Shown one piece after another: positions 1-64,000 of a DNA stretch of 64,000 nt. A program made the translations under genes and the position numbers. The notes beneath the pieces were generated by a model. The model was not told where the DNA came from. It saw nothing but the letters and a program-made list of their open reading frames with translations, and searched no databases. The DNA lies in the IMG/VR virus record IMGVR_UViG_3300038345_000178. One strand, given 5' to 3'. Every line of letters starts with the position of its first letter. Position 1 is the stretch's first letter. The stretch is from an uncultured virus (IMG/VR IMGVR_UViG_3300038345_000178) (Duplodnaviria; Heunggongvirae; Uroviricota; Caudoviricetes).

Positions 1-73
1 TCCCGCAACAACTCCTACTCCTTCTATTCAAATTAGACGAGAAGCTTCACTAATTGTGAAGAGAATAGCATAA
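1..73 (+). CDS. 3' end of a hypothetical protein (partial)
   Basis: Open frame PATTPTPSIQIRREASLIVKRIA ending TAA at 71-73, directly before the next gene's RBS. Confidence 0.55.
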   Translation, partial: PATTPTPSIQIRREASLIVKRIA

Positions 74-89
74 GGAGGGAAAATAAAAT

Positions 90-671
90 ATGGCAACTGA
101 ATCTTTAAAAACAATGAAAGAACAATTAATAAATTGTGTTCAAGGTCAATTAGGAGACATTTCAAAAGTAGATACTCATGAATTAGGTTAGGCAATTGAT
201 ATGATAAAAGATTTAGCAGAAGCTATTTACTATTGTACAATTACAGATTCAATGGAAAATAGTGAAGACTTAAAAAAACAATCTTCAACTAATATAAACT
301 ATTATACAACTCCAATATCTGATATGTATTATGATCCTTGGAGACGCTCAGAATATAAAAAAGGTTATATGTATTACCCCTCAGGAGCGGAAAACGGCAC
401 AACAACCACATCTGGTAATACAATGCATTATACAGAACCATATATGAAAGAAATGACTCGTGACCCGCGTGAAGGAAGAGCTTATATGCGTCGTCGTACT
501 TATATGGAAGGGAAAGAAAAACATAATGATGCTAATTCTCAACTAAGAGAATTAGAAGCTTATTTACAAGAGCTTTCTTCTGATATCACTGAAATGGTAA
601 AAGATGCATCTCCAGAAGAAAGGACCACTCTTCGTCAAAAAATGACAACATTAGCGAGTAAAATTGTTTAA
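90..671 (+). CDS. Hypothetical phage protein with one in-frame TAG (189-191)
   Basis: AAGGAGG RBS, then ATG at 90 in frame with track ORF 201..671; reads ...VDTHELG*AIDMIKDLAEAIYYC. Confidence 0.8.
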
Positions 672-1003
672 TGTTTTTAATTAATAACATTTATTGGAAG
701 CTTTCTTTTGTCCCTTCTAATTTCCCATTACTGCGTAAATTAAATGGGGAATATTCTATTGGAGCTTGTGACAATTTAACAAGAACAATTTATTTGAATA
801 AAAATTTACAAGGCGCCATGTTAAAAAAAGTATTATGTCATGAAATTACTCATGCTGCAATGTTTTCTTATAATGTTGAATTATCAATGCAACAATAGGA
901 GCTTGTTGCTGATTTAATATCTATTTATGGTGAAGAAATCATTTATACCACAAATAAAATTTTTATTCATTTAACATCACTAAAAAACAGGGACTCATTT
1001 TGA
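671..1003 (+). CDS. HExxH zinc-metallopeptidase-like protein, TAG at 896-898
   Basis: LCHEITHA motif; the frame continues past TAG (MQQ*ELVADLISIYG...) to TGA at 1001-1003. Confidence 0.7.
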
Positions 1004-1016
1004 GTCCCTATTTTTT
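989..1016 (+). terminator. Intrinsic terminator
   Basis: AGGGACTCA-ttt-TGAGTCCCT hairpin followed by a T-tract. Confidence 0.75.
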
Positions 1017-1043
1017 CTTGTAAAATACGAAATTACATAAAAT

Positions 1044-1072
1044 TTGACAGGCTCCAAAAATTTTGGTATAAT
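1044..1072 (+). promoter_or_regulatory. SigA/sigma70-type promoter
   Basis: TTGACA-17 nt-TATAAT. Confidence 0.8.
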
Positions 1073-1096
1073 ACTCATAGAAGAGGTGATTATATT

Positions 1097-1582
1097 ATGA
1101 TAGTATTAGCATTAGATTTATCAACTCGATCTTCTGGTTATGCCTTAGGCGTAGAAAACTCATTAGAAAAGCATGGATTTATTTCAGCTTCAAACACCAA
1201 TCCAATAAAACGTATTATAAAAATGCGGGATTAGCTTACTAAAATAATAAAAGCCTACAAAATAAATAAGATAATTATGGAATAGGTTAGACCTGAATAT
1301 AATAGTCATACGATGAAAGTATTAATGTGGTTACAGGCAGCAATAGTAATCGCTGCATATGAAATTGATCCATAGATTTAGTGTGAATTTATTGGCGCAA
1401 GTTCATGGCGGGCTTAGCTAAGAATTAAACAAGGACGCGGCATAAAAAGAAATTAGCTAAAACCGCAAGATATTTAGTATGTTAAAAATAAATATAATAT
1501 TTAGGTGAATGACGATGAAGCAGATGCAATTTGTATATTTGATGCCTATTGGTTAAAACAACAAGATTTTAATTGGAAATAA
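1097..1582 (+). CDS. RuvC-like Holliday junction resolvase (161 aa, 8 in-frame TAGs), absent from the ORF track
   Basis: GAGGTG RBS; MIVLALDLSTRSSGY...IIME*VRP...DDEADAICI (RuvC acidic motifs). TAGs at 1232, 1283, 1373, 1379, 1415, 1454, 1475, 1502; ends TAA. Confidence 0.8.
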
Positions 1583-1616
1583 AAAAACCAACTCTTTTTA
1601 AAGAGTTGGTTTTTTT
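1581..1616. terminator. Bidirectional terminator between convergent genes
   Basis: AAAAAACCAACTCTTT/AAAGAGTTGGTTTTTT inverted repeat with A- and T-tracts. Confidence 0.75.
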
Positions 1617-1695
1617 AATTATTTTAATCTACCAGAAATATACATTTTTACTTTACCATCTTTTATAAAATATTGTTAACAATAAAAACTGCGTC

Positions 1696-2313
1696 TTAAT
1701 CATTTTCAGAATTATCTTCTAATGCGGCAACCTTACTTTCTAATGTTGAAATTCTTGATTCAATTTCAGTTAAATCCACTGAAGATAAACCTTCATTAAT
1801 ATTACTTAATCTAGTTTCTACACTCTAAATCCAATCTCTAAGAGTTGAAAGCCCATTTGGAAAATTTAATAATGGACCCAATACCTATTGTAAAGTTATA
1901 TTAGTATTGTTCCAAGCAATATTATTTGTTGAAAATCTTTTATTATTAAAACGTTCGCTAAATACCTGTGCAGCTTTTTCTTTTATAGTTGGAATCCCCG
2001 CAATATACGGCTCTATATTAGCTACTGAATTTTCTAAAGCATTTAATCGCTCTGTATGAGATTCTATTAAAGGAACTTGAACATTTAAAATATTTTCATT
2101 TTCATGTAATTGCTATGCAATAGAATTTTCATTTAATTCAAAATTACCTAATATAGTTTTAATATTTCTTTGATTATCATATTCTATATTATTTGCCAAA
2201 GCTCCTATTGGTACAGTTTGCTATATTCCATTCTACTAAACAGTTAGTTCTCTTACAGTATTATAAATATCTATTTTATCAGTATCAACTTTTATAGTAT
2301 CAATTAAACTCAT
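1696..2313 (-). CDS. Hypothetical coiled-coil protein, possibly tail-associated, with several TAGs including a tandem TAG-TAG
   Basis: AGGAGTG RBS; MSLIDTIKVDTDK...ELTV**NGI*QTVPIGALA...heptad-like C-terminus; ends TAA. Confidence 0.65.
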
Positions 2314-2327
2314 AAAATTCACTCCTT

Positions 2328-2603
2328 TTAATATCTTTTTCCAATAATGATTTTACCATCTCCAGCATAATCATCTGCAACTATTAAAATATAAACATTA
2401 TCATTTACATTATATTTTAATGAAGGATGGCTTGAATGAGCAATAATAGTAGCTCCTTGATAACTACACTTATATTCTCCTGTGTTTTCATCAGAACAAG
2501 AAATGATTTGTGCCATAATTGTTTTATCATAATTGGCATTATCAATTTTTGATTTTGTAATAATGTCAATAGCATCTAAAATTGTATCTTCTATAGTTCC
2601 CAT
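2328..2603 (-). CDS. Hypothetical protein downstream of the tape measure (possible tail-tip component)
   Basis: Track ORF with AGGAG RBS; function inferred from position only. Confidence 0.65.
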   Translation of the reverse strand: MGTIEDTILDAIDIITKSKIDNANYDKTIMAQIISCSDENTGEYKCSYQGATIIAHSSHPSLKYNVNDNVYILIVADDYAGDGKIIIGKRY

Positions 2604-2653
2604 TTTAACATCTCCTTTTTATAATTATAACACATTTTTTTTAAAAAATCAAG

Positions 2654-2684
2654 GAAATGGAAGAGTTTAAAACTCTTCCATTTT
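2654..2684 (-). terminator. Terminator after the tape measure gene
   Basis: AAATGGAAGAGTTT/AAACTCTTCCATTT inverted repeat. Confidence 0.6.
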
Positions 2685-2689
2685 CTTTT

Positions 2690-5600
2690 TTAATTTTTAT
2701 TATATTTTAATGCCTTTTGGGTTGCTAAATTAACTAAATTTGAAAAAGCCTATTCTATTTCTTTGTAACTAGTGACACTTGGGAAATTAGCTTCAATTTT
2801 TACTTGTTGTTCTAAAGCCTGCGTTGCCATTTTTTGTTTTTCAAGAATTTTTTGCTAGTATGTTTTTGTTGTATTTGACATTCGCTATTGAATACTATTT
2901 AAATATTGTTTTTGTGAATTTAATGTTGCTAAAACATTATTTTGTACCAACTCAGACATTGTACGAGAAAATTCTAACATTTTTAACATATTCTCAGTAT
3001 CATCTTTATTTAATACTAGCTCTTTTTCATGCAAAACCGCAAGCTTGCCTTGTTTAGAGTTCCATTTACCTGTATATCCGCCAGTATCAAAATAATCAGG
3101 AAATAATTCTTCAATACCTTTAAATGATTTAAACACAGCAGGAACTTTAAAAGGCAACGGTGCTAATAATATTTTTTCTATTGAGTTCCAATTTGCACTG
3201 TACCATTTTTCATAATCATCTTTAGAGAAACCTGGAAATACACGTTGAAAAGCTGTATACATATACATACCACTTGGATTTTTATATGCCTGTCTCTCCT
3301 TTTTTGGAATTTCTTTATCGATAGCCTTATTGACTTCTCGTAAAAAATCTATAATAGACTGAAGTTTATCTGATTGCTCCCTGTCTTTGTTTTCTAGATT
3401 AAGAAGTGTATTTAATGTATATCGTAAAGAATTTCCTCCAATATCAAACATGCTAGTATAATCATTTACTTTATTTAAATTAACTTTTTGTTTTAAAGCA
3501 TTTAAACCAGTTAAAGTTTTTTTATCATTTTTTGCTTGATCAGCATCAAATTTTGCTTGATCAGCATCAAAATCAAATACCCTTCCATTGCTTGTGTATC
3601 CAGGTATATCTCCAGAATACTCTCCTTCATTACCAGGCTCTCCATAATTTTGATATGAATTATTTAATGTAGGATTAGTTGTATTTCCATCTCCATCAGT
3701 AGAATCTTCTGATGGACTGTTCTAAATATTATCTAAATCATTAGACAATTTTAATTCAAGATATTCTTGTGCTTTAGTTAAAGCATCGCTAGTTTGATCA
3801 TAAACGCCTTTCCACCAAGATTCTATATTTTCTAAAGTAGTTTTCCATTCAGTTGCTTTTGTAATAGTTGAATCCATAGAAGAAATTAATGCATCATTAT
3901 TAGTTACCATTGCAGCTTCATTCTATACAACCGGATCAATTGCAGATTTTAAATTACCAAAGTTTAATCCAGCAGTTTCAACAACATTTGCAATTTTTTC
4001 ATCATATTCTGTTGCTTTATCCTACATACTTTGAATAGCTTCATCAAACATATTCATAACACTATCTGGATTAGAATTAAATTTATTAATAAAGTTTTGT
4101 GATTCACTATTCATCCCCTAAATCATATCACTATAATTTATTTCACTATTACCCATTAAATCAACCATGCTATCATAAGTTGATTGTTCTAAATTAGTTC
4201 TAATAGAGTTATTTTCTTGGGCATAAAATGTCATTTTTTCTTGAGCGTCTTTTTGAATTAAAGCAATTCTTTCTTGTTTTTGCTATTCACTTAAGCTATC
4301 ATTTTTCCTAATCTCTGCAATTTGACTCATAACATCTTTAAATACTGCAACTGCGTTTTCATTGTTACTACGCCAAGCCTATAAATCAAAATTATATAAA
4401 TCATTTTGTGCTTTATCTAAATTATTTTGAGCTTGATCAATAGCTTCTTCATCTACAGTAAATTGATATGAATAATTACCAGAAGCATCTCTTTTTAATC
4501 TCATTGTAGTTTTATTATTCCTTGCTTCTTCTAATGCAATTCTTGCTTTTTCAACTTCTAAAACTTTTTCTGCCCTATCTACATCATATTGAGTTAATTT
4601 ATCTTTTTCTTTTAAAATTTGCATTTGCTATTGCATTACTTTTTTCAACGCTTGTTGATTACGTAATTCACTAGTATCACTAATTGCCTTACTAAATAAA
4701 TACTATGTATTTTTAATAGCAAAAGCAGAATTAACTGTATCCAAATACATATCTGCATGACCTTTTAATATATCCCATTCTAATGTTATATAATCAAAAC
4801 CATGTCCGTTTGTTAAAGAGTTTTCCAATTCATTAACAATGGTATCAATCATGTTTTCAAATTGAGATTTTAAATTTTGAATTGCCGATTCAGTTGTAGA
4901 ATTAAGACTTTTTGTTACATTTTCCCAATTTTCATGTGCAATTTTCTTTGCAGCCTCGTCAGTTGCGGCTGCCTCTTGTTCTGCCCAAAATTGTTGCTAT
5001 TGTCTTAACATATCAATTTGATCCAATCCAAAACTATTCATTTGATTATAATAATTATCTTTATATCTACCACCACGAGAACCGTAAATTAAATCCATTA
5101 GAGACACATCATGACTTAATTGCTAACTAATAAAACTATAATAATTATTTTGTTTATCAAATTCTTCTTGAACATAAGAGAAAGCGTCTAAATAAGCTTG
5201 CTTTATAATATCAGCATATTTTGCGGCATCTTCTAAAGCCTGTTCACCTTTATCTTGTAACTCTGTTAATTTAGTATATGCCTAGCTAACACTATTAAAT
5301 AAATTACTTTGATAGGTTTCGCCATTTGCTTCTGCTCTATTAAAATTGTCAATTTCAGTCAGCACTTGATCAATTGAAGAAGTGATTTTTTGAGCATCTT
5401 TCATTCTATCTCCATAGTTTACTTTTGCCTAATTTGCATCTTTTTCTTTGGAGCCCATTGTATCTGGATTTAAAATATCATCTTTATTTAAAACATTCTT
5501 TTTAAATTCTTCCCAATTCTTTTTAGCTTCTGTTAAATCTAATTGAAGAGAAACTTTTAAATCAAATTTTTGAATATTAATTGCAATTTGTTTTCTTAAA

Positions 5601-8600
5601 GTCTATGTTTGTTTATCAATAGTGTCTTCATGCTGATCTAATAATGAATCATAATCGCTTAATGCAGTTTTTAAGTCAGAATACTTATCATTAATATGAT
5701 TATAATCATTTTCAACTTGAGTTAAAGCGGTTTTTAATCCTAAATAATAATCACTTGAAACATCTCCATCAGCATCCGTCCAAGCATTCATAGAATTGAT
5801 GATACTATTTTTCTTTGCGGTTGCCGCATTTACTTGATTTTCATAGAAGGCTAATATATCTAAATAATTAGATATTTCTCCGTTACTTGTAAAAGTAACT
5901 CCATATTTTGAGCTTAATTTTGTTCTAGATTGAACTAAATCTTGTTCCTATAAATTGCTTTTAGTTTTTAGTTTATTTGATTTTGCATTTAATGCTGCAT
6001 TTTGTTGAGTTAAATTATTATATAATTCTACCCCAGTTAATCCCTATTGAGTGGTCTCTAATCTTGATAAAGTTCGATCCATTTTTGCAATTTCACGATT
6101 AATATCATGATATAAATCTCGTTCATCTTCAAGATATTTATTTAATTCTTTGTGATTTTCAATTCTTGCTCTTTCAATTTGGGCTAGTGATTTTTGATTT
6201 TCATAGCTTCTTTGACTTTGTAAATAACTAAAATTTGCAGCTTTAAATAAACTTTCAATTTGATCTTGCGAAATAACTGCATCTACACCAAATACAGTTT
6301 TTAATAAGTATTTTAATGATTCTGCAGTTAAATCTGTAGTATCAATTAAAAAATTACAAGTTTCTATAAAACCCTAGGTATCAATAATTGGAGCGCCAAT
6401 TTCATACTTTTCCCACTTAGATGTTTTTTTCTAAAAATAAGAAAATACAGCATCTATATTTTCAAATCCATGAATATTATTTTCACGATCACCCTATGTA
6501 AATAATTTAATATCTTGAATCTTTATATTTTCTATTATATCCTCTTTTATCGCTTTGATTAAATCATTATAGCTCTATTCAACTCCGTCAATTGCCGCCT
6601 ATTTTAATAATTTAAAATTTTCTTCATTTAAAAAAAATGCTGTTGATAATAATTTTTCTGCATTAATATCTAAATAATCACCATATACATTTTTTAAATC
6701 AGGCAAAAGTTCTAATTTATCTTGATCTGCTCCTTGCTGTAGAATAGTTAACCAATTACTATAACTTTTTATAACCTATTGAATTGCAACATTATATCTT
6801 AAAATATTTTCAGAAACCTATTTTGCAGTATCTCCATTTTCTCTTAAATCAGAAGATAACTACGAAGAACGTAGAGAAATATTTTGTAAATGATTACCAA
6901 GCTCCCCTAAAGTATTAGTATTTATATCTGAATCTACTGGAACGATAGAAGGATATAATATTTTTAGGCTTTCTGAAATTTTTTGCTAAGCGTCTTTTAA
7001 ATTTTGCTCATCATTATCCTTGGAATAAGTATTATATAGCCCCAGTAACTTGTCATACTGGTCACCCCATTCTTCTGAAAAGGTATCTTCGGGCGTTTTT
7101 TTATTTATAAGCTATTCTTCTAATGCGCTAAGCCTTGTTGCATCGTCATCAGGAAGGAAGTCCTTAATAACTTTTAATTCATTAATCATTTGACTGGCAT
7201 TAGTTAAATTTTGTTTGCCTGCTGCTTTATTAATTTGTTGTTGTCCATTCTAATATATCTTTAAAAGAGGCTCAATATCTTCTTTAAAATCGCCTTTTAA
7301 ATACTCTTCAAGCTTAGCCCGTTTAGCTTTAATAAGGAGAAAATTATTATCTAATATATCTGCAATTGTGTTATTTATAGTCGAAAATTTTTCCGATGCC
7401 TCTGTCTTTATAGCTTCTTTTTCCCCTTCTGTAAGAAACTACGAAGATAGTAACTAATCAATTGCGTCTGCGACATTTTGACCTGAAATTAATGTTTTTC
7501 CTTTTCCATTGTCTCTGAAAGCTGATAATATAGCATCTTTAGCCATACCATCTGTCTAACGGGTTCCCCCTCGAATTACTCCTGGGGTATTCTTATAATT
7601 ATAATAATCATCTATATTCCGTTGGCTTTCATCTATATCTGGACCTGTAAAAGATTGCTTTTTGTTTCTTTCTTGAGGTTTTTCATGGCCAGTTTCTGTT
7701 TCTAGCCATGCTTTAATTTTTTCTACTTCTCTCTCTGCGGCCTAATAGCCCTCTTGCCAACTAGAAACCGCTTCAGTATCTAATTTATCAATTACTCTCT
7801 GCTTTGTATTATCGTTTGTTTTAACCTGATATCCTGTTCCCGATTGATATTGAAAATTCGTTTTAAATGCTTCCCACTAATCTGAAGAATGAGTTTTTTC
7901 ATATTCTGTTTTAATTTGTTCCATTTCATCGTCTGAAATAGTAACATTTTCCTTGGTAGAAGCCAATTTTAATGCAAGATTATGCATTGTCATATAATGC
8001 GTTCCTTTGGCTTTTTTACCAGCGTCTGTTAATTCATTAAAACCAGAAAAATCTAATTCACTAGTTTTCTTCATTATTTCATATATTTCTTGAAAAGATA
8101 GTAGCACCGGTGACATATTTAAAGATTTTATATATTGAATTTGAGCTGAATTATATTTCTCTAATAATGAAGTAGCATCATTTATTTGCTATTCATTTAA
8201 ATCTCCAAAGGTCTCTATTAATTGTGCTTTTTCTTGATACAAATTAACTTGATCTGCTGAAACGTTATCTGAAATTGCATTAAAAATTTTATTATCAATT
8301 TCATCTTCATCTAAAAAACCCTTTAATTCAGTTCGCACTTGATTAGAAAATTTTAAATAAGTATCTGTATATTCTTTTAAATTAGAAGCCTCATTTAATT
8401 TTGAAGAATAATTATAATCTTTACTAACAATACTATTATTTGCATAATTTTGATTAATTTCTTCTTGTGTTGCTTCTAATTGTTTTATATCATCTGATAT
8501 TTCACTTAAAAAAGATTGAACATTACTATAAAATTGAGTTGAAGTATCTGCCTAATCACTGTCTATATAATCTTGTAATTTTTGAATTTGATGCAATGCA

Positions 8601-11600
8601 GCTCCACCAGAAGTTGCTTCTCCCAGCATTAAAGCTCTCCCTAAATAATTCCAACTTCCATCTCCTAATATTGTGGCAACTTTATCAACTTCTGAGCTTT
8701 CTCCCCATGCAGCGCCAATAGCACCATTAAGAGCTGTTTTTAACGCTTGCCATGAACGAAGACTTTCTCCTGTCTTAGTGGAATTATATTTTTGTCTTAT
8801 AATATTTTCTTGCTATTTTTTTTCCTTTTCCAAAGATGTTTTTTCATTAGAATAAATTTTTCTTTTTGCATTTAAAGCTGAAGCACCTAAATTTTTATAA
8901 TCTTTAATTAATTCTTTAATCGTATCAGATTCATTTTTATATTGTTCCTGTAATTCTTTAGTTTTATTTTGTAATTCAATAGTTGTAATTTCGCCTTTTT
9001 TATAGGCTTCATTTAATGCTTCAACCTGTTTTACAATGTCTTTCTATTTATTATAAGTCTATTGTTTTTCATTTTCTTTTTCAATCTATTTTTGAGACAT
9101 TTCAATTGATTTTTGTCTTTGTCTAGCCACTATTGCATAACCAGCAGCTGCAGCCGCATAAACAGCACCAACCGCAAGAGTAAGTCCAGCACCCAACTTT
9201 CCTATATGACTAGACATTCCATTCCAAATGCCCTTAATTCCATTAATAATAGATGTAAAACTTTCTTTTATTTTTGTTCCAATATTCTTTAATGTTAATT
9301 TAGTGTTTTCAATTAAAGTTGTATTTTGTTTTTTAATTTCTTTAGTTTCACGTCTTTTTGCATTTGCATTATTATTACTAGCTTTTGCACCAGCTTCTTT
9401 TGCACCCGTATTTGCTCCTTCAATAACCGTATTAGTTCCCTATTGAACATTTTCGAGCTTTTGTAAAGCAATATTTTTTTCTTTAACCGCTTGTTCCTTT
9501 TCTTCTAATACTTTATGCTTAGCTTTTGCTTCAGAAAATTTTCCAAGAGCAGAAGATAACGATGCATATCCAGTAATTAACATTGGAATAGTAATTAATA
9601 AATTACTAATTGTTTGTTCAAACTTTTCCGTTTCTGTTAAATCTTCATTGTCCCAAATATTTCCTATATTAGCAAAATTTTGAATAGTCATATTTAATTG
9701 ACCAAGCGCGCCCGTTAACTGAAGAATACCTTGAATAGTAGCCTGTCTCATACCAGATTTGGCTTCTTCTGCTGCCTATTTAGCTTTTTTTAGAGCCTAT
9801 TTCTATTTCTATAAAGCCTCCATTGCATTTTGCCCTTCGGATTCTAAATTACCCGCTGACTACTTTGCATATTCACCAAGATTATTGAAGAAATCTTTAA
9901 TTTTATTATTTAATTCTTCTAACTCTTCAACTGTGGCACTACCACTATTTCCTATTTCCTACATTAATGCATCGTATTGTTCTGCAAATCCCTTTAATTC
10001 TTCACTTGCGTTCTAATCTCGACCAGCATTAATATATTTCATTAAATCGGCTTTCTGTTCTGTTTCTTCCCCAGTTTCTTTATCTTTTACTCTTACTGTT
10101 TGTTCAAATTGTGATTTAAATTTTTCTATGCGTTTACTTGCTATTGTCTATCCTTTTTCTTCCTAAGCCTTTTTTAATCCTTCCTACGTTTGTGCAATTT
10201 TTTTCTACAACTATATTTTCTTTTTTTCTAAAATTTCTACTTCCTATGCATTTTCTTGTATTAAATTATTTAGTCCTTCAATTTGATTTTGTGTCTTTTG
10301 TTCTAATTCTACTTCTTCATTTAACCACTATGAAATGTCATTTTTAATATCTTCTAACTAACTAAGCCCTTCTTTTAATTGACTTAATTCTTTCTATAAT
10401 CTTGGAGTATTTTCTCCAGTTATTACTTTTCCATTCTCCATGCTTTTATCTGCTTTTATTTCATATTCTTTTTCTGTAATAGCTTCTTTTATATTATATA
10501 TTTTTATTGCATTATCTCTCTTAGCATCTTCTAACTCTTCTTTAGTTATAAGTTTTGAAATTTTTTTACTATTTTCTACTTCATCCTTTGTTTGTTCCCA
10601 GTCCTCAATTTGATCATTTATACTACTTAAATCTTCTTTTAAATTGTTTAATTCCTAAATAGCATTTTCACACTGCTTAGATGCCTATTTAACATTATCT
10701 GTTGCCTATCTTATCTCTGTTTCCTAAATCTATAAAAGATTTTTTGTAGAATCTGCAAGAATTTGTGCAACTGCGTCTTGATCTGTTTTAAACACCTCAT
10801 TAGCAGCTTCTATATTGGTTTGAATACCTTGTAAATTTGATTCATCTACTTCTTTTATACCAGTAAGTTTTTTCAATGGATCAAATTTTTTTTCTTTTTG
10901 TTTTTTAGCAATATCTGCCTAAATTCCCGCATTAGTAGACTAATCCCATAATTGATTTATTTTACTAATACTCTAGTTTGAAAAATATTGCATATTTGGT
11001 AGAAAACGTGCTTTATCTCGCAACGTTTTTGCTTCAGCAGAATCGCCTTTGCCCTGAGCCTCTAAAACAGCTATTTTATCCTAAATATCTATTTGCGCTT
11101 GTTTTAAAGAAGCTTTTTGTTCTTTGTTTTGAATCCTATTATTTATAAAAGTATTTATACCAGATGCCATTGTTTTACTCATCAATTGAGTGGCAATAGC
11201 CCCAATAGAATTTAAAACCGCTTTTCCGCCACCAATAGATTGAAATAATTGATCTACTTTATTAATTACTTTTGTTAAATCATCTATAACGCCCTTAAAA
11301 CCATCAGTATTAATTAAATTCATCCACATTTTTTCAGTTGCGGCAGTCATCTGATTAATTTTAGTATTAATATCTTCCATATAAGCTTTATTTTGTTTAT
11401 TTAATGTGCCTTCTGCCCCTTGAGCCGTCTTTAATGCACTAATATATTTATCCTGATAATTATCAAATAAAGCAATAAGATTTGTGTACTGTCTTTGACC
11501 TGCCATAGTTTGAGCAATATAAGTTTGCTGTTCTTTAGAAAAAGTTCCCCATTTTGAACCAATTTCTTCCATAACCTAACCCATATTACGCAATTTTCCT

Positions 11601-12712
11601 GAAGTATCTAATACTTTAATTCCTAATTCAGCTAATTTCCCTGAGTATGTACCAAGAGTAGTTCCATCTTCGTCTATTCCTGCTTGAATATCTGAAATTC
11701 TTGAATAAATAGTTTTTAATGCAGTACCAACTGTTTCTGGTGCTTGACGAGTAACTGATATAATAGTTGATAACTGAGCTGCTAACTGCTCTTCTCCAAC
11801 TCCTAAAGAAGCTGCTGCGGAAGCAACCTTACTCATGCCAGTAGACAATTCAGACAAACTTGACGCAGTTGTTGACGCTACTGCAGCCAATCTATCTACA
11901 TAAATCTCTGCTTCAGCAGCATTTACTTTATAGCCATTCCATACAGCTGTTAATTCCTCTGACACGGCTTCAGTAGATTGTCCCGTTACATTTGCAGTTT
12001 TTAAAGTAATTTCAGAGCGTTTTTTAATTTCAGCATCGCTTAATCCCTGTTGAGCATAAATTAAAGATGCTTTAGTGTAATCTGTGGTTGTTCTTCCTAA
12101 TTGGGATGCAGCTTTGTTTGCTTCTTGAGCAAATCTTTTCATTTCATCTGCATTTTTACCTGTAACCATTCGAATATCAGTTAATGATTGCTATAAATTT
12201 TTAGTAAAACCCCATGCTTGTTGAATTGAACCTGAAACATTATTTATCAAAGTAGCAGATAAATTCCATTTTAAAGTATTTGTTAAAGTTTTTCCCATCT
12301 TATCTAATAATTTATGACTTTCTTTAATTTTTACATTAAATTTAGTCATACTATTAGTTAAAAGGGCTGAAACATTTTGACCAATAACTCCGACATTAGA
12401 AAAATACTTTGAAAGTTCTGAAAGATTTAATCCAGATTGTTTTATTATTCTATTAAATGTTTCTATATTAACTGTTTTTAATTTAGGGTTATATGCTGCC
12501 TACAAGGCCGTTCTAACTTCCCATGCATAAGTTCGCATTTTTTTTGCTTCTTCTTTGTATTTTTCAGAAGTTGAACCAAATATTTTTGAATAATCACTAT
12601 CTTTTAAAGATTCTAATTTTTTTAATTCTTGCTATAAAAGTTTAATACCTTTTGGATCAACATTAAAACCAATGTCAACCTAATATCTTTTATGATTATT
12701 TTGATAAGCCAT
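2690..12712 (-). CDS. Tail tape measure protein, ~3,340 aa, with many in-frame TAGs
   Basis: Eight minus-strand track fragments (2885..3451 through 11576..12169) share the frame of ATG 12712 and all end in TAG. TP901-type core present (TRQAPETVGTALKTIYSRI, MAGQRQYTNLIALFDN). The span is 10,023 nt (divisible by 3) and ends TAA. Absence of internal TAA/TGA was only spot-checked. Confidence 0.85.
3530..3571. repeat. Perfect 21-nt tandem duplication in the tape measure gene (FDADQAK x2)
   Basis: TTTTGCTTGATCAGCATCAAA occurs twice, in frame. Confidence 0.85.
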
Positions 12713-12763
12713 GTATCCTTTTCTCTCCTTTTCTTAAAAATAAAATTTTAACTTACACTTATA

Positions 12764-12800
12764 ATAAAAAACATCAAATTATTTTTATCTTTCTTCGCCC
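12764..12800 (-). promoter_or_regulatory. Candidate phage late-promoter motif upstream of the tape measure gene
   Basis: GGGCGA-N24-TTTTTAT on the minus strand; same spacing as four other copies. Confidence 0.55.
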
Positions 12801-12814
12801 TTCTCTTGATTTTA

Positions 12815-12843
12815 TTGACTTTTCACTAAAATTTTAATATAAT
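12815..12843 (+). promoter_or_regulatory. SigA-type promoter, divergent from the tape measure gene
   Basis: TTGACT-17-TATAAT. Confidence 0.7.
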
Positions 12844-12874
12844 TTATATAGAATATTTAGGAGGTGGAACAAAA

Positions 12875-13708
12875 ATGGATAAAATATATATAACAGCAGA
12901 CCCGCATGGTAATTACTTGCATTTAAGAAATATTCTTACAAATTCAAATATATCAATTATTAATTCTACAATGATTATATTAGGTGATTTTGGAGCCAAT
13001 TTTTATTTGGACAAAAGAGATGAAAAATTTAAATCGAAATTGGAAAATTTTGCTTCTACTTATAATATTAACTATTTTATAATTAGGGGCAATCACGAGC
13101 AACGTCCAAGTCTAATATACACACAATATCCAAATTTATGGTCAACTGAAAAATTTTGGAATGGTATAATAATGTATGAAAACAAATTTCCACATATAAA
13201 ATATGCAACAGACTATCCTTCTATTTATGAAATTCCAGTTGAAAACAAAATCTTTCAAACACTTGTATTGCCTGGTGCATATTCTGTTGATAAATATTAT
13301 AGATTATCAAATCATTGGAGCTGGTTTTCAGAAGAACAGTGTAATACAAAAGAACAAGAAATTGCATTAAAAATTATTGAAAACCAAAAAGATTGGAATT
13401 TAATATTATCTCATACCTGCCCAATATCATATGAACCTACTGATTTATTTCTTCCAATAATCGATCAAACAACAGTAGATAAAACAACTGAGCGGTGGCT
13501 GCAAAAAATTCAAAATAACATAAACTATGATTTATGGGCATGGGGACATTTTCATGAAAATCGTATTTATCCAATTCAAGAAAATAAAAATCATATTATG
13601 CTTTATAATGATTGTGTATTTGACTTAACTGCATTTTATAATAATATCCCTATCGAACAATGTTTTATTAAAACATTTGAAACAGCTAAAATAAATAATC
13701 TTAATTGA
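12875..13708 (+). CDS. Calcineurin-like metallophosphoesterase
   Basis: DPHG, GDFG, RGNHE, SHT and GHFH motifs. Confidence 0.85.
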   Translation: MDKIYITADPHGNYLHLRNILTNSNISIINSTMIILGDFGANFYLDKRDEKFKSKLENFASTYNINYFIIRGNHEQRPSLIYTQYPNLWSTEKFWNGIIMYENKFPHIKYATDYPSIYEIPVENKIFQTLVLPGAYSVDKYYRLSNHWSWFSEEQCNTKEQEIALKIIENQKDWNLILSHTCPISYEPTDLFLPIIDQTTVDKTTERWLQKIQNNINYDLWAWGHFHENRIYPIQENKNHIMLYNDCVFDLTAFYNNIPIEQCFIKTFETAKINNLN

Positions 13709-13769
13709 TTTTTTATAAAATTTATTATATAATATATACAGTAAAAAATAAAAAAGGAGGAATAATAAT

Positions 13770-15002
13770 ATGTTAAATAGCAAAGGTGAAAGAGAGCTTG
13801 CCTATCTTGTAAAAATTGATGATATAACCCCAATTAATGGTTATGATAGAGTTGAACTTGCTCATGTTGGCGGATGGACTATTGTTGTTGGAAAAAATGA
13901 ATTTAAAGCAGGAGATACCGCTATCTATTTTGAAATTGATTCTAAGCTTCCTGAGAAACCGCCTTTTTCTGATATGGATTTTCTTGTAAAAAAACATTAT
14001 AAAATTCAAACTCAAAAGATGTGCAAATCAATCTCTCAAGGGCTTTTGATGGCGGTTAATCAATTTCCTGGATGGGAAGTGCAAGTAGATGGTACTGTAT
14101 TAGATAATAATTCAGGAGATCATGGACTTCATACTTTTTATGGAGACAGCCGCTTCTTAACAAAAGATCTTGAAGTTACTTATGCAGTAGCAGAAGATAA
14201 CAAAAGAAAAGCAAGCTCTTTGGACAAGTACAAAAAAATGGCTCAGCGCCATCCAGTACTTTTTAAAAAGAAATTTATAAAATGGCTTATGAAACGAAAT
14301 TGGGGTAAAAAATTTCTCTTCTTCTTTTTTGGAAAGAAAAAAGATAAAAAAACTGGATGGCCTGCCTGGGTTCAAAAAACTGACGAAGAAAGAATTGAAA
14401 ATCTGCCTTTCTATTTTGGAACAAAAGATGCATGGATAGCAACTGAAAAAATTGATGGAACAAGCACAACTTTCACGCTCTTAAGAGGAAAAGGTTTATT
14501 TAAGAGAAATGAATTTTTCGTATGTTCAAGAAATGTGGTTTTTGATAAGCCTGACAAAAAATGCTTCTATGAATCTAATGTTTATACAGAAATGGCAGAG
14601 AAATATAATATTGAACAAAAACTGACTGACATTTTAAATGAGCACCCAGAATATGATTGGGTAACCATTCAGGGTGAGACTTATGGAGCCTCTATTCAAA
14701 AAAGAGATTATCATATGAAAGAACATGATTTTGCAGCTTTTAACTTTATTACCTCTACCGAAGGTAGATGGAACTCTATTAAAATGAAAAGTTATTTAAC
14801 TGCACATGGAGTGCCTTGTGTACCAATTATAAATGAAAGCTATGTACTTCCAGATAATCTTGAAACATTAAGAAATTATGTTAATAGAGAAAAATCAAAA
14901 ATAGATGGAGATATAAGAGAAGGCCTTGTTTTTCGTTCGCAAGATGGTAAAAAGTCTTTTAAGTGTGTATCTCCTGAATTTTTACTTAAATATCATGGAT
15001 AA
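13770..15002 (+). CDS. RNA ligase (Rnl2/DRB0094-like)
   Basis: N-terminal OB-like region (YFEIDS), KTDEERI, motif I TEKIDGTS, QGETYG, REGLVFR, FKCVSPEFLL. Confidence 0.85.
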   Translation: MLNSKGERELAYLVKIDDITPINGYDRVELAHVGGWTIVVGKNEFKAGDTAIYFEIDSKLPEKPPFSDMDFLVKKHYKIQTQKMCKSISQGLLMAVNQFPGWEVQVDGTVLDNNSGDHGLHTFYGDSRFLTKDLEVTYAVAEDNKRKASSLDKYKKMAQRHPVLFKKKFIKWLMKRNWGKKFLFFFFGKKKDKKTGWPAWVQKTDEERIENLPFYFGTKDAWIATEKIDGTSTTFTLLRGKGLFKRNEFFVCSRNVVFDKPDKKCFYESNVYTEMAEKYNIEQKLTDILNEHPEYDWVTIQGETYGASIQKRDYHMKEHDFAAFNFITSTEGRWNSIKMKSYLTAHGVPCVPIINESYVLPDNLETLRNYVNREKSKIDGDIREGLVFRSQDGKKSFKCVSPEFLLKYHG

Positions 15003-15007
15003 CAATA

Positions 15008-15044
15008 AACAAGGTGAGCATATAACATCTCACCTTGTTTTTTT
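15008..15044 (+). terminator. Intrinsic terminator overlapping the next promoter's -35
   Basis: AACAAGGTGAG...CTCACCTTGTT followed by a T-tract. Confidence 0.65.
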
Positions 15045-15094
15045 ATTAAAATTTTGTTATAATATATATAGTAAAAAAAAATAGAAAGGAAGTA

Positions 15095-15397
15095 TTGTAT
15101 ATGAATAATAAATTTATGATCAGTGACTTCTATTGCACAAAATGTGGACGCAAAGGAATTAATATTCCTAGAAAAGTAGGAAAATACAGAGAGGCAGGAC
15201 ACTTAAAAAATCTTTATTGTATTTATTGCAAATCTGAACAAAATCACATTGAAATCCGCCCATTCCATAGTGACTATAATTATGAAGATTTTCTACTTGA
15301 AATGAAATACCATAATTTTGATGAGAATGGCAATAGAAAAGAACCTTACCGCATTTTTAGAGGTCACTTAAAACAGGAGGGATTAATAGATGAGTAA
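15095..15397 (+). CDS. Small Zn-ribbon protein (two CxxC, ribosomal L33-like pattern)
   Basis: FYCTKCG...HLKNLYCIYCK. Start may be ATG 15101. Confidence 0.6.
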   Translation: MYMNNKFMISDFYCTKCGRKGINIPRKVGKYREAGHLKNLYCIYCKSEQNHIEIRPFHSDYNYEDFLLEMKYHNFDENGNRKEPYRIFRGHLKQEGLIDE

Positions 15398-15890
15398 ATT
15401 ATTTATCATGTGCGGCTGGCCTGCATCTGGAAAATCAACTTTTATAAATAAATATGCAGCAGATAAGACTAATGCTGTTGTAATCTCAAGAGATAAAATT
15501 CGTTTCTCTTTATTAAAAGAGGGCGATGAATATTTTAAATATGAGCCTATTGTTGAAGAAATGTTTTATATGGGCATCTCAAAAGCATTAGCTCTTGGTT
15601 TTGATGTTTTTGCAGATCAATCTTCTATTTCTGTTGCGGCGAGACGTAAACTCATTAATAGAGTATCTGGATATACAGAAATTAATGCTATTTGGGTATA
15701 TGCTCCAATTGAAGATTGTATTACAAGAGATGCAGCAAGAGAAGGAAGGGCAAAGGTAGGAGAAGCTGTTATAAGAAATATGGCAGAAAAATTTGTAGAA
15801 CCTTCATTTCAAGAAAAATTCTCCAATATATATAAATACATCACAAATGAAAATTTATTATTTATCACAAGAAAGGATGATAGTAATTGA
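15390..15890 (+). CDS. Polynucleotide kinase-like P-loop protein (AAA_33)
   Basis: GWPASGKST, SRDKIR, RDAAREG lid motif. Confidence 0.8.
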   Translation: MSKLFIMCGWPASGKSTFINKYAADKTNAVVISRDKIRFSLLKEGDEYFKYEPIVEEMFYMGISKALALGFDVFADQSSISVAARRKLINRVSGYTEINAIWVYAPIEDCITRDAAREGRAKVGEAVIRNMAEKFVEPSFQEKFSNIYKYITNENLLFITRKDDSN

Positions 15891-16459
15891 GTGAAATATG
15901 GCTTATTTCTGATACTCATTTTGGACATAATAGAGATTTTATTCTTAATCCAAGAAAATTTTCTTCAGTTGAAGAGATGGATGCTGCAATTATCGAAAGA
16001 TGGAACTCTATTGTTAATAAAGATGATATTGTCTATCATCTTGGCGATTTTATTATGGGAGACCTTACAGATGGATTAAATAAAATTCGTCAACTTAATG
16101 GGAACATTAAACTGGCAATAGGGAATCATGATACCGAAAATCGTTTAAATGAATTTATAAGACTTTCTAATATTGAAGATATTCAATTTGGATATCGCAT
16201 TAAAGAAGGTAAAAAAACTTTTTTATTATCGCACTACCCCCAATTAACAGGAAATTATGATAATAGTAAAACATATTCAATACATGGGCATACACACTCT
16301 TTAACAAGATTTGGGAAACCTGAAGATGATTTTCATAACTTAATGTATAATGTAAGCTGTGAAGCGATTAATTGTCAACCGCTAAATTGGGTTGATATGA
16401 AACTTGAAATTATGACTAAACAACTTGAATGGGCAAAAGAAGTTAAAAATAAATCTTGA
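15887..16459 (+). CDS. Metallophosphoesterase (calcineurin-like)
   Basis: SDTHFGH, HLGD, GNHD, SHYP and HGHTH motifs. Confidence 0.85.
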   Translation: MSEIWLISDTHFGHNRDFILNPRKFSSVEEMDAAIIERWNSIVNKDDIVYHLGDFIMGDLTDGLNKIRQLNGNIKLAIGNHDTENRLNEFIRLSNIEDIQFGYRIKEGKKTFLLSHYPQLTGNYDNSKTYSIHGHTHSLTRFGKPEDDFHNLMYNVSCEAINCQPLNWVDMKLEIMTKQLEWAKEVKNKS

Positions 16460-16467
16460 TTTTTTAT
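16431..16467 (+). promoter_or_regulatory. Candidate late-promoter motif upstream of holin/endolysin
   Basis: GGGCAA-N24-TTTTTAT. Confidence 0.55.
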
Positions 16468-16509
16468 AATTTGTAGGAGAATAAATATTTTCTCCTACAA
16501 ATTTTTTTT
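16468..16509 (+). terminator. Hairpin plus T-tract immediately upstream of the holin
   Basis: AATTTGTAGGAGAA...TTCTCCTACAAATT followed by a T run. Confidence 0.6.
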
Positions 16510-16527
16510 ATGTTTGGAGGTCACAAT

Positions 16528-16749
16528 ATGAATAAACTATTATCAAAAGAATGGTGGCAGGCGGCAGGTACAAGAGCAATCAAAACTTTTGCTCAAACTT
16601 TTGTCGGTTCTATTGCGGTTGGCATGGCAATTAGTGAAATTAATTGGCTAACTGTAGCTTCTGTAGCTGGAGTGTCCGCAATTTTAAGTTTATGTACTTC
16701 TATTGCAGGCCTTCCTGAAATTAAGGAAGAAAAGGAGGAGAAAGAATAA
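16528..16749 (+). CDS. Holin (r1t-like)
   Basis: GGAGG RBS before ATG 16528; WWQAAGTRAIKTFAQT motif, two hydrophobic segments, charged C-terminal tail; adjacent to the endolysin. Confidence 0.85.
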   Translation: MNKLLSKEWWQAAGTRAIKTFAQTFVGSIAVGMAISEINWLTVASVAGVSAILSLCTSIAGLPEIKEEKEEKE

Positions 16750-18350
16750 TGTTAAAAGGTATTGATGTATCATATGCAAATGGTGCTATTGATTGGTCTC
16801 AAGTCAGAAAAAATATCGATTTTGCTATAATCCGCAGCACATTTGGTTTAGATTTACCAAGTCAAACAGATAGATTTTTTACACAAAATGCAGATGGATG
16901 TGTAAAATATAATATTCCATTTGGAATTTATCATTTTGCTTATTTTACTGATAAACAATCAGCAATAAAATAGGCAGATTTTGCTATAAAAAAGGCAAAT
17001 CTATATAAAAATCATGTTAAATTTATTGCGCTTGATATCGAAGAAGATTCTGTGCGATATGCTAAAAGTGTATTAGGCGGGAAAACACCTGACTACACAG
17101 AATGTGCCACTACTTTTTTAGAGAGAGTAAAGGCGGCCGGTTATACTCCTGTATTATACACTAATTATAGTTGGATTGTTAGTGTATATAATTATGAAAA
17201 ATTAAAAGGATATAAATTATGGTACGCAGCTCCAGACGCTTCTGCACCAAAATATAATCCAACAATTTGGCAATATAGTTGGGAAGGAAAAATTTCTGGT
17301 ATTTCGGGCGATGTTGATATGGACTATCTTTATGATGAATCACTTATTAAAAAGAAAACCACTACCACAACAACCACAACAACCACAACAACCACAACTA
17401 CTACTACAACAACAGTAAATGATAGAGATAAATTCTTAAAACAGGCAAAAACTTATATTGGTTGTAGCGGTTATGATGTATGTATTAAAAAATTAGCAAT
17501 AGGCGCAGTTTACGATTGGTGCGCTTTTTCTGTTTCATCAATTATGAAAGATTGCGGTTTTATAGGAAAATATATTAACGCAATTCAAGGCGGTGCTGGT
17601 GATATTCCTCGTTATAGCGATGGAAAATATGGTACTTGGTTTGCAAAAGGAACAAAAGCCCCACAAGCTGGAGATTTAATTTTCTTTAGATATGCAGGTG
17701 TAGTTCCTACTGATAAATACTTTAGTTCTCATGTTGGCATTGTCGAGGCAGTAAATGGTAATACATTAACAACGCTTGAAGGAAATGTAGAAGGTCAAAA
17801 CGGAAATTGGGCAGCTACATCTACATTCAAAAGGAAAACTAGATATTTAAATAGTTCTGATGTATATGCGTTTTATCGCCCAAATTGGAAAAATACAACA
17901 ACAACTACCACAAGTAATACTTCTACTTCTGCCTCTACTTCATCTACAATAGATGTAATCTATCAGGTATACGCAGGCGGTAAATGGCTCCCTGAAGTAA
18001 AAAATCTTGAAGATTACGCGGGACTTGAAAATAAACCCATTCAAGGAATTTATATGAAGCCAACGAAAGGTCATTTAAAATATCGTGTAAAATTAATTGG
18101 TAGTCAAAATTATTTGCCTTGGGTTATTGATAAAAACGATTATGCAGGTATTCTTGGTAAAAACATTGATTGCGTACAGGTTGAATTAATTGATTGTGAA
18201 GGATATATTGCACAATATAGAGTTTCTACAACATCTTCAACAAATTATTTAAATTGGATTACTGGTTATAACACAAATAACGATATGGGCTATGCAGGAA
18301 TTGTCAATAAACCAATAGATAAACTTCAAATTAAAATCATTAAAAAATAA
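16749..18350 (+). CDS. Modular endolysin: GH25 muramidase + poly-Thr linker + CHAP + C-terminal DYAG-repeat binding domain; single TAG at 16971-16973
   Basis: GIDVSY, ALDIEE, WQYSW...GDVDMD (GH25); WCAF...HVGIV...EGN (CHAP). Track ORFs 16749..16973 and 17052..18350 are in one frame, separated only by TAG. Confidence 0.9.
17358..17414 (+). repeat. Poly-Thr (19 codons) linker built from ACCACAACA units
   Basis: Read directly from the sequence. Confidence 0.9.
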
Positions 18351-18355
18351 ACTGT

Positions 18356-18398
18356 AAAATGATTATTTAGCAACTTCGTTGCTAAATAATCATTTTTT
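18356..18398 (+). terminator. Terminator after the endolysin
   Basis: AAAATGATTATTTAGCAAC-TTCG-TTGCTAAATAATCATTTT hairpin. Confidence 0.8.
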
Positions 18399-18454
18399 GA
18401 TTTAATTAAAAATATATATTATAATATATTATATAATTAAAGGAGGAATAATCT

Positions 18455-18952
18455 ATGTTACATATATATACCGATGGTTCGGCAAGAAAGCATGGACAAA
18501 TTGGTGGTTATGGTATAGTAATTTTTGATAATAATAATAATAATTTAATTGATGCTTATAGAGGTACTGTTGAAAATACAACCAATAACCGCATGGAATT
18601 GTCTGCTATTTTAAAAGTTTTTGAATTATTAAATACAAAATATAAAAATCAACAAGCAACAATATATTCAGATTCTGCATATTGTATAAACGCACTCTCC
18701 TCTTGGATATATACTTGGTCAAAAAATAACTGGAAAAATAGTAAAAATATTACTATTGAAAATTATGATCTTTTTCTTAATCTCTATAAATATTATAACA
18801 TAGATTTTTTTATGTGTCAAGTTAATTTTGAAAAAGTCAACAGTCATTCAGGAATCATTGGAAATGAACTTGCAGATGCTTTGGCGACAGAAAATTCAAT
18901 AAAATTTTCAGATATTATTATTCATAATAAGGTTCACATCGAACTTATTTGA
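18455..18952 (+). CDS. rnhA: Ribonuclease HI
   Basis: YTDGS, TTNNRMEL, YSDSAY, HSGIIGNELADALA. Confidence 0.92.
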   Translation: MLHIYTDGSARKHGQIGGYGIVIFDNNNNNLIDAYRGTVENTTNNRMELSAILKVFELLNTKYKNQQATIYSDSAYCINALSSWIYTWSKNNWKNSKNITIENYDLFLNLYKYYNIDFFMCQVNFEKVNSHSGIIGNELADALATENSIKFSDIIIHNKVHIELI

Positions 18953-19005
18953 AAAATTTGAAATTTTTTGATATAATATAATATATAAATAAGGAGGGAA
19001 AAAGA

Positions 19006-20919
19006 ATGAGTAAAAAACTTTATGATGAAGATTCAATTCAGAGTTTATCACCATTAGAATTTACACGTTTAAGACCTGGAGTCTATTGTGGTTCTACTGA
19101 ATATTCTACTCAACTTGTAATAGAAATTGTTTCTAATGCTATTGATGAGTTTAAAGCGGGCCATGGTAATTTAATAGAAGTAAAAATTGATACAATTGGA
19201 GAAATTAGCTACATGGTCCGTGATTTTGGACAGGGCTTTTTGGTTAACTCACTAAGAGAAGATGGAAAAACTGTTTTACAAGCTGCATTTGATACATTAA
19301 ATACATCAGGAAAGTTTTCTGATGATGGTGTATATGAAGGAACCGCTCTTGGTTTAAATGGTATTGGTTGTAAACTTGTAAATTTTCTATCTCATAAAAT
19401 GGAAGTTGAAACTTTCAGAGATGGAATGACAGAAAGTATCTTCTTTGAAGAAGGCGTTTTTGTTAATAGAAAGGTTGATAAAACAAAAGAACCGTCTGGT
19501 ACGTATGTAAGATGGCAGCCTTCAGAAGAATTTTTTACACATCAAAATGCGGATTTTAACAAACTTAGAGAATTATTTCATATTCTTGTTTGTTTATGCC
19601 CTGGACTGACTATTGAATTAACAATAGACAATAAAAAAGAAAGTTTTACATCAAAAAATGGTCTTAATGATTTAGTTGATGATGCAGTTAAAGATACTGA
19701 AATTATTAATTCTCGTATGAATTTAAATTTTGATGCAGGTAAAAATAAACTTGATATGGTTCTTACTTATACATCAAAATATTCATTAAATATGGTTTCA
19801 TATGTTAATACAGGTGAAACAGATTCAGGTCCTCATATTACTCAAATAAAGACTATTATAACAAGGGAGTTCAATAAATTTTTTACAGAAAAGAAATGGT
19901 TAAAGGAGAAAGATGAACGTTTAAGTGGCGATGATATTCAAGAGGGAATGTTTATTGCATTTAATTTAACCGCTCCTGGAATATCATATGACGCACAAAC
20001 AAAATCAAGAATTGTAAAAATTGATATGTCTCCATTTACATCTGCAATTTCGACTTCTTTAAGAAAATGGTTTGAATCAAATGAAAAAGATATTAAATTA
20101 ATTTTTGAAAAAGCGTCCGCCGCCCGAAAAGCAAGAGATGCTGCAAAAAAGGCAAGAGACAAAGCAAGAGAACAAACAAAAGAAAAAAAGAACAAACTTC
20201 TTAATTTACCTACCAAACTAGTAGACGCAAATAGTAAAAATCGCTTACAGTGTGAATTATTTATATGCGAAGGTGACAGTGCCGCCGGGGGGCTTATCGA
20301 GGCAAGAGATCCTGAAATTGTGGGAGTTTTTCCTATTAGGGGTAAAATGATTAACGCTTATAAAAATAATAATGATAAAGTAATGGCAAATGCAGAAATT
20401 AATAATTTAATAAAAGCGCTAGGTCTTGATTTAAACCCTAAAACAGGTAAGCTAATTTATGATAAAAATAAACTAAGATATGGGAAAATTTTTACTGCTT
20501 GCGATGCAGACCCAGATGGACAAGCAATAAAAAATCTTATCATGTTAAATATTTGGTCTTTATGTCCTGAATTAATACTAAATGGACATATGTGGATCAC
20601 TATTCCTCCTTTGTATAGAATTACAAAAGGAAAAGATACATACATTTATTTAAAAGACGACAAAGAATTAGCTGTATATAAAGAACAGCATAAAAATGAG
20701 AAATATTTAATCAATAGAAATAAGGGATTAGGAGAACAGAATTGCGAAGAACTTGAACCCGCAATTTTAAACCCTAAAACAAGAAATGTCGCTCAAATAG
20801 TCGTTGATTCATATGAAGAAGCGGAAAAAATGTTTGAGCTACTTCTTGGAACATCAGTCCCTCCTCGTAGAAAATGGCTTCTTGAGCACTCAGAAGAAGC
20901 TACTGATAATATATGGTAA
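19006..20919 (+). CDS. Type IIA topoisomerase subunit B (GyrB/ParE-like)
   Basis: RLRPGVYCGS, EIVSNAIDE, GLNGIG, EGDSA, PIRGK, DADPDG, KGLGE. Confidence 0.92.
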   Translation: MSKKLYDEDSIQSLSPLEFTRLRPGVYCGSTEYSTQLVIEIVSNAIDEFKAGHGNLIEVKIDTIGEISYMVRDFGQGFLVNSLREDGKTVLQAAFDTLNTSGKFSDDGVYEGTALGLNGIGCKLVNFLSHKMEVETFRDGMTESIFFEEGVFVNRKVDKTKEPSGTYVRWQPSEEFFTHQNADFNKLRELFHILVCLCPGLTIELTIDNKKESFTSKNGLNDLVDDAVKDTEIINSRMNLNFDAGKNKLDMVLTYTSKYSLNMVSYVNTGETDSGPHITQIKTIITREFNKFFTEKKWLKEKDERLSGDDIQEGMFIAFNLTAPGISYDAQTKSRIVKIDMSPFTSAISTSLRKWFESNEKDIKLIFEKASAARKARDAAKKARDKAREQTKEKKNKLLNLPTKLVDANSKNRLQCELFICEGDSAAGGLIEARDPEIVGVFPIRGKMINAYKNNNDKVMANAEINNLIKALGLDLNPKTGKLIYDKNKLRYGKIFTACDADPDGQAIKNLIMLNIWSLCPELILNGHMWITIPPLYRITKGKDTYIYLKDDKELAVYKEQHKNEKYLINRNKGLGEQNCEELEPAILNPKTRNVAQIVVDSYEEAEKMFELLLGTSVPPRRKWLLEHSEEATDNIW

Positions 20920-20937
20920 AAGGAGGAGTTATACACA

Positions 20938-23301
20938 ATGGAAAACAAAAGAAACTTATGTAATGAATTAGGTCAAAATTTTATAGACTTTTCTTATGAG
21001 ACAAACTCATGCAGAGCGTTTGCGGACGCAAGAGATGGATTAAAGCCAGGACAAAGAGCGTGTTTGTGGGAAATGTATCATAAAAAATACACTTCTAACA
21101 AACCTCATGTTAAAAGCGCCAAAATTGCAGGAGGAGTTACTGGAACCTGGTGGCCACATGGTGATGTTGCTATTTATGACACTTTTACTAGAATGTCACA
21201 GAAATGGATCAATAACATTCCTGAAGTTGACTGGCATGGAAATAATGGTTCTCAGATTATTCCTGATGCTGCAGCTGCCGCCAGATATACAGAAGCAAGA
21301 TTGTCTAAAATTGTTGAAGAAGGTATGTTTAGAGGAATTGAAAAGCATATAGTCAATATGATTCCTAATTATTCAGAAGATGAAGAGTGGCCTGAGGTGC
21401 TTCCCGCAATTTTCCCTCGTTTAATTATAAATGGATGTCAAGGAATTGGTAGCACATTAGCAAATGTCTGGTTGCCTCATAACTTGCAAGAAATTGGACA
21501 GGTTTTGTTTAACTATATAGATAATAAAAATATTGATTATGATATTATTTTCCCTGATTTTCCAACTGGAGGACTTATTATTAATAAAAACGAAGTCTCT
21601 CAAATTTATAAAACTGGAAAAGGAAAAGTTGTTCTTCGTGCTAGATCTGAGATTAAAGATAACCATATTATTTTTAATGAATTGCCTTATCAAGTATTCC
21701 TTGAGCCTTTAATTGAAAAAATTAAAGCGCTTGCACTTTCTAATGAAATAGAAGGAATTGAAGCAGTATACAATAGAAGTAGTAAAACTGGTATTCAGTT
21801 AGATATTGAATGTTCTATTGGCTTTGCCCCTACAATTATTCTACAACAGTTATATAAAAAGACTGATTTACAGAAAAATTACAATGCAAATCAATGGGCT
21901 TTGGTAGGAAAAACTCCTCAATTTTTAACATTAAAAGAATATTTTGATATTTATATACGACATAATGTTGAATGTATTTTAAAAGAAGTTCAATATGATT
22001 TACAAAAGGCATTAAATAGAAAAGAAATAGTAGAAGGACTTCTTAAAGCTATTGCAAATATTGATGATATTATCACTTTAATTAAAAAGAGTGAATCAGC
22101 CTCAACCGCAAAAGAAGCTCTAATAAAGAAATATCAATTTACAGAAAATCAAGCTAAGGCTATTTTGGCTATGAGACTTTCAAGTCTCGCAAAGTTAGAA
22201 GGAATTGAACTTAACAATGAAAAAACGGAGCTTGATAATAATATTCAAAAATATAACAATATTATTAGTAACGAGAGTGAGCAAATTAATATTTTAAAAA
22301 CTCGACTCGCAGCGCTAATTAACAAATATGGTAGTGTTCGTAAAACTGAACTTGCTCAAATTGATATAAAGCCAGAAGAAAAAATCATTGAAGAAGTTAT
22401 TCCTGAAGATGTTGTAGTAATTCTTTCTCAAACAGGTTTAATTAAAAGAGTCCCAACCAATAGCTTTAAAGTTCAAAGAAAAAATGGTAAAGGCATAAAA
22501 ACAAAAGATGAAGCTATAATGTCAACAATTTCAACAAATACTACTGACAATCTTTTCTTATTTACCAAAAAAGGAAAAATGTTTAAAATTATTGTTGATG
22601 ATATCCCCGCAGGTACAAATACATCAAAAGGCGTTCATGTGAATACATTAATAAAAATAGATACAGATGATGAAGTTATGGCAATTACTTCATTGGCATA
22701 TGGCAATACAGCAAAATACGTAGTATTTTTTACAAAACAAGGCTTAATGAAAAAAACTTTATTTGAAGAATACGTTAAAACAAAAAAAGGAACGGGTATT
22801 GCTGCAATTAAAATAAATGATAATGATTCTATTGTTAATGTTGCCTTTATTAATGAAGAACAAATTTTAGTTGTAACTAAAAATGGTATGTCAATTCGTT
22901 TTGAATCTAAGTTTGTAAATCCTGTTGGGCGAATTGCGGCGGGAGTAAAAACAATAAAATTAGATGAAAACGATGAAGTTATAGCAGGGTTGCCAATACA
23001 ATCTGAAACTGATGAGGCTGTAATTATATCTACAACAGGGTATGGCAAAAAAGTTTCAATTAAAGACTTCACTTTACAAAATAGAGCAGGAAAAGGTATT
23101 ATGATTTATAGACCTTCTACCGCATATGGAACTGTTATTGGAGTGACCATTCTTAAAAAGGATGATGTAACAGGCAAAATTTTATTAATAGGTCAACCCA
23201 ATTCTATATGTGTTTCTTCTACAGATTTGCCGCTATTAAGTAGAATAAGTTTTGGTAATATTATTTTAAAATCTAATATTAAATCGGTAGTGAAAATATA
23301 A
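20938..23301 (+). CDS. Type IIA topoisomerase subunit A (GyrA/ParC-like) with beta-pinwheel CTD
   Basis: DGLKPGQR, PHGD, AAARYTE (catalytic Tyr), PDFPTGG, QRKNGKG. Confidence 0.92.
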   Translation: MENKRNLCNELGQNFIDFSYETNSCRAFADARDGLKPGQRACLWEMYHKKYTSNKPHVKSAKIAGGVTGTWWPHGDVAIYDTFTRMSQKWINNIPEVDWHGNNGSQIIPDAAAAARYTEARLSKIVEEGMFRGIEKHIVNMIPNYSEDEEWPEVLPAIFPRLIINGCQGIGSTLANVWLPHNLQEIGQVLFNYIDNKNIDYDIIFPDFPTGGLIINKNEVSQIYKTGKGKVVLRARSEIKDNHIIFNELPYQVFLEPLIEKIKALALSNEIEGIEAVYNRSSKTGIQLDIECSIGFAPTIILQQLYKKTDLQKNYNANQWALVGKTPQFLTLKEYFDIYIRHNVECILKEVQYDLQKALNRKEIVEGLLKAIANIDDIITLIKKSESASTAKEALIKKYQFTENQAKAILAMRLSSLAKLEGIELNNEKTELDNNIQKYNNIISNESEQINILKTRLAALINKYGSVRKTELAQIDIKPEEKIIEEVIPEDVVVILSQTGLIKRVPTNSFKVQRKNGKGIKTKDEAIMSTISTNTTDNLFLFTKKGKMFKIIVDDIPAGTNTSKGVHVNTLIKIDTDDEVMAITSLAYGNTAKYVVFFTKQGLMKKTLFEEYVKTKKGTGIAAIKINDNDSIVNVAFINEEQILVVTKNGMSIRFESKFVNPVGRIAAGVKTIKLDENDEVIAGLPIQSETDEAVIISTTGYGKKVSIKDFTLQNRAGKGIMIYRPSTAYGTVIGVTILKKDDVTGKILLIGQPNSICVSSTDLPLLSRISFGNIILKSNIKSVVKI

Positions 23302-23383
23302 TGAATAAATTCATTATATGTCCTAATTGTCAAAATAAAATGAAATTTTATTTTGATGAATGGGGGTAAATATATAATAAATA

Positions 23384-23416
23384 AAGCAGGAGCGTAAGGC
23401 TCCTGCTTGCTTTTTA
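23384..23416 (+). terminator. Intrinsic terminator
   Basis: AGCAGGAGC-GTAAG-GCTCCTGCT, then a T-rich run. Confidence 0.65.
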
Positions 23417-23466
23417 TAAAAATTTTTGTTATAATAAATTATAAAAATAAAAAGAAGGAATTTAAT

Positions 23467-25431
23467 ATGAATGAAATAAGAATTTTAATTGATAGATTAA
23501 ATCATTATACCGATTTATACAATGAAAATAAAAGTCCTATTCCAGACAAAGATTGGGATAATATGTATTTTCAACTTAAAAATCTGGAAAAAACCTCTGG
23601 AGTTATTTATCCTGACTCTCCTACGCAAAAAATTCGTTATAATGAAGTTACTGATTTGAAAAAAATAATACATGATCACCCTATGCTTTCTCTTGATAAA
23701 ACAAAAGAAAGAAATGAAGTTAAAACTTTTCTTCATGGGCAGCCTTTTGTAGCTATGTTTAAATTAGATGGATTGACCTGTTCTTTAACTTATGAAGATG
23801 GAAAGCTTACTCGAGCAGAAACTCGTGGTAATGGTATTGAAGGAGAGGATATTCTTCATAATGCTCAGGTTTTAGCAAATATCCCTCAAACTATTCATAC
23901 TTCACAAAAGAAAATAGTTATTGATGGAGAAGTTGTTTGTACGTATGGTAATTTTAAAAATTTTGAATCAGAATATAAACATCCCCGCAATTTTGCATCA
24001 GGAAGTATTAGACTCCTTTCTTCAAAAGAATGTGCAAAAAGGAAATTAAGTTTTGTAGCTTGGGATTTAATAGAAGGATATTCAAAAGTAACAACTTTTG
24101 AGGGAAAACTTCTTATTTTAGAAGGTCTTGGATTTGAGGTTGTTCCTTATATGAAATTAACTCAATGGAATGATTCTATTTTTGATATAATGGATGAACG
24201 TCCTGAACATTTTATTTATCCCATTGACGGTTTCGTATTTAAATTTGATAATTTAGCATACGGAGAAAGCCAAGGAAAAACTGATCATCATTTTAAAAAT
24301 GCAATAGCCTTTAAAAAATATGATGAATTATATGAATCTCGTCTGCAAGGAATAGAGTGGTCAATGGGAAAAACTGGTGTGTTAACTCCTGTTGCTCATT
24401 TTGATCCTATTGATATTGATGGTACGACCGTAGAAAAGGCTTCTCTTCATAATGTTAATATTATGAGAGAAATTTTTGGTGATTGTGCATATGTAGGACA
24501 ATATGTAAAAGTATTTAAAGCAAATATGATAATTCCACAAATTGCAGAGGCATATCCAAAAATGAGCTATGGAGAAGTAATTGCTCAAGGTGGCGTTTCA
24601 GCACATGATGTAATAGAATATTGTCCATATTGTCACAGCGCAGTTGATTTAATTAAAAGTCTTGACGGAACTCTTAATTATTATTGTTCAAGTCCATTAT
24701 GTAATGGAAAATTATTAAATAAATTAGAGCATTTTTGTGGGAAAAAAGGGCTTGATATAAAAGGAATTTCAAAAGTAACAATTAGTAAATTGATTGATGA
24801 AGGATGGCTTGGTTGTTATGCAGATGTCTTTACTTTAAAAAACTATCGTAAAGAATGGATAAAAATGCCAGGTTTTGGTCCACTGTCTGTTGATAAGATT
24901 TTAAAATCTATTGAAGAACATAAAACTACAACTTTGGCACAATTTTTAGCGGCAATTAGCATCCCCCTAATTGGAACTTCTGCTTCAAAAGATATAGCCA
25001 ATTATTTTAATAATGATTATAAAGCATTTCGTGCGGCAGTAGATAATCCTGATTTTTATTTTTTCTCACTTCCGAATTTTGGCATGGAAATGCATAAAGC
25101 TATTAAACAATTTAATTATGAAGAAGCAGATATTATCATGGAATTTCTTACAATAGAAAAACCTAAAGAAGTAAAATCTATTCAAAATAATAAACTTCAA
25201 GGGAAAAACATTGTAATTACAGGAAAATTAACACTATTTAAAAATAGAAATGAATTAAAAGAATTAATTATTCAAAATGGTGGAAAAGTATCTGATTCTA
25301 TTAGTACAAAAACAGATATTCTTATTAACAATGATATTAATAGCACATCAGCCAAAAATAAAGCAGCACAAAACAGGGGTATCCCCATTATATCAGAAGT
25401 TGACTTTATGAGGCTTTATATTGAAAAATAA
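23467..25431 (+). CDS. ligA: NAD-dependent DNA ligase
   Basis: HPMLSLDK, KLDGL, TRGNG, PIDG, Zn finger, C-terminal BRCT (VITGKL). ATG 23467 follows AAGGA. Confidence 0.92.
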   Translation: MNEIRILIDRLNHYTDLYNENKSPIPDKDWDNMYFQLKNLEKTSGVIYPDSPTQKIRYNEVTDLKKIIHDHPMLSLDKTKERNEVKTFLHGQPFVAMFKLDGLTCSLTYEDGKLTRAETRGNGIEGEDILHNAQVLANIPQTIHTSQKKIVIDGEVVCTYGNFKNFESEYKHPRNFASGSIRLLSSKECAKRKLSFVAWDLIEGYSKVTTFEGKLLILEGLGFEVVPYMKLTQWNDSIFDIMDERPEHFIYPIDGFVFKFDNLAYGESQGKTDHHFKNAIAFKKYDELYESRLQGIEWSMGKTGVLTPVAHFDPIDIDGTTVEKASLHNVNIMREIFGDCAYVGQYVKVFKANMIIPQIAEAYPKMSYGEVIAQGGVSAHDVIEYCPYCHSAVDLIKSLDGTLNYYCSSPLCNGKLLNKLEHFCGKKGLDIKGISKVTISKLIDEGWLGCYADVFTLKNYRKEWIKMPGFGPLSVDKILKSIEEHKTTTLAQFLAAISIPLIGTSASKDIANYFNNDYKAFRAAVDNPDFYFFSLPNFGMEMHKAIKQFNYEEADIIMEFLTIEKPKEVKSIQNNKLQGKNIVITGKLTLFKNRNELKELIIQNGGKVSDSISTKTDILINNDINSTSAKNKAAQNRGIPIISEVDFMRLYIEK

Positions 25432-25500
25432 AAAATTTTTTGATATAATAAAAATGTAAGATAAAAAAGATGAATTTATAAAAAATTAATAAAAAATTTT

Positions 25501-25529
25501 TTGACATTCAAAAAAAATTTTGTTATAAT
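25501..25529 (+). promoter_or_regulatory. Consensus SigA promoter, in tandem with a second at 25421-25449
   Basis: TTGACA-17-TATAAT with an extended TG. Confidence 0.8.
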
Positions 25530-25612
25530 AAATATAGATGATAAGAAATAACAAAATAAAAATTCATCTTACAAAAAATAAAAATAAATGATTTAAAAGG
25601 AGAAAAAAAATT

Positions 25613-25900
25613 ATGGCATTGAAAGATAATAGTAGACTAGTTTATAATTTTATTGTAGAGCATGATGGTGAAGACTTTACTGCACAGGACATTGCAGAAG
25701 CAACAGGACTTAATGTTCGCTCAATTAATGGTATTTTGACAGCAGCTTTTCAGAGACATAGAGACGCTGATAAGAATCCCGATCCTCTTATTGTAAGAGT
25801 TCCTGCAGAAATTGAAGACCCTGCAACTGGACTTCATAAGCCTGTTAAGTTCATTCAGCTAACTGAGTCAGGCAGAAATTTTGATCCTGATGCTGAATAA
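25613..25900 (+). CDS. Winged-helix DNA-binding protein
   Basis: FTAQDIAEATGLNVRSING HTH and LTESG wing. Confidence 0.7.
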   Translation: MALKDNSRLVYNFIVEHDGEDFTAQDIAEATGLNVRSINGILTAAFQRHRDADKNPDPLIVRVPAEIEDPATGLHKPVKFIQLTESGRNFDPDAE

Positions 25901-25912
25901 TAAATAATATTA

Positions 25913-25946
25913 TGGGGTTAGATTATATCTAACCCCATTTTTTTTT
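25913..25946 (+). terminator. Intrinsic terminator
   Basis: ATGGGGTTAGAT-TAT-ATCTAACCCCAT followed by a T-tract. Confidence 0.75.
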
Positions 25947-25961
25947 AAAGGTGTGATAACT

Positions 25962-26852
25962 ATGCAAATTACAGCAATTATATGTGGAAGTATTGCTATT
26001 ATATGTAGTATAATTGCAATTATTTATTGTTCAAAGCGCACAATTAAACTAAATATATAGCAATAGAAATATTTACAAAAATTAAATGAAAAAGTTATTG
26101 ATGCTTCTCATTAGATAGAAATAATTACTAAAAATATAAAGAAAGAAAATGAAAAAGCAGAACAAGAACGACAGAAAATTGAAAAAGAAATTTAGCTTTA
26201 TAAAAATTCTGCTGAAAAAGAATCTAAATAGTTACAATAGCTATATAATAAAAAGAACAAGATTATTACTGAATTAAATATAAATTTAAAAGAAAAAGAT
26301 AATTTAAATAATGAAATAAATAAATTAAAAAACACACTGGCTGCCGCAATAAAAAATGATGTAAGAGAAAGATAGAAAAAAGAAAAAATTAATTTCTATA
26401 AATTAACTATTTCAGACGAAGATTTAGCAGATGTTGAAATGTTAGAAAAATTAAAAATATCTTTTCATAAGCCTGTTGTATTAAGTAAACTTATATGGAC
26501 TCAATATTTTCAGAAACAAATGACTGATTTATGCAATCGAGTTCTTGGGAAGAAAATAGTTTGTGGTATTTATAAAATAACTAATACAATTACAGGTGAA
26601 CAATATATAGGGCAAAGTAAAAATATAGATGATAGATGGAAAGCACATTGTAAATGTGGACTTGGGATAGATGCTTCCGCAACAAATACTTTATACAATA
26701 GTATGCAAAAAGATAAAGTATGGAATTTTACTTTTGAAGTTTTATAGGAATGTAAACCAGAAGAATTAAATGAAAAAGAAGCATTTTGGATTTAGTCATA
26801 TCAAAGTAATATCTATGGATTAAATACGCAAAAAGGAGTTACAAAAAAATGA
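25962..26852 (+). CDS. N-terminal TM helix + coiled coil + C-terminal GIY-YIG domain protein, 9 TAGs
   Basis: ATG 25962 is in frame with track ORF 26439; GIYKITN...YIGQS...RWKAH. TAGs at 26058, 26064, 26112, 26193, 26229, 26238, 26373, 26745, 26793. TGA overlaps the next ATG. Confidence 0.75.
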
Positions 26853-27505
26853 AATTTGAAAATACTTGGGTAGGAAATCTTGAAGGAGCAATAAGAGGTA
26901 TGCGAAATCCTCTTGCAAGCTGGGATAAATCAGATAGTAAATGGAGCGAAGAAAGTTTTATTATAGGTGAAAAAGATATAGAATTAGCTCAACGTCTTAT
27001 AAAAGCTGGCCCAGAACATAGAAAATTTCTTCGTCAAATTTTTGTATCTGTTGACATAACTGCTCCACTTTTTTATTGGAAATAGGCAGATACTTACAAA
27101 GTAGCAACAGTAGCTAATAGCACAAGTACAATGCATAAACTTGCATCAACCCCTATTACTCTTGAATGTTTTGAAATAGATGATTTTGAAGAAAATTTAA
27201 AATATTTTCAAGGAAATACAACAGGAATGTTAGCTGACTTAATTATTGAACAATTAGAGTTTCTTCGCCAAAAATACAATGAAACAAAAGATATTCGTTA
27301 TTGGAAAGAACTTATAAGATGGCTGCCAGAAGGATGGCTCCAAAAAAGAACATGGACTGCAAATTATGAAACAATTAGAGCAATCTGTTCAAAAGGTCAA
27401 CGCCGCAATCATAAATTAACAGAATGGAGCAAATCATTTATAGATTGGGCCTGGTCTTTACCATATGCAAAAGAATTTATTTTTGATGATTTATTTGAAA
27501 AATAA
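26849..27505 (+). CDS. ThyX-like (FAD-dependent thymidylate synthase fold) protein, TAG at 27083-27085
   Basis: GMRNP, HRKFLRQI, APLFYWK*ADTYK, STMHKL, QRRNHKLTEW; two track ORFs in one frame. Confidence 0.7.
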
Positions 27506-27571
27506 TAAAAATTTTGATATAATATAATTACAATAAATAAATAATACAATAAAAAAGAGAGGTAAACTGTA

Positions 27572-27943
27572 ATGACAAAGAAAGAAGCTTTTATTAAAAT
27601 GGTTCAGGAAATTATTTTTGATAACGTTGATAACTATAATGATTACTTTGAAAGTGAAGATGGCAAGTTGGCACAGGCGTATTGGGCAGATTTTCAGAAA
27701 GCATCAGCTAGTAATGCAAAAGAAATGACCGATACGGGCTACAAGATTATTTGTTTTATGCAAGAGAACATGGAAGCTCTTCCAATGCTTGCAAAGGATA
27801 TTGGAGATGGCATTGGGACTTCAGGTCGTTCTGTCGCAGGTTCAATGAGAAAACTTGCTGCTGATGGTTATGTAGAAAAGATTGGTAAAGATCCTACAAC
27901 TTATGATTTAACCGACAAGGGCAAAGAGTACGCACAGAGTTGA
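27572..27943 (+). CDS. Winged-helix domain protein
   Basis: AKDIGDGIGTSGRSVAGSMRKLAADGYVEK...YDLTDKG. Confidence 0.7.
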   Translation: MTKKEAFIKMVQEIIFDNVDNYNDYFESEDGKLAQAYWADFQKASASNAKEMTDTGYKIICFMQENMEALPMLAKDIGDGIGTSGRSVAGSMRKLAADGYVEKIGKDPTTYDLTDKGKEYAQS

Positions 27944-27968
27944 CAAAAGATAAAATTTTTGATATAAT
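27940..27968 (+). promoter_or_regulatory. SigA promoter overlapping the upstream stop codon
   Basis: TTGACA-17-TATAAT. Confidence 0.8.
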
Positions 27969-28022
27969 ATAGTATAAGTTGATTGAAATTTAAGTTTTTA
28001 TTTAAAAGGAGAAAAAGATAAT

Positions 28023-28982
28023 ATGAAACCAAATGCAAAATTTATTAACACAGAGAAGATTGAAGGTTATGTTTATAGTACAGGTAAGGACTTTAATCAG
28101 CTTGGAGAAAGAATAACAGGAGAAAACTCAAAAAACCCTGGTACAAAATATATTGCAGGAGATCTTGATATTGTAGTTGATGAAACTGGTATCAATGTCG
28201 TTACAGTTCACTATAGTTATGTTACCGAATTTTATGGTAGCGGTAAGCCTAATAGCACTTATAAAGTATTGAAAGAAATTATTGACAATCCTGAAAGAAC
28301 ATGGATTAAAGGTGGTAAGGAAAATGCATTTAAAGTTCAGTGTACAGGGGTTTCACTTGGAGTAAATGACTTTATTGGTTCAGATGGCTCAAAAGTAGCA
28401 GCTCTAAGAAACGAAAATGGTTTCTGCTCTATTATCAATGAGTTTGATGAGCAGTCACAGAGAAACTTTTTCAAAATGGATATGCTTGTAACAAAGGTTA
28501 CTCGTGTAGAAGCAGATCCTGAAAAAAATATTGAAAAAGACTATGCTACAATTAGCGGCTGTGTCTTTGGATATGGTCCAAAGATTGTTCCCGTTACTTT
28601 TATTATGAAAAATGAAAAAGGCATTAAATATTTTGAAGATCTTGATGTTTCTAATGCAAATCCTACCTTTACAAATGTTTGGGGAGAAATTAACTGTTCA
28701 ACAGAAAAGATTATAAAGAGGGAAGAATCAGCTTTTGGCGAGGCGGCAGTTCAAGTATACGACAAGAAAGTTAAGGAATATGTCATTACTGGTGGCAAGC
28801 CCGTTCCTTATGATTTTGGCGACGAAGACATTCTTACTAAAGAAGATGTTATGAAAATGAGTCAGGAAAGACAGGTTATGCTTGCTGAGGTTGAAAAACG
28901 TTATAATGAAAGCAAGGCTAAAAAGGCGGCAAAAAACGCTACAACTGCTACAACAGTTCCTGATGGAGATTTTGTTTTTTAA
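28023..28982 (+). CDS. Probable single-stranded DNA-binding protein
   Basis: Beta-rich sequence with an acidic-aromatic tail (PDGDFVF), strong promoter and RBS, next to a Sak4-like gene. Function is inferred. Confidence 0.55.
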   Translation: MKPNAKFINTEKIEGYVYSTGKDFNQLGERITGENSKNPGTKYIAGDLDIVVDETGINVVTVHYSYVTEFYGSGKPNSTYKVLKEIIDNPERTWIKGGKENAFKVQCTGVSLGVNDFIGSDGSKVAALRNENGFCSIINEFDEQSQRNFFKMDMLVTKVTRVEADPEKNIEKDYATISGCVFGYGPKIVPVTFIMKNEKGIKYFEDLDVSNANPTFTNVWGEINCSTEKIIKREESAFGEAAVQVYDKKVKEYVITGGKPVPYDFGDEDILTKEDVMKMSQERQVMLAEVEKRYNESKAKKAAKNATTATTVPDGDFVF

Positions 28983-28985
28983 TAA

Positions 28986-29010
28986 AGAGGGGGTTTTAAC
29001 CCCTCTTTTT
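28986..29010 (+). terminator. Terminator-like hairpin
   Basis: AGAGGGGGT-TTTA-ACCCCTCT followed by TTTT. Confidence 0.55.
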
Positions 29011-29048
29011 CGTCTAAATAATAATAAGAAACAAGAAAGGAAATATAT

Positions 29049-30089
29049 ATGGCAGATATAGATATTTTTAGTATAAAACCACATCAAGTGAGCAGAAATC
29101 TAAGAGGTTATTCTATTTTCTTTTATGGATAGCCAAAAAGCGGTAAAACATCAACTGCTGCAAAGTTTTAGAAAAATCTTTTACTTGCATTTGAAAAAGG
29201 TTATAACGCAATCCCTGGAATTATGGCACAACCAATTAATAATTGGGCTGAATTTAGAAAGGTTCTCCGCCAATTAAAAGATCAAAAGGCAAAAGATACC
29301 TTCTATACCATTACTATTGATACTGTTGATATAGCATATGATTATTGTACAAAATATATTTGTGACAATGCTCAGCGTCCTGATGGCGGTTATGGAGTTG
29401 ATAGTATTAGTGATATTCCTTTTGGAAAAGGATATGGAATGGTATCAAAAGAATTTGATGAATGTTTACGTTCTATTGTAATGATGGATTATGGTTTAGT
29501 TTTAATTTCTCATTCTATTGATAAAACATTCAAAGATGAAAACGGAAATGAGTATAATAAAATTGTTCCAACTCTTGATAAAAGAGCAAACAATGTTGTT
29601 GCTCGTATGGCAGATATTATTGGTTACTCTCGAATTGTGGAATCAAAAAATGGACAAAATATTACTAAATTATTTATGAGAGGAACCCCTCGATATGAAG
29701 CTGGTTCAAGATTTAAATACACTCCTGATTATATTGACTTTTCCTATAAAGATCTTGTAAATGCAATTGGGGATGCTATTGATAAACAAGCAGCAGAAGA
29801 TGGTGAAGAGTTCTTTACAAATGAAAGAAATAATCTTTATACAGATACAACTAAAGATCTTGATTTTGATGAACTTTCAGATGGCTGTGCAGCAACTATC
29901 AATATGTTAATTGAAAAATATAATAAAGATGATGTCTTTGTTAATTTTTATAAACCTCGTATTGAACAAATTACAGATAAATATTTAGGACGAGGACAAA
30001 AGCTCAGTCAATGTTCAAGAGAGCAGGTCGAAGCGCTATCTTTAATTTTAGATGATCTAAAATTATTAGCAGAAAAAGAACCCACTTAA
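29049..30089 (+). CDS. AAA_24/Sak4-like P-loop NTPase, TAGs at 29130 and 29169
   Basis: MADIDIFSIKPHQVSRNLRGY...FYG*PKSGKT Walker A lies upstream of and in frame with track ORF 29223; also ITIDT, FGKGY, AGSRF. Confidence 0.8.
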
Positions 30090-30181
30090 AAATAAAAAGT
30101 CAAAGAAATTTATACGAATTTCTTTGACTTTTTTATTATTTTTTGTTATAATATAATATAAGTATAAAAAGGAGGATTTAT

Positions 30182-30706
30182 ATGAAAGCCGCATATGTAA
30201 AATGTCTTTATTGCGGTGAGCGGTTCAATAGAAATGATATAAATATTCAAGTTAAAAAGGTATCTGAAAGAAGATATGCTCATTTAAGCTGTTGGAAAAA
30301 ACATTTAGCAGAAATGACTATTGAAGAAAAAAATATGATAGCTTTTTATGAATATACTAAACAATTATTTCAAGAGGACTATAATTATGTATTAACTAAA
30401 AAACTTGCAGAAAAATATGTAAAAGAAAATAATTATACTTATAGCGGTATGTTAAAAAGTTTAAAATGGTATTATGAAAAAGAGGGTAATGATGTTAAAA
30501 AAAGTAATGGAAGTATTGGCATTTTACCTTATATTTACAACCAAGCATTAAATTATTATTATCTTTTACATCAAGCTCAAAAAGTAAACGCCACAAAAAA
30601 CGCAATAGAATATATTGAACCGCATATTCGTCAAGTAACAATAGAATCTCCCAGAGTATATGTACCAAAACCAAAAATGTGGTTCGAGGAGGATGATGAA
30701 ATATGA
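30182..30706 (+). CDS. Hypothetical Zn-binding protein preceding the helicase
   Basis: CLYC...HLSC; GSIGILPY; overlaps the helicase start. Confidence 0.65.
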   Translation: MKAAYVKCLYCGERFNRNDINIQVKKVSERRYAHLSCWKKHLAEMTIEEKNMIAFYEYTKQLFQEDYNYVLTKKLAEKYVKENNYTYSGMLKSLKWYYEKEGNDVKKSNGSIGILPYIYNQALNYYYLLHQAQKVNATKNAIEYIEPHIRQVTIESPRVYVPKPKMWFEEDDEI

Positions 30707-32253
30707 ACTCATTAAAATATTATGACACCGCAAGTTGTATGCAAGTTATAGGAACAGTATTTACAAACCCATCTATCCTAGATCTAGAAGAAAAATATAA
30801 ATTTAATTCAGAAGATTTTGCACAAGAGTTTCACAATATTTTATTTGGTTCTTTGTATAATCTTCATCAGCTTGGAGCACAACAAATCTCTGTTGAAGAT
30901 ATAGAAAAATATCTTGAACAGCGTCCTAAAAAATATGCTATCTATAAACTTAACAAAGGTTCAGAATATTTAGAAAATATAGCAAAAATGACTCAACGCG
31001 CCGCATTTGATTATTATTTTAATCGAATGAAAAAAATGACATTATTAAGGATGTATTCAAAAATAGGAATGGATGTTTCTTGGTTATATGATCCTGATAA
31101 TATTTTAGATGTTAAGAAAAAAGAAGCACAAGAAACTTGGTTTGATAACACCTCTATTGCTGATATAGCTAATGCAATTAATGATAAAATTGATAATATA
31201 AAATTAAAATATGTATATAATGCAGAAGAAAGTACAATTCAAGCAGGAGAAGGCGCAATAGATCTTTTAAATCGTTTAAAAGAAACCCCTGAAGTTGGAT
31301 ATCCATTATATGGAAAATTAGTTAATGCTATCCATCGAGGAGCAAGACTAAAAAAGTTTTATTTACGATCTGCAGCAACGGGCGTTGGTAAAACAAGATC
31401 CATGATTGCAGATGCTTGTTATATTGCCGCAAATAAAATTTATAATACTGAAACAAAAGAATGGGATTTAATCAATACTTGTGAACCAACTTTATTTATT
31501 ACAACAGAACAAGAAGAAGATGAAATTCAAACAATGTTCATTGCCTTTATTGCTGGAGTAAATGAAGACCATATTCTTGAAGGAACTTATGTGGATGATG
31601 AATGGGAAAGAGTTCAAGAAGCTGCTCAAATATTAACTAAAATTCCATTATATATTAAAAAACTTCCTGATTTTTCTTTGCAAGATATTGAAAATGCTAT
31701 TAAATTTCATATCCGTCAATTTAAAGTAAGATATGTATTTATGGATTATATTCACTCAAGTATGAAAATTTTAAGTGAAATTAGTTCAAAGGCGGGGGTA
31801 AAAGGATTAAGAGAAGACAATATTTTATTTATGATAAGCGTAAGATTGAAAGACTTATGTAATCAATATGGTGTTTTTATTATGTCTGCTACTCAGCTTA
31901 ATGCAGATTATTTATCTGCTCAACAATATGACCAAAATTTATTAAGGGGCGCAAAGGCTATCGCTGATAAAATAGATTGCGGTATGATTATGCTACAAGT
32001 AAGTGAAGATGATAGAGAGTCTCTTAAACCCGTTATCAGTGCAATGGGGATTGAAATGCCTGAAATTAAAATTTCAATTTATAAGAATAGAAGGGGAAGA
32101 TATAAAGATATACTTTTGTGGTGTAAGGCTGATCGAGGAATGTGTAGAATTAATCCAGTGTTTGTAACAAACTATAATTATGAATTAATTCATATTGATG
32201 ATTTAAAAATTACCGTTAAAGATAGTATAAAATTAGATGCTTCAGCTTTTTAA
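30703..32253 (+). CDS. DnaB-like replicative helicase
   Basis: SAATGVGKTR Walker A, FITTEQ, FMDYIH, SATQLN, KNRRG. Confidence 0.88.
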   Translation: MNSLKYYDTASCMQVIGTVFTNPSILDLEEKYKFNSEDFAQEFHNILFGSLYNLHQLGAQQISVEDIEKYLEQRPKKYAIYKLNKGSEYLENIAKMTQRAAFDYYFNRMKKMTLLRMYSKIGMDVSWLYDPDNILDVKKKEAQETWFDNTSIADIANAINDKIDNIKLKYVYNAEESTIQAGEGAIDLLNRLKETPEVGYPLYGKLVNAIHRGARLKKFYLRSAATGVGKTRSMIADACYIAANKIYNTETKEWDLINTCEPTLFITTEQEEDEIQTMFIAFIAGVNEDHILEGTYVDDEWERVQEAAQILTKIPLYIKKLPDFSLQDIENAIKFHIRQFKVRYVFMDYIHSSMKILSEISSKAGVKGLREDNILFMISVRLKDLCNQYGVFIMSATQLNADYLSAQQYDQNLLRGAKAIADKIDCGMIMLQVSEDDRESLKPVISAMGIEMPEIKISIYKNRRGRYKDILLWCKADRGMCRINPVFVTNYNYELIHIDDLKITVKDSIKLDASAF

Positions 32254-32268
32254 CAAGGATGGATTAAT

Positions 32269-33369
32269 ATGAATTTTAGATATGATAAAGATTCATTAAA
32301 AGAAAATTTAACAATAGAAGAAGTATTTGATTTAGTTGCAGAAATGGGCGGAGAACCGCAAATGACAAATGAGAATTATTTTATTTCAAAAACAATTTGT
32401 CATGGTGGCTCTCACCATAAGTTATATTATTATTCTAATACTAAGTTATTTCATTGTTATACAGAATGTGGAGATGCTTCATTTGATATTTATGAATTAG
32501 TTTTAAAAGTAAATAAAAATATGGGTATACCAAATTTTACACTTGGTAAAGCAATTGTTTTTGTAGCAAAATATTTTGGTTATACAACAGAAAACTTCCA
32601 ATTTGATGATGCTCCTGATAGTATTGAAGATTGGAAAATTATTAATGCTTTTAATAGGAACAAAGAGAAACAATCAAAACAAATTGTAGAATTAAAATAT
32701 TATGATGAAAATATACTAAAACATTTACCAAGACCCCATATTATTCCTTGGGAAAAGGAGAATATTGATTTTTCTATTATGAATAAAAGAGGAATTTGTT
32801 ATGACCCACTTAATATGGGAATTGTAATTCCTCACTATGATATTGATAATAATTTAATAGGGATTAGAGAAAGAACTTTAATAAAAGAGGAAGAAGCGTT
32901 TGGTAAATATAAACCAGCAATTTTAGGTGGACAACAATATAACCATCCACTTGGCTTTGCTTTGTATAATTTAAATTTTAGTAAAGAAAATATTAAAGCT
33001 TTTCGTAAAGCTATTGTTTTTGAAGGATAGAAGTCTTGTTTAAAATATGCTTCATATTTTGGAGAAGAAAATGATATTAGCGCTGCTTGTTGCGGTAGTA
33101 ATTTAATTAGCTATCAAGTTCAATTATTATTATCTTTAAATGTAAATGAAATTGTAATAGCATTGGATAAACAATTTAAAGAAATTGGAGATCTTGAGTG
33201 GCAAAAATGGACAGCTAAATTAAAAACAATTTATAATAAATTTGGAGCATATGTAAATATCAGTTTTATATTTGATAAATGGAATTTATTAGATTATAAA
33301 GATTCTCCAATAGATAAATCAAAAGAGACATTTATAGAATTATTTAAGAAAAGAGTGACAATAGAGTGA
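32269..33369 (+). CDS. DNA primase (Zn finger + TOPRIM), TAG at 33028-33030
   Basis: TICH...FHCYTEC; IPHYD...GIRER; VFEG*KSC...ALDKQ...KDSPID. Track ORFs 32269 and 33163 share a frame. Confidence 0.85.
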
Positions 33370-35138
33370 AATATAAATTAATTAGCCCCCCAAATAAAAA
33401 ATATTCAACAATTGAACAAATTTTAATTAATCGAGGAATTAAATAGTCTGATATTCATCATTATCTTAATTTAACAGATAATGATATAAATAGTTATTCT
33501 CTTTTGGGAACTACGGTACTTGAAAAAGCAGTAACAACATTGGTAGAAACAATTAAAAATAATGAAAATGCTTTTCTAATTATAGACAGCGACTGTGACG
33601 GTTTGACCTCAGCCGCACTCCTTATTAATTATCTATATTTAATTTTCCCAACATGGGTAAATAACCATCTTACATGGGAAATGCATAGCGGGAAACAGCA
33701 TGGCTTAAAAGACTTTATAGACAAAATATAGTTAAAACAATATGGGCTAATTTTATGTCCAGATTCTGCAAGCAATGATTTTGAAGAACATTCCCGCATT
33801 AAATCATATGGTGGCAATACAATTGTATTAGATCACCATTTGGCAGATAAAATTAGCGAAGACGCCATTGTTATTAATAATCAATTATCAGACTATCCTA
33901 ATAAAGAATTAAGTGGAGTTGGAATTGTTTGGCAATTTTGTCGTTTTATAGATGAAATTTTAAATATAAATAACGCAAATGAATTTTTAGATTTAGTTGC
34001 TCTTGGTTTATGTGCAGATATGATGAGTTTACGTGCTTTTGAAACAAGATACCTTATTACTAAAGGATTTAAAAAATAGAATATAAAAAATCCATTTATT
34101 ACAGGAATGTTAGATAAAAATGAATTTCCATTATCTAAACCTGATTATATTTCTACAGACAATACTATGGCTTGCACTTCAATGGGTGCAGCATTTTTCA
34201 TCGTTCCTTTTGTTAATGCTATGACAAGAAGTGGAACTCAAATAGAAAAAAATTTATTATTTAATTCAATGTTAAATCATAAAGCGTTTGAAAGAATTTT
34301 GTCAAATAAAAGAGGCCACAAATTAGGAGAATAGGAAATTTTATTAGCTCAAGCAATTCGTACTGTAACAAATGTAAAAAATAGACAAACAAGAGCAGAA
34401 GACGCAGGGCTAGCATTATTAGAACAAAAGATAGAAAAAGAAAAATTGTTAGAACATAAAATTTTATTATTTTTATTAGAATCAAATCAAATTGAGCCAA
34501 ATATTAGAGGATTAGTAGCAAATAAAATTATGGCAAAATATCAACGCCCATGTTTAGTTCTTACTAAAACTGAAAAAAATACTTATGAAGGCTCTGGTAG
34601 AGGCTACACTAAAACTGGAGTAAATAGTTTAAAATAGATTTTAGAGCAATGCCCTGAAGTGGCCTATGTGCAAGGGCATGAAAACGCTTTCGGATGTGGA
34701 ATTGATGCTTTAAAAATTGACTCCTTTATTCAAGCAACTGATGAGTTATTAAAAAATATGTCATCTGAAGCTATATATAGAATTGATTTTGATTTTAATG
34801 AAAAAGATGATAATAATCAAACTATTTTGGATATTGCAGGAATGAATGATTTATGGGGACAAGATATAGATAGAGCTTATGTAAAAATTACTTTTAAGAT
34901 TACTAATTCAAACTTTCAAGTAATGAAAAGTAATACTCTTAAATTTAATTTATTAAACGGTTTATCAATCATTCAATTTGGCGGCACAGATGAACAAATT
35001 GAATAGTTTACAACATAGGGCTATCTTGAAGTTAATGCCATATGCAAATGTAATGCTAACACATGGGCTAACCACACTTATCCGCAACTTATATTATAGG
35101 ATTATGAAATTATAGATTCAGCAAAATATTTCTTTTAA
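33366..35138 (+). CDS. RecJ-like DHH exonuclease, 8 TAGs
   Basis: DSDCDG, KQHG, LDHH, LSGVG, ADMM, GSGRG, GHENAFG. Five track fragments in one frame, split at TAGs 33444, 33729, 34077, 34332, 34635, 35004, 35016, 35097. Confidence 0.88.
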
Positions 35139-35277
35139 CTGCTCGGAACGCAGGCTGTCGCAATTTTAAACGAAAAATGGGGTTTAGATTTTTTTATTCC
35201 TATTTTTCGTTTTCTTGATTTTTTATAAAAAATATGATATAATATTATAGATTATATAAGAAGGAGGAAGTAGAACC

Positions 35278-36480
35278 ATGATATTAACAAATAAGCAAGA
35301 AGAAGGTTTGAAAATTGCTGTAGCCAGACACAGAAATAATAATAAGTATACTGTGATCTCTGGCTACGCTTAAACAGGTTCTGGAAAATCAACATTAGTG
35401 CGTTTTATAATCAATGCATTAGATGTAGAAGAAGATAAAGTTTGTTATTGTGCATTTACAGGAAAAGCAGCTGAGGTTTTAAGAAAAAAAGGAAATAAAA
35501 ATGTTTGTACATTACATAAATTATTATATGATCATGTACCAAGACCTGCAGGAGGTTTTTTTAGAAAACCAAAACCAGTTATTCCATTTGATATTGTTGT
35601 AGTAGATGAAGTTAGTATGGCCCCAAAAGAGTTAATGAATTTATTATTTACTCATCCTGTATATGTTATTTGTTTGGGAGATCCTTTCCAGCTTCCGCCA
35701 ATAGAAAAAGAAGATGATAATGAACTTTTATATCATCCTCATATATTTTTAGATGAAATTATGCGACAGGCGCAAGAATCTGAAATTATTCGTTTAACTA
35801 TGCAAATAAGAGAAAATAGAGAATTAAAAACATATAATGGAAACGAAGTAAAAATTTTATCTCCAAATAATATTAACACGGGCATTCTTCAATGGGGAGA
35901 CCAAATAATTACCGCAACCAACGCAAAAAGACAATCTATTAATGCTCAAATGCGACAATTACTAGGAAGATATGGAGAACCTGTTGAAGGGGATAAGATA
36001 ATTTGTCTCAGAAATTATTGGGATGATTTAAGTGAACAGTGTAATCCACTCATAAATGGCACTATTGGTTATGTTCAAAATGGATTTAAAACCTGGATAG
36101 AACTTCCTTATTTCATTAGAAAACAATTTAAAGTTTCTAAATTAGATATTTTTACAACAAATCTATATATTCCTGAAACAAATGATATATACCATTCTGT
36201 TGAAATGGATTATAATATGATTTTAACAGGAGAAAAAAGCATAGATTGGCGTTTATCTTATGCTTTAGGAAGATTAAAACCAAAATATGGAGATATGATT
36301 CCTAAAGAATTTGATTTTGCTTATGCAATTACTTGCCATAAATCTCAAGGTTCAGAGTGGAATAAAGTGGTTGTTATAGAGGAAAAATTTCCATTTATTA
36401 AGCATGAACACGCAAGATGGTTATATACGGCTTGCACAAGAGCTTCTGAAAAATTAGTATTATTAAAGGAGGATAAATAA
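35278..36480 (+). CDS. Dda/RecD-like SF1B helicase interrupted by an in-frame TAA (35371-35373) within Walker A; possibly a pseudogene
   Basis: AGGAGG RBS; MILTNKQ...SGYA*TGSGKSTL; AFTGKAA, VDEVSM, GDPFQLPP, AYAITCHKSQGSEW, YTACTRA. Confidence 0.8.
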
Positions 36481-36851
36481 TGAAAAAAGAAAAAATAATT
36501 GAAATCCTTGAAGATTTTAAACCAGATAGCGGTTATTGCTGTAGAGCTTCATATGAAGAATTTGTCAATGAAAGAGTAAACAGCCGTTTAGATGATATTA
36601 TTGAATTTATAAAACGTGAGCCGGACGATGATTGGATAAAATGTACGGAGAAATTACCAAAATTAGCGAGCATTGATAAGAGGATGGTGAGCGATTGTGT
36701 TTTAGTATACACAATTGATGGCAATATGCATAAAGCAATATATTGTGACAACGAATGGCTTTATTTTGCTTTCGGGGTTTTTGCACTTCCGCTCAGCGTA
36801 GATGTGATTTATTGGAGATCACTACCTGAACCGCCGAAGGAGGGCAAATAA
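36480..36851 (+). CDS. DUF551-like phage protein
   Basis: WIKCTEKLP...VIYWRSLPEPP. Confidence 0.7.
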   Translation: MKKEKIIEILEDFKPDSGYCCRASYEEFVNERVNSRLDDIIEFIKREPDDDWIKCTEKLPKLASIDKRMVSDCVLVYTIDGNMHKAIYCDNEWLYFAFGVFALPLSVDVIYWRSLPEPPKEGK

Positions 36852-37145
36852 ATGGCTGTAAAATTAACATGGGATAAAAGTTCATCGGCTTATGAAGCCG
36901 TGGAAAAAGCTATATCAAAAAACAAATTATATGACAATTGTGATATGCTCGTAGAAATCAAATATAAATATAGTTGGGAATCTGATGATAAATATCTAAC
37001 ATCTAACGAAATTTTAACATTTGATACAAGCGGAGCGCTTGCAGTATGGGAAAATGATTGGTGGGAAGGATAGCAAGATGTATGGGTAATTGCAGCAGCA
37101 CCTATTGAGGAAATTGAATTACAAGATAAATGGAATATTAATTAA
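36852..37145 (+). CDS. Hypothetical protein, TAG at 37071-37073
   Basis: WENDWWEG*QDVWVIAAAPIEEI...; ends TAA at 37143-37145. Confidence 0.65.
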
Positions 37146-37272
37146 AAGACGATAACTTAAAATAATTATAGTATCAACTAAAAGAAAGGCTATAAATTAT
37201 AATACATTATACTTGACTTTTTTTATTTTTTATGTTATAATATATTATATGAAATAATAAGGGGGCAAAAAT

Positions 37273-38572
37273 ATGAGTAGATTTGAGATTCATGCACATA
37301 CCGAGTTCTCAAATATTCGTTTACTTGATTGCATAAATAAAGTTAAGCCCTTAATTAATAGAGCAGTAGAAAATGGATTAAGCGGCATTACCATTACAGA
37401 CCATGAATGTTTATCTGCTGCTCCTGAAGCTAATTTTTATGCACAAGAAATTCAAGAAAACCGCCCTGATTTTAAAATTGCATTAGGAAATGAAATTTAC
37501 CTAATTGACAAAAGAGAAATGGGTCAAAAATATTATCACTTTATCTTAATTGCAAAAAATCAAATAGGATTTAAAGCATTAAGAGAATTATCTTCTGTAT
37601 CATGGATGAATAGTTATTGGGATCGAGGTATTGAAAGAGTTCCAACTACATATGATGAAATAGAACGAATTGTAAAAAAATATCCTAATAGTTTAATTGC
37701 AACGACCGCCTGTCTTGGAGGAAAACTTTCAATTGAAACATTAAATTTAATAAAGGCAGAAAAAAACAATGATGTCATTTCTAAAGATGAAGCTCATCAT
37801 AATATTGTAAATTTTATATTATGGTGTAAAAATATTTTTGGAAATGATTTTTATATTGAGTGTGCTCCAGGTCAATCTCGTGAGCAAATAGCTGTCAATA
37901 AAAGATTACAGTCTATTGCAGCAGCTTTTAAATGTAAAATGGTATTAGGAACAGATGCACACTATTTAAAAAAGGAAGATAGATATATTCATAAATCTTA
38001 TCTTAATTCAAAAGGCGGAGAACGAGAAGTTGACGCTTTTTATGAATATGCATATCTTCAAACAGAAGAAGAAATAAAAGAAAATATAGCTCCATCAGAA
38101 TTAAATTATGAAAATCTTGTAGCAACTTCTGAAGAAATTTATAATAAAATTGAAAATTATAGTTTAAAACATAATCAAACTATTCCAAAAGTTGAAGTAC
38201 AAGATTATGTAAAATATGAAGATAAAAGTTTAAAAGATGTTCCAACTTTGTACAATATGAAAATATCCGATGATAAATATGAAAGATATTGGGTAAATGT
38301 TTGTTTAAATAAATTAAAACAAATGAATATAGACAATAATGAATATATGCAACGACTTGAAGAAGAAGCAGATATAAAGAAAACAATTAGTGAAAAACTT
38401 GGAACTAATATGTTTAGATATCCTATTGTTCTTCAACATTATGTTGATATGTTCTGGGAGTGCGGAAGTACGGTTGGAGCAGGAAGAGGCTCATCTTGTT
38501 CAGGATTAAATCATTATCTTTTAGGAATCACTCAATTGGATCCTATTAAATGGGAGCTTCCGTTTTGGAGAT
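37273..38572 (+). CDS. dnaE: DNA polymerase III alpha, exon 1 (PHP domain)
   Basis: HAHTEFS, ITDHE, TACLGG, TDAHY, GAGRGSS. Ends ...FWR plus one T at the splice site. Confidence 0.9.
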
Positions 38573-38847
38573 TAAAATTTTAAATAATAGTCTCCCTATA
38601 TTGTGAAATATAGTATAAAAAATTTCGTGAACTCTATTACTCAGAGGTGTGTAAAGAACGATTAGTTTTCAATAGGAAATGATTGATTAATCTTTATGCT
38701 AACAGGGAAGCCTTAACAAGTAAAGTTGAAGGTAATCCAGTGCCAAGCCTAAATTTAGGAAGGTGTAACGACTATCCGAAAAGGAGTAAGGCGGAAGATG
38801 AGTTACCGCTTGAAGTGCGAAAATCTTTAAATATTTTCTACCATTTT

Positions 38848-38884
38848 GGTCAAAATGGAGTAAATTAATTAATCAAATTTTTAT
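38848..38884 (+). promoter_or_regulatory. Candidate late-promoter motif inside the dnaE intron
   Basis: GGTCAA-N24-TTTTTAT. Confidence 0.55.
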
Positions 38885-38918
38885 GTATAATAGAAAACAT
38901 AGAAAGGAGATTAATATT

Positions 38919-39563
38919 ATGTTAATCTATAAAATAACAAATTTAATAAATAATAAATGTTATATTGGTCAAACAATAAAAACTGCTCAATAGAGATGGA
39001 AAGAACATCAATGTCATGCATTTGGCTCTCACATAAACGATCAAAATAAAACTTTATATAAAGCTATTAGAAAATATGGATTATAGAATTTTATTTTTGA
39101 AGTTTTACAAGATAATATAAAAACTTTTTAGCAACTAGATAAAGCAGAAATTTATTGGATTGATTATTATAATAGTTTTGTAAAAGGATATAATGAAACA
39201 TTTGGTGGACAACAATATCATAAAGTTTTACCAAATAAAGAAATTATAGAGGATTATTACAAAACAAAAAGCGCCAGAAAAACTGCTTTAAAATTTGGAA
39301 TAGATCATACAACAGTAGACAATATTTTGAATCAAAATAATATTCCAAGATTTAGTTTTAGATAGGCAACTGGAAAAAAAATTAAAATTTCAAAAGATAA
39401 TTTTGAAAAAGAATTTAATTCTGTTAAAGATTGCGCAGAATGGTTTGTACAAAATCAAATATGTAAAACTAAAAATGTAGAGAGCGCAAGAGCAGGACTA
39501 AAAAATGCAAGATCATCTAAAGGAAATGGTTTTTATTATGGTTATTTAATAGAAAATATTTAA
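38919..39563 (+). CDS. Intron-encoded GIY-YIG homing endonuclease (214 aa, 4 TAGs), absent from the track
   Basis: AAGGAG RBS; MLIYKITNLINNKCYIGQT...RWKEH...YGL*NFIFEVL...GYNET. TAGs at 38991, 39084, 39129, 39363. Confidence 0.85.
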
Positions 39564-39608
39564 AGAATAAGATATAGTCTATGCCATTAGAAATAATGGA
39601 ACAACATG

Positions 39609-42286
39609 ATTTAAATAAAGAAAGAATAGAACTTGGAGATATTGATATTGATCTTTGTCCAAGTAAACGTCCATTCATTCTTCAAAAAATAAAAGAAGAA
39701 AGAGGACAGTTTTTTTATGATGGAATTGACACATTAAGTAAACAAAATCTTGGATGCACATTGATTGCAACTTTCGGCACAGAAGGAACCAAATCAGCAA
39801 TTTTAACAGCCTGCCGCGGATATCGTTCTGAAGATTATCCAGATGGTATTGATGTTGATACTGCACAATTTTTATCCTCACTCGTACCAAGTGAAAGAGG
39901 TTTCTTATGGCCATTAAAAGATGTTGTATATGGTAATCCTGATAAAGATAGAAAACCAATTCAACCTTTTATTAATACAATTAATCAATTTGAAGGTTTA
40001 TTAAATATTGCCTTATCTATTGAAGGTCTTGTAAATAAAAGAAGTAGTCATGCAAGTGGAGTTATTTTATTTGATGAAGATCCTTATGAATTTGGATGTT
40101 TTATGAAAACTCCAAAAGGAGAGGTTATTACTCAATGGGATTTGCATAAATGTGAAGCTTGCGGTATGACTAAGTATGATTTTCTTGTAACAGAAGTTCA
40201 AGATAAAATTGTGGAAACTATAAAATTATTGCAAAAACATGGAAAGCTTGATGCTAAATTAACATTAAGAGAGATTTATAATCAATATTTTCACCCAGAA
40301 GCCCTGCCATTAGATGATACAAGAATTTGGGATGCTTTAAAAAATAATACAGTTCTAAATGTATTTCAATTTGATTCTGATGTTGGATCACAAGCAGCTA
40401 AAAAAATTAAGGCTACTAATATTTTAGAGATGGCAGATGCTAATGGCTTAATGAGATTAATGACTGCAGAAAAAGGCGAAGAAACTCCTATGGATAGATA
40501 CATCCGTTATAAAAATAATATTAAGTTATGGTATCAAGAAATGGATAAAGCTGGTTTATCTAAAAAGGAACAAATAGCTATTGAACCTTATTTTAAAACT
40601 TCTTATGGAGTTCCTCCTTCACAAGAGCAACTTATGAAAATGTTAATGGATGAAGATATATGCGGATTTTCATTAAAAGAAGCTAACGCCGCAAGAAAAA
40701 TTGTAGGTAAAAAACAAATGGCAAAAATCCCTGAACTTCATCAAAAAATATTAAATATGGCAAAAAGCCCCGCATTGGGCAACTACATTTGGGAACGTGG
40801 AGTTGGTCCTCAAATGGGATACTCATTTAGTATTATCCATGCTCTTGCCTATTCTTTTATTGGAGTTCAAACAATTTATTTAGCAACTAACTGGAATCCA
40901 ATCTATTGGAATACAGCTTGCCTAATTGTAAATAGTGGCTCTCTTGAAGATGAAGAAAAGGTAGAAATTGTTAATATTTATGAGCAAGAAGATACTGATA
41001 ATTTTATTTATGAAGATTTGCCAGATAGAAATGGTAAGAAAAAAATAGAAAAGACAACAGATTATTCAAAACTTGCAAAAGCTATTGGAGATATTACTTC
41101 AAAAGGGATTAAAGTATCTTTAATTGATATTAATCAATCTGAATATAGTTTTGCTCCAGATGAAAACAATAATGAAATTTTATTTGGTTTAAAAGGTGTT
41201 AATAAAATTGGTAATAATATTATTAAAACCATTATTGAAAATCGTCCATATACTGGGATTATAGATTTTATGAAAAAATGTTCTTTAAATAAAACTCAAA
41301 TGATTTCTTTGATTAAATCAGGAGCTTTTGATAAATTGGATGAACATTGGGCAAAACAAATCTGTTCTAAAAATCCTCGATATGCAATTATGGCATATTA
41401 TTTATATTTAACTTGTGAACCAAAGAAAAAACTTAATCTACAAAACTTTAATGGATTATTAAATAGCAATTTAATTCCAGAAACATTATATCCACAAAAG
41501 CAAGCATACTTATTTAACAAATTTTTAAAAGAATATAAAAAAGTTGGAAAGTATTATATCTTTGATTCAAAAACTTTAACTTTTTATTCGGAGCATTATG
41601 ATATAGAACAGTTAGATGTAATAAATGGAGTTCCATGTATTTTACAAACAAAATGGGATAAAATTTATCAAAAAGAAATGGATATTGCAAGATATTGGTT
41701 AAAAAATAATCAAACAGAATTGTTGAATCAATATAATGCTTTGCTATTTAATGAAGCATGGAATAAATATGCGGTTGGTACTATATCTGCTTGGGAAATG
41801 GAAAGTTTATGTTTTTATCATCATGAACATGAACTAGCTAATATTAATACAACTAAATATGGTATCGTAGACTTTTTTAAATTATCATATGAACCTGAAG
41901 TTGATTATTGGTATAAAAGAAATAATAAAGAGCTTCCAATTTTTAAGTTGTATAAAATTGCTGGAACAATAATCAGTAAAGATAATACGAAAGCATCTAT
42001 TTCTGTATTAACAACTACAGGAGTTGTTACTGTAAAATTTACAAAAGAATATTATGCCATGTTCAATAGGCAAATTTCGCAAGTGCAAGCAGATGGAAAA
42101 AAGAAAGTTTTAGAAAAAGGTTGGTTCACTCGTGGGACAAAAGTATTAATAACAGGTTATAGAAGAGAAGATACTTTTGTTGCTAAAACATATAAAAATA
42201 CAACAACGCATCAATTATATAAAATAACAAATGTAAATAACAAAGAAATTGCATTAGAACATGAAAGGATAGAAGTAAATGATTAA
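39609..42286 (+). CDS. dnaE: DNA polymerase III alpha, exon 2
   Basis: GDIDID, SSHASGV, KYDFL, GYSFSIIHALAYS, C-terminal OB fold. Confidence 0.9.
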
Positions 42287-42842
42287 AGAGCCTATACAAA
42301 TTATTGCCTTGTTTGGAGAATCGGGCGTTGGAAAAGACGCCCTTCAAAACCTCATTTTAAAACAACATCCAACTTATAATAAATTAATTTCTTATACGAC
42401 CCGCCCAAAAAGAAACAACGAAATAAATGGACAAGATTATAATTTTATAAAAACAGAACAATTTAAAAATTTGATTCAAGAGCATAAAATGCTTGAATAT
42501 ACAAAATTTAACAATTGGTTTTACGGCACCTGTGTTGGCAGTTTAAAAGATAATACTGTCAATGTGGGGGTGTTTAATATTCAGGGTATTCATTCAATAA
42601 TAACTTGCTTTGAAAATAAAATACAAGTTACTCCAATTAGAATATGCACCTCAAACAAAACGAGATTATTAAGAACTTTAAACCGAGAAGAAAATCCAAA
42701 TTGTAAAGAAATTTGTCGAAGATTTCTTTCTGATTTAATAGATTTTGAAAAAATACCCTTTGAATATATTACTTTTAAAAATGATAAAGACAATCTCGAA
42801 GAAAATTGGAATCGTTTTAAAAAATAGGTCAATCTTAAATAA
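42279..42842 (+). CDS. gmk: Guanylate kinase-like protein (TAG at 42825; TAA five codons later)
   Basis: GESGVGKD, SYTTRPKRNNEING.DYNF, WFYGT. Confidence 0.8.
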
Positions 42843-42863
42843 AATATCTATTACTTTTTTTAT
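42827..42863 (+). promoter_or_regulatory. Candidate late/middle-promoter motif upstream of nrdD
   Basis: GGTCAA-N24-TTTTTAT. Confidence 0.5.
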
Positions 42864-42913
42864 TATATAAGTACCCTGAAATTATTTTATATACTTAGGA
42901 GGAAAAAAAGAAA

Positions 42914-43849
42914 ATGATTTATGTTGTAAAAAGAGACGGTAGAATAATGCCATTTAATCTTGAAAAAATTAAAACTGCTATATTAAAAGCTTTTTAGGCA
43001 GTGGATCACGAAGTTACTCCATATGCAGAAGCAAAAGCAGAAAACATAGCCAACTATATTGAAGGTTATTGTGAGGACGTAGAAGAACCCCAATCAATAG
43101 AAGAAATTCAAGATTTAGTTGAAAATGGATTGATGTCTACTAAAAGAAAAGACGTGGCAAAAGCATATATAAAATACCGTGAAGAAAGATCTAAACAACG
43201 CAATTGGAATAATATAATGATGCAGACAGCAAAAGATAAACTATCTGCGAAAAAAATTGATAACCAAAATGCTAATGTAGATGAGAACTCTTTTGGAGGA
43301 AGAAAAGGTGAATTTGATTCTGTTATATTGAAACAATTTGCTTTAGATAACTGTATGTCAAAAATATCAAAAGAACATCATTTAAATAATGTAATTTATA
43401 TTCACGACTTAGATTCATATGCTGTGGGAATGCATAACTGTTTATCAATTCCATTTGATGATTTATTAGCAAAAGGCTTTAACACTCGTCAAACGGATGT
43501 GCGTCCAGCTAATTCTATAAGCACCGCATTTCAGTTGGCAGCAGTAATATTTCAAATTCAAAGTTTACAACAGTTTGGAGGTTGCGCAGCTACGCATTTA
43601 GATTGGACAATGGTACCTTATGTAAGAAAAAGTTTTAATAAGCATTTCAGAGACGGAATTAAATATATTTTAGGTAATACTGCGGAAGGTTTTGAAATAT
43701 ATAATAAAGAATCTATTGATTCAAAATCATATAAACTATATAGTGATAAAGTCTATAACTACGCGTTTGATATGACAAAGAAAGAACTTAATCAAGCAGT
43801 TGAGGGGTTATTCCATAACCTTAATACACTACAAAGTAGAAGTGGAAAT
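42914..43849 (+). CDS. nrdD: Anaerobic ribonucleotide reductase, exon 1 (ATP cone; TAG at 42995)
   Basis: AGGAGG RBS; MIYVVKRDG, IYIHDLD, HNC, QQFGG, HNLNTLQSRSGN. Confidence 0.9.
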
Positions 43850-43947
43850 TAAAGTTGGTTTCCCTAGAGCGAAATCTCTAGTAAAAAACTGGGCAAAGTC
43901 GGTAAACTCTAAGTTTTTAATTTTAGTAAAAAAAATTCTAATAATGT

Positions 43948-43976
43948 TTGACAAACGTAAAAAATTTTGGTATAAT
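43948..43976 (+). promoter_or_regulatory. SigA promoter inside the nrdD intron
   Basis: TTGACA-17-TATAAT upstream of the endonuclease RBS. Confidence 0.75.
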
Positions 43977-44009
43977 AAATTAAAGATTGGTAAAAAGGAG
44001 ATTTTTATT

Positions 44010-44840
44010 ATGCCAAGAAAAAATATAACAAAAGAATTAAAACAAGAAATTATAAATTATTATTTATCTAAACCAATGACATTAAAACAAGTTGAAGATA
44101 AATATAAATTAAGTCATCCTACAATTAGCAAAATATTAAAAGAAATTCCTAAATATACAAAAGCTAAAATATATAATCCAAATATGAAAGAACACTTTTT
44201 TCAAGAAATTAATAGTGAAGAAAATGCTTATTTTCTTGGATTGCTAATTGCAGATGGAAATATCTTTAAAGATAATACAGGTAGACAAGCATCTATTTCT
44301 ATTACATTAAATTTAGAAGATGAATATATGCTTCAAAAATTTAAAGAGGTTTTACGAGCAGATACTTCTATTGGATATGATAATAGAGGGTGTGGACAAA
44401 TAGCAGTTCGCAGTGATATAATGGCAGAAGATCTTGCTAAATATGGAGTAGTTCCTCGTAAAAGTTATCATACTTATTTACCAGAAATTCCAAATCAATA
44501 TATGTAGCATTTATTACGAGGAATTTTTGATGGAGACGGAAGTATTTTAGCAAAACCCAGTCCTAATGACGATGGGCATAATAGATTTTTACATTGTATT
44601 AGTTTTTGTGGAACTCACAAACTCATGGAAGATATTTCAAATTATTTATATAAAAATCTTGCTTTTAAACAAAAACCTACTGTATATGATTATAAAGATA
44701 GACAATTAAGTGAATTAAAAATTCAAAATATAAATGATATATATTTATTTGGCACTTGTATATATAAAAAAGCAACTATTTTTTTAGATAGAAAATATAA
44801 AATATTTCTTGATTTTAAGCAACATTATAATTTAGATTAA
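44010..44840 (+). CDS. Intron-encoded LAGLIDADG homing endonuclease, TAG at 44505
   Basis: YFLGLLIADG and LLRGIFDGDG motifs; N-terminal HTH; AAGGAG RBS. Confidence 0.85.
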
Positions 44841-45033
44841 AAATAAGATAATACCGAGGTAACTAATTAGATAACGCAAGGCTAATTAGTACTGTAGAGC
44901 GTAGGTGGTGAATAAATATAATCCACCCAAGAATGTCCACTCCCAAACAGATAACGCTGTGGGAGAAGATGTACGCCGACCTTATAAGAAATTATAAGAA
45001 CTAAAGGATAAAAAGCCTTTAGGATAACATTAG

Positions 45034-46347
45034 CAACTGCCATTTACTTCAATTAATTTTGGAACTTGCACTCTTCCAGAAGGCAGAATGGTAATTCAAG
45101 CTTTATTAGAAGGAAGTATTAAAGGTGTAGGAAAATTCCATAAAACCCCAGTATTTCCTTGTAGCATTTTTCAGGTAATGAGTGGAGTTAACAAAGAACC
45201 TGGAACTCCCAATTATGATTTATTTAGATTGGCACTAGAGTCAACAGCAAAAAGATTATATCCAAATTATGCTAATGTTGATTGGAGTGGTAACGCTGGT
45301 TACGACCCCAACGACCCGACTACGTATTTCTCAACTATGGGTTGCAGAACAGCTAACGGACTAGATATCAATGCAGAACCAGGAGTAAATCCACAACGAA
45401 AAGATGGAAGAGGTAATATTTGTCCTGTTACAATTATACTTCCTACCTTAGCAATGATGGCAAAAGAAGATTTTAATAATGAATATGATGATAATATTAT
45501 TGATGTATTTATGCTATATCTTGATAAAAAAATTGAAATAGCAAAAGATATGCTAATTGAAAGATATAATTATATTTGTTCACAAAGCCCCCTTTCAGCA
45601 AAGTTTATGTGGGAAAATAACACCATGGCAGGTTATCATCCTGAAGAAGGAATTCAAAGTGCACTAAAACATGGCACACTTGCACTGGGTCAAATAGGAC
45701 TTGCTGAAACGCTACAAATTTTAATAGGAAAAGACCAAACTGATTGTGAAGGTCTTGAATTAGCAAAAAAGATTGAATCTTTATTTCAAAAACGTTGTAA
45801 AGAATTTAAAGAAAAATATAAATTAAATTTTGGAGTTTATTACAGCCCCGCAGAAAATTTATGTTACACTGCAATGAAAAAATTTCAAAAGCAATATGGT
45901 ATTATTCCTAATGTAAGTGATAAAGATTTCTTTACAAATTCAATTCATGTACCCGTTTGGAAAGAAATTGATCCATTCACAAAAATTGATATTGAAAGTC
46001 AATTAACTGGATACAGTAGCGCAGGTTGTATTACTTATGTAGAATTAGATACTTCTATTTTACATAATATAGATGCATTGGAAACAATAGTAACATATGC
46101 AATGGATAAAGATATTCCTTATTTCGCTTTAAATATTCCTAATGATTTATGTTTAACTTGCGGCTATGAAGGAGAAATCAATGAAGAATGTCCTATATGC
46201 AAAGGAATAAATATTCAAAGACTTCGTAGAGTAACTGGATACTTAACAGGAGATTATAAAACTGCATTTAACTTAGGAAAACAACAAGAAACTGAAATGA
46301 GATTTAAACATTCTTCTTTATTAAAAAAGAGTTTTAAGGAGGATTAA
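45034..46347 (+). CDS. nrdD: Anaerobic ribonucleotide reductase, exon 2
   Basis: TPVFP, TMGCRT, GRGNI, PAENL, TNSIH, CxxC...CxxC, RRVTGYL glycyl-radical motif. Confidence 0.92.
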   Translation, partial: QLPFTSINFGTCTLPEGRMVIQALLEGSIKGVGKFHKTPVFPCSIFQVMSGVNKEPGTPNYDLFRLALESTAKRLYPNYANVDWSGNAGYDPNDPTTYFSTMGCRTANGLDINAEPGVNPQRKDGRGNICPVTIILPTLAMMAKEDFNNEYDDNIIDVFMLYLDKKIEIAKDMLIERYNYICSQSPLSAKFMWENNTMAGYHPEEGIQSALKHGTLALGQIGLAETLQILIGKDQTDCEGLELAKKIESLFQKRCKEFKEKYKLNFGVYYSPAENLCYTAMKKFQKQYGIIPNVSDKDFFTNSIHVPVWKEIDPFTKIDIESQLTGYSSAGCITYVELDTSILHNIDALETIVTYAMDKDIPYFALNIPNDLCLTCGYEGEINEECPICKGINIQRLRRVTGYLTGDYKTAFNLGKQQETEMRFKHSSLLKKSFKED

Positions 46348-46348
46348 T

Positions 46349-46663
46349 ATGTCATCAATAAAAATATTAATAATCACAGATTCAAAAGATAAAGCATTTA
46401 GATTTTTACAACAAAAGCTTGGAAAAGATTATAAAACATTTGGAAAAATATATGAAGATAACTCAAATCTTCTTCTTGAAGCTGATTGGATTTTATTCTC
46501 CTGGTTTGCTCCTGAACTAATGCACACTTGTCAAAGAGCTGATTGCATTTATATAGATAAGGATTTTGAAATTACTGAAAATACATATGAAGCTATAATC
46601 AGACCCCTTACTATGAGTTATCATTATTTTAATTTAAAGGAGAATAAAGATAATGATGAATAA
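46349..46663 (+). CDS. Hypothetical protein
   Basis: Track ORF with AGGAGG RBS; coupled to its neighbours. Confidence 0.65.
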   Translation: MSSIKILIITDSKDKAFRFLQQKLGKDYKTFGKIYEDNSNLLLEADWILFSWFAPELMHTCQRADCIYIDKDFEITENTYEAIIRPLTMSYHYFNLKENKDNDE

Positions 46664-47879
46664 TAAATGGATGAGGGCGGCAGTTCCCGCCCTCCTAATT
46701 CACTGTTCTATTGGTACTGTATATTGTTGGTCAACATTTAAAGAAGCAATAGCTAAACAAATTGAAATGTCACCATTTGCTGTTGGTTGGGCATTTTCTT
46801 TAGCAATTTTCTTTCTTGGAATGTCTGCTGCATTTGCTGGTAAATTAGTTGAAAAAAATATTCATAAAAGTTCATTAATTTCTTGTATTTGTTTTTCAAC
46901 AGGAATGATAGGAACAGGACTGTCCATTCTTTTCTTAAAAGGATGGATGGCACTAATTGGAATTTATTTATGTTACGGCTGTATAATGGGCATTGGACTT
47001 GGTATTGGATATTTAACGCCAGTAAAAACTTTAATGTTATGGTTTAATAAAAATAAAGGTCTTGCTACAGGTATTTCGATTATGGGTTTTGGTTTGGCAA
47101 AAGCAATAGCAACCCCAATTATGGAAATGCTTCAAACTAATTTTGGCATAGTTCCAATGTTTATTATTTTAGGATTATTTTATTTAATTGTAATGTTTAT
47201 AGGACACTTACTTTTAAAGAAACCAAATGGATGGGTTGAAACAGTCACAAAAGAAAAAGAATCTATTTTTAAAATGTTTAAAAAAAGAGAATTTCTTGGA
47301 ATTTGGTTAATGTTTTATATTAATATTCATTGTGGTTTAATGATTATTTCTTATGAGAAACAGATATTAAACACAGCCTTTATTGCAGTAGCTGCCTTAG
47401 CTACAATTATAAGCGTTGTTCCATCTTGCACAGCCATCGCGAATGCTTTAGGTAGAATAGGATATTCTACTGTATCAGATAAATGCAAACAAAGAAATAC
47501 AATTTATAAAATTATTTTTATTAGTTGTATAATCATTTCTATTTTAATGATAAGCACTAATGCGATTAATGGAGCCAATTCATTTATATTAGGAGCTTTA
47601 GTTATTACCTATCTTTTAATTATAAATGCAGGATACGGCGGTGGATTTTCTACTTTACCTGCTCTTTTATCTGAAAGATTTGGTATGTTAAAAATTTCAC
47701 AAATTCATGGATTAGCGCTATCAGCATGGGCGGTAGCAGGTATTACAGGTAATAATACATCTGAAATTATTTTAAATCTTACAGGTGGAAATTATCAAAT
47801 TGTTTTAATTACCGCAACCATTTTATACACAATAGCTTTAGGATTCTGTATTTTCTTAGTAAGGAAGAAAAAAACATGA
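46653..47879 (+). CDS. MFS transporter, oxalate/formate antiporter (OFA)-like
   Basis: About 12 hydrophobic helices; SIGTVYCWS, GIGLGIGYLTPVKTLMLWF...KGLATG, GRIGYSTVSD, YGGGFSTLPA. Confidence 0.85.
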   Translation: MMNNKWMRAAVPALLIHCSIGTVYCWSTFKEAIAKQIEMSPFAVGWAFSLAIFFLGMSAAFAGKLVEKNIHKSSLISCICFSTGMIGTGLSILFLKGWMALIGIYLCYGCIMGIGLGIGYLTPVKTLMLWFNKNKGLATGISIMGFGLAKAIATPIMEMLQTNFGIVPMFIILGLFYLIVMFIGHLLLKKPNGWVETVTKEKESIFKMFKKREFLGIWLMFYINIHCGLMIISYEKQILNTAFIAVAALATIISVVPSCTAIANALGRIGYSTVSDKCKQRNTIYKIIFISCIIISILMISTNAINGANSFILGALVITYLLIINAGYGGGFSTLPALLSERFGMLKISQIHGLALSAWAVAGITGNNTSEIILNLTGGNYQIVLITATILYTIALGFCIFLVRKKKT

Positions 47880-48358
47880 GAATTGCAGGATTATTAAAAA
47901 ACGATTTTGCAAATGGACAAGGAGTTTGCGTTTCATTATTTGTCCAGGGCTGTCCACATAGATGCCCTGGATGCCATAATCCTGAAACATGGGATTTTAA
48001 TGGCGGGGAACCAGAACCATATGATATAAAAGGGCAAATTATTAAAGCTATTTGTGCAAATGGAATTGTTCGTAATTTTTCCGTGCTTGGAGGAGAACCA
48101 TTATGTCCAGAAAATGTAAAAGAAATAAGTAGCATTATTGCTGGCATCCGAATGGCATATCCTTCAATAAAAATTTTTGTATGGACGGGTTATACATTAG
48201 AAGAATTAAAAAATAGAAATGATGAATATGTTGAAAATATACTATCACATATAAATGTTTTAATTGATGGAAAATTTATTCAAGCAGAACGAGATATTAC
48301 CCTTCCTTTAAGAGGAAGTACTAATCAAAGAATATTATACAAAAACATTGATTTTTAA
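47876..48358 (+). CDS. nrdG: Anaerobic RNR activating enzyme (radical SAM)
   Basis: GCPHRCPGCHNPETW, LGGEP, WTGY, RGSTNQR. Confidence 0.92.
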   Translation: MRIAGLLKNDFANGQGVCVSLFVQGCPHRCPGCHNPETWDFNGGEPEPYDIKGQIIKAICANGIVRNFSVLGGEPLCPENVKEISSIIAGIRMAYPSIKIFVWTGYTLEELKNRNDEYVENILSHINVLIDGKFIQAERDITLPLRGSTNQRILYKNIDF

Positions 48359-48404
48359 TAAAATTTTTGTTATAATAAATTTAGAGTTAAAGGAGAAAAA
48401 GTAA

Positions 48405-48818
48405 ATGAAAGCTCATATTTCAGAAGAAGAAAAACAATATAAAACTATTACTTTAGGTAACTTATACGAGCTTAATAAACAAGCTTTAGCAAAAAACAAT
48501 TCACTTACAGAAGAAGAAATCAACACTATTAAACCAAAAATAGAAGAATGGTTTAATTGGCAAATAGATGGATATGCAATTCTATTATGTAGAGAAAGAT
48601 ATGATTTTACTATTTTTCATCTTTATGAAAAAGCAAATCCAAATCCACCAGCGGTTGCTGTCTCTGAACTCATTGAAACTTTAAACAACAGAGGGCAAGT
48701 TTTATCAATAGAAAAAGATACTACAAATAATAAAGCATGGGAAATTTGGATAAAAATTGAAAATGAAATTTTTGCATATTATTTATTTAATTGTGATGAT
48801 TGGGTTATTGAGTGTTAA
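48405..48818 (+). CDS. Hypothetical phage protein
   Basis: Track ORF with promoter (48348-48376) and AAGGAG RBS. Confidence 0.7.
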   Translation: MKAHISEEEKQYKTITLGNLYELNKQALAKNNSLTEEEINTIKPKIEEWFNWQIDGYAILLCRERYDFTIFHLYEKANPNPPAVAVSELIETLNNRGQVLSIEKDTTNNKAWEIWIKIENEIFAYYLFNCDDWVIEC

Positions 48819-48836
48819 TTAAGGAGGTAAAAACTT

Positions 48837-49097
48837 ATGAAAAAAATTGTAGGAGTTTTACAGCCTTTTGATGCAATGCAAAAAATCTTTGTTTATGAAC
48901 AGGGTCATCAAATTAATTCAAAAGAATGTTCATTAGAATAGCTTCCAAAAGCATTATTTATTTTTTCTAATTGGTATGAAACAGATACAATTAATTTATT
49001 TGGACCTGCTTTTTTTGTAGACAAAGTTAAACAAAATATAGATATTGAATCAATGAAAGAATATGGTTATAAAAAATTGAATATTATAAAAGTGTAA
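48837..49097 (+). CDS. Hypothetical protein, TAG at 48939; absent from the track
   Basis: AAGGAGGT RBS; MKKIVGVLQPFD...CSLE*LPKAL...; fills the gap between its neighbours. Confidence 0.7.
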
Positions 49098-49112
49098 AAG
49101 GAGAATAAAAAT

Positions 49113-49376
49113 ATGTCAAAATATTTAATTAACAGAGTAGATACTTTCAGGGTTGATACAGAAACAGAAGCAAAAAATTTTGTAGAACAGCTTAAAAAAG
49201 GTGACGGAGAAGTTATAAAACATTCTATCGAATATAAAGAACAAAAATCAAAAGGCGAAGTTATTCAAAGTTGGTATAGACTTGTTATAAAACGTCAGTA
49301 TAATGACGAAAAAGAACCTGATTATATTTACGAAGACGAAACTATGGATTGGACTTCAAAATCTGATGAAAATTAA
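49113..49376 (+). CDS. Hypothetical protein
   Basis: Track ORF with AAGGAG RBS. Confidence 0.7.
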   Translation: MSKYLINRVDTFRVDTETEAKNFVEQLKKGDGEVIKHSIEYKEQKSKGEVIQSWYRLVIKRQYNDEKEPDYIYEDETMDWTSKSDEN

Positions 49377-49390
49377 GGAGCAATTCAAAT

Positions 49391-49630
49391 ATGAATATTC
49401 CTGTAAAAATTTTAAATGAATATGCACACCTTCCTACAAGAGGAAGTGAGTATGCGGCAGGTTATGATTTATATGCTGCAATTGAAAAAACTATTGTAAT
49501 TTTACCACATTCAACTATAAAGATCGGAACTGGATTGGCTTTTGAATTGCCAAAAGATACATTTGCTGCAATTTTTGCAAGGTCAGGGCTTGCAACTAAA
49601 GAGGGATTAAGACCTGCAAATTGTGTCGGT
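49391..49630 (+). CDS. dut: dUTPase, exon 1
   Basis: AAGYDL, ARSGLA, NCVG. Confidence 0.9.
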
Positions 49631-49669
49631 GAATAAAAAAATTTTTTTGATTATTTTGGGGACTATTTT

Positions 49670-49706
49670 GGACAAAATTAAATCACTCTTTATATATATT
49701 TTTTAT
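49670..49706 (+). promoter_or_regulatory. Candidate late-promoter motif inside the dut intron
   Basis: GGACAA-N24-TTTTTAT. Confidence 0.55.
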
Positions 49707-49738
49707 ATATAATAGAAAAAAATAAGGAAGGTTTACAA

Positions 49739-50563
49739 ATGTCTAAAAAAATTGATTGGGGATCTAATGAAGATTTTATTAAAAAATACGAAGAATTAAA
49801 AAGCTCTCGAAAAATGGGAGAATATTATAATTGTAATAAAACATCGGTATTAAATCATGCAAAAGCTATTGGATATGATGTTAATAGTAATAAACAATAT
49901 AAATTATCTCTACAAGATAAAAAAGATATTATTAAAAATTATAACATTAAAACTTCAAACCAATTAGCAAAGTAGTATAATGTATCAAGGGGTATGATTA
50001 CTAAAATATGGTATGATAATAATTTATTTGGAAAATAGACAAAATCCAATCCATATTTTATAAATCTTGTAAATCAAGTCTTTGGAAAATGGACTGTAAT
50101 TGCATTGTCTGAAAAAAGAGCTAACAATGGTGGCTTATATTGGCATTGCCGATGTTAGTGCGGAAAAGAAAAAGATGTATTAGGACTATCTTTAAAAACA
50201 GGACGAAGTTTAAGTTGTGGTAATCATTCTAATATTTCAAAAGGTAATGTAAAAATATCAGAAATACTAGATGAAGCAGGCATTAATTATGAAATAGAAA
50301 AAAAATTTAGTTCATGTAAAGATAAAACATACTTACCATTTGATTTTTATGTTAATAATAAATATTTAATTGAATATGATGGAGAACAGCATTACGATCA
50401 AAAATCTATATTTGATTATGAATATACTCATAAACATGATTTAATAAAATCTCAATGGTGTAAAGAAAATAAAATCCCATTAATAAGAATCCCCTATACT
50501 AGATATAAGGATCTTTGTTTAGAAGATTTATTATTGAATACTAGTAAATATATAGAAAAATAA
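49739..50563 (+). CDS. Intron-encoded Vsr/DUF559-like (EDxHD-type) endonuclease with a Cys-rich domain, 3 TAGs
   Basis: WHCRC*CG...SCG; PFDFY...IEYDGEQH...HDLIK...LIRIPY. TAGs at 49973, 50036, 50156. Confidence 0.8.
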
Positions 50564-50792
50564 ACGCCGACAATAAATCGCGGAATTAAGCAGGAAGGCT
50601 AAGTTATAAAAAATTTATAATAAGCTAATCTGAACCGAAGGATATAAAGATTATATTCAGGGGCAACGCATAGTAGGTGAAAAGATATAACCCTACCAAG
50701 AGGCCGCGACATTTATAAAAATGAAAAGATATGCTGAACTTATAGGAAACTATAAGAACTAAAAGATAAAAAACTTTTAGGATAACAAAATG

Positions 50793-50984
50793 GTTTGTGA
50801 TAGCGATTATCGTGGAGAATATATAGTAGCAATACATAATGACACTGATGAGCCACAAGTTATAACACCAAAAGAAAGAATAGCTCAAATGGTATTACTG
50901 CCATTTATTCCAATGGAATTTACAAAATTGGAAAATCTCTCTGAAACAAACAGGGGCTCAGGCGGCTTTGGTTCAACTGATTAA
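50793..50984 (+). CDS. dut: dUTPase, exon 2
   Basis: DSDYRGE, ERIAQ, RGSGGFGST. Confidence 0.9.
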   Translation, partial: VCDSDYRGEYIVAIHNDTDEPQVITPKERIAQMVLLPFIPMEFTKLENLSETNRGSGGFGSTD

Positions 50985-50995
50985 AATAATAAAAT

Positions 50996-51031
50996 AAAGA
51001 GCAGATGATTTAATAACCATCTGCTCTTTTT
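50996..51031. terminator. Bidirectional terminator at the convergence of the two modules
   Basis: AAAGAGCAGATG...CATCTGCTCTTT. Confidence 0.75.
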
Positions 51032-51617
51032 ATTTATCTGCTTTTTGTACAATTTTTGGAATAGGAGTTTCAACTAGCTCATTTGTATTAATATCTCTTC
51101 CGCCATTTGCATATCTAGCAAAATCAATAACATCCTTAAATAAAGCTGGATCGAAATTATTAAGAATATTTGCCATTGTCTCTGCCTGTTCTGGTAAATT
51201 TTCAATAAAATTTGTGATAATCCCCGCAGCAGTTCCACGGTCTTTTTCAAATGTTTCCACCATATCAGTCATTTGTTTAAATAAATCCTCATATTCAGAA
51301 ACTTCCATAGCTGAATAAAATAACTCAAAAAATCCATTGCTTTTTAATGTATCATAAAGTTTAAATTCATCTTCTCTTTGTTTATCTGTAAATGAGATAT
51401 TGGTATACATATATACAAGATTTAATTCAAAATAAAGATTTAATTTAAATGCATTATAAACATTACCTTCTAATGATTTTTGCAATGTTATCATTAACAA
51501 ATCATACTTATCCTGTGCAGGTAAATATTTTAATACTTCAATTTTTTGTTCGCAAAAATCAAATGTATTTACTGAAGTATTAGTTTTCAATTTCATATTT
51601 GCATATGATACTTTCAT
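51030..51617 (-). CDS. Hypothetical protein
   Basis: Track ORF with AGGAG RBS and its own TTGACT-17-TATAAT promoter (51675-51647). Confidence 0.7.
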   Translation of the reverse strand: MKVSYANMKLKTNTSVNTFDFCEQKIEVLKYLPAQDKYDLLMITLQKSLEGNVYNAFKLNLYFELNLVYMYTNISFTDKQREDEFKLYDTLKSNGFFELFYSAMEVSEYEDLFKQMTDMVETFEKDRGTAAGIITNFIENLPEQAETMANILNNFDPALFKDVIDFARYANGGRDINTNELVETPIPKIVQKADK

Positions 51618-51671
51618 TGAACTCGCTCCTTTTGTCTCTTTTTTTTATTATAACAAAAATTTTTATAAAAG

Positions 51672-53429
51672 TCAATTTTGTTTAGCTCTAATAGCAGCGT
51701 ATTGTTGTGCAATTTTATGTAAATGAAGTGTAGCATTAATTACTGCAGCATTAATATCATTAAATACAACTCTAGCTCTATACCAAGCTGCACCTATATC
51801 TTTTCTTTTTAATGCTGCCGAACCTCTAACCCGTTTCTTAGAGTTTCCCTAATACCACTGATTCAAAAACATCCAATTTTCATTTATTTTTATTTTTGTT
51901 TGTCCCACATTTTGGCGGCTTGTTAACTTTTTAGTTTTTTTAAGATTTCTCTATAAATAAAAATTTACATATTGTGTAAATAGGTCTTTTGTAAATTTAT
52001 CATCTTTAATAAATTTAAATAGCTCCCATATAGAAATTAGTTCCCCATTTGCTAAAATATGCGTAGAAAAATCAATTTTTCGTCCTTTATTAGAATCACT
52101 TCCAGTAGAAAACAATCGAAACAGTTGTCTTTGCATCATTATTCTTGCAAAAGACTAAGATAATCCAACAAAAGTAAGATAGTTATAAATATTATACCTT
52201 GTTTTCTAATCATAATTCATTGCATCAAAAAATTCTAATAAAGAGCCTCCGCTACCACTATTAACATCTATAGCTCCACCCTTCAAACCCTTCAATGTCC
52301 ATGCTTGCGTTTTTAAAAACTTAACAGATGCTTGTAACGATACAGATAGTTCATATTCCTTATCTTCTATCTTTAATGTAATATATTTTCCTGGAATGGT
52401 TATATCAGTTTTAAAAGTATTTTTATTATTCGGGTAATGTTTATTCTAAGTTTGTGTCTTTCCTGAAAAAACATAATTAAGCGCAGTATTAACCTAATTA
52501 AGTCCATTATTAATTAAAGCATCTCTTTTTATTGCAGTTATCTATCCCATTTCTGTACTAAAAAGATCTTGTTGTAAAGTTTGTGATATTGAATTTGTTA
52601 ATTTAAATGCATCATTAATACCAGTTTTCGAGGTATCTCGTACAAAATCATGAACTTTAGTCATAATTGTTTTAAAATATTCTAATCCTTGTTTATATTC
52701 AGAGTCTGTTACAACAGAACCATCAGAAGAATTTAATTGTTTTAAGAAATTTTCTAACAACTCTTTGGATGTACTCTTACCTTTGTCCTTTGCATTTTTT
52801 AAGGCATCGTTTAAAAAAGTTGAAAAAGCAATATTACCGCTACCCTTTTCCATTTCTTCAACAATATTAATTATAGGTTGAATAAATTTATTCTATAAAT
52901 TTTCTACAGAATCTCTTATTGTAGGAATAACTGTTTCTGCAACCTTATTTAATGGGCCCAAGTCTTCTCGATATATTCTATGTGCTTCTTTCCGATCAAA
53001 ATTCAAAGCATCTAATAATGCCATTCCAAAAGCTTCATTTAATGAATCTAACAATTGCTAACTACCCTATTGGGTTACAAGACTAAGTGCTGCAGCATCT
53101 TCTGGTGAAAGCTTAGATAATGAAAACTTAGATAATAATGCATTTTTATAATCATTTTGAGCTAAAGATGCGGCTGTTCCTTCTTCATCATTTAAAAATT
53201 CCACTCCATTAAATGGAGTTTCATTTCCTTGTAATCCAGATTGATTATAATGCTATTGTAAAAAATGAATATAAATAAGATTTCCCATAGCAGTGTTTCT
53301 TGCCCCAGAAGCAAATTTTCCTAGCATACCAGCATTTGGACTACCCCAACCGCTATTTTTAAATTTTGCAATTCCGACTTTTCCAGCTCCTCCAAAGTTA
53401 ATTCCACCAGAGCTCCTTTTTAATGACAC
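51672..53429 (-). CDS. Hypothetical ~585-aa protein with multiple TAGs
   Basis: GAGGTG RBS, GTG 53429. Track fragments 52542..52853 and 51951..52139 are in this frame and end in TAG; the gene ends at TGA. Confidence 0.7.
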
Positions 53430-53445
53430 TTTTTCTCACCTCTTA

Positions 53446-53476
53446 AAAAGGCGGCGAAGCATCCGCCCCGCCGCCA
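53446..53476 (-). terminator. Terminator after the major tail gene
   Basis: GGCGGCG...CGCCGCC hairpin with a TTTT tail on the minus strand. Confidence 0.7.
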
Positions 53477-53498
53477 TAATTTTTAAACTATTTAGTTA

Positions 53499-55334
53499 TT
53501 AATCACGGTACTCTACTGGAGTTGAATCATTCTTAGACTCTTCAATTATTCCCGCAGGATGCCCAAAAACAGTTTTTGGTGGTTTCTCTACACTGTCTAC
53601 GTCATCTACAATTTGAATTGCACAAAGCACTTTTTTACTCTTATCAAAATAAGTGTAACCAGGCATAGCGTCCATAGTAAATGAAAATGTACTTGGATCT
53701 CCTGTTGGAGCCATTGAGAATGTAAAGTTTGATTGAATTTTTACATTTGGGAATGTAATATTTGCAGGCAAGTCTTTGCCATCGCTTTGACGTCTAAATA
53801 AAGTATCTGCTTCTACATAATAATATCCAGCAAAATTCTCAGCATCAATTTGAAGCTCAGAAATTGTAGCTGCTTTCTTGGTTACATAATAATCAAGAAC
53901 AACTGCTTGTCCAGCTGTATCTCCAATTGCTAAGAAGTTTTGATATGCTAAAGCTTTATTTTCATATGCAACCCTACCTAATCCGCCAGGACCTCTATAA
54001 AGTGTACCAGTTGCGCCAGCAATTGCAGCCTCTGTTTCAAGCTCAATTGGCTGTCCATCTCTAAATACATAATATTTTGGACCACTAGCGTTTGCAGATG
54101 GTTTAAATACAGCTTTTATTACATCTGGCATAACACTATAAGCGCTATTTAAAATATATTGAGCATAGTATTTATAGTTATAATAACGCAATGCTGCTTG
54201 AATTGTTAAAAATTCTATAATTGTGGCTAAAGCCGCAGTTTTTGCTGATGCCTCAGCATTTTCATCAATAAAAGTGTTATATGCATTGCTTGCTGCGATA
54301 ACTTCTGACCTCATAGTTGCAGTAGTTTTTTGTACTTTAGCTTTATTTGCAAGTACGCTACTTGGAGAAAGAGAAGCCTCTGTAACAGTAAAGGCAGTTG
54401 GGAAAGAAGACGCATCTTCTTGAGTAAAATCAACTTTAAATTTTGTAAAGTTATAAGGAAGAACTAATGCAGAACCATCAACCGCATCTATAAAAGAGTC
54501 TCTTGGCTAATTAAAATACAAAACATTACTTGTACCAAATAAATTTACTAATTGCTGTCTAAAAGCAGAAGTTGTATCAGTATAAAAACCATAGCCAGCA
54601 TCGTCCCTTGTTAAAGATGCTACTGGCATTGGCTCTGCATAAGACCAGTCTAATGGGTTTTCAGAACTAGTAGAAGTTGCTAAAACAGCTACTTCATTCC
54701 ATGCTTTAAAACGTTTCTTTGCCTCAATATTAGATTCTCCTGCCTTCTTTTTTTCGGGGAAGGGCACTGTAGCAATTTCTGACATACCAACCCCACTAGT
54801 AATAGAAGAAGCAGAAACTCCTTTTAATACAAGTTTTTGATTATTAGTAGGATCAATAATATAATTACCCTGAACAATGTCTCCTGTTAGATCGCCATAT
54901 TTATCTGTTTTTAAAATAAAGAATGGGGCATTTATATCAATAGTTTCATTTTCTTCTAATGCATTTGTTAAATCCAACGAGCCATCTTCTGCAGAAGCTA
55001 CAAGAGCAGTTGTTTGATGGAAATGCATAAGCTTTTCTGAATCCGCTTTTGATTTAATAAGTCCGGCACCAGATAACATAGCAAAACTAATTGGTGATAA
55101 TAAAGCATCTTCAACAGTAAAAGTTAAAGTCTTTTCACCTTCCCAAGCAATTAAACGAGTATTTCCACGTCCGCCTTGTGCATACACTGTCGTAGCTGAA
55201 CCTTCCATACTTGAAGTTTTTGCTGTATCAATATAAAGAACCGGTTGCCCCTTTGTTACTTTAATATCACCGAAATACTGAGTTTGAGTTGCTCTAAAAA
55301 CAACATTACATATTTCACGAACACCAAATTTCAT
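53499..55334 (-). CDS. Major tail (tube) protein, 611 aa, single TAG at 54507-54509
   Basis: MKFGVREICNVVF...YAQGGRGN and C-terminal KIQSNFTFSMAPTGDPSTFSFTMD. The two track ORFs share a frame with no TAA/TGA between them. Confidence 0.75.
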
Positions 55335-56104
55335 ATTAAGGTTTCCTCCTTGTTAAAATTATTATTCTATGAGTGGATGTCTTTTAACCAATCTTCTGGA
55401 TCTTTTAAACCAGTTGCCCCGGCAATTTTTAGTTGTAACCATTGTTCATTTGCCTTATATAACATAAATCGATTAAATTCATCCATTAATTGATAAATTG
55501 TATAATCCATAATTTCATTTATACTTTTATTTTTTGCAGCCGCAATGATAGATATATATCTACTAAAAAAAGAAACCTTATCTTGTTTAGGCCCCAGCTA
55601 TGCCTTTTTCTTTTGTCCTCTTTTTATTTGATCTGCAATTTTTTTAGCTAAAGCTCCACTTGGATCATACTATTTATTTTCTTGATTTAAACAAAACATA
55701 TCTTTCAATATTTTTAAAAAAATATCAAAATTATTATTATTAATTTCTCCATTCTCATTAGTTTTTTCATTTATTAACATAATTTTTCCATCAGATAAAA
55801 TAATTTTACTTGTAGGAAATAAAATGCTAAATAAAGATAAAACATTATTTTTTGTTTTTTGAGATTCTACACTTTTCTTTTCTGTTAACAAAGCAAAAAT
55901 TAATTGAAAATTAGAATAATTAGCTAATGATTCGGCCTCTGATACACTTAGGGCATCTTTATCAAATTTTAAAGTTTCATAAGCAATCCAAAAAGTTTTT
56001 TCAGTAATATATGCAATTTCTTTTAGGGAGGGCTGATGAATTATAACCTAACCCTATAAAAAAGGAATATCATTTCCAGATATCAATAATAATTCATCAA
56101 CCAT
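55331..56104 (-). CDS. Hypothetical morphogenesis-region protein with TAGs
   Basis: MVDELLLISGNDIPF...HQPSLKEIAYI...YTIYQLMDEFNRF...WLKDIHS*. Read-through ends at a TGA overlapping the next ATG. Confidence 0.7.
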
Positions 56105-56768
56105 TGTTTGTATTATTATCCTCATTCTAATCTTTGATAGAAGAAATTTCATTCCAGCCCTAATCTGTTTTTTCAATCCAACCATGTCTACTAGGTAATA
56201 AATCATCTGTTCCATGAATTGCATTAAAAATTAAACTATAACCAGTTAAATTTTCATCTAATATTAATTCTACACAGCTTTGAAATTGAAAAGTTCCAAT
56301 TCCAGAAAGCTTAGTATTATTTAAAATAGCATCAATATAACCACAAATTTTTAATGGACGTATTTTAAAACCGCCTAAATCCCATTGATCACTATTACAT
56401 ATAATATCAATTACAAGTACACAATCTCGGAACTGTGGATTAGTAGCATTTGGGAAAAAATTATCAAAAGAAAACATTAAGTAAGTTTTTACTTTTTCAT
56501 GTTCTTGCATTTGGATTTTTGGTTCCCATCTAATATAACCCTATTCTTTTAATTTTGACAATGTCATATCTTTTATAAGCTTATTATATAAAAGACTATT
56601 TGAATCTTCTAAAGCATCTTTTGTATTTATTACTAATAACTTTTTTAATTCAGTGCTATAAGGCTCACTCTAAAGAAATAATTTTCTTAAAATTTTTTCT
56701 AAATCATTTTCGCATGACAAAAAAGATGAAGTAAAATCTAATGGTTTCATAATTAAATCTTTTCTCAT
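56097..56768 (-). CDS. Putative tail completion/terminator protein with TAGs
   Basis: AGGAG RBS; MRKDL...SSFLSCENDLEKILRKLFL*SEPYS...KLSGIGTFQF. Function inferred from position. Confidence 0.65.
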
Positions 56769-56793
56769 ATGTTTTGCCTCTCCTTTTATATCC

Positions 56794-57780
56794 TTATAAA
56801 GAAACAATCTTAATATTTAAAATAATATCATCTTGTTCCTAAATCCTATATATTAATGTAGCCTGACCTTGCTACTTTGATGGATTTTCTAATATTAATG
56901 TATCAGATGAACAATCTAAATCAATCTAGGTTCCAAACCAATTTAAATACCATTTCCCACCTGTTGCATTTTTTATAGTATAATTATTAACACTATAAGT
57001 TTGAATTTTATTTGGTCCATCAATATATGCAGCAGTTTCATCTACAGGATTTTCATTATTTTGTTCTGCAGTTTCTAATTTCTTTACAGTCTATTCTATT
57101 TCATTTTCAAAATATTCTTCTGCAACAATCTAAATAATACCATCTCCATAATAAGGATTAACACTTGTTACCTGCCAAGTTTTTTCTTTATTATCTCTTG
57201 GATCTTTAATTTTTATTTTTGCGAATCTTGAAAAAAATTGATTAGTATTTTCATCTGCAGTAATAAAAATTACCAAAGAATAATTCAATTTATTCCAATC
57301 AATATTGGCTTTTTGCTTCCAAATAATATCTGTTTCAATAGGCCCTCTTACATATATCCAGTAAGGGGTCCCATTTATAAATACCTAAGAATCACAGCGT
57401 CTTATCTCAGCACGAAAATAAGCTTTTTCATTTAAATTTTGTAAAAATACTAACCAATGTGTATTAGTTTCTTTCCAAGTAAAAACGTCTCCAGGTTTCA
57501 TATCAATTAATTCAATTCCCTATGACGTTTTTCCAATTTTTCGTTTATTTAAACATATATCTTTAAATAAAATTGAAATAATTTTATTATCATACTAAGG
57601 TTTATTTTTATCAGGGTTTATTAAACATCTAAACTCTCTTCCATCAGATAAAATTGCGGTGTTAGATTGATATGAATATAATAAAGCTTTTCTTAATGAG
57701 CGTCTTTTATCTTCATACATTCTTTCTATCTGGTTCCCGCCCTAATATTGTAATCGTTTATTTAATAATTCTAACGACAT
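56794..57780 (-). CDS. Putative head-closure/neck protein with TAGs; absent from the track
   Basis: AGGAG RBS; MSLELLNKRLQY*GG...FRCLINPDK...AYFRAEIRRC...GII*IVAEEYF; 987 nt ending TAA. Confidence 0.65.
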
Positions 57781-58091
57781 AATTCTCCTTTTAATACATT
57801 CATTAAATTTAAACAATCAAAAATCGTTCTTCTATAAATAGAAAAATCTTCTTTTTTTATTAATGAATGTAATCCTTCCAATTTATTTAATAATGCAAAA
57901 TAAGTTTCTGAATCACCGCAATTCAATAATTTTTGCATCCCTACTAACTATTCTATAATAGTCTATAAGGGTTTCTCCCAGTCCGATTCTTCCTATCGGA
58001 CTGGAAGTAACTTATAAATTTGATTTATTAAACTTTGGAATCGTTGAGCAATAATATTAGAATTTATCTATATGTTATATTTTAAAATCAT
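57762..58091 (-). CDS. Hypothetical neck-region protein with 5 TAGs; absent from the track
   Basis: MILKYNI*INS...NQIYKLLPVR*EESDWEKPL*TIIE*LVGM...YRRTIFDCLNL. Confidence 0.7.
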
Positions 58092-58115
58092 TGTCAACTT
58101 CCTTTGCTATTAAAA

Positions 58116-59723
58116 TTAAACATTTCCCTTAGTAACACTTACATTTGTTGCACTTGTCAATACTGTTACAGAATCTTTATTATTCCAAGCTGTATTTGCA
58201 CCAGAAGCAACAGCCTTAATATATTTATCTGTAGTATTTAATGTAAATGTTGTAGCTTCTCCCAATGTATTATCTGTAACAGGAGTAATGCTAGTAATAG
58301 CTTTAACCGTTTTTTGATTGTTCCAGGCTGTATTTGCACCAGAAGCGGCTGCAGATAAATATTTAAGATTTGAGCTAGCACCCACAACAACTTGAGCATT
58401 TCCACTATCGCTAATAGAATTTGTAGTTATCGCGCTAAACGATGTACCTGCACCTAATACACTGTCTGTTGTAGGATCACCTAATGCAGTTAAAGCAGAA
58501 CCATCTGTAGTAGAGACAGATGCTACAAAAGGTCCAACAGTGCTTGAACTTGATGTTGTAGTAATTCCTGTTAAAACAGTTGTAGCAGAAGAAGCAGCTA
58601 CTGGTACTGTTACATCTGAGAATGTGTGCTGAGTCGTAGTCTGAGTATTTAAAGTTGCTGCGCCAAAAGTCAAAATACCATTACTAACAGAAACACCTTT
58701 TAAAATATCTGAATTTGAAGAAGAATTTGTTACAGATCCAGTTGCAGTAGTTTGAGAAGTACCTGCAGTAGCTTTAGACGCAGTTGTTGAAGAAGATACT
58801 CCCGTGATAGATGTTTTTGTAAAATACTTTGAAGTTGGAGTAACAGTTTTAATAAAATCATCAGAACTAGGACTATATCCAGTTACTGCATCTACTAGGT
58901 CATTGGATCCAGAAGTAACCGAAGTTGAAGAGGTTAAATACTTTTTAGTAGTTGTAATATCTTCTGCATATTTTATTCTACCAGTTGCTGTCTATCCGTT
59001 TGCTGTTAATCCAATAGTAGGTTGTGTAATTGTGAAAGTTGCGTCTTTACCAACAACATCTGTTGTAGTTGGAGTTAAACCAGTAACGGCCGCGACGATA
59101 TCATTTGTTCCTACTGTAATGGGATTAGTTGAATTAGGCTCAGTTACTTTTACTCTTCCTGTTGCCGAACTAGACTCAGTAGATAAAGCAACTGTCGGCT
59201 GAGTAATTGTAAATGTAGCATCTGTTCCAACAACTGTATCTGTTTGCTTCGTTAAAGAAGCATTTACAACTATATCATTTAAATTAAGTTGAGTGTCGCC
59301 AATTTTTTCCCAAGAATATGTTGCTGGATCAGTTCCAGTTTGAATACGCACATATTCATCATATATATCAATAGAATTATTAGTAGCCGCCAAGTCTGGA
59401 GAGGTGACAGATTTTACTAAATAAAAAGCTCCAGGCTGCGCGGATGCCGCAGTTAAAGTACCAATATATTCTGTTGTAGTATCACTTCCAGAAGTAGTAT
59501 AATATACTTTAACCCCCGCAGGAATATTAGCAACAGTTGGAGTTACTGTCCCATCCCAAGCAATTATAAAAGTAACACCGCCTGAAACAATTCCACTTAA
59601 AGCATCAAAAGCATTTCTTAATTCACGGTCAGCCACATAATACTCACCCTAACCTGTTAATGCATTATAACTTGGTAATCTTACTTTATCAATAACGGGT
59701 GTATTTATATCTGTATAAGACAT
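58116..59723 (-). CDS. Thr/Ser-rich repetitive virion protein (fibre/decoration-like), TAGs at 59649 and 58992
   Basis: GGGGG RBS; track ORFs 58992..59636 and 58116..58673 share a frame; YDEY...WEKIGDT motif; internal repeats DATFTITQPT x2 and ASGANTAWNN x2. Confidence 0.7.
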
Positions 59724-59738
59724 TCACATATTCCCCCC

Positions 59739-60254
59739 TTAATTTCGATTAAAAATTAAAATATTATCAATAACGCCAGAGGTATCATTAATGTTAATTT
59801 TATTGCTCCAAAAGGTCTTCTCTTCTAAAGAAGTGTGAATTGCTGTATTTTGAATGTGGTTTTCAAACAACTCTTTATTTACATCTTCAATAAAAGGTAA
59901 ATTAAAAATAAAAGTTTTCCCATCTCCAACTTTCATTCTAGCTGATATTAATGCATCCTCTTCGATATTTTTTTTTACATATATATAAATTTGTCCTTTT
60001 TGAGATTTTACAAAAGACTAAGCAATCCATTCATCCTAAGTTTTTATTATAACTTTTGCATAATCATTCAAATCAGACGCCATAGCAAAAAAGGAAAGGT
60101 CATGCCAATGAGTGTTACCATCTCCAATTTTACATTTACCTATATCTAATGCAACTCCCATTTCACCTGCTGATAAAATTGGGTTTACATTTTCCCATTC
60201 TGCTAAAGCTCCTCGCCTTAATAATATACGCATTTTTTTATATTGTATTGCCAT
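59739..60254 (-). CDS. Protein with two Mtd-N/hyaluronidase-N-like repeats (KIGDG, KVGDG), 2 TAGs
   Basis: LLRRG...W...NPILSAGEMG...KIGDG; KT*DEW...KGQIYIY...MKVGDG. Two track ORFs in one frame. Confidence 0.7.
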
Positions 60255-60268
60255 ATACTAACCCCCTC

Positions 60269-60898
60269 TTAATCTCCAAAAGGGGTTCCGCCATCAAAAA
60301 TAATTTCTAAATCCTAAAAAATAGAATTTTTGACAGACTTCTTCCTATTTTCATTAATTTTTATAGTTGAATCTCGTAATATTCCAAAAGTAGATCTCAT
60401 AATACCATTTTCATCTTTAAATCTTCGTTTATATAATCTTTGAAGATGAAAGCCTTCTCGTTCATAATCTTTTTTTAATTGTAAAATCTTATGCATATGA
60501 TTTGCCTGAGAAGTAAACTTAAAATCAGATCCACTATATTTCATACGAGTATTTTCTATACTTGCCAATTGTTGACTTAGCCATTCTACAATCATATATA
60601 CAGCAAGAATATTTATCTCTTCATGAGTAAGTATAATATTAAAGCATCCATTCTCATAAAGAATTGCTTCTGCGTCTACATAATTACTTTCAATTCCATT
60701 ATAAATATGAACATCAGAAACTTCAAAAAGTTCATAATCAGTTAAATCAACTCGTGGAAATTCAAATTTCTCAATTGCAGAAAGTAATAATTGTTCTAAC
60801 ATCCTAAATGTATCAAGCTAATTTAATTCAAGATACATATCATCTGTAATTTTTGATAGAAAGGAGTCATATACAGTAGCAAATAAAGTCGTGCCCAT
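60269..60898 (-). CDS. Putative head-tail connector (adaptor), TAGs at 60818 and 60314
   Basis: MGTTLFATVYDSFLSKITDDMYLELN*LDT...EEINILA...YSGSDFKFTSQANH. Function inferred from position. Confidence 0.7.
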
Positions 60899-60923
60899 TT
60901 ATATATTCCCCCTATAAATATTA

Positions 60924-61502
60924 TTATTTTTTATCAGGATTATATCTTCTCCCTGATGGTGCGGCAGCTGTTTCTTTTTTAACAGGGGGGGCTGCACGCC
61001 TGCGTGTATTTACTGATTTATCAGTTGTATCCTCTTCCCCACCATCAAATTTTGTATCTTTAATCTCAATGGCTTTCGTAACATTAAAACCGAGTTTTTC
61101 TTGAATAGCCTCTCTCTTTGCCATATCATTTAAAGGTAAGTCAACTGCCATTTCTTTAATTGTTTCTTTTATTGCTTCTGGAGCAAAATCTAAACAATCT
61201 AAAAACTGATCTAAAGTACCTGTTGTCATTAAGTTCCTTATATCATCTTTTGTATAAAAATACTCAATTTCTGGAGTGGCATTAAACAATTTAACTAAAG
61301 CTTCTTGATTTTGAATCTCAAGAAAATCTTTTAAAATCGTCGCACCACCTGGAGCATATGAAAGCTTTTCTAATTCTTCAAATGAAATTTCTTTTTTTTC
61401 ATTAGGATAAAAAGTTCTTCTTACACCTAAATCATCTACTTTATATCCCACTCTTCCTCCATATTTATTAACAACAGTAATCATAGTATCTTTAGTAATC
61501 AT
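60924..61502 (-). CDS. Hypothetical protein downstream of the capsid gene
   Basis: Track ORF with AGGAG RBS. Confidence 0.75.
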   Translation of the reverse strand: MITKDTMITVVNKYGGRVGYKVDDLGVRRTFYPNEKKEISFEELEKLSYAPGGATILKDFLEIQNQEALVKLFNATPEIEYFYTKDDIRNLMTTGTLDQFLDCLDFAPEAIKETIKEMAVDLPLNDMAKREAIQEKLGFNVTKAIEIKDTKFDGGEEDTTDKSVNTRRRAAPPVKKETAAAPSGRRYNPDKK

Positions 61503-61532
61503 ATTAAAACTCCTTTTATCTCCTAAAAATTA

Positions 61533-61564
61533 TGCGATTGGAGGGAGAAATTCTCCCTCCCGCA
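61533..61564 (-). terminator. Terminator after the major capsid gene
   Basis: GGAGGGAGAA-A-TTCTCCCTCC hairpin. Confidence 0.7.
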
Positions 61565-61588
61565 CCATATTTTATTTATTTTTAATTA

Positions 61589-62641
61589 TTAAGCATGCCA
61601 AGGTGTAATAGTCTTAAGAAGAGATGTGTTCTGATATACGCAAATACCAGGATTAATCATATAAGTACCTACGCCAAACTTCTGATAAGTTTGAATCTCT
61701 GTTGACCAATCTCTATTATCAAATGACTTAACCTGAGCCGAACCCTCAAAAGCAATTTTAACGGGCTTTTCAGCACCAGTAGGAATAATCCAAGCATATG
61801 AAGGATCAATTACTTTTTCATTATTTGTAACATCTGTAAATGATTGAGGAAGAATAATTACTTGGTGACCTTTATAAGTTGTAAAGTAACCATTATTCCA
61901 AATTTGCTCTTTCATTCCATCTGACCACGTAGCATTATTAGCAGGGATCATTGTGGCAGCAAATTCAAATGTACAATAGATTGTACTTTTACCATAAGCA
62001 TCTGCAGTAGTTAATAACTGATCCATAGCAGTTTCATCAAAAGCATTATGTACTACCTTGTTAATAGCTTTAATGTTTCCAACTGCCGCAACAAGTGCTT
62101 TAGCAATTTCACGATAAATAGCCTCATCCATACCTTCAAGTACAAGACTATAATAATCATTCATAGTCATACGATTATCAAGTAGCTCTTCCCACTCAAC
62201 TCTTGAAGCTCCGCCATAAGCAGCTGTCTGGATTTCCATTGAATATCCATCTAACTTAAAGATTTCGTATCTACCAGCAAGTCCAACTCTTGTAACAAAT
62301 TGCTTTGCACGTTTCTTAGAAGCTTCACTAATTTTTACTTTATAAACAGGTTTTACGCCCTGAGCAAATTGCTGTACATCAGCAAACTGACCATAAGCCT
62401 GAAGAACTTTTTGTGGTAAAACTTCTGTTAGACTAACTTCCATCAATGTATAAATTAAATTTTTATTTTCTCTGAAATCCTGTGGTGTTGCACCAAGTTC
62501 ATTTAATTCTTTAACAAATGTTTTATTCAAAGCTTCTGCTGAAAGGTTCTCTCCATTAAATGAGAAACTCTTAGAAGGATTCAAAGATGCCTTAGCATTA
62601 GCTCTTGCCAATTCAATAAGTTGTTCTTTATTTAATGCCAT
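61589..62641 (-). CDS. Major capsid protein (probable)
   Basis: 350 aa, AAGGAGGAG RBS, downstream terminator, located after scaffold and decoration genes; KIAFEG...STEIQTYQKFGVG C-terminus. Confidence 0.75.
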   Translation of the reverse strand: MALNKEQLIELARANAKASLNPSKSFSFNGENLSAEALNKTFVKELNELGATPQDFRENKNLIYTLMEVSLTEVLPQKVLQAYGQFADVQQFAQGVKPVYKVKISEASKKRAKQFVTRVGLAGRYEIFKLDGYSMEIQTAAYGGASRVEWEELLDNRMTMNDYYSLVLEGMDEAIYREIAKALVAAVGNIKAINKVVHNAFDETAMDQLLTTADAYGKSTIYCTFEFAATMIPANNATWSDGMKEQIWNNGYFTTYKGHQVIILPQSFTDVTNNEKVIDPSYAWIIPTGAEKPVKIAFEGSAQVKSFDNRDWSTEIQTYQKFGVGTYMINPGICVYQNTSLLKTITPWHA

Positions 62642-62659
62642 ATCTTTTCTCCTCCTTTA

Positions 62660-63262
62660 TTACTGAACTCTTTGAATCTTTACGCCAGGTTGTGTTGTGT
62701 CTGGCATAGTATATTCTTTTACAACTTTCCATACCATTCCTGTAGAAGGCATTGTTGTAGCGGCAGTAGCATTATTTCCCTCTCCTGTTGTAGCAAGAGT
62801 TAAGAAACCATTACTACCAACCACTAAATAATTACCAACAGATAATGACATTGTTCCTACTTCGGCAGTATTAGAAGTATTAGGAACTGCAATAGTATTG
62901 GTTGTAATAATATCACCAACTTCAGTTGCAATTAATCTTGGATAAATTTGCTCATCTGTAAAGTCAGCAATTTTATATACAAAATCTTTCATAGATTGAT
63001 ATCTTTCATCATATAATTTAATTTCGTTATAAACAAGCATAAATTCGCCATCGCCTGTGAAGTTTACCTTACCATTAGCATAATCATACTTTGCAAATTG
63101 TCCATTCTCAAGTTGAGTAATTCCTGTGTAAGTTGTTACACCATTTGCAGTAGTTTTTGTATACTGTGTTGGTAGCTGAGCATAAATTCTGCCCTCTACG
63201 ATACCAGAAAGGTGGTTGGCTTCAACTTGTCCATAACCTTTTCTTTTCATTACAAGTGCCAT
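62660..63262 (-). CDS. Probable head decoration/cement protein
   Basis: GYGQVEANHLS...LENGQF...YTMPD; located between scaffold and capsid genes. Confidence 0.6.
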   Translation of the reverse strand: MALVMKRKGYGQVEANHLSGIVEGRIYAQLPTQYTKTTANGVTTYTGITQLENGQFAKYDYANGKVNFTGDGEFMLVYNEIKLYDERYQSMKDFVYKIADFTDEQIYPRLIATEVGDIITTNTIAVPNTSNTAEVGTMSLSVGNYLVVGSNGFLTLATTGEGNNATAATTMPSTGMVWKVVKEYTMPDTTQPGVKIQRVQ

Positions 63263-63289
63263 TCGTTTTTATCTCCTTTACTAGTAAAA

Positions 63290-64000
63290 TTATTTCATTT
63301 CTTCTTTAACCATTCTTACCCAATCAGGAAGACTACCTGTTTCTGGAGCGAAAGAATAAGTTAATATACTTTCAGTTTTTTCTTCTTTGTTTACTGCAGG
63401 CTCTTCAGAAGCTGCCGAAAAATTAATCTTTTTATCAAAACAAATAACTGAAAGTTTTGCTTTAATTTCATCTAAGGTATATTTTTCTTTATTTGCAATT
63501 ACATCTGCCTTATCTTCATCTGCAAGCATATAGAACTCAGAAATTAGAGCATCTTTCTTCTGATTTTCAATTTCAGTTTTAAAACTTAAAAGTTCCTGAT
63601 ACTGAGTTTGAAGAGCGCTATAAGAAGTTTTTAATTCTTCAAGCTCTTGAGAAAGAAGTGTAAATTTTTTCTTATCGTCTTCATCATCTTTCTCTTCTTC
63701 GCCTTCATCTTCTTTAGCTTCATCCTTAGTGCCATCTTCTTCTTTATCATCCGCTGGCCTTTCGTCAGAAGTTTCTTTTTCTTTTTCATCGTCTTTTTTT
63801 GCAAAATCAGAAGAAACAGAAGTTTCATTAACAATAGGGGCCTCTTCAATTGAAGACTCTTCAACAACAGAAGCCTCTTGCTCTGTAAAAGTTAATGTTG
63901 TTTCATTTTCCATCTGTTTTTTCCCTCCATTTAAGACATTCTTTAAATCTTGCATCATGCTATAAAGAGTGTTCTTAAATTTATCATCTAATGTAAATTT
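63290..64000 (-). CDS. C-terminal scaffold-like part of a prohead protease/scaffold gene (5' end outside the window)
   Basis: Acidic low-complexity region plus coiled coil; the frame is open to the window edge. Confidence 0.6.
   Translation of the reverse strand, partial: KFTLDDKFKNTLYSMMQDLKNVLNGGKKQMENETTLTFTEQEASVVEESSIEEAPIVNETSVSSDFAKKDDEKEKETSDERPADDKEEDGTKDEAKEDEGEEEKDDEDDKKKFTLLSQELEELKTSYSALQTQYQELLSFKTEIENQKKDALISEFYMLADEDKADVIANKEKYTLDEIKAKLSVICFDKKINFSAASEEPAVNKEEKTESILTYSFAPETGSLPDWVRMVKEEMK

Follow-up and report, generated by a model that had tools for sequence, protein, structure and literature searches.

The window analysed here, a 64-kb stretch out of a ~140-kb low-GC phage from the rumen/gut of cattle and goat, raises the question of which amino acid is inserted at TAG: 160 in-frame TAG codons are spread over 52 long ORFs between positions 90 and 60898, a load far beyond chance. 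When TAG is read as sense, the ORF cover of the window rises from 71.6% (code 11) to 94.9%, compared with 73.8% for TGA and 85.4% for TAA read in the same way, and every ORF in the window terminates in TAA or TGA, so that both are still stops. As in recoded phages, conserved genes become whole once TAG is read through, and a tape-measure ORF of 3340 aa appears. The nearest relative retains TAG at 81 of the 129 aligned sites, and independent goat, cattle, and RNA-library contigs keep the TAGs, with none of the 40 listed differences falling inside a TAG codon. A sequence-only reading had proposed that these codons specify Glu rather than the Gln of known recoded phages; nine of the TAG contexts that it quoted, with coordinates recomputed from the ORF starts (189, 1283, 16971, 26745, 27083, 29130, 33028, 39084, and 50156), are all in-frame TAGs, and its codon tally for the RuvC-like gene (eight TAG, seven GAA, and no GAG, with one CAG) was reproduced.

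In the window, TAG is enriched in late and virion genes and scarce in early and replication genes, with a density of 1.7–5 per 100 codons in the tail and assembly genes. On the minus strand, the 3340-aa tape-measure/minor-tail gene (2690..12712; Pfam PhageMin_Tail, 7.8e-27) contains 71 in-frame TAGs, a virion-module gene of 585 aa (51672..53429) contains 11, four further virion-module genes (55331..58097) contain 5, 4, 9, and 5, respectively, and a gene of unknown function (1696..2322) contains six. No TAG is present in the genes for gyrase, ligase, helicase, polymerase, and capsid, much as in other recoded phages, where most replication genes and the capsid genes lack it. A plus-strand block (12875..25431) encoding phosphoesterases, RNA ligase, kinase, RNase H, gyrase B and A, and NAD ligase is free of TAG except for one at codon 75 of the GH25 + CHAP endolysin gene (16749..18350, plus strand) and one in a 97-aa ORF. 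The head genes at 60924..63958 (minus strand) are also TAG-free and include that of the major capsid protein (61589–62641), which shares 54% identity with the Phass-1 protein and 35% with its counterpart in Enterococcus phage EF1. TAG-rich exceptions to this bias are the RuvC-like resolvase gene (1097..1582), the RecJ-like (DHH/DHHA1) gene (33366..35138, eight TAGs), and the homing endonucleases; the GIY-YIG endonuclease genes, on the plus strand like the two preceding genes, are located at 25953..26852 (nine TAGs) and, between two DNA polymerase III alpha pieces, at 38883..39563 (four TAGs).

Since the protein database already puts Q at TAG, the amino acid was sought by comparing DNA codons, using a Codetta-like log-odds score on the aligned codons of relatives. 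Against 105 related loci, the 1640 codons aligned with the window TAGs comprised GAA (445), TAG (193), GAT (141), AAA (125), CAA (110), and GAG (66), which yielded scores of +38.6 for E and –30.0 for Q over 111 sites; after whole relatives were added, the scores were +46.2 and –39.0 over 85 sites. All 61 sense codons were assigned correctly in both comparisons, E ranked first in all 2000 bootstraps, whether sites or the 22 genes were resampled, and D and K were ~100 nats under E. The best single assignment in the window is Glu, not Gln. Among 88 informative sites, E scored above Q at 56, Q above E at 15, and the two tied at 17, the plurality residue being E at 43 sites, D at 10, K at 8, and Q at 8; as references, true GAG codons gave E at 107 of 155 sites and true CAG codons Q at 60 of 98. 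The secondary residues at TAG (Asp, Lys, and Gln) show the pattern of true Glu codons. By gene, E was above Q in the tape-measure gene (+0.8 vs –13.7 at 30 informative TAG sites) and in the RecJ-like gene (+0.4 vs –3.0), and the gene at 55334–56224 was the sole one with Q (+3.9) above E (–0.1); the 585-aa gene has one or two aligned relatives per site, and the gene at 1696..2322, with a single aligned relative, is uninformative on the amino acid. The nearest relative alone gave a thin signal (GAA 11 and GAG 4 vs CAA 4 and CAG 4), and EF1 alone left the window undecided (E5, K5, and D4 of 37).

The same assignment was obtained for the clade. In each of six complete relatives, E scored best, and it was also the top residue in all six when they were compared with EF1, a standard-code phage, alone (23–36 of 62–114 sites). 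When Phass-1 and its close kin were put through the same pipeline, the scores were +24.0 for Q and –33.2 for E (Q above E at 19 sites, E above Q at 3), showing that the method is not biased to Glu; the alignment of TAG with Gln that characterises code 15 was found for Phass-1 and not for the window. Among 42 related loci examined by this method, 26 gave E, 15 gave Q, and one gave a weak L.

Most of the Glu-like contexts cited in the sequence-only reading were borne out by the codons of relatives. At these and other TAG sites, Glu is found in 46 of 47 relatives at TAG 189..191 and in 35 of 35 at TAG 896..898 (both plus strand), in 69 of 71 at 1283 in the RuvC-like gene, and in 18/18, 14/14, 10/11, and 10/14 at 57993, 57948, 56926, and 56670, respectively; the corresponding numbers are 13/16 at 2750, 7/8 at 33028, 6/8 at 26745, 3/3 at 27083, and 12/20 at 39129, with E10 D6 N4 W4 K1 at 39084 and E2 T1 at 16971 in the endolysin. 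Three of the contexts did not stand: GII*IV (57130) is aligned with Q in 12 of 14 relatives, and RNMG*VMEE (11576; T3 E3 S1 D1 A1) and PQLIL*DYE (35097; Q1 E1 A1 K1) are mixed. LQY*GG (57742), which had been called ambiguous, has Q in 9 of 15 relatives. Moreover, relatives have Gln in 19 of 21 cases at TAG 5948..5950 (minus strand), counting against a pure Glu reading, and in 13 of 19 at 4997; together with 57130 and 57742, these make four sites that are strongly Gln. Overall, TAG very probably stands mainly for Glu in this phage.

The CUA-anticodon tRNA predicted in the sequence-only reading was found once in each of the six complete relatives and not within the 64-kb window. ARAGORN labels the tRNA as tRNA-Pyl, a call that follows the anticodon only and was rejected; an ordinary tRNA model fits end to end with 54.6–65.2 bits. 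According to PMC9976931, the set recognised by GatCAB in bacterial tRNA-Gln consists of U1-A72, G73, G2-C71, G3-C70, and G10, with roles in amidation for U1-A72, G1-C72, and U20a, and the E. coli tRNA-Glu set consists of U11-A24, U13-G22:A46, the lack of residue 47, G1-C72, U2-A71, and U34, U35, C36, and A37. In the Rfam register, the clade tRNA(CUA)s have G.U, G-C, or C-G at 1-72, A at position 73 (U in L200), C-G or U-A at 3-70 (G-C in L200), and G10, and hence do not carry the tRNA-Gln set. These genes have a U just before position 1 that could pair with A73; were this U the mature 5' end, the top pair would be U-A. Of the tRNA-Glu set, all six have U11-A24, U35, and A37 and none has U2-A71; C44, G004, L200, and L204 show the 4-nt variable loop, U13.G22 is found only in G004, and G1-C72 only in L204, while C34 and A36 replace the E. 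coli GluRS determinants U34/C36. The D-arm of the nearest relative's tRNA is shared with a tRNA-Glu of phage EF1. With the anticodon masked, scoring on Glu and Gln profiles gave 41.0 vs 7.0 bits for the nearest relative, 32–34 vs 24–27.5 for four others, and 15.2 vs 11.1 for G004, and a leave-one-out check of the profiles placed 11/11 Glu and 6/7 Gln tRNAs correctly. The profiles thus favour a Glu-type over a Gln-type tRNA in all six, by a strong margin in the nearest relative and a modest one in the others; for the commoner clade type, the margin is only 6–9 bits, and by plain identity it is equally close to a Gln and a Glu tRNA.

It is possible to account for the Gln-like sites by a mixture of Glu and Gln at TAG, arising for example from partial amidation of Glu-tRNA(CUA) or from two suppressor tRNAs. 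Consistent with such a mixture, relatives are at least 80% Q at 2 of the 53 TAG sites with at least 10 aligned codons, compared with 2 of 591 true Glu-codon sites; Q is above E at 17% of TAG sites, compared with 6% of GAG and 4% of GAA sites; the E score per site is low (~0.5 nat vs ~1.6 at true GAG); and U1-A72 could be imitated by a U(–1)-A73 pair, should it form. A simpler cause of the excess is that one C-to-T transition turns CAG into TAG, and therefore, under the Glu reading, a site that once encoded Gln changes to TAG more readily than to GAA or GAG; the low score per site indicates that TAG sits at variable positions. With a single tRNA(CUA) per complete relative, and with D and K, the usual neighbours of Glu, level with Q as secondary residues, we consider a mixture unlikely. 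Still less probable is glutamine throughout (the usual code 15), in which the Glu-aligned sites would be Glu-to-Gln replacements. It has precedent in published recoded phages including Phass-1, which are read in this way in PMC10607447 and 10.1101/2021.08.26.457843, and it would suit the 15 of 88 sites with Q above E, the four strongly Gln sites, and the Q found opposite TAG 35097 in a solved RecJ. Against it, Q is under E by 85 nats in the window and by 178–465 nats in the six relatives, and 10 of the 53 TAG sites lie at positions with at least 80% Glu, where none of the 332 true Gln-codon sites falls. In addition, the commonest partner codon, GAA, is two mutations from TAG, the pipeline is able to give Q (Phass-1 and 14 other loci), and the clade tRNA(CUA)s are without U1-A72 and G73. 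A different assignment (Asp, Lys, or a non-standard amino acid), or readthrough without fixed meaning, which the plurality of D and K at some sites and the anticodon-based 'Pyl' call might suggest, is scarcely credible in view of the deficit of D and K, the fit of the tRNA to the ordinary model and its Glu-type profile score, and the dominance of GAA/GAG, which requires a Glu-like residue.

The full explanation, namely that TAG is a sense codon for Glu by means of a phage tRNA(CUA), is probable as a whole, and the candidate host offers a putative route for charging. In the bin that contains the nearest relative (G001), one GluRS-family gene, GatB, and two class-I release factors were found, and no GlnRS was found in this sole candidate host genome, whose only link to the phage is the relative's contig in that bin; GluRS, GatB, and class-I release factors were not found in the phage records. 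In the indirect Gln-tRNA pathway, as described in PMC9976931, a single GluRS charges the tRNAs for Glu and for Gln alike, those destined for amidation being marked by U1-A72, much as the G001 gene set would allow, although there it is host housekeeping and its recruitment by a phage tRNA(CUA) to set the meaning of TAG is our extension. The G001 gene set is in line with the suggestion of the sequence-only reading that a non-discriminating GluRS loads the tRNA and no amidation follows. A Glu-type tRNA(CUA), encoded outside the window and lacking the tRNA-Gln features U1-A72 and G73, would be loaded with Glu by the host's single non-discriminating GluRS; without U1-A72 it would be no substrate of the GatCAB amidotransferase and would remain Glu-tRNA, competing with release factor 1 at TAG. 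We regard this route of GluRS loading without GatCAB amidation as somewhat better than an even proposition.

UAG is known to encode Glu in peritrich ciliates (NCBI table 30) and Blastocrithidia (table 31), via a tRNA-Glu-type suppressor. These codes share UAG = Glu with the phage but are nuclear, apply to the whole organism, and reassign UAA too, whereas the phage keeps TAA and TGA as stops and is a virus inside a standard-code cell. Laboratory amber suppressors made of an E. coli tRNA-Glu body with a CUA anticodon are alike in this combination, but in E. coli GlnRS tends to mischarge them with Gln, which a GlnRS-less host would avoid. Among phages, the Borges preprint (10.1101/2021.08.26.457843) gives TAG-to-Gln and TGA-to-Trp as the only changes observed where the code is unlike the host's, and no report of phage TAG-to-Glu was found in the literature searched, in agreement with the sequence-only reading, which had called the code undescribed. 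The code 15 phages (Phass-1 group, PMC10607447; crAss-like, Lak, and others, 10.1101/2021.08.26.457843 and PMC9523058) have the same in-frame TAGs in conserved genes, virion/late enrichment, tRNA(CUA) within a phage tRNA array, no aminoacyl-tRNA synthetase or release factor of their own, and a standard-code host; there TAG is Gln, whereas in the window clade it is aligned with Glu.

The tRNA(CUA)s of the Gln-reading relatives have U1-A72, U1.C72, or A1-U72, and two kinds bear an extra Gln-like arm with a CUCUGA loop; the tRNA(CUA)s of the window's clade are without U1-A72, G73, and the arm. It may be, at somewhat less than even chance, that sister lineages differ on TAG, Glu in the ruminant clade of the window and Gln in the human-gut Phass-1 clade, with the phage tRNA(CUA) as the switch. 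A U1-A72-type top pair, mostly together with an arm copying the Gln anticodon loop, would direct the tRNA into the Glu-then-amidate route to Gln, and with a top pair of another type it would stay Glu-tRNA. Such related Glu-type and Gln-type suppressors would form a natural pair for probing how GluRS, GatCAB, and GlnRS decide codon meaning, and natural starting material for genetic-code engineering.

If the Glu reading is true, the phage would provide the first natural case of TAG = Glu outside eukaryotes, and a virus capturing a stop codon could choose among amino acids. Phage recoding is treated as two cases, TAG to Gln and TGA to Trp, and Q at TAG is built into gene-calling programs and databases; code 15 annotation would then put the wrong residue in thousands of database proteins, at ~1–5% of late-gene positions for a Glu-reading clade. 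The database protein for the RuvC of the window has Q written at all eight TAGs.

Treating TAG as a sense codon raises the ORF cover of the window from 71.6% under code 11 to 94.9%, as compared with 73.8% when TGA and 85.4% when TAA is made sense. The in-frame TAGs number 160 across 52 long ORFs, with the tape-measure gene alone accounting for 71, and on recomputation the TAG coordinates, sequence contexts and RuvC codon counts (8 TAG, 7 GAA, 0 GAG) of the sequence-only reading all proved correct, confirming its observation of in-frame TAGs. The nearest sequence is C44, a contig of 139,570 bp in genome bin G001 (nucleotide identity, 74–89%), which retains TAG at 81 of 129 aligned sites; of the 79 single-letter changes in independent contigs from goat and cattle and in two sets of RNA-library contigs, the 40 that were listed all lie outside TAG codons. 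Being kept in C44 and untouched by the listed differences in independent contigs, the TAGs are genuine DNA. Metagenomes from cattle and goat guts contain near-identical DNA (20 of the 24 listed runs, 15 studies), six of those runs being RNA libraries. The G+C content of the window is 29–32%. Its capsid protein shares 54% identity with the counterpart in Phage Phass-1, described in its report (PMC10607447) as a TAG-recoded human-gut phage of 136 kb, and 35% with those of cultured Enterococcus phages that use the standard code, such as EF1. In the guanylate-kinase gene, the sole TAG lies five codons ahead of the TAA (42825–42842), so that suppression would hardly alter where the protein ends.

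Protein databases are of little use for assigning the residue at TAG. The collection copy of the window's RuvC (P0001) has Q written at 8/8 TAG positions, and so have 24/24 RuvC homologues of at least 85% identity. With Q already written for TAG in the collection's translations of these phages, Q columns are uninformative; the protein-level homologue tally was dropped as circular, and only DNA was used. If TAG does encode glutamate, the public protein entries for these phages are wrong wherever Q stands for TAG. An alignment of RecJ to PDB entries was also set aside, its columns being too few and too distant, with the TAG-derived X opposite H, L, P, and Q. The window ORFs were translated with X at TAG and aligned by tblastn to related phage DNA, and the subject codon beneath each query codon was read from the best HSP per subject; since X scores equally against all residues, the alignment is unbiased toward E or Q. 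Log-odds were then summed over sites for every amino acid, separately for each type of query codon, with the odds taken from the relatives' residues (pseudocount, 2; subject TAG and stop codons ignored). The scoring is in principle that of Codetta, except that relatives stand in for the Pfam profiles. Relatives of Phass-1 were drawn from IMG/VR, as the GenBank phage collection contained none.

Among the 168 TAGs in ORFs of at least 80 aa, one or more aligned sense codons were available for 130, and three or more for 88. Against 105 loci, the aligned codons at TAG (n = 1640) were led by GAA (445), followed by TAG (193), GAT (141), AAA (125), CAA (110), and GAG (66). Two mutations separate TAG from GAA, and the only stop-free, residue-preserving path between them passes via GAG and exists only if TAG is glutamate. 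The summed scores over 111 sites were +38.6 for E, −30.0 for Q, and −53.0 for D, and became +46.2 for E and −39.0 for Q over 85 sites when six whole relatives were added; in both runs, 61/61 sense codons were correctly inferred. This Codetta-type check thus places E best with Q negative, and E came out best in 2000/2000 bootstrap replicates whether sites or the 22 contributing genes were resampled (E-minus-Q score: median, 84; 95% range, 36–131). At the level of single sites, E exceeded Q at 56 of the 88 TAG sites and Q exceeded E at 15, with 17 ties; the plurality residue was E at 43, D at 10, K and Q at 8 each, A, T, and R at 4 each, S at 3, and F, P, L, and Y at one each. The corresponding values were 134, 10, and 11 for the GAG control (155 sites; plurality E at 107), and 9, 82, and 7 for the CAG control (98 sites; plurality Q at 60). 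At conserved positions (10 or more relatives, of which at least 80% share one residue), the 53 TAG sites fell on E in 10 cases and on D and Q in two each, while true Gln codons occupied an E position in 0/332 cases and true Glu codons a Q position in 2/591. The proposal of the sequence-only reading that TAG encodes glutamate is therefore well supported by comparison at the DNA level, and the window phage very probably reads TAG as Glu.

The same procedure gave E for each of the six complete relatives, with all sense codons inferred correctly: C44 (E +91, Q −87), G002 (+236, −230), G003 (+185, −179), G004 (+224, −156), G005 (+233, −172), and G006 (+150, −120). Against EF1 alone, E was the top residue in all six (24/88, 36/114, 28/86, 30/91, 27/110, and 23/62 sites), and the window itself had no clear top residue (E5, K5, and D4 among 37 sites). 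Phass-1 served as the control: Q was best in the EF1 comparison, and with its own close relatives the scores were +24.0 for Q and −33.2 for E (Q over E at 19 sites, E over Q at 3). The result for Phass-1 is thus Gln, in agreement with the assignment in its report (PMC10607447), and the pipeline is able to detect Gln. When every fetched locus was run separately, 42 had at least 10 informative TAG sites (60 loci were below that), of which 26 gave E, 15 gave Q, and one gave a weak L over 10 sites. The 26 E-giving loci are those closest to the window, and the 15 Q-giving loci comprise five with RuvC identities of 44–47% and ten that are Phass-like; the meaning of TAG therefore splits along the phage tree.

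Several observations nevertheless stand against a pure Glu assignment. Conservation is lower at TAG than at true Glu sites (~0.5 versus ~1.6 nats per site), four TAG sites (5948, 4997, 57130, and 57742) are strongly Gln in relatives, one gene scores in favour of Q, and comparison with C44 alone places 15 E-codons and 8 Q-codons at TAG. Such a mixture might be expected if TAG were decoded partly as Glu and partly as Gln. The Gln-like sites, however, have a simpler cause: CAG becomes TAG by a single transition, and under TAG as Glu a former Gln site would reach TAG more easily than GAA or GAG. We consider partial dual decoding quite improbable.

A search for the decoder found no tRNA genes within the 64-kb window, and ARAGORN predicted in all six complete relatives a tRNA array containing one tRNA(CUA) each. 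These fall into two unlike types. Type A, that of C44, has G1·U72, G2–C71, C3–G70, A73, and a variable loop of 4 nt in the Rfam register; its D-arm is identical, letter by letter, to that of tRNA-Glu(UUC) of phage EF1, and it has five acceptor pairs and A73 in common with C44's own tRNA-Glu. Variants of type A keep the D-arm and loop with an altered acceptor stem (G1·U72 in locus L200, G1–C72 in L204). Type B, found in G002–G006 and locus L202, has C1–G72, G2·U71, C3–G70 (U3–A70 in L202), and A73. Every tRNA-Glu gene in the phage set has A73, and the parsed tRNA-Gln genes have G73 with U1 or A1. Plain pairwise identity did not separate Glu from Gln for the commoner type (63–66% versus 62–64%), and profiles made from 11 tRNA-Glu and 7 tRNA-Gln sequences with masked anticodons were used instead (leave-one-out classification correct for 11/11 and 6/7, respectively). 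The Glu and Gln profiles scored 41.0 and 7.0 bits for type A of C44, 32.4–34.2 and 24.2–27.5 bits for type B of G002, G003, G005, and G006, and 15.2 and 11.1 bits for the tRNA(CUA) of G004, as against 10.6 and 15.6 bits and 17.1 and 18.2 bits for the first and second scored copies of Phass-1. BLAST with the C44 tRNA(CUA) against the five other complete relatives yielded one weak match only; as the two types differ, it was replaced by the ARAGORN scan.

The Gln-reading relatives have tRNA(CUA)s of other kinds. The copies of Phass-1 have U1·C72/G2–C71/G3–C70/G73, U1–A72/G73, and A1–U72/G73. In three Gln-reading records (G007, G008, and G010), a 99-nt tRNA(CUA) with U1–A72, G2–C71, and G3–C70 (L224:316–414 in G007; the same in the other two) adjoins tRNA-Gln(CUG) and tRNA-Gln(UUG), and the loop of its extra arm, CUCUGAC, is a copy of the Gln CUG anticodon loop. 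A similar loop, CUCUGAA, caps an extra hairpin in one of the copies from Phass-1 (62442–62532); the extra-arm tRNA(CUA)s of Gln-reading relatives are 91–99 nt long. Exact-pattern tRNA scans of IMG/VR returned only 1 and 6 loci, a fixed-spacing pattern had no match in the Gln-clade records, and variable-gap patterns found Phass-like tRNAs, with other matches at control level; the long Gln-clade tRNA(CUA) was found only by ARAGORN on fetched flanks.

Three further tRNA-like features were noted. In G006, a TAG-as-Glu relative, ARAGORN predicts a tRNA whose anticodon, UUA, would read TAA and whose D-arm resembles the Glu type (G006:C1:90222–90296, within L182). A weak tRNA-model match of 40.8 bits without an ARAGORN call lies ~140 nt downstream of the C44 tRNA(CUA) (G001:C44:105203–105271; L032:5203–5271). 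Two tRNA-model matches in G005, far from the main array, occupy C1:31207–31391 (within L172), and ARAGORN calls one of them with a four-base anticodon (aaag).

As to charging, bin G001 contains one GluRS-family gene, and therefore no GlnRS, together with GatB and two class-I release factors; none of these genes was found in G002, G004–G006, or contig C44. As described in one study (PMC9976931), cells without GlnRS make Gln-tRNA through a non-discriminating GluRS followed by amidation, and the amidotransferase relies on U1–A72 and is repelled by G1–C72 and U20a. From this gene content and the U1–A72 rule, we infer a mechanism in which the host GluRS would glutamylate the phage tRNA(CUA) and its top pair would settle the final charge, Glu or Gln. 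We regard this as plausible and lean slightly toward it. Binning points to G001 as the putative phage host; the host of the cultured relatives is Enterococcus.

Stop-codon recoding in phages is itself known, and TAG as Glu is a new form of it. For phages with a code unlike that of the host, the Borges preprint (10.1101/2021.08.26.457843) reports only TAG to Gln and TGA to Trp. The relevant passage of the Lak paper notes some TAGs opposite E and concludes Q, the Phass-1 report (PMC10607447) assumes Gln, and a 2026 jumbo-phage survey applied code 15, the residue not being tested by its authors. Among the matches listed, with supplements and subscription journals outside the scope, there was no relevant report of phage TAG or UAG as glutamate, and wording for TAG or UAG read as glutamate, or for a codon reassigned or recoded to it, occurred in one paper, on Candida.

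One side of the window encodes the 3340-aa tape-measure protein, the RuvC-like resolvase, and virion genes, and the other gyrase B and A, NAD ligase, DnaB, a RecJ-like nuclease, a GH25/CHAP lysin, a split DNA polymerase III alpha, and a split NrdD with NrdG. The polymerase occupies two ORFs (37273–42286), the first with the PHP and the start of the NTPase domain and the second with the remainder, and the GIY-YIG homing-endonuclease gene between them, which has 4 TAGs, points to a split gene or an intron. NrdD, the anaerobic ribonucleotide reductase, likewise comes in two pieces (42914–46347), with a LAGLIDADG endonuclease ORF (43800–44840) in between. Between nrdD and nrdG lies a TAG-free gene (46653–47879) for a Major Facilitator Superfamily transporter of 408 aa. 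In the endolysin (16749–18350), two long poly-threonine linkers of ~20 and 6 Thr separate the GH25, CHAP, and C-terminal parts.
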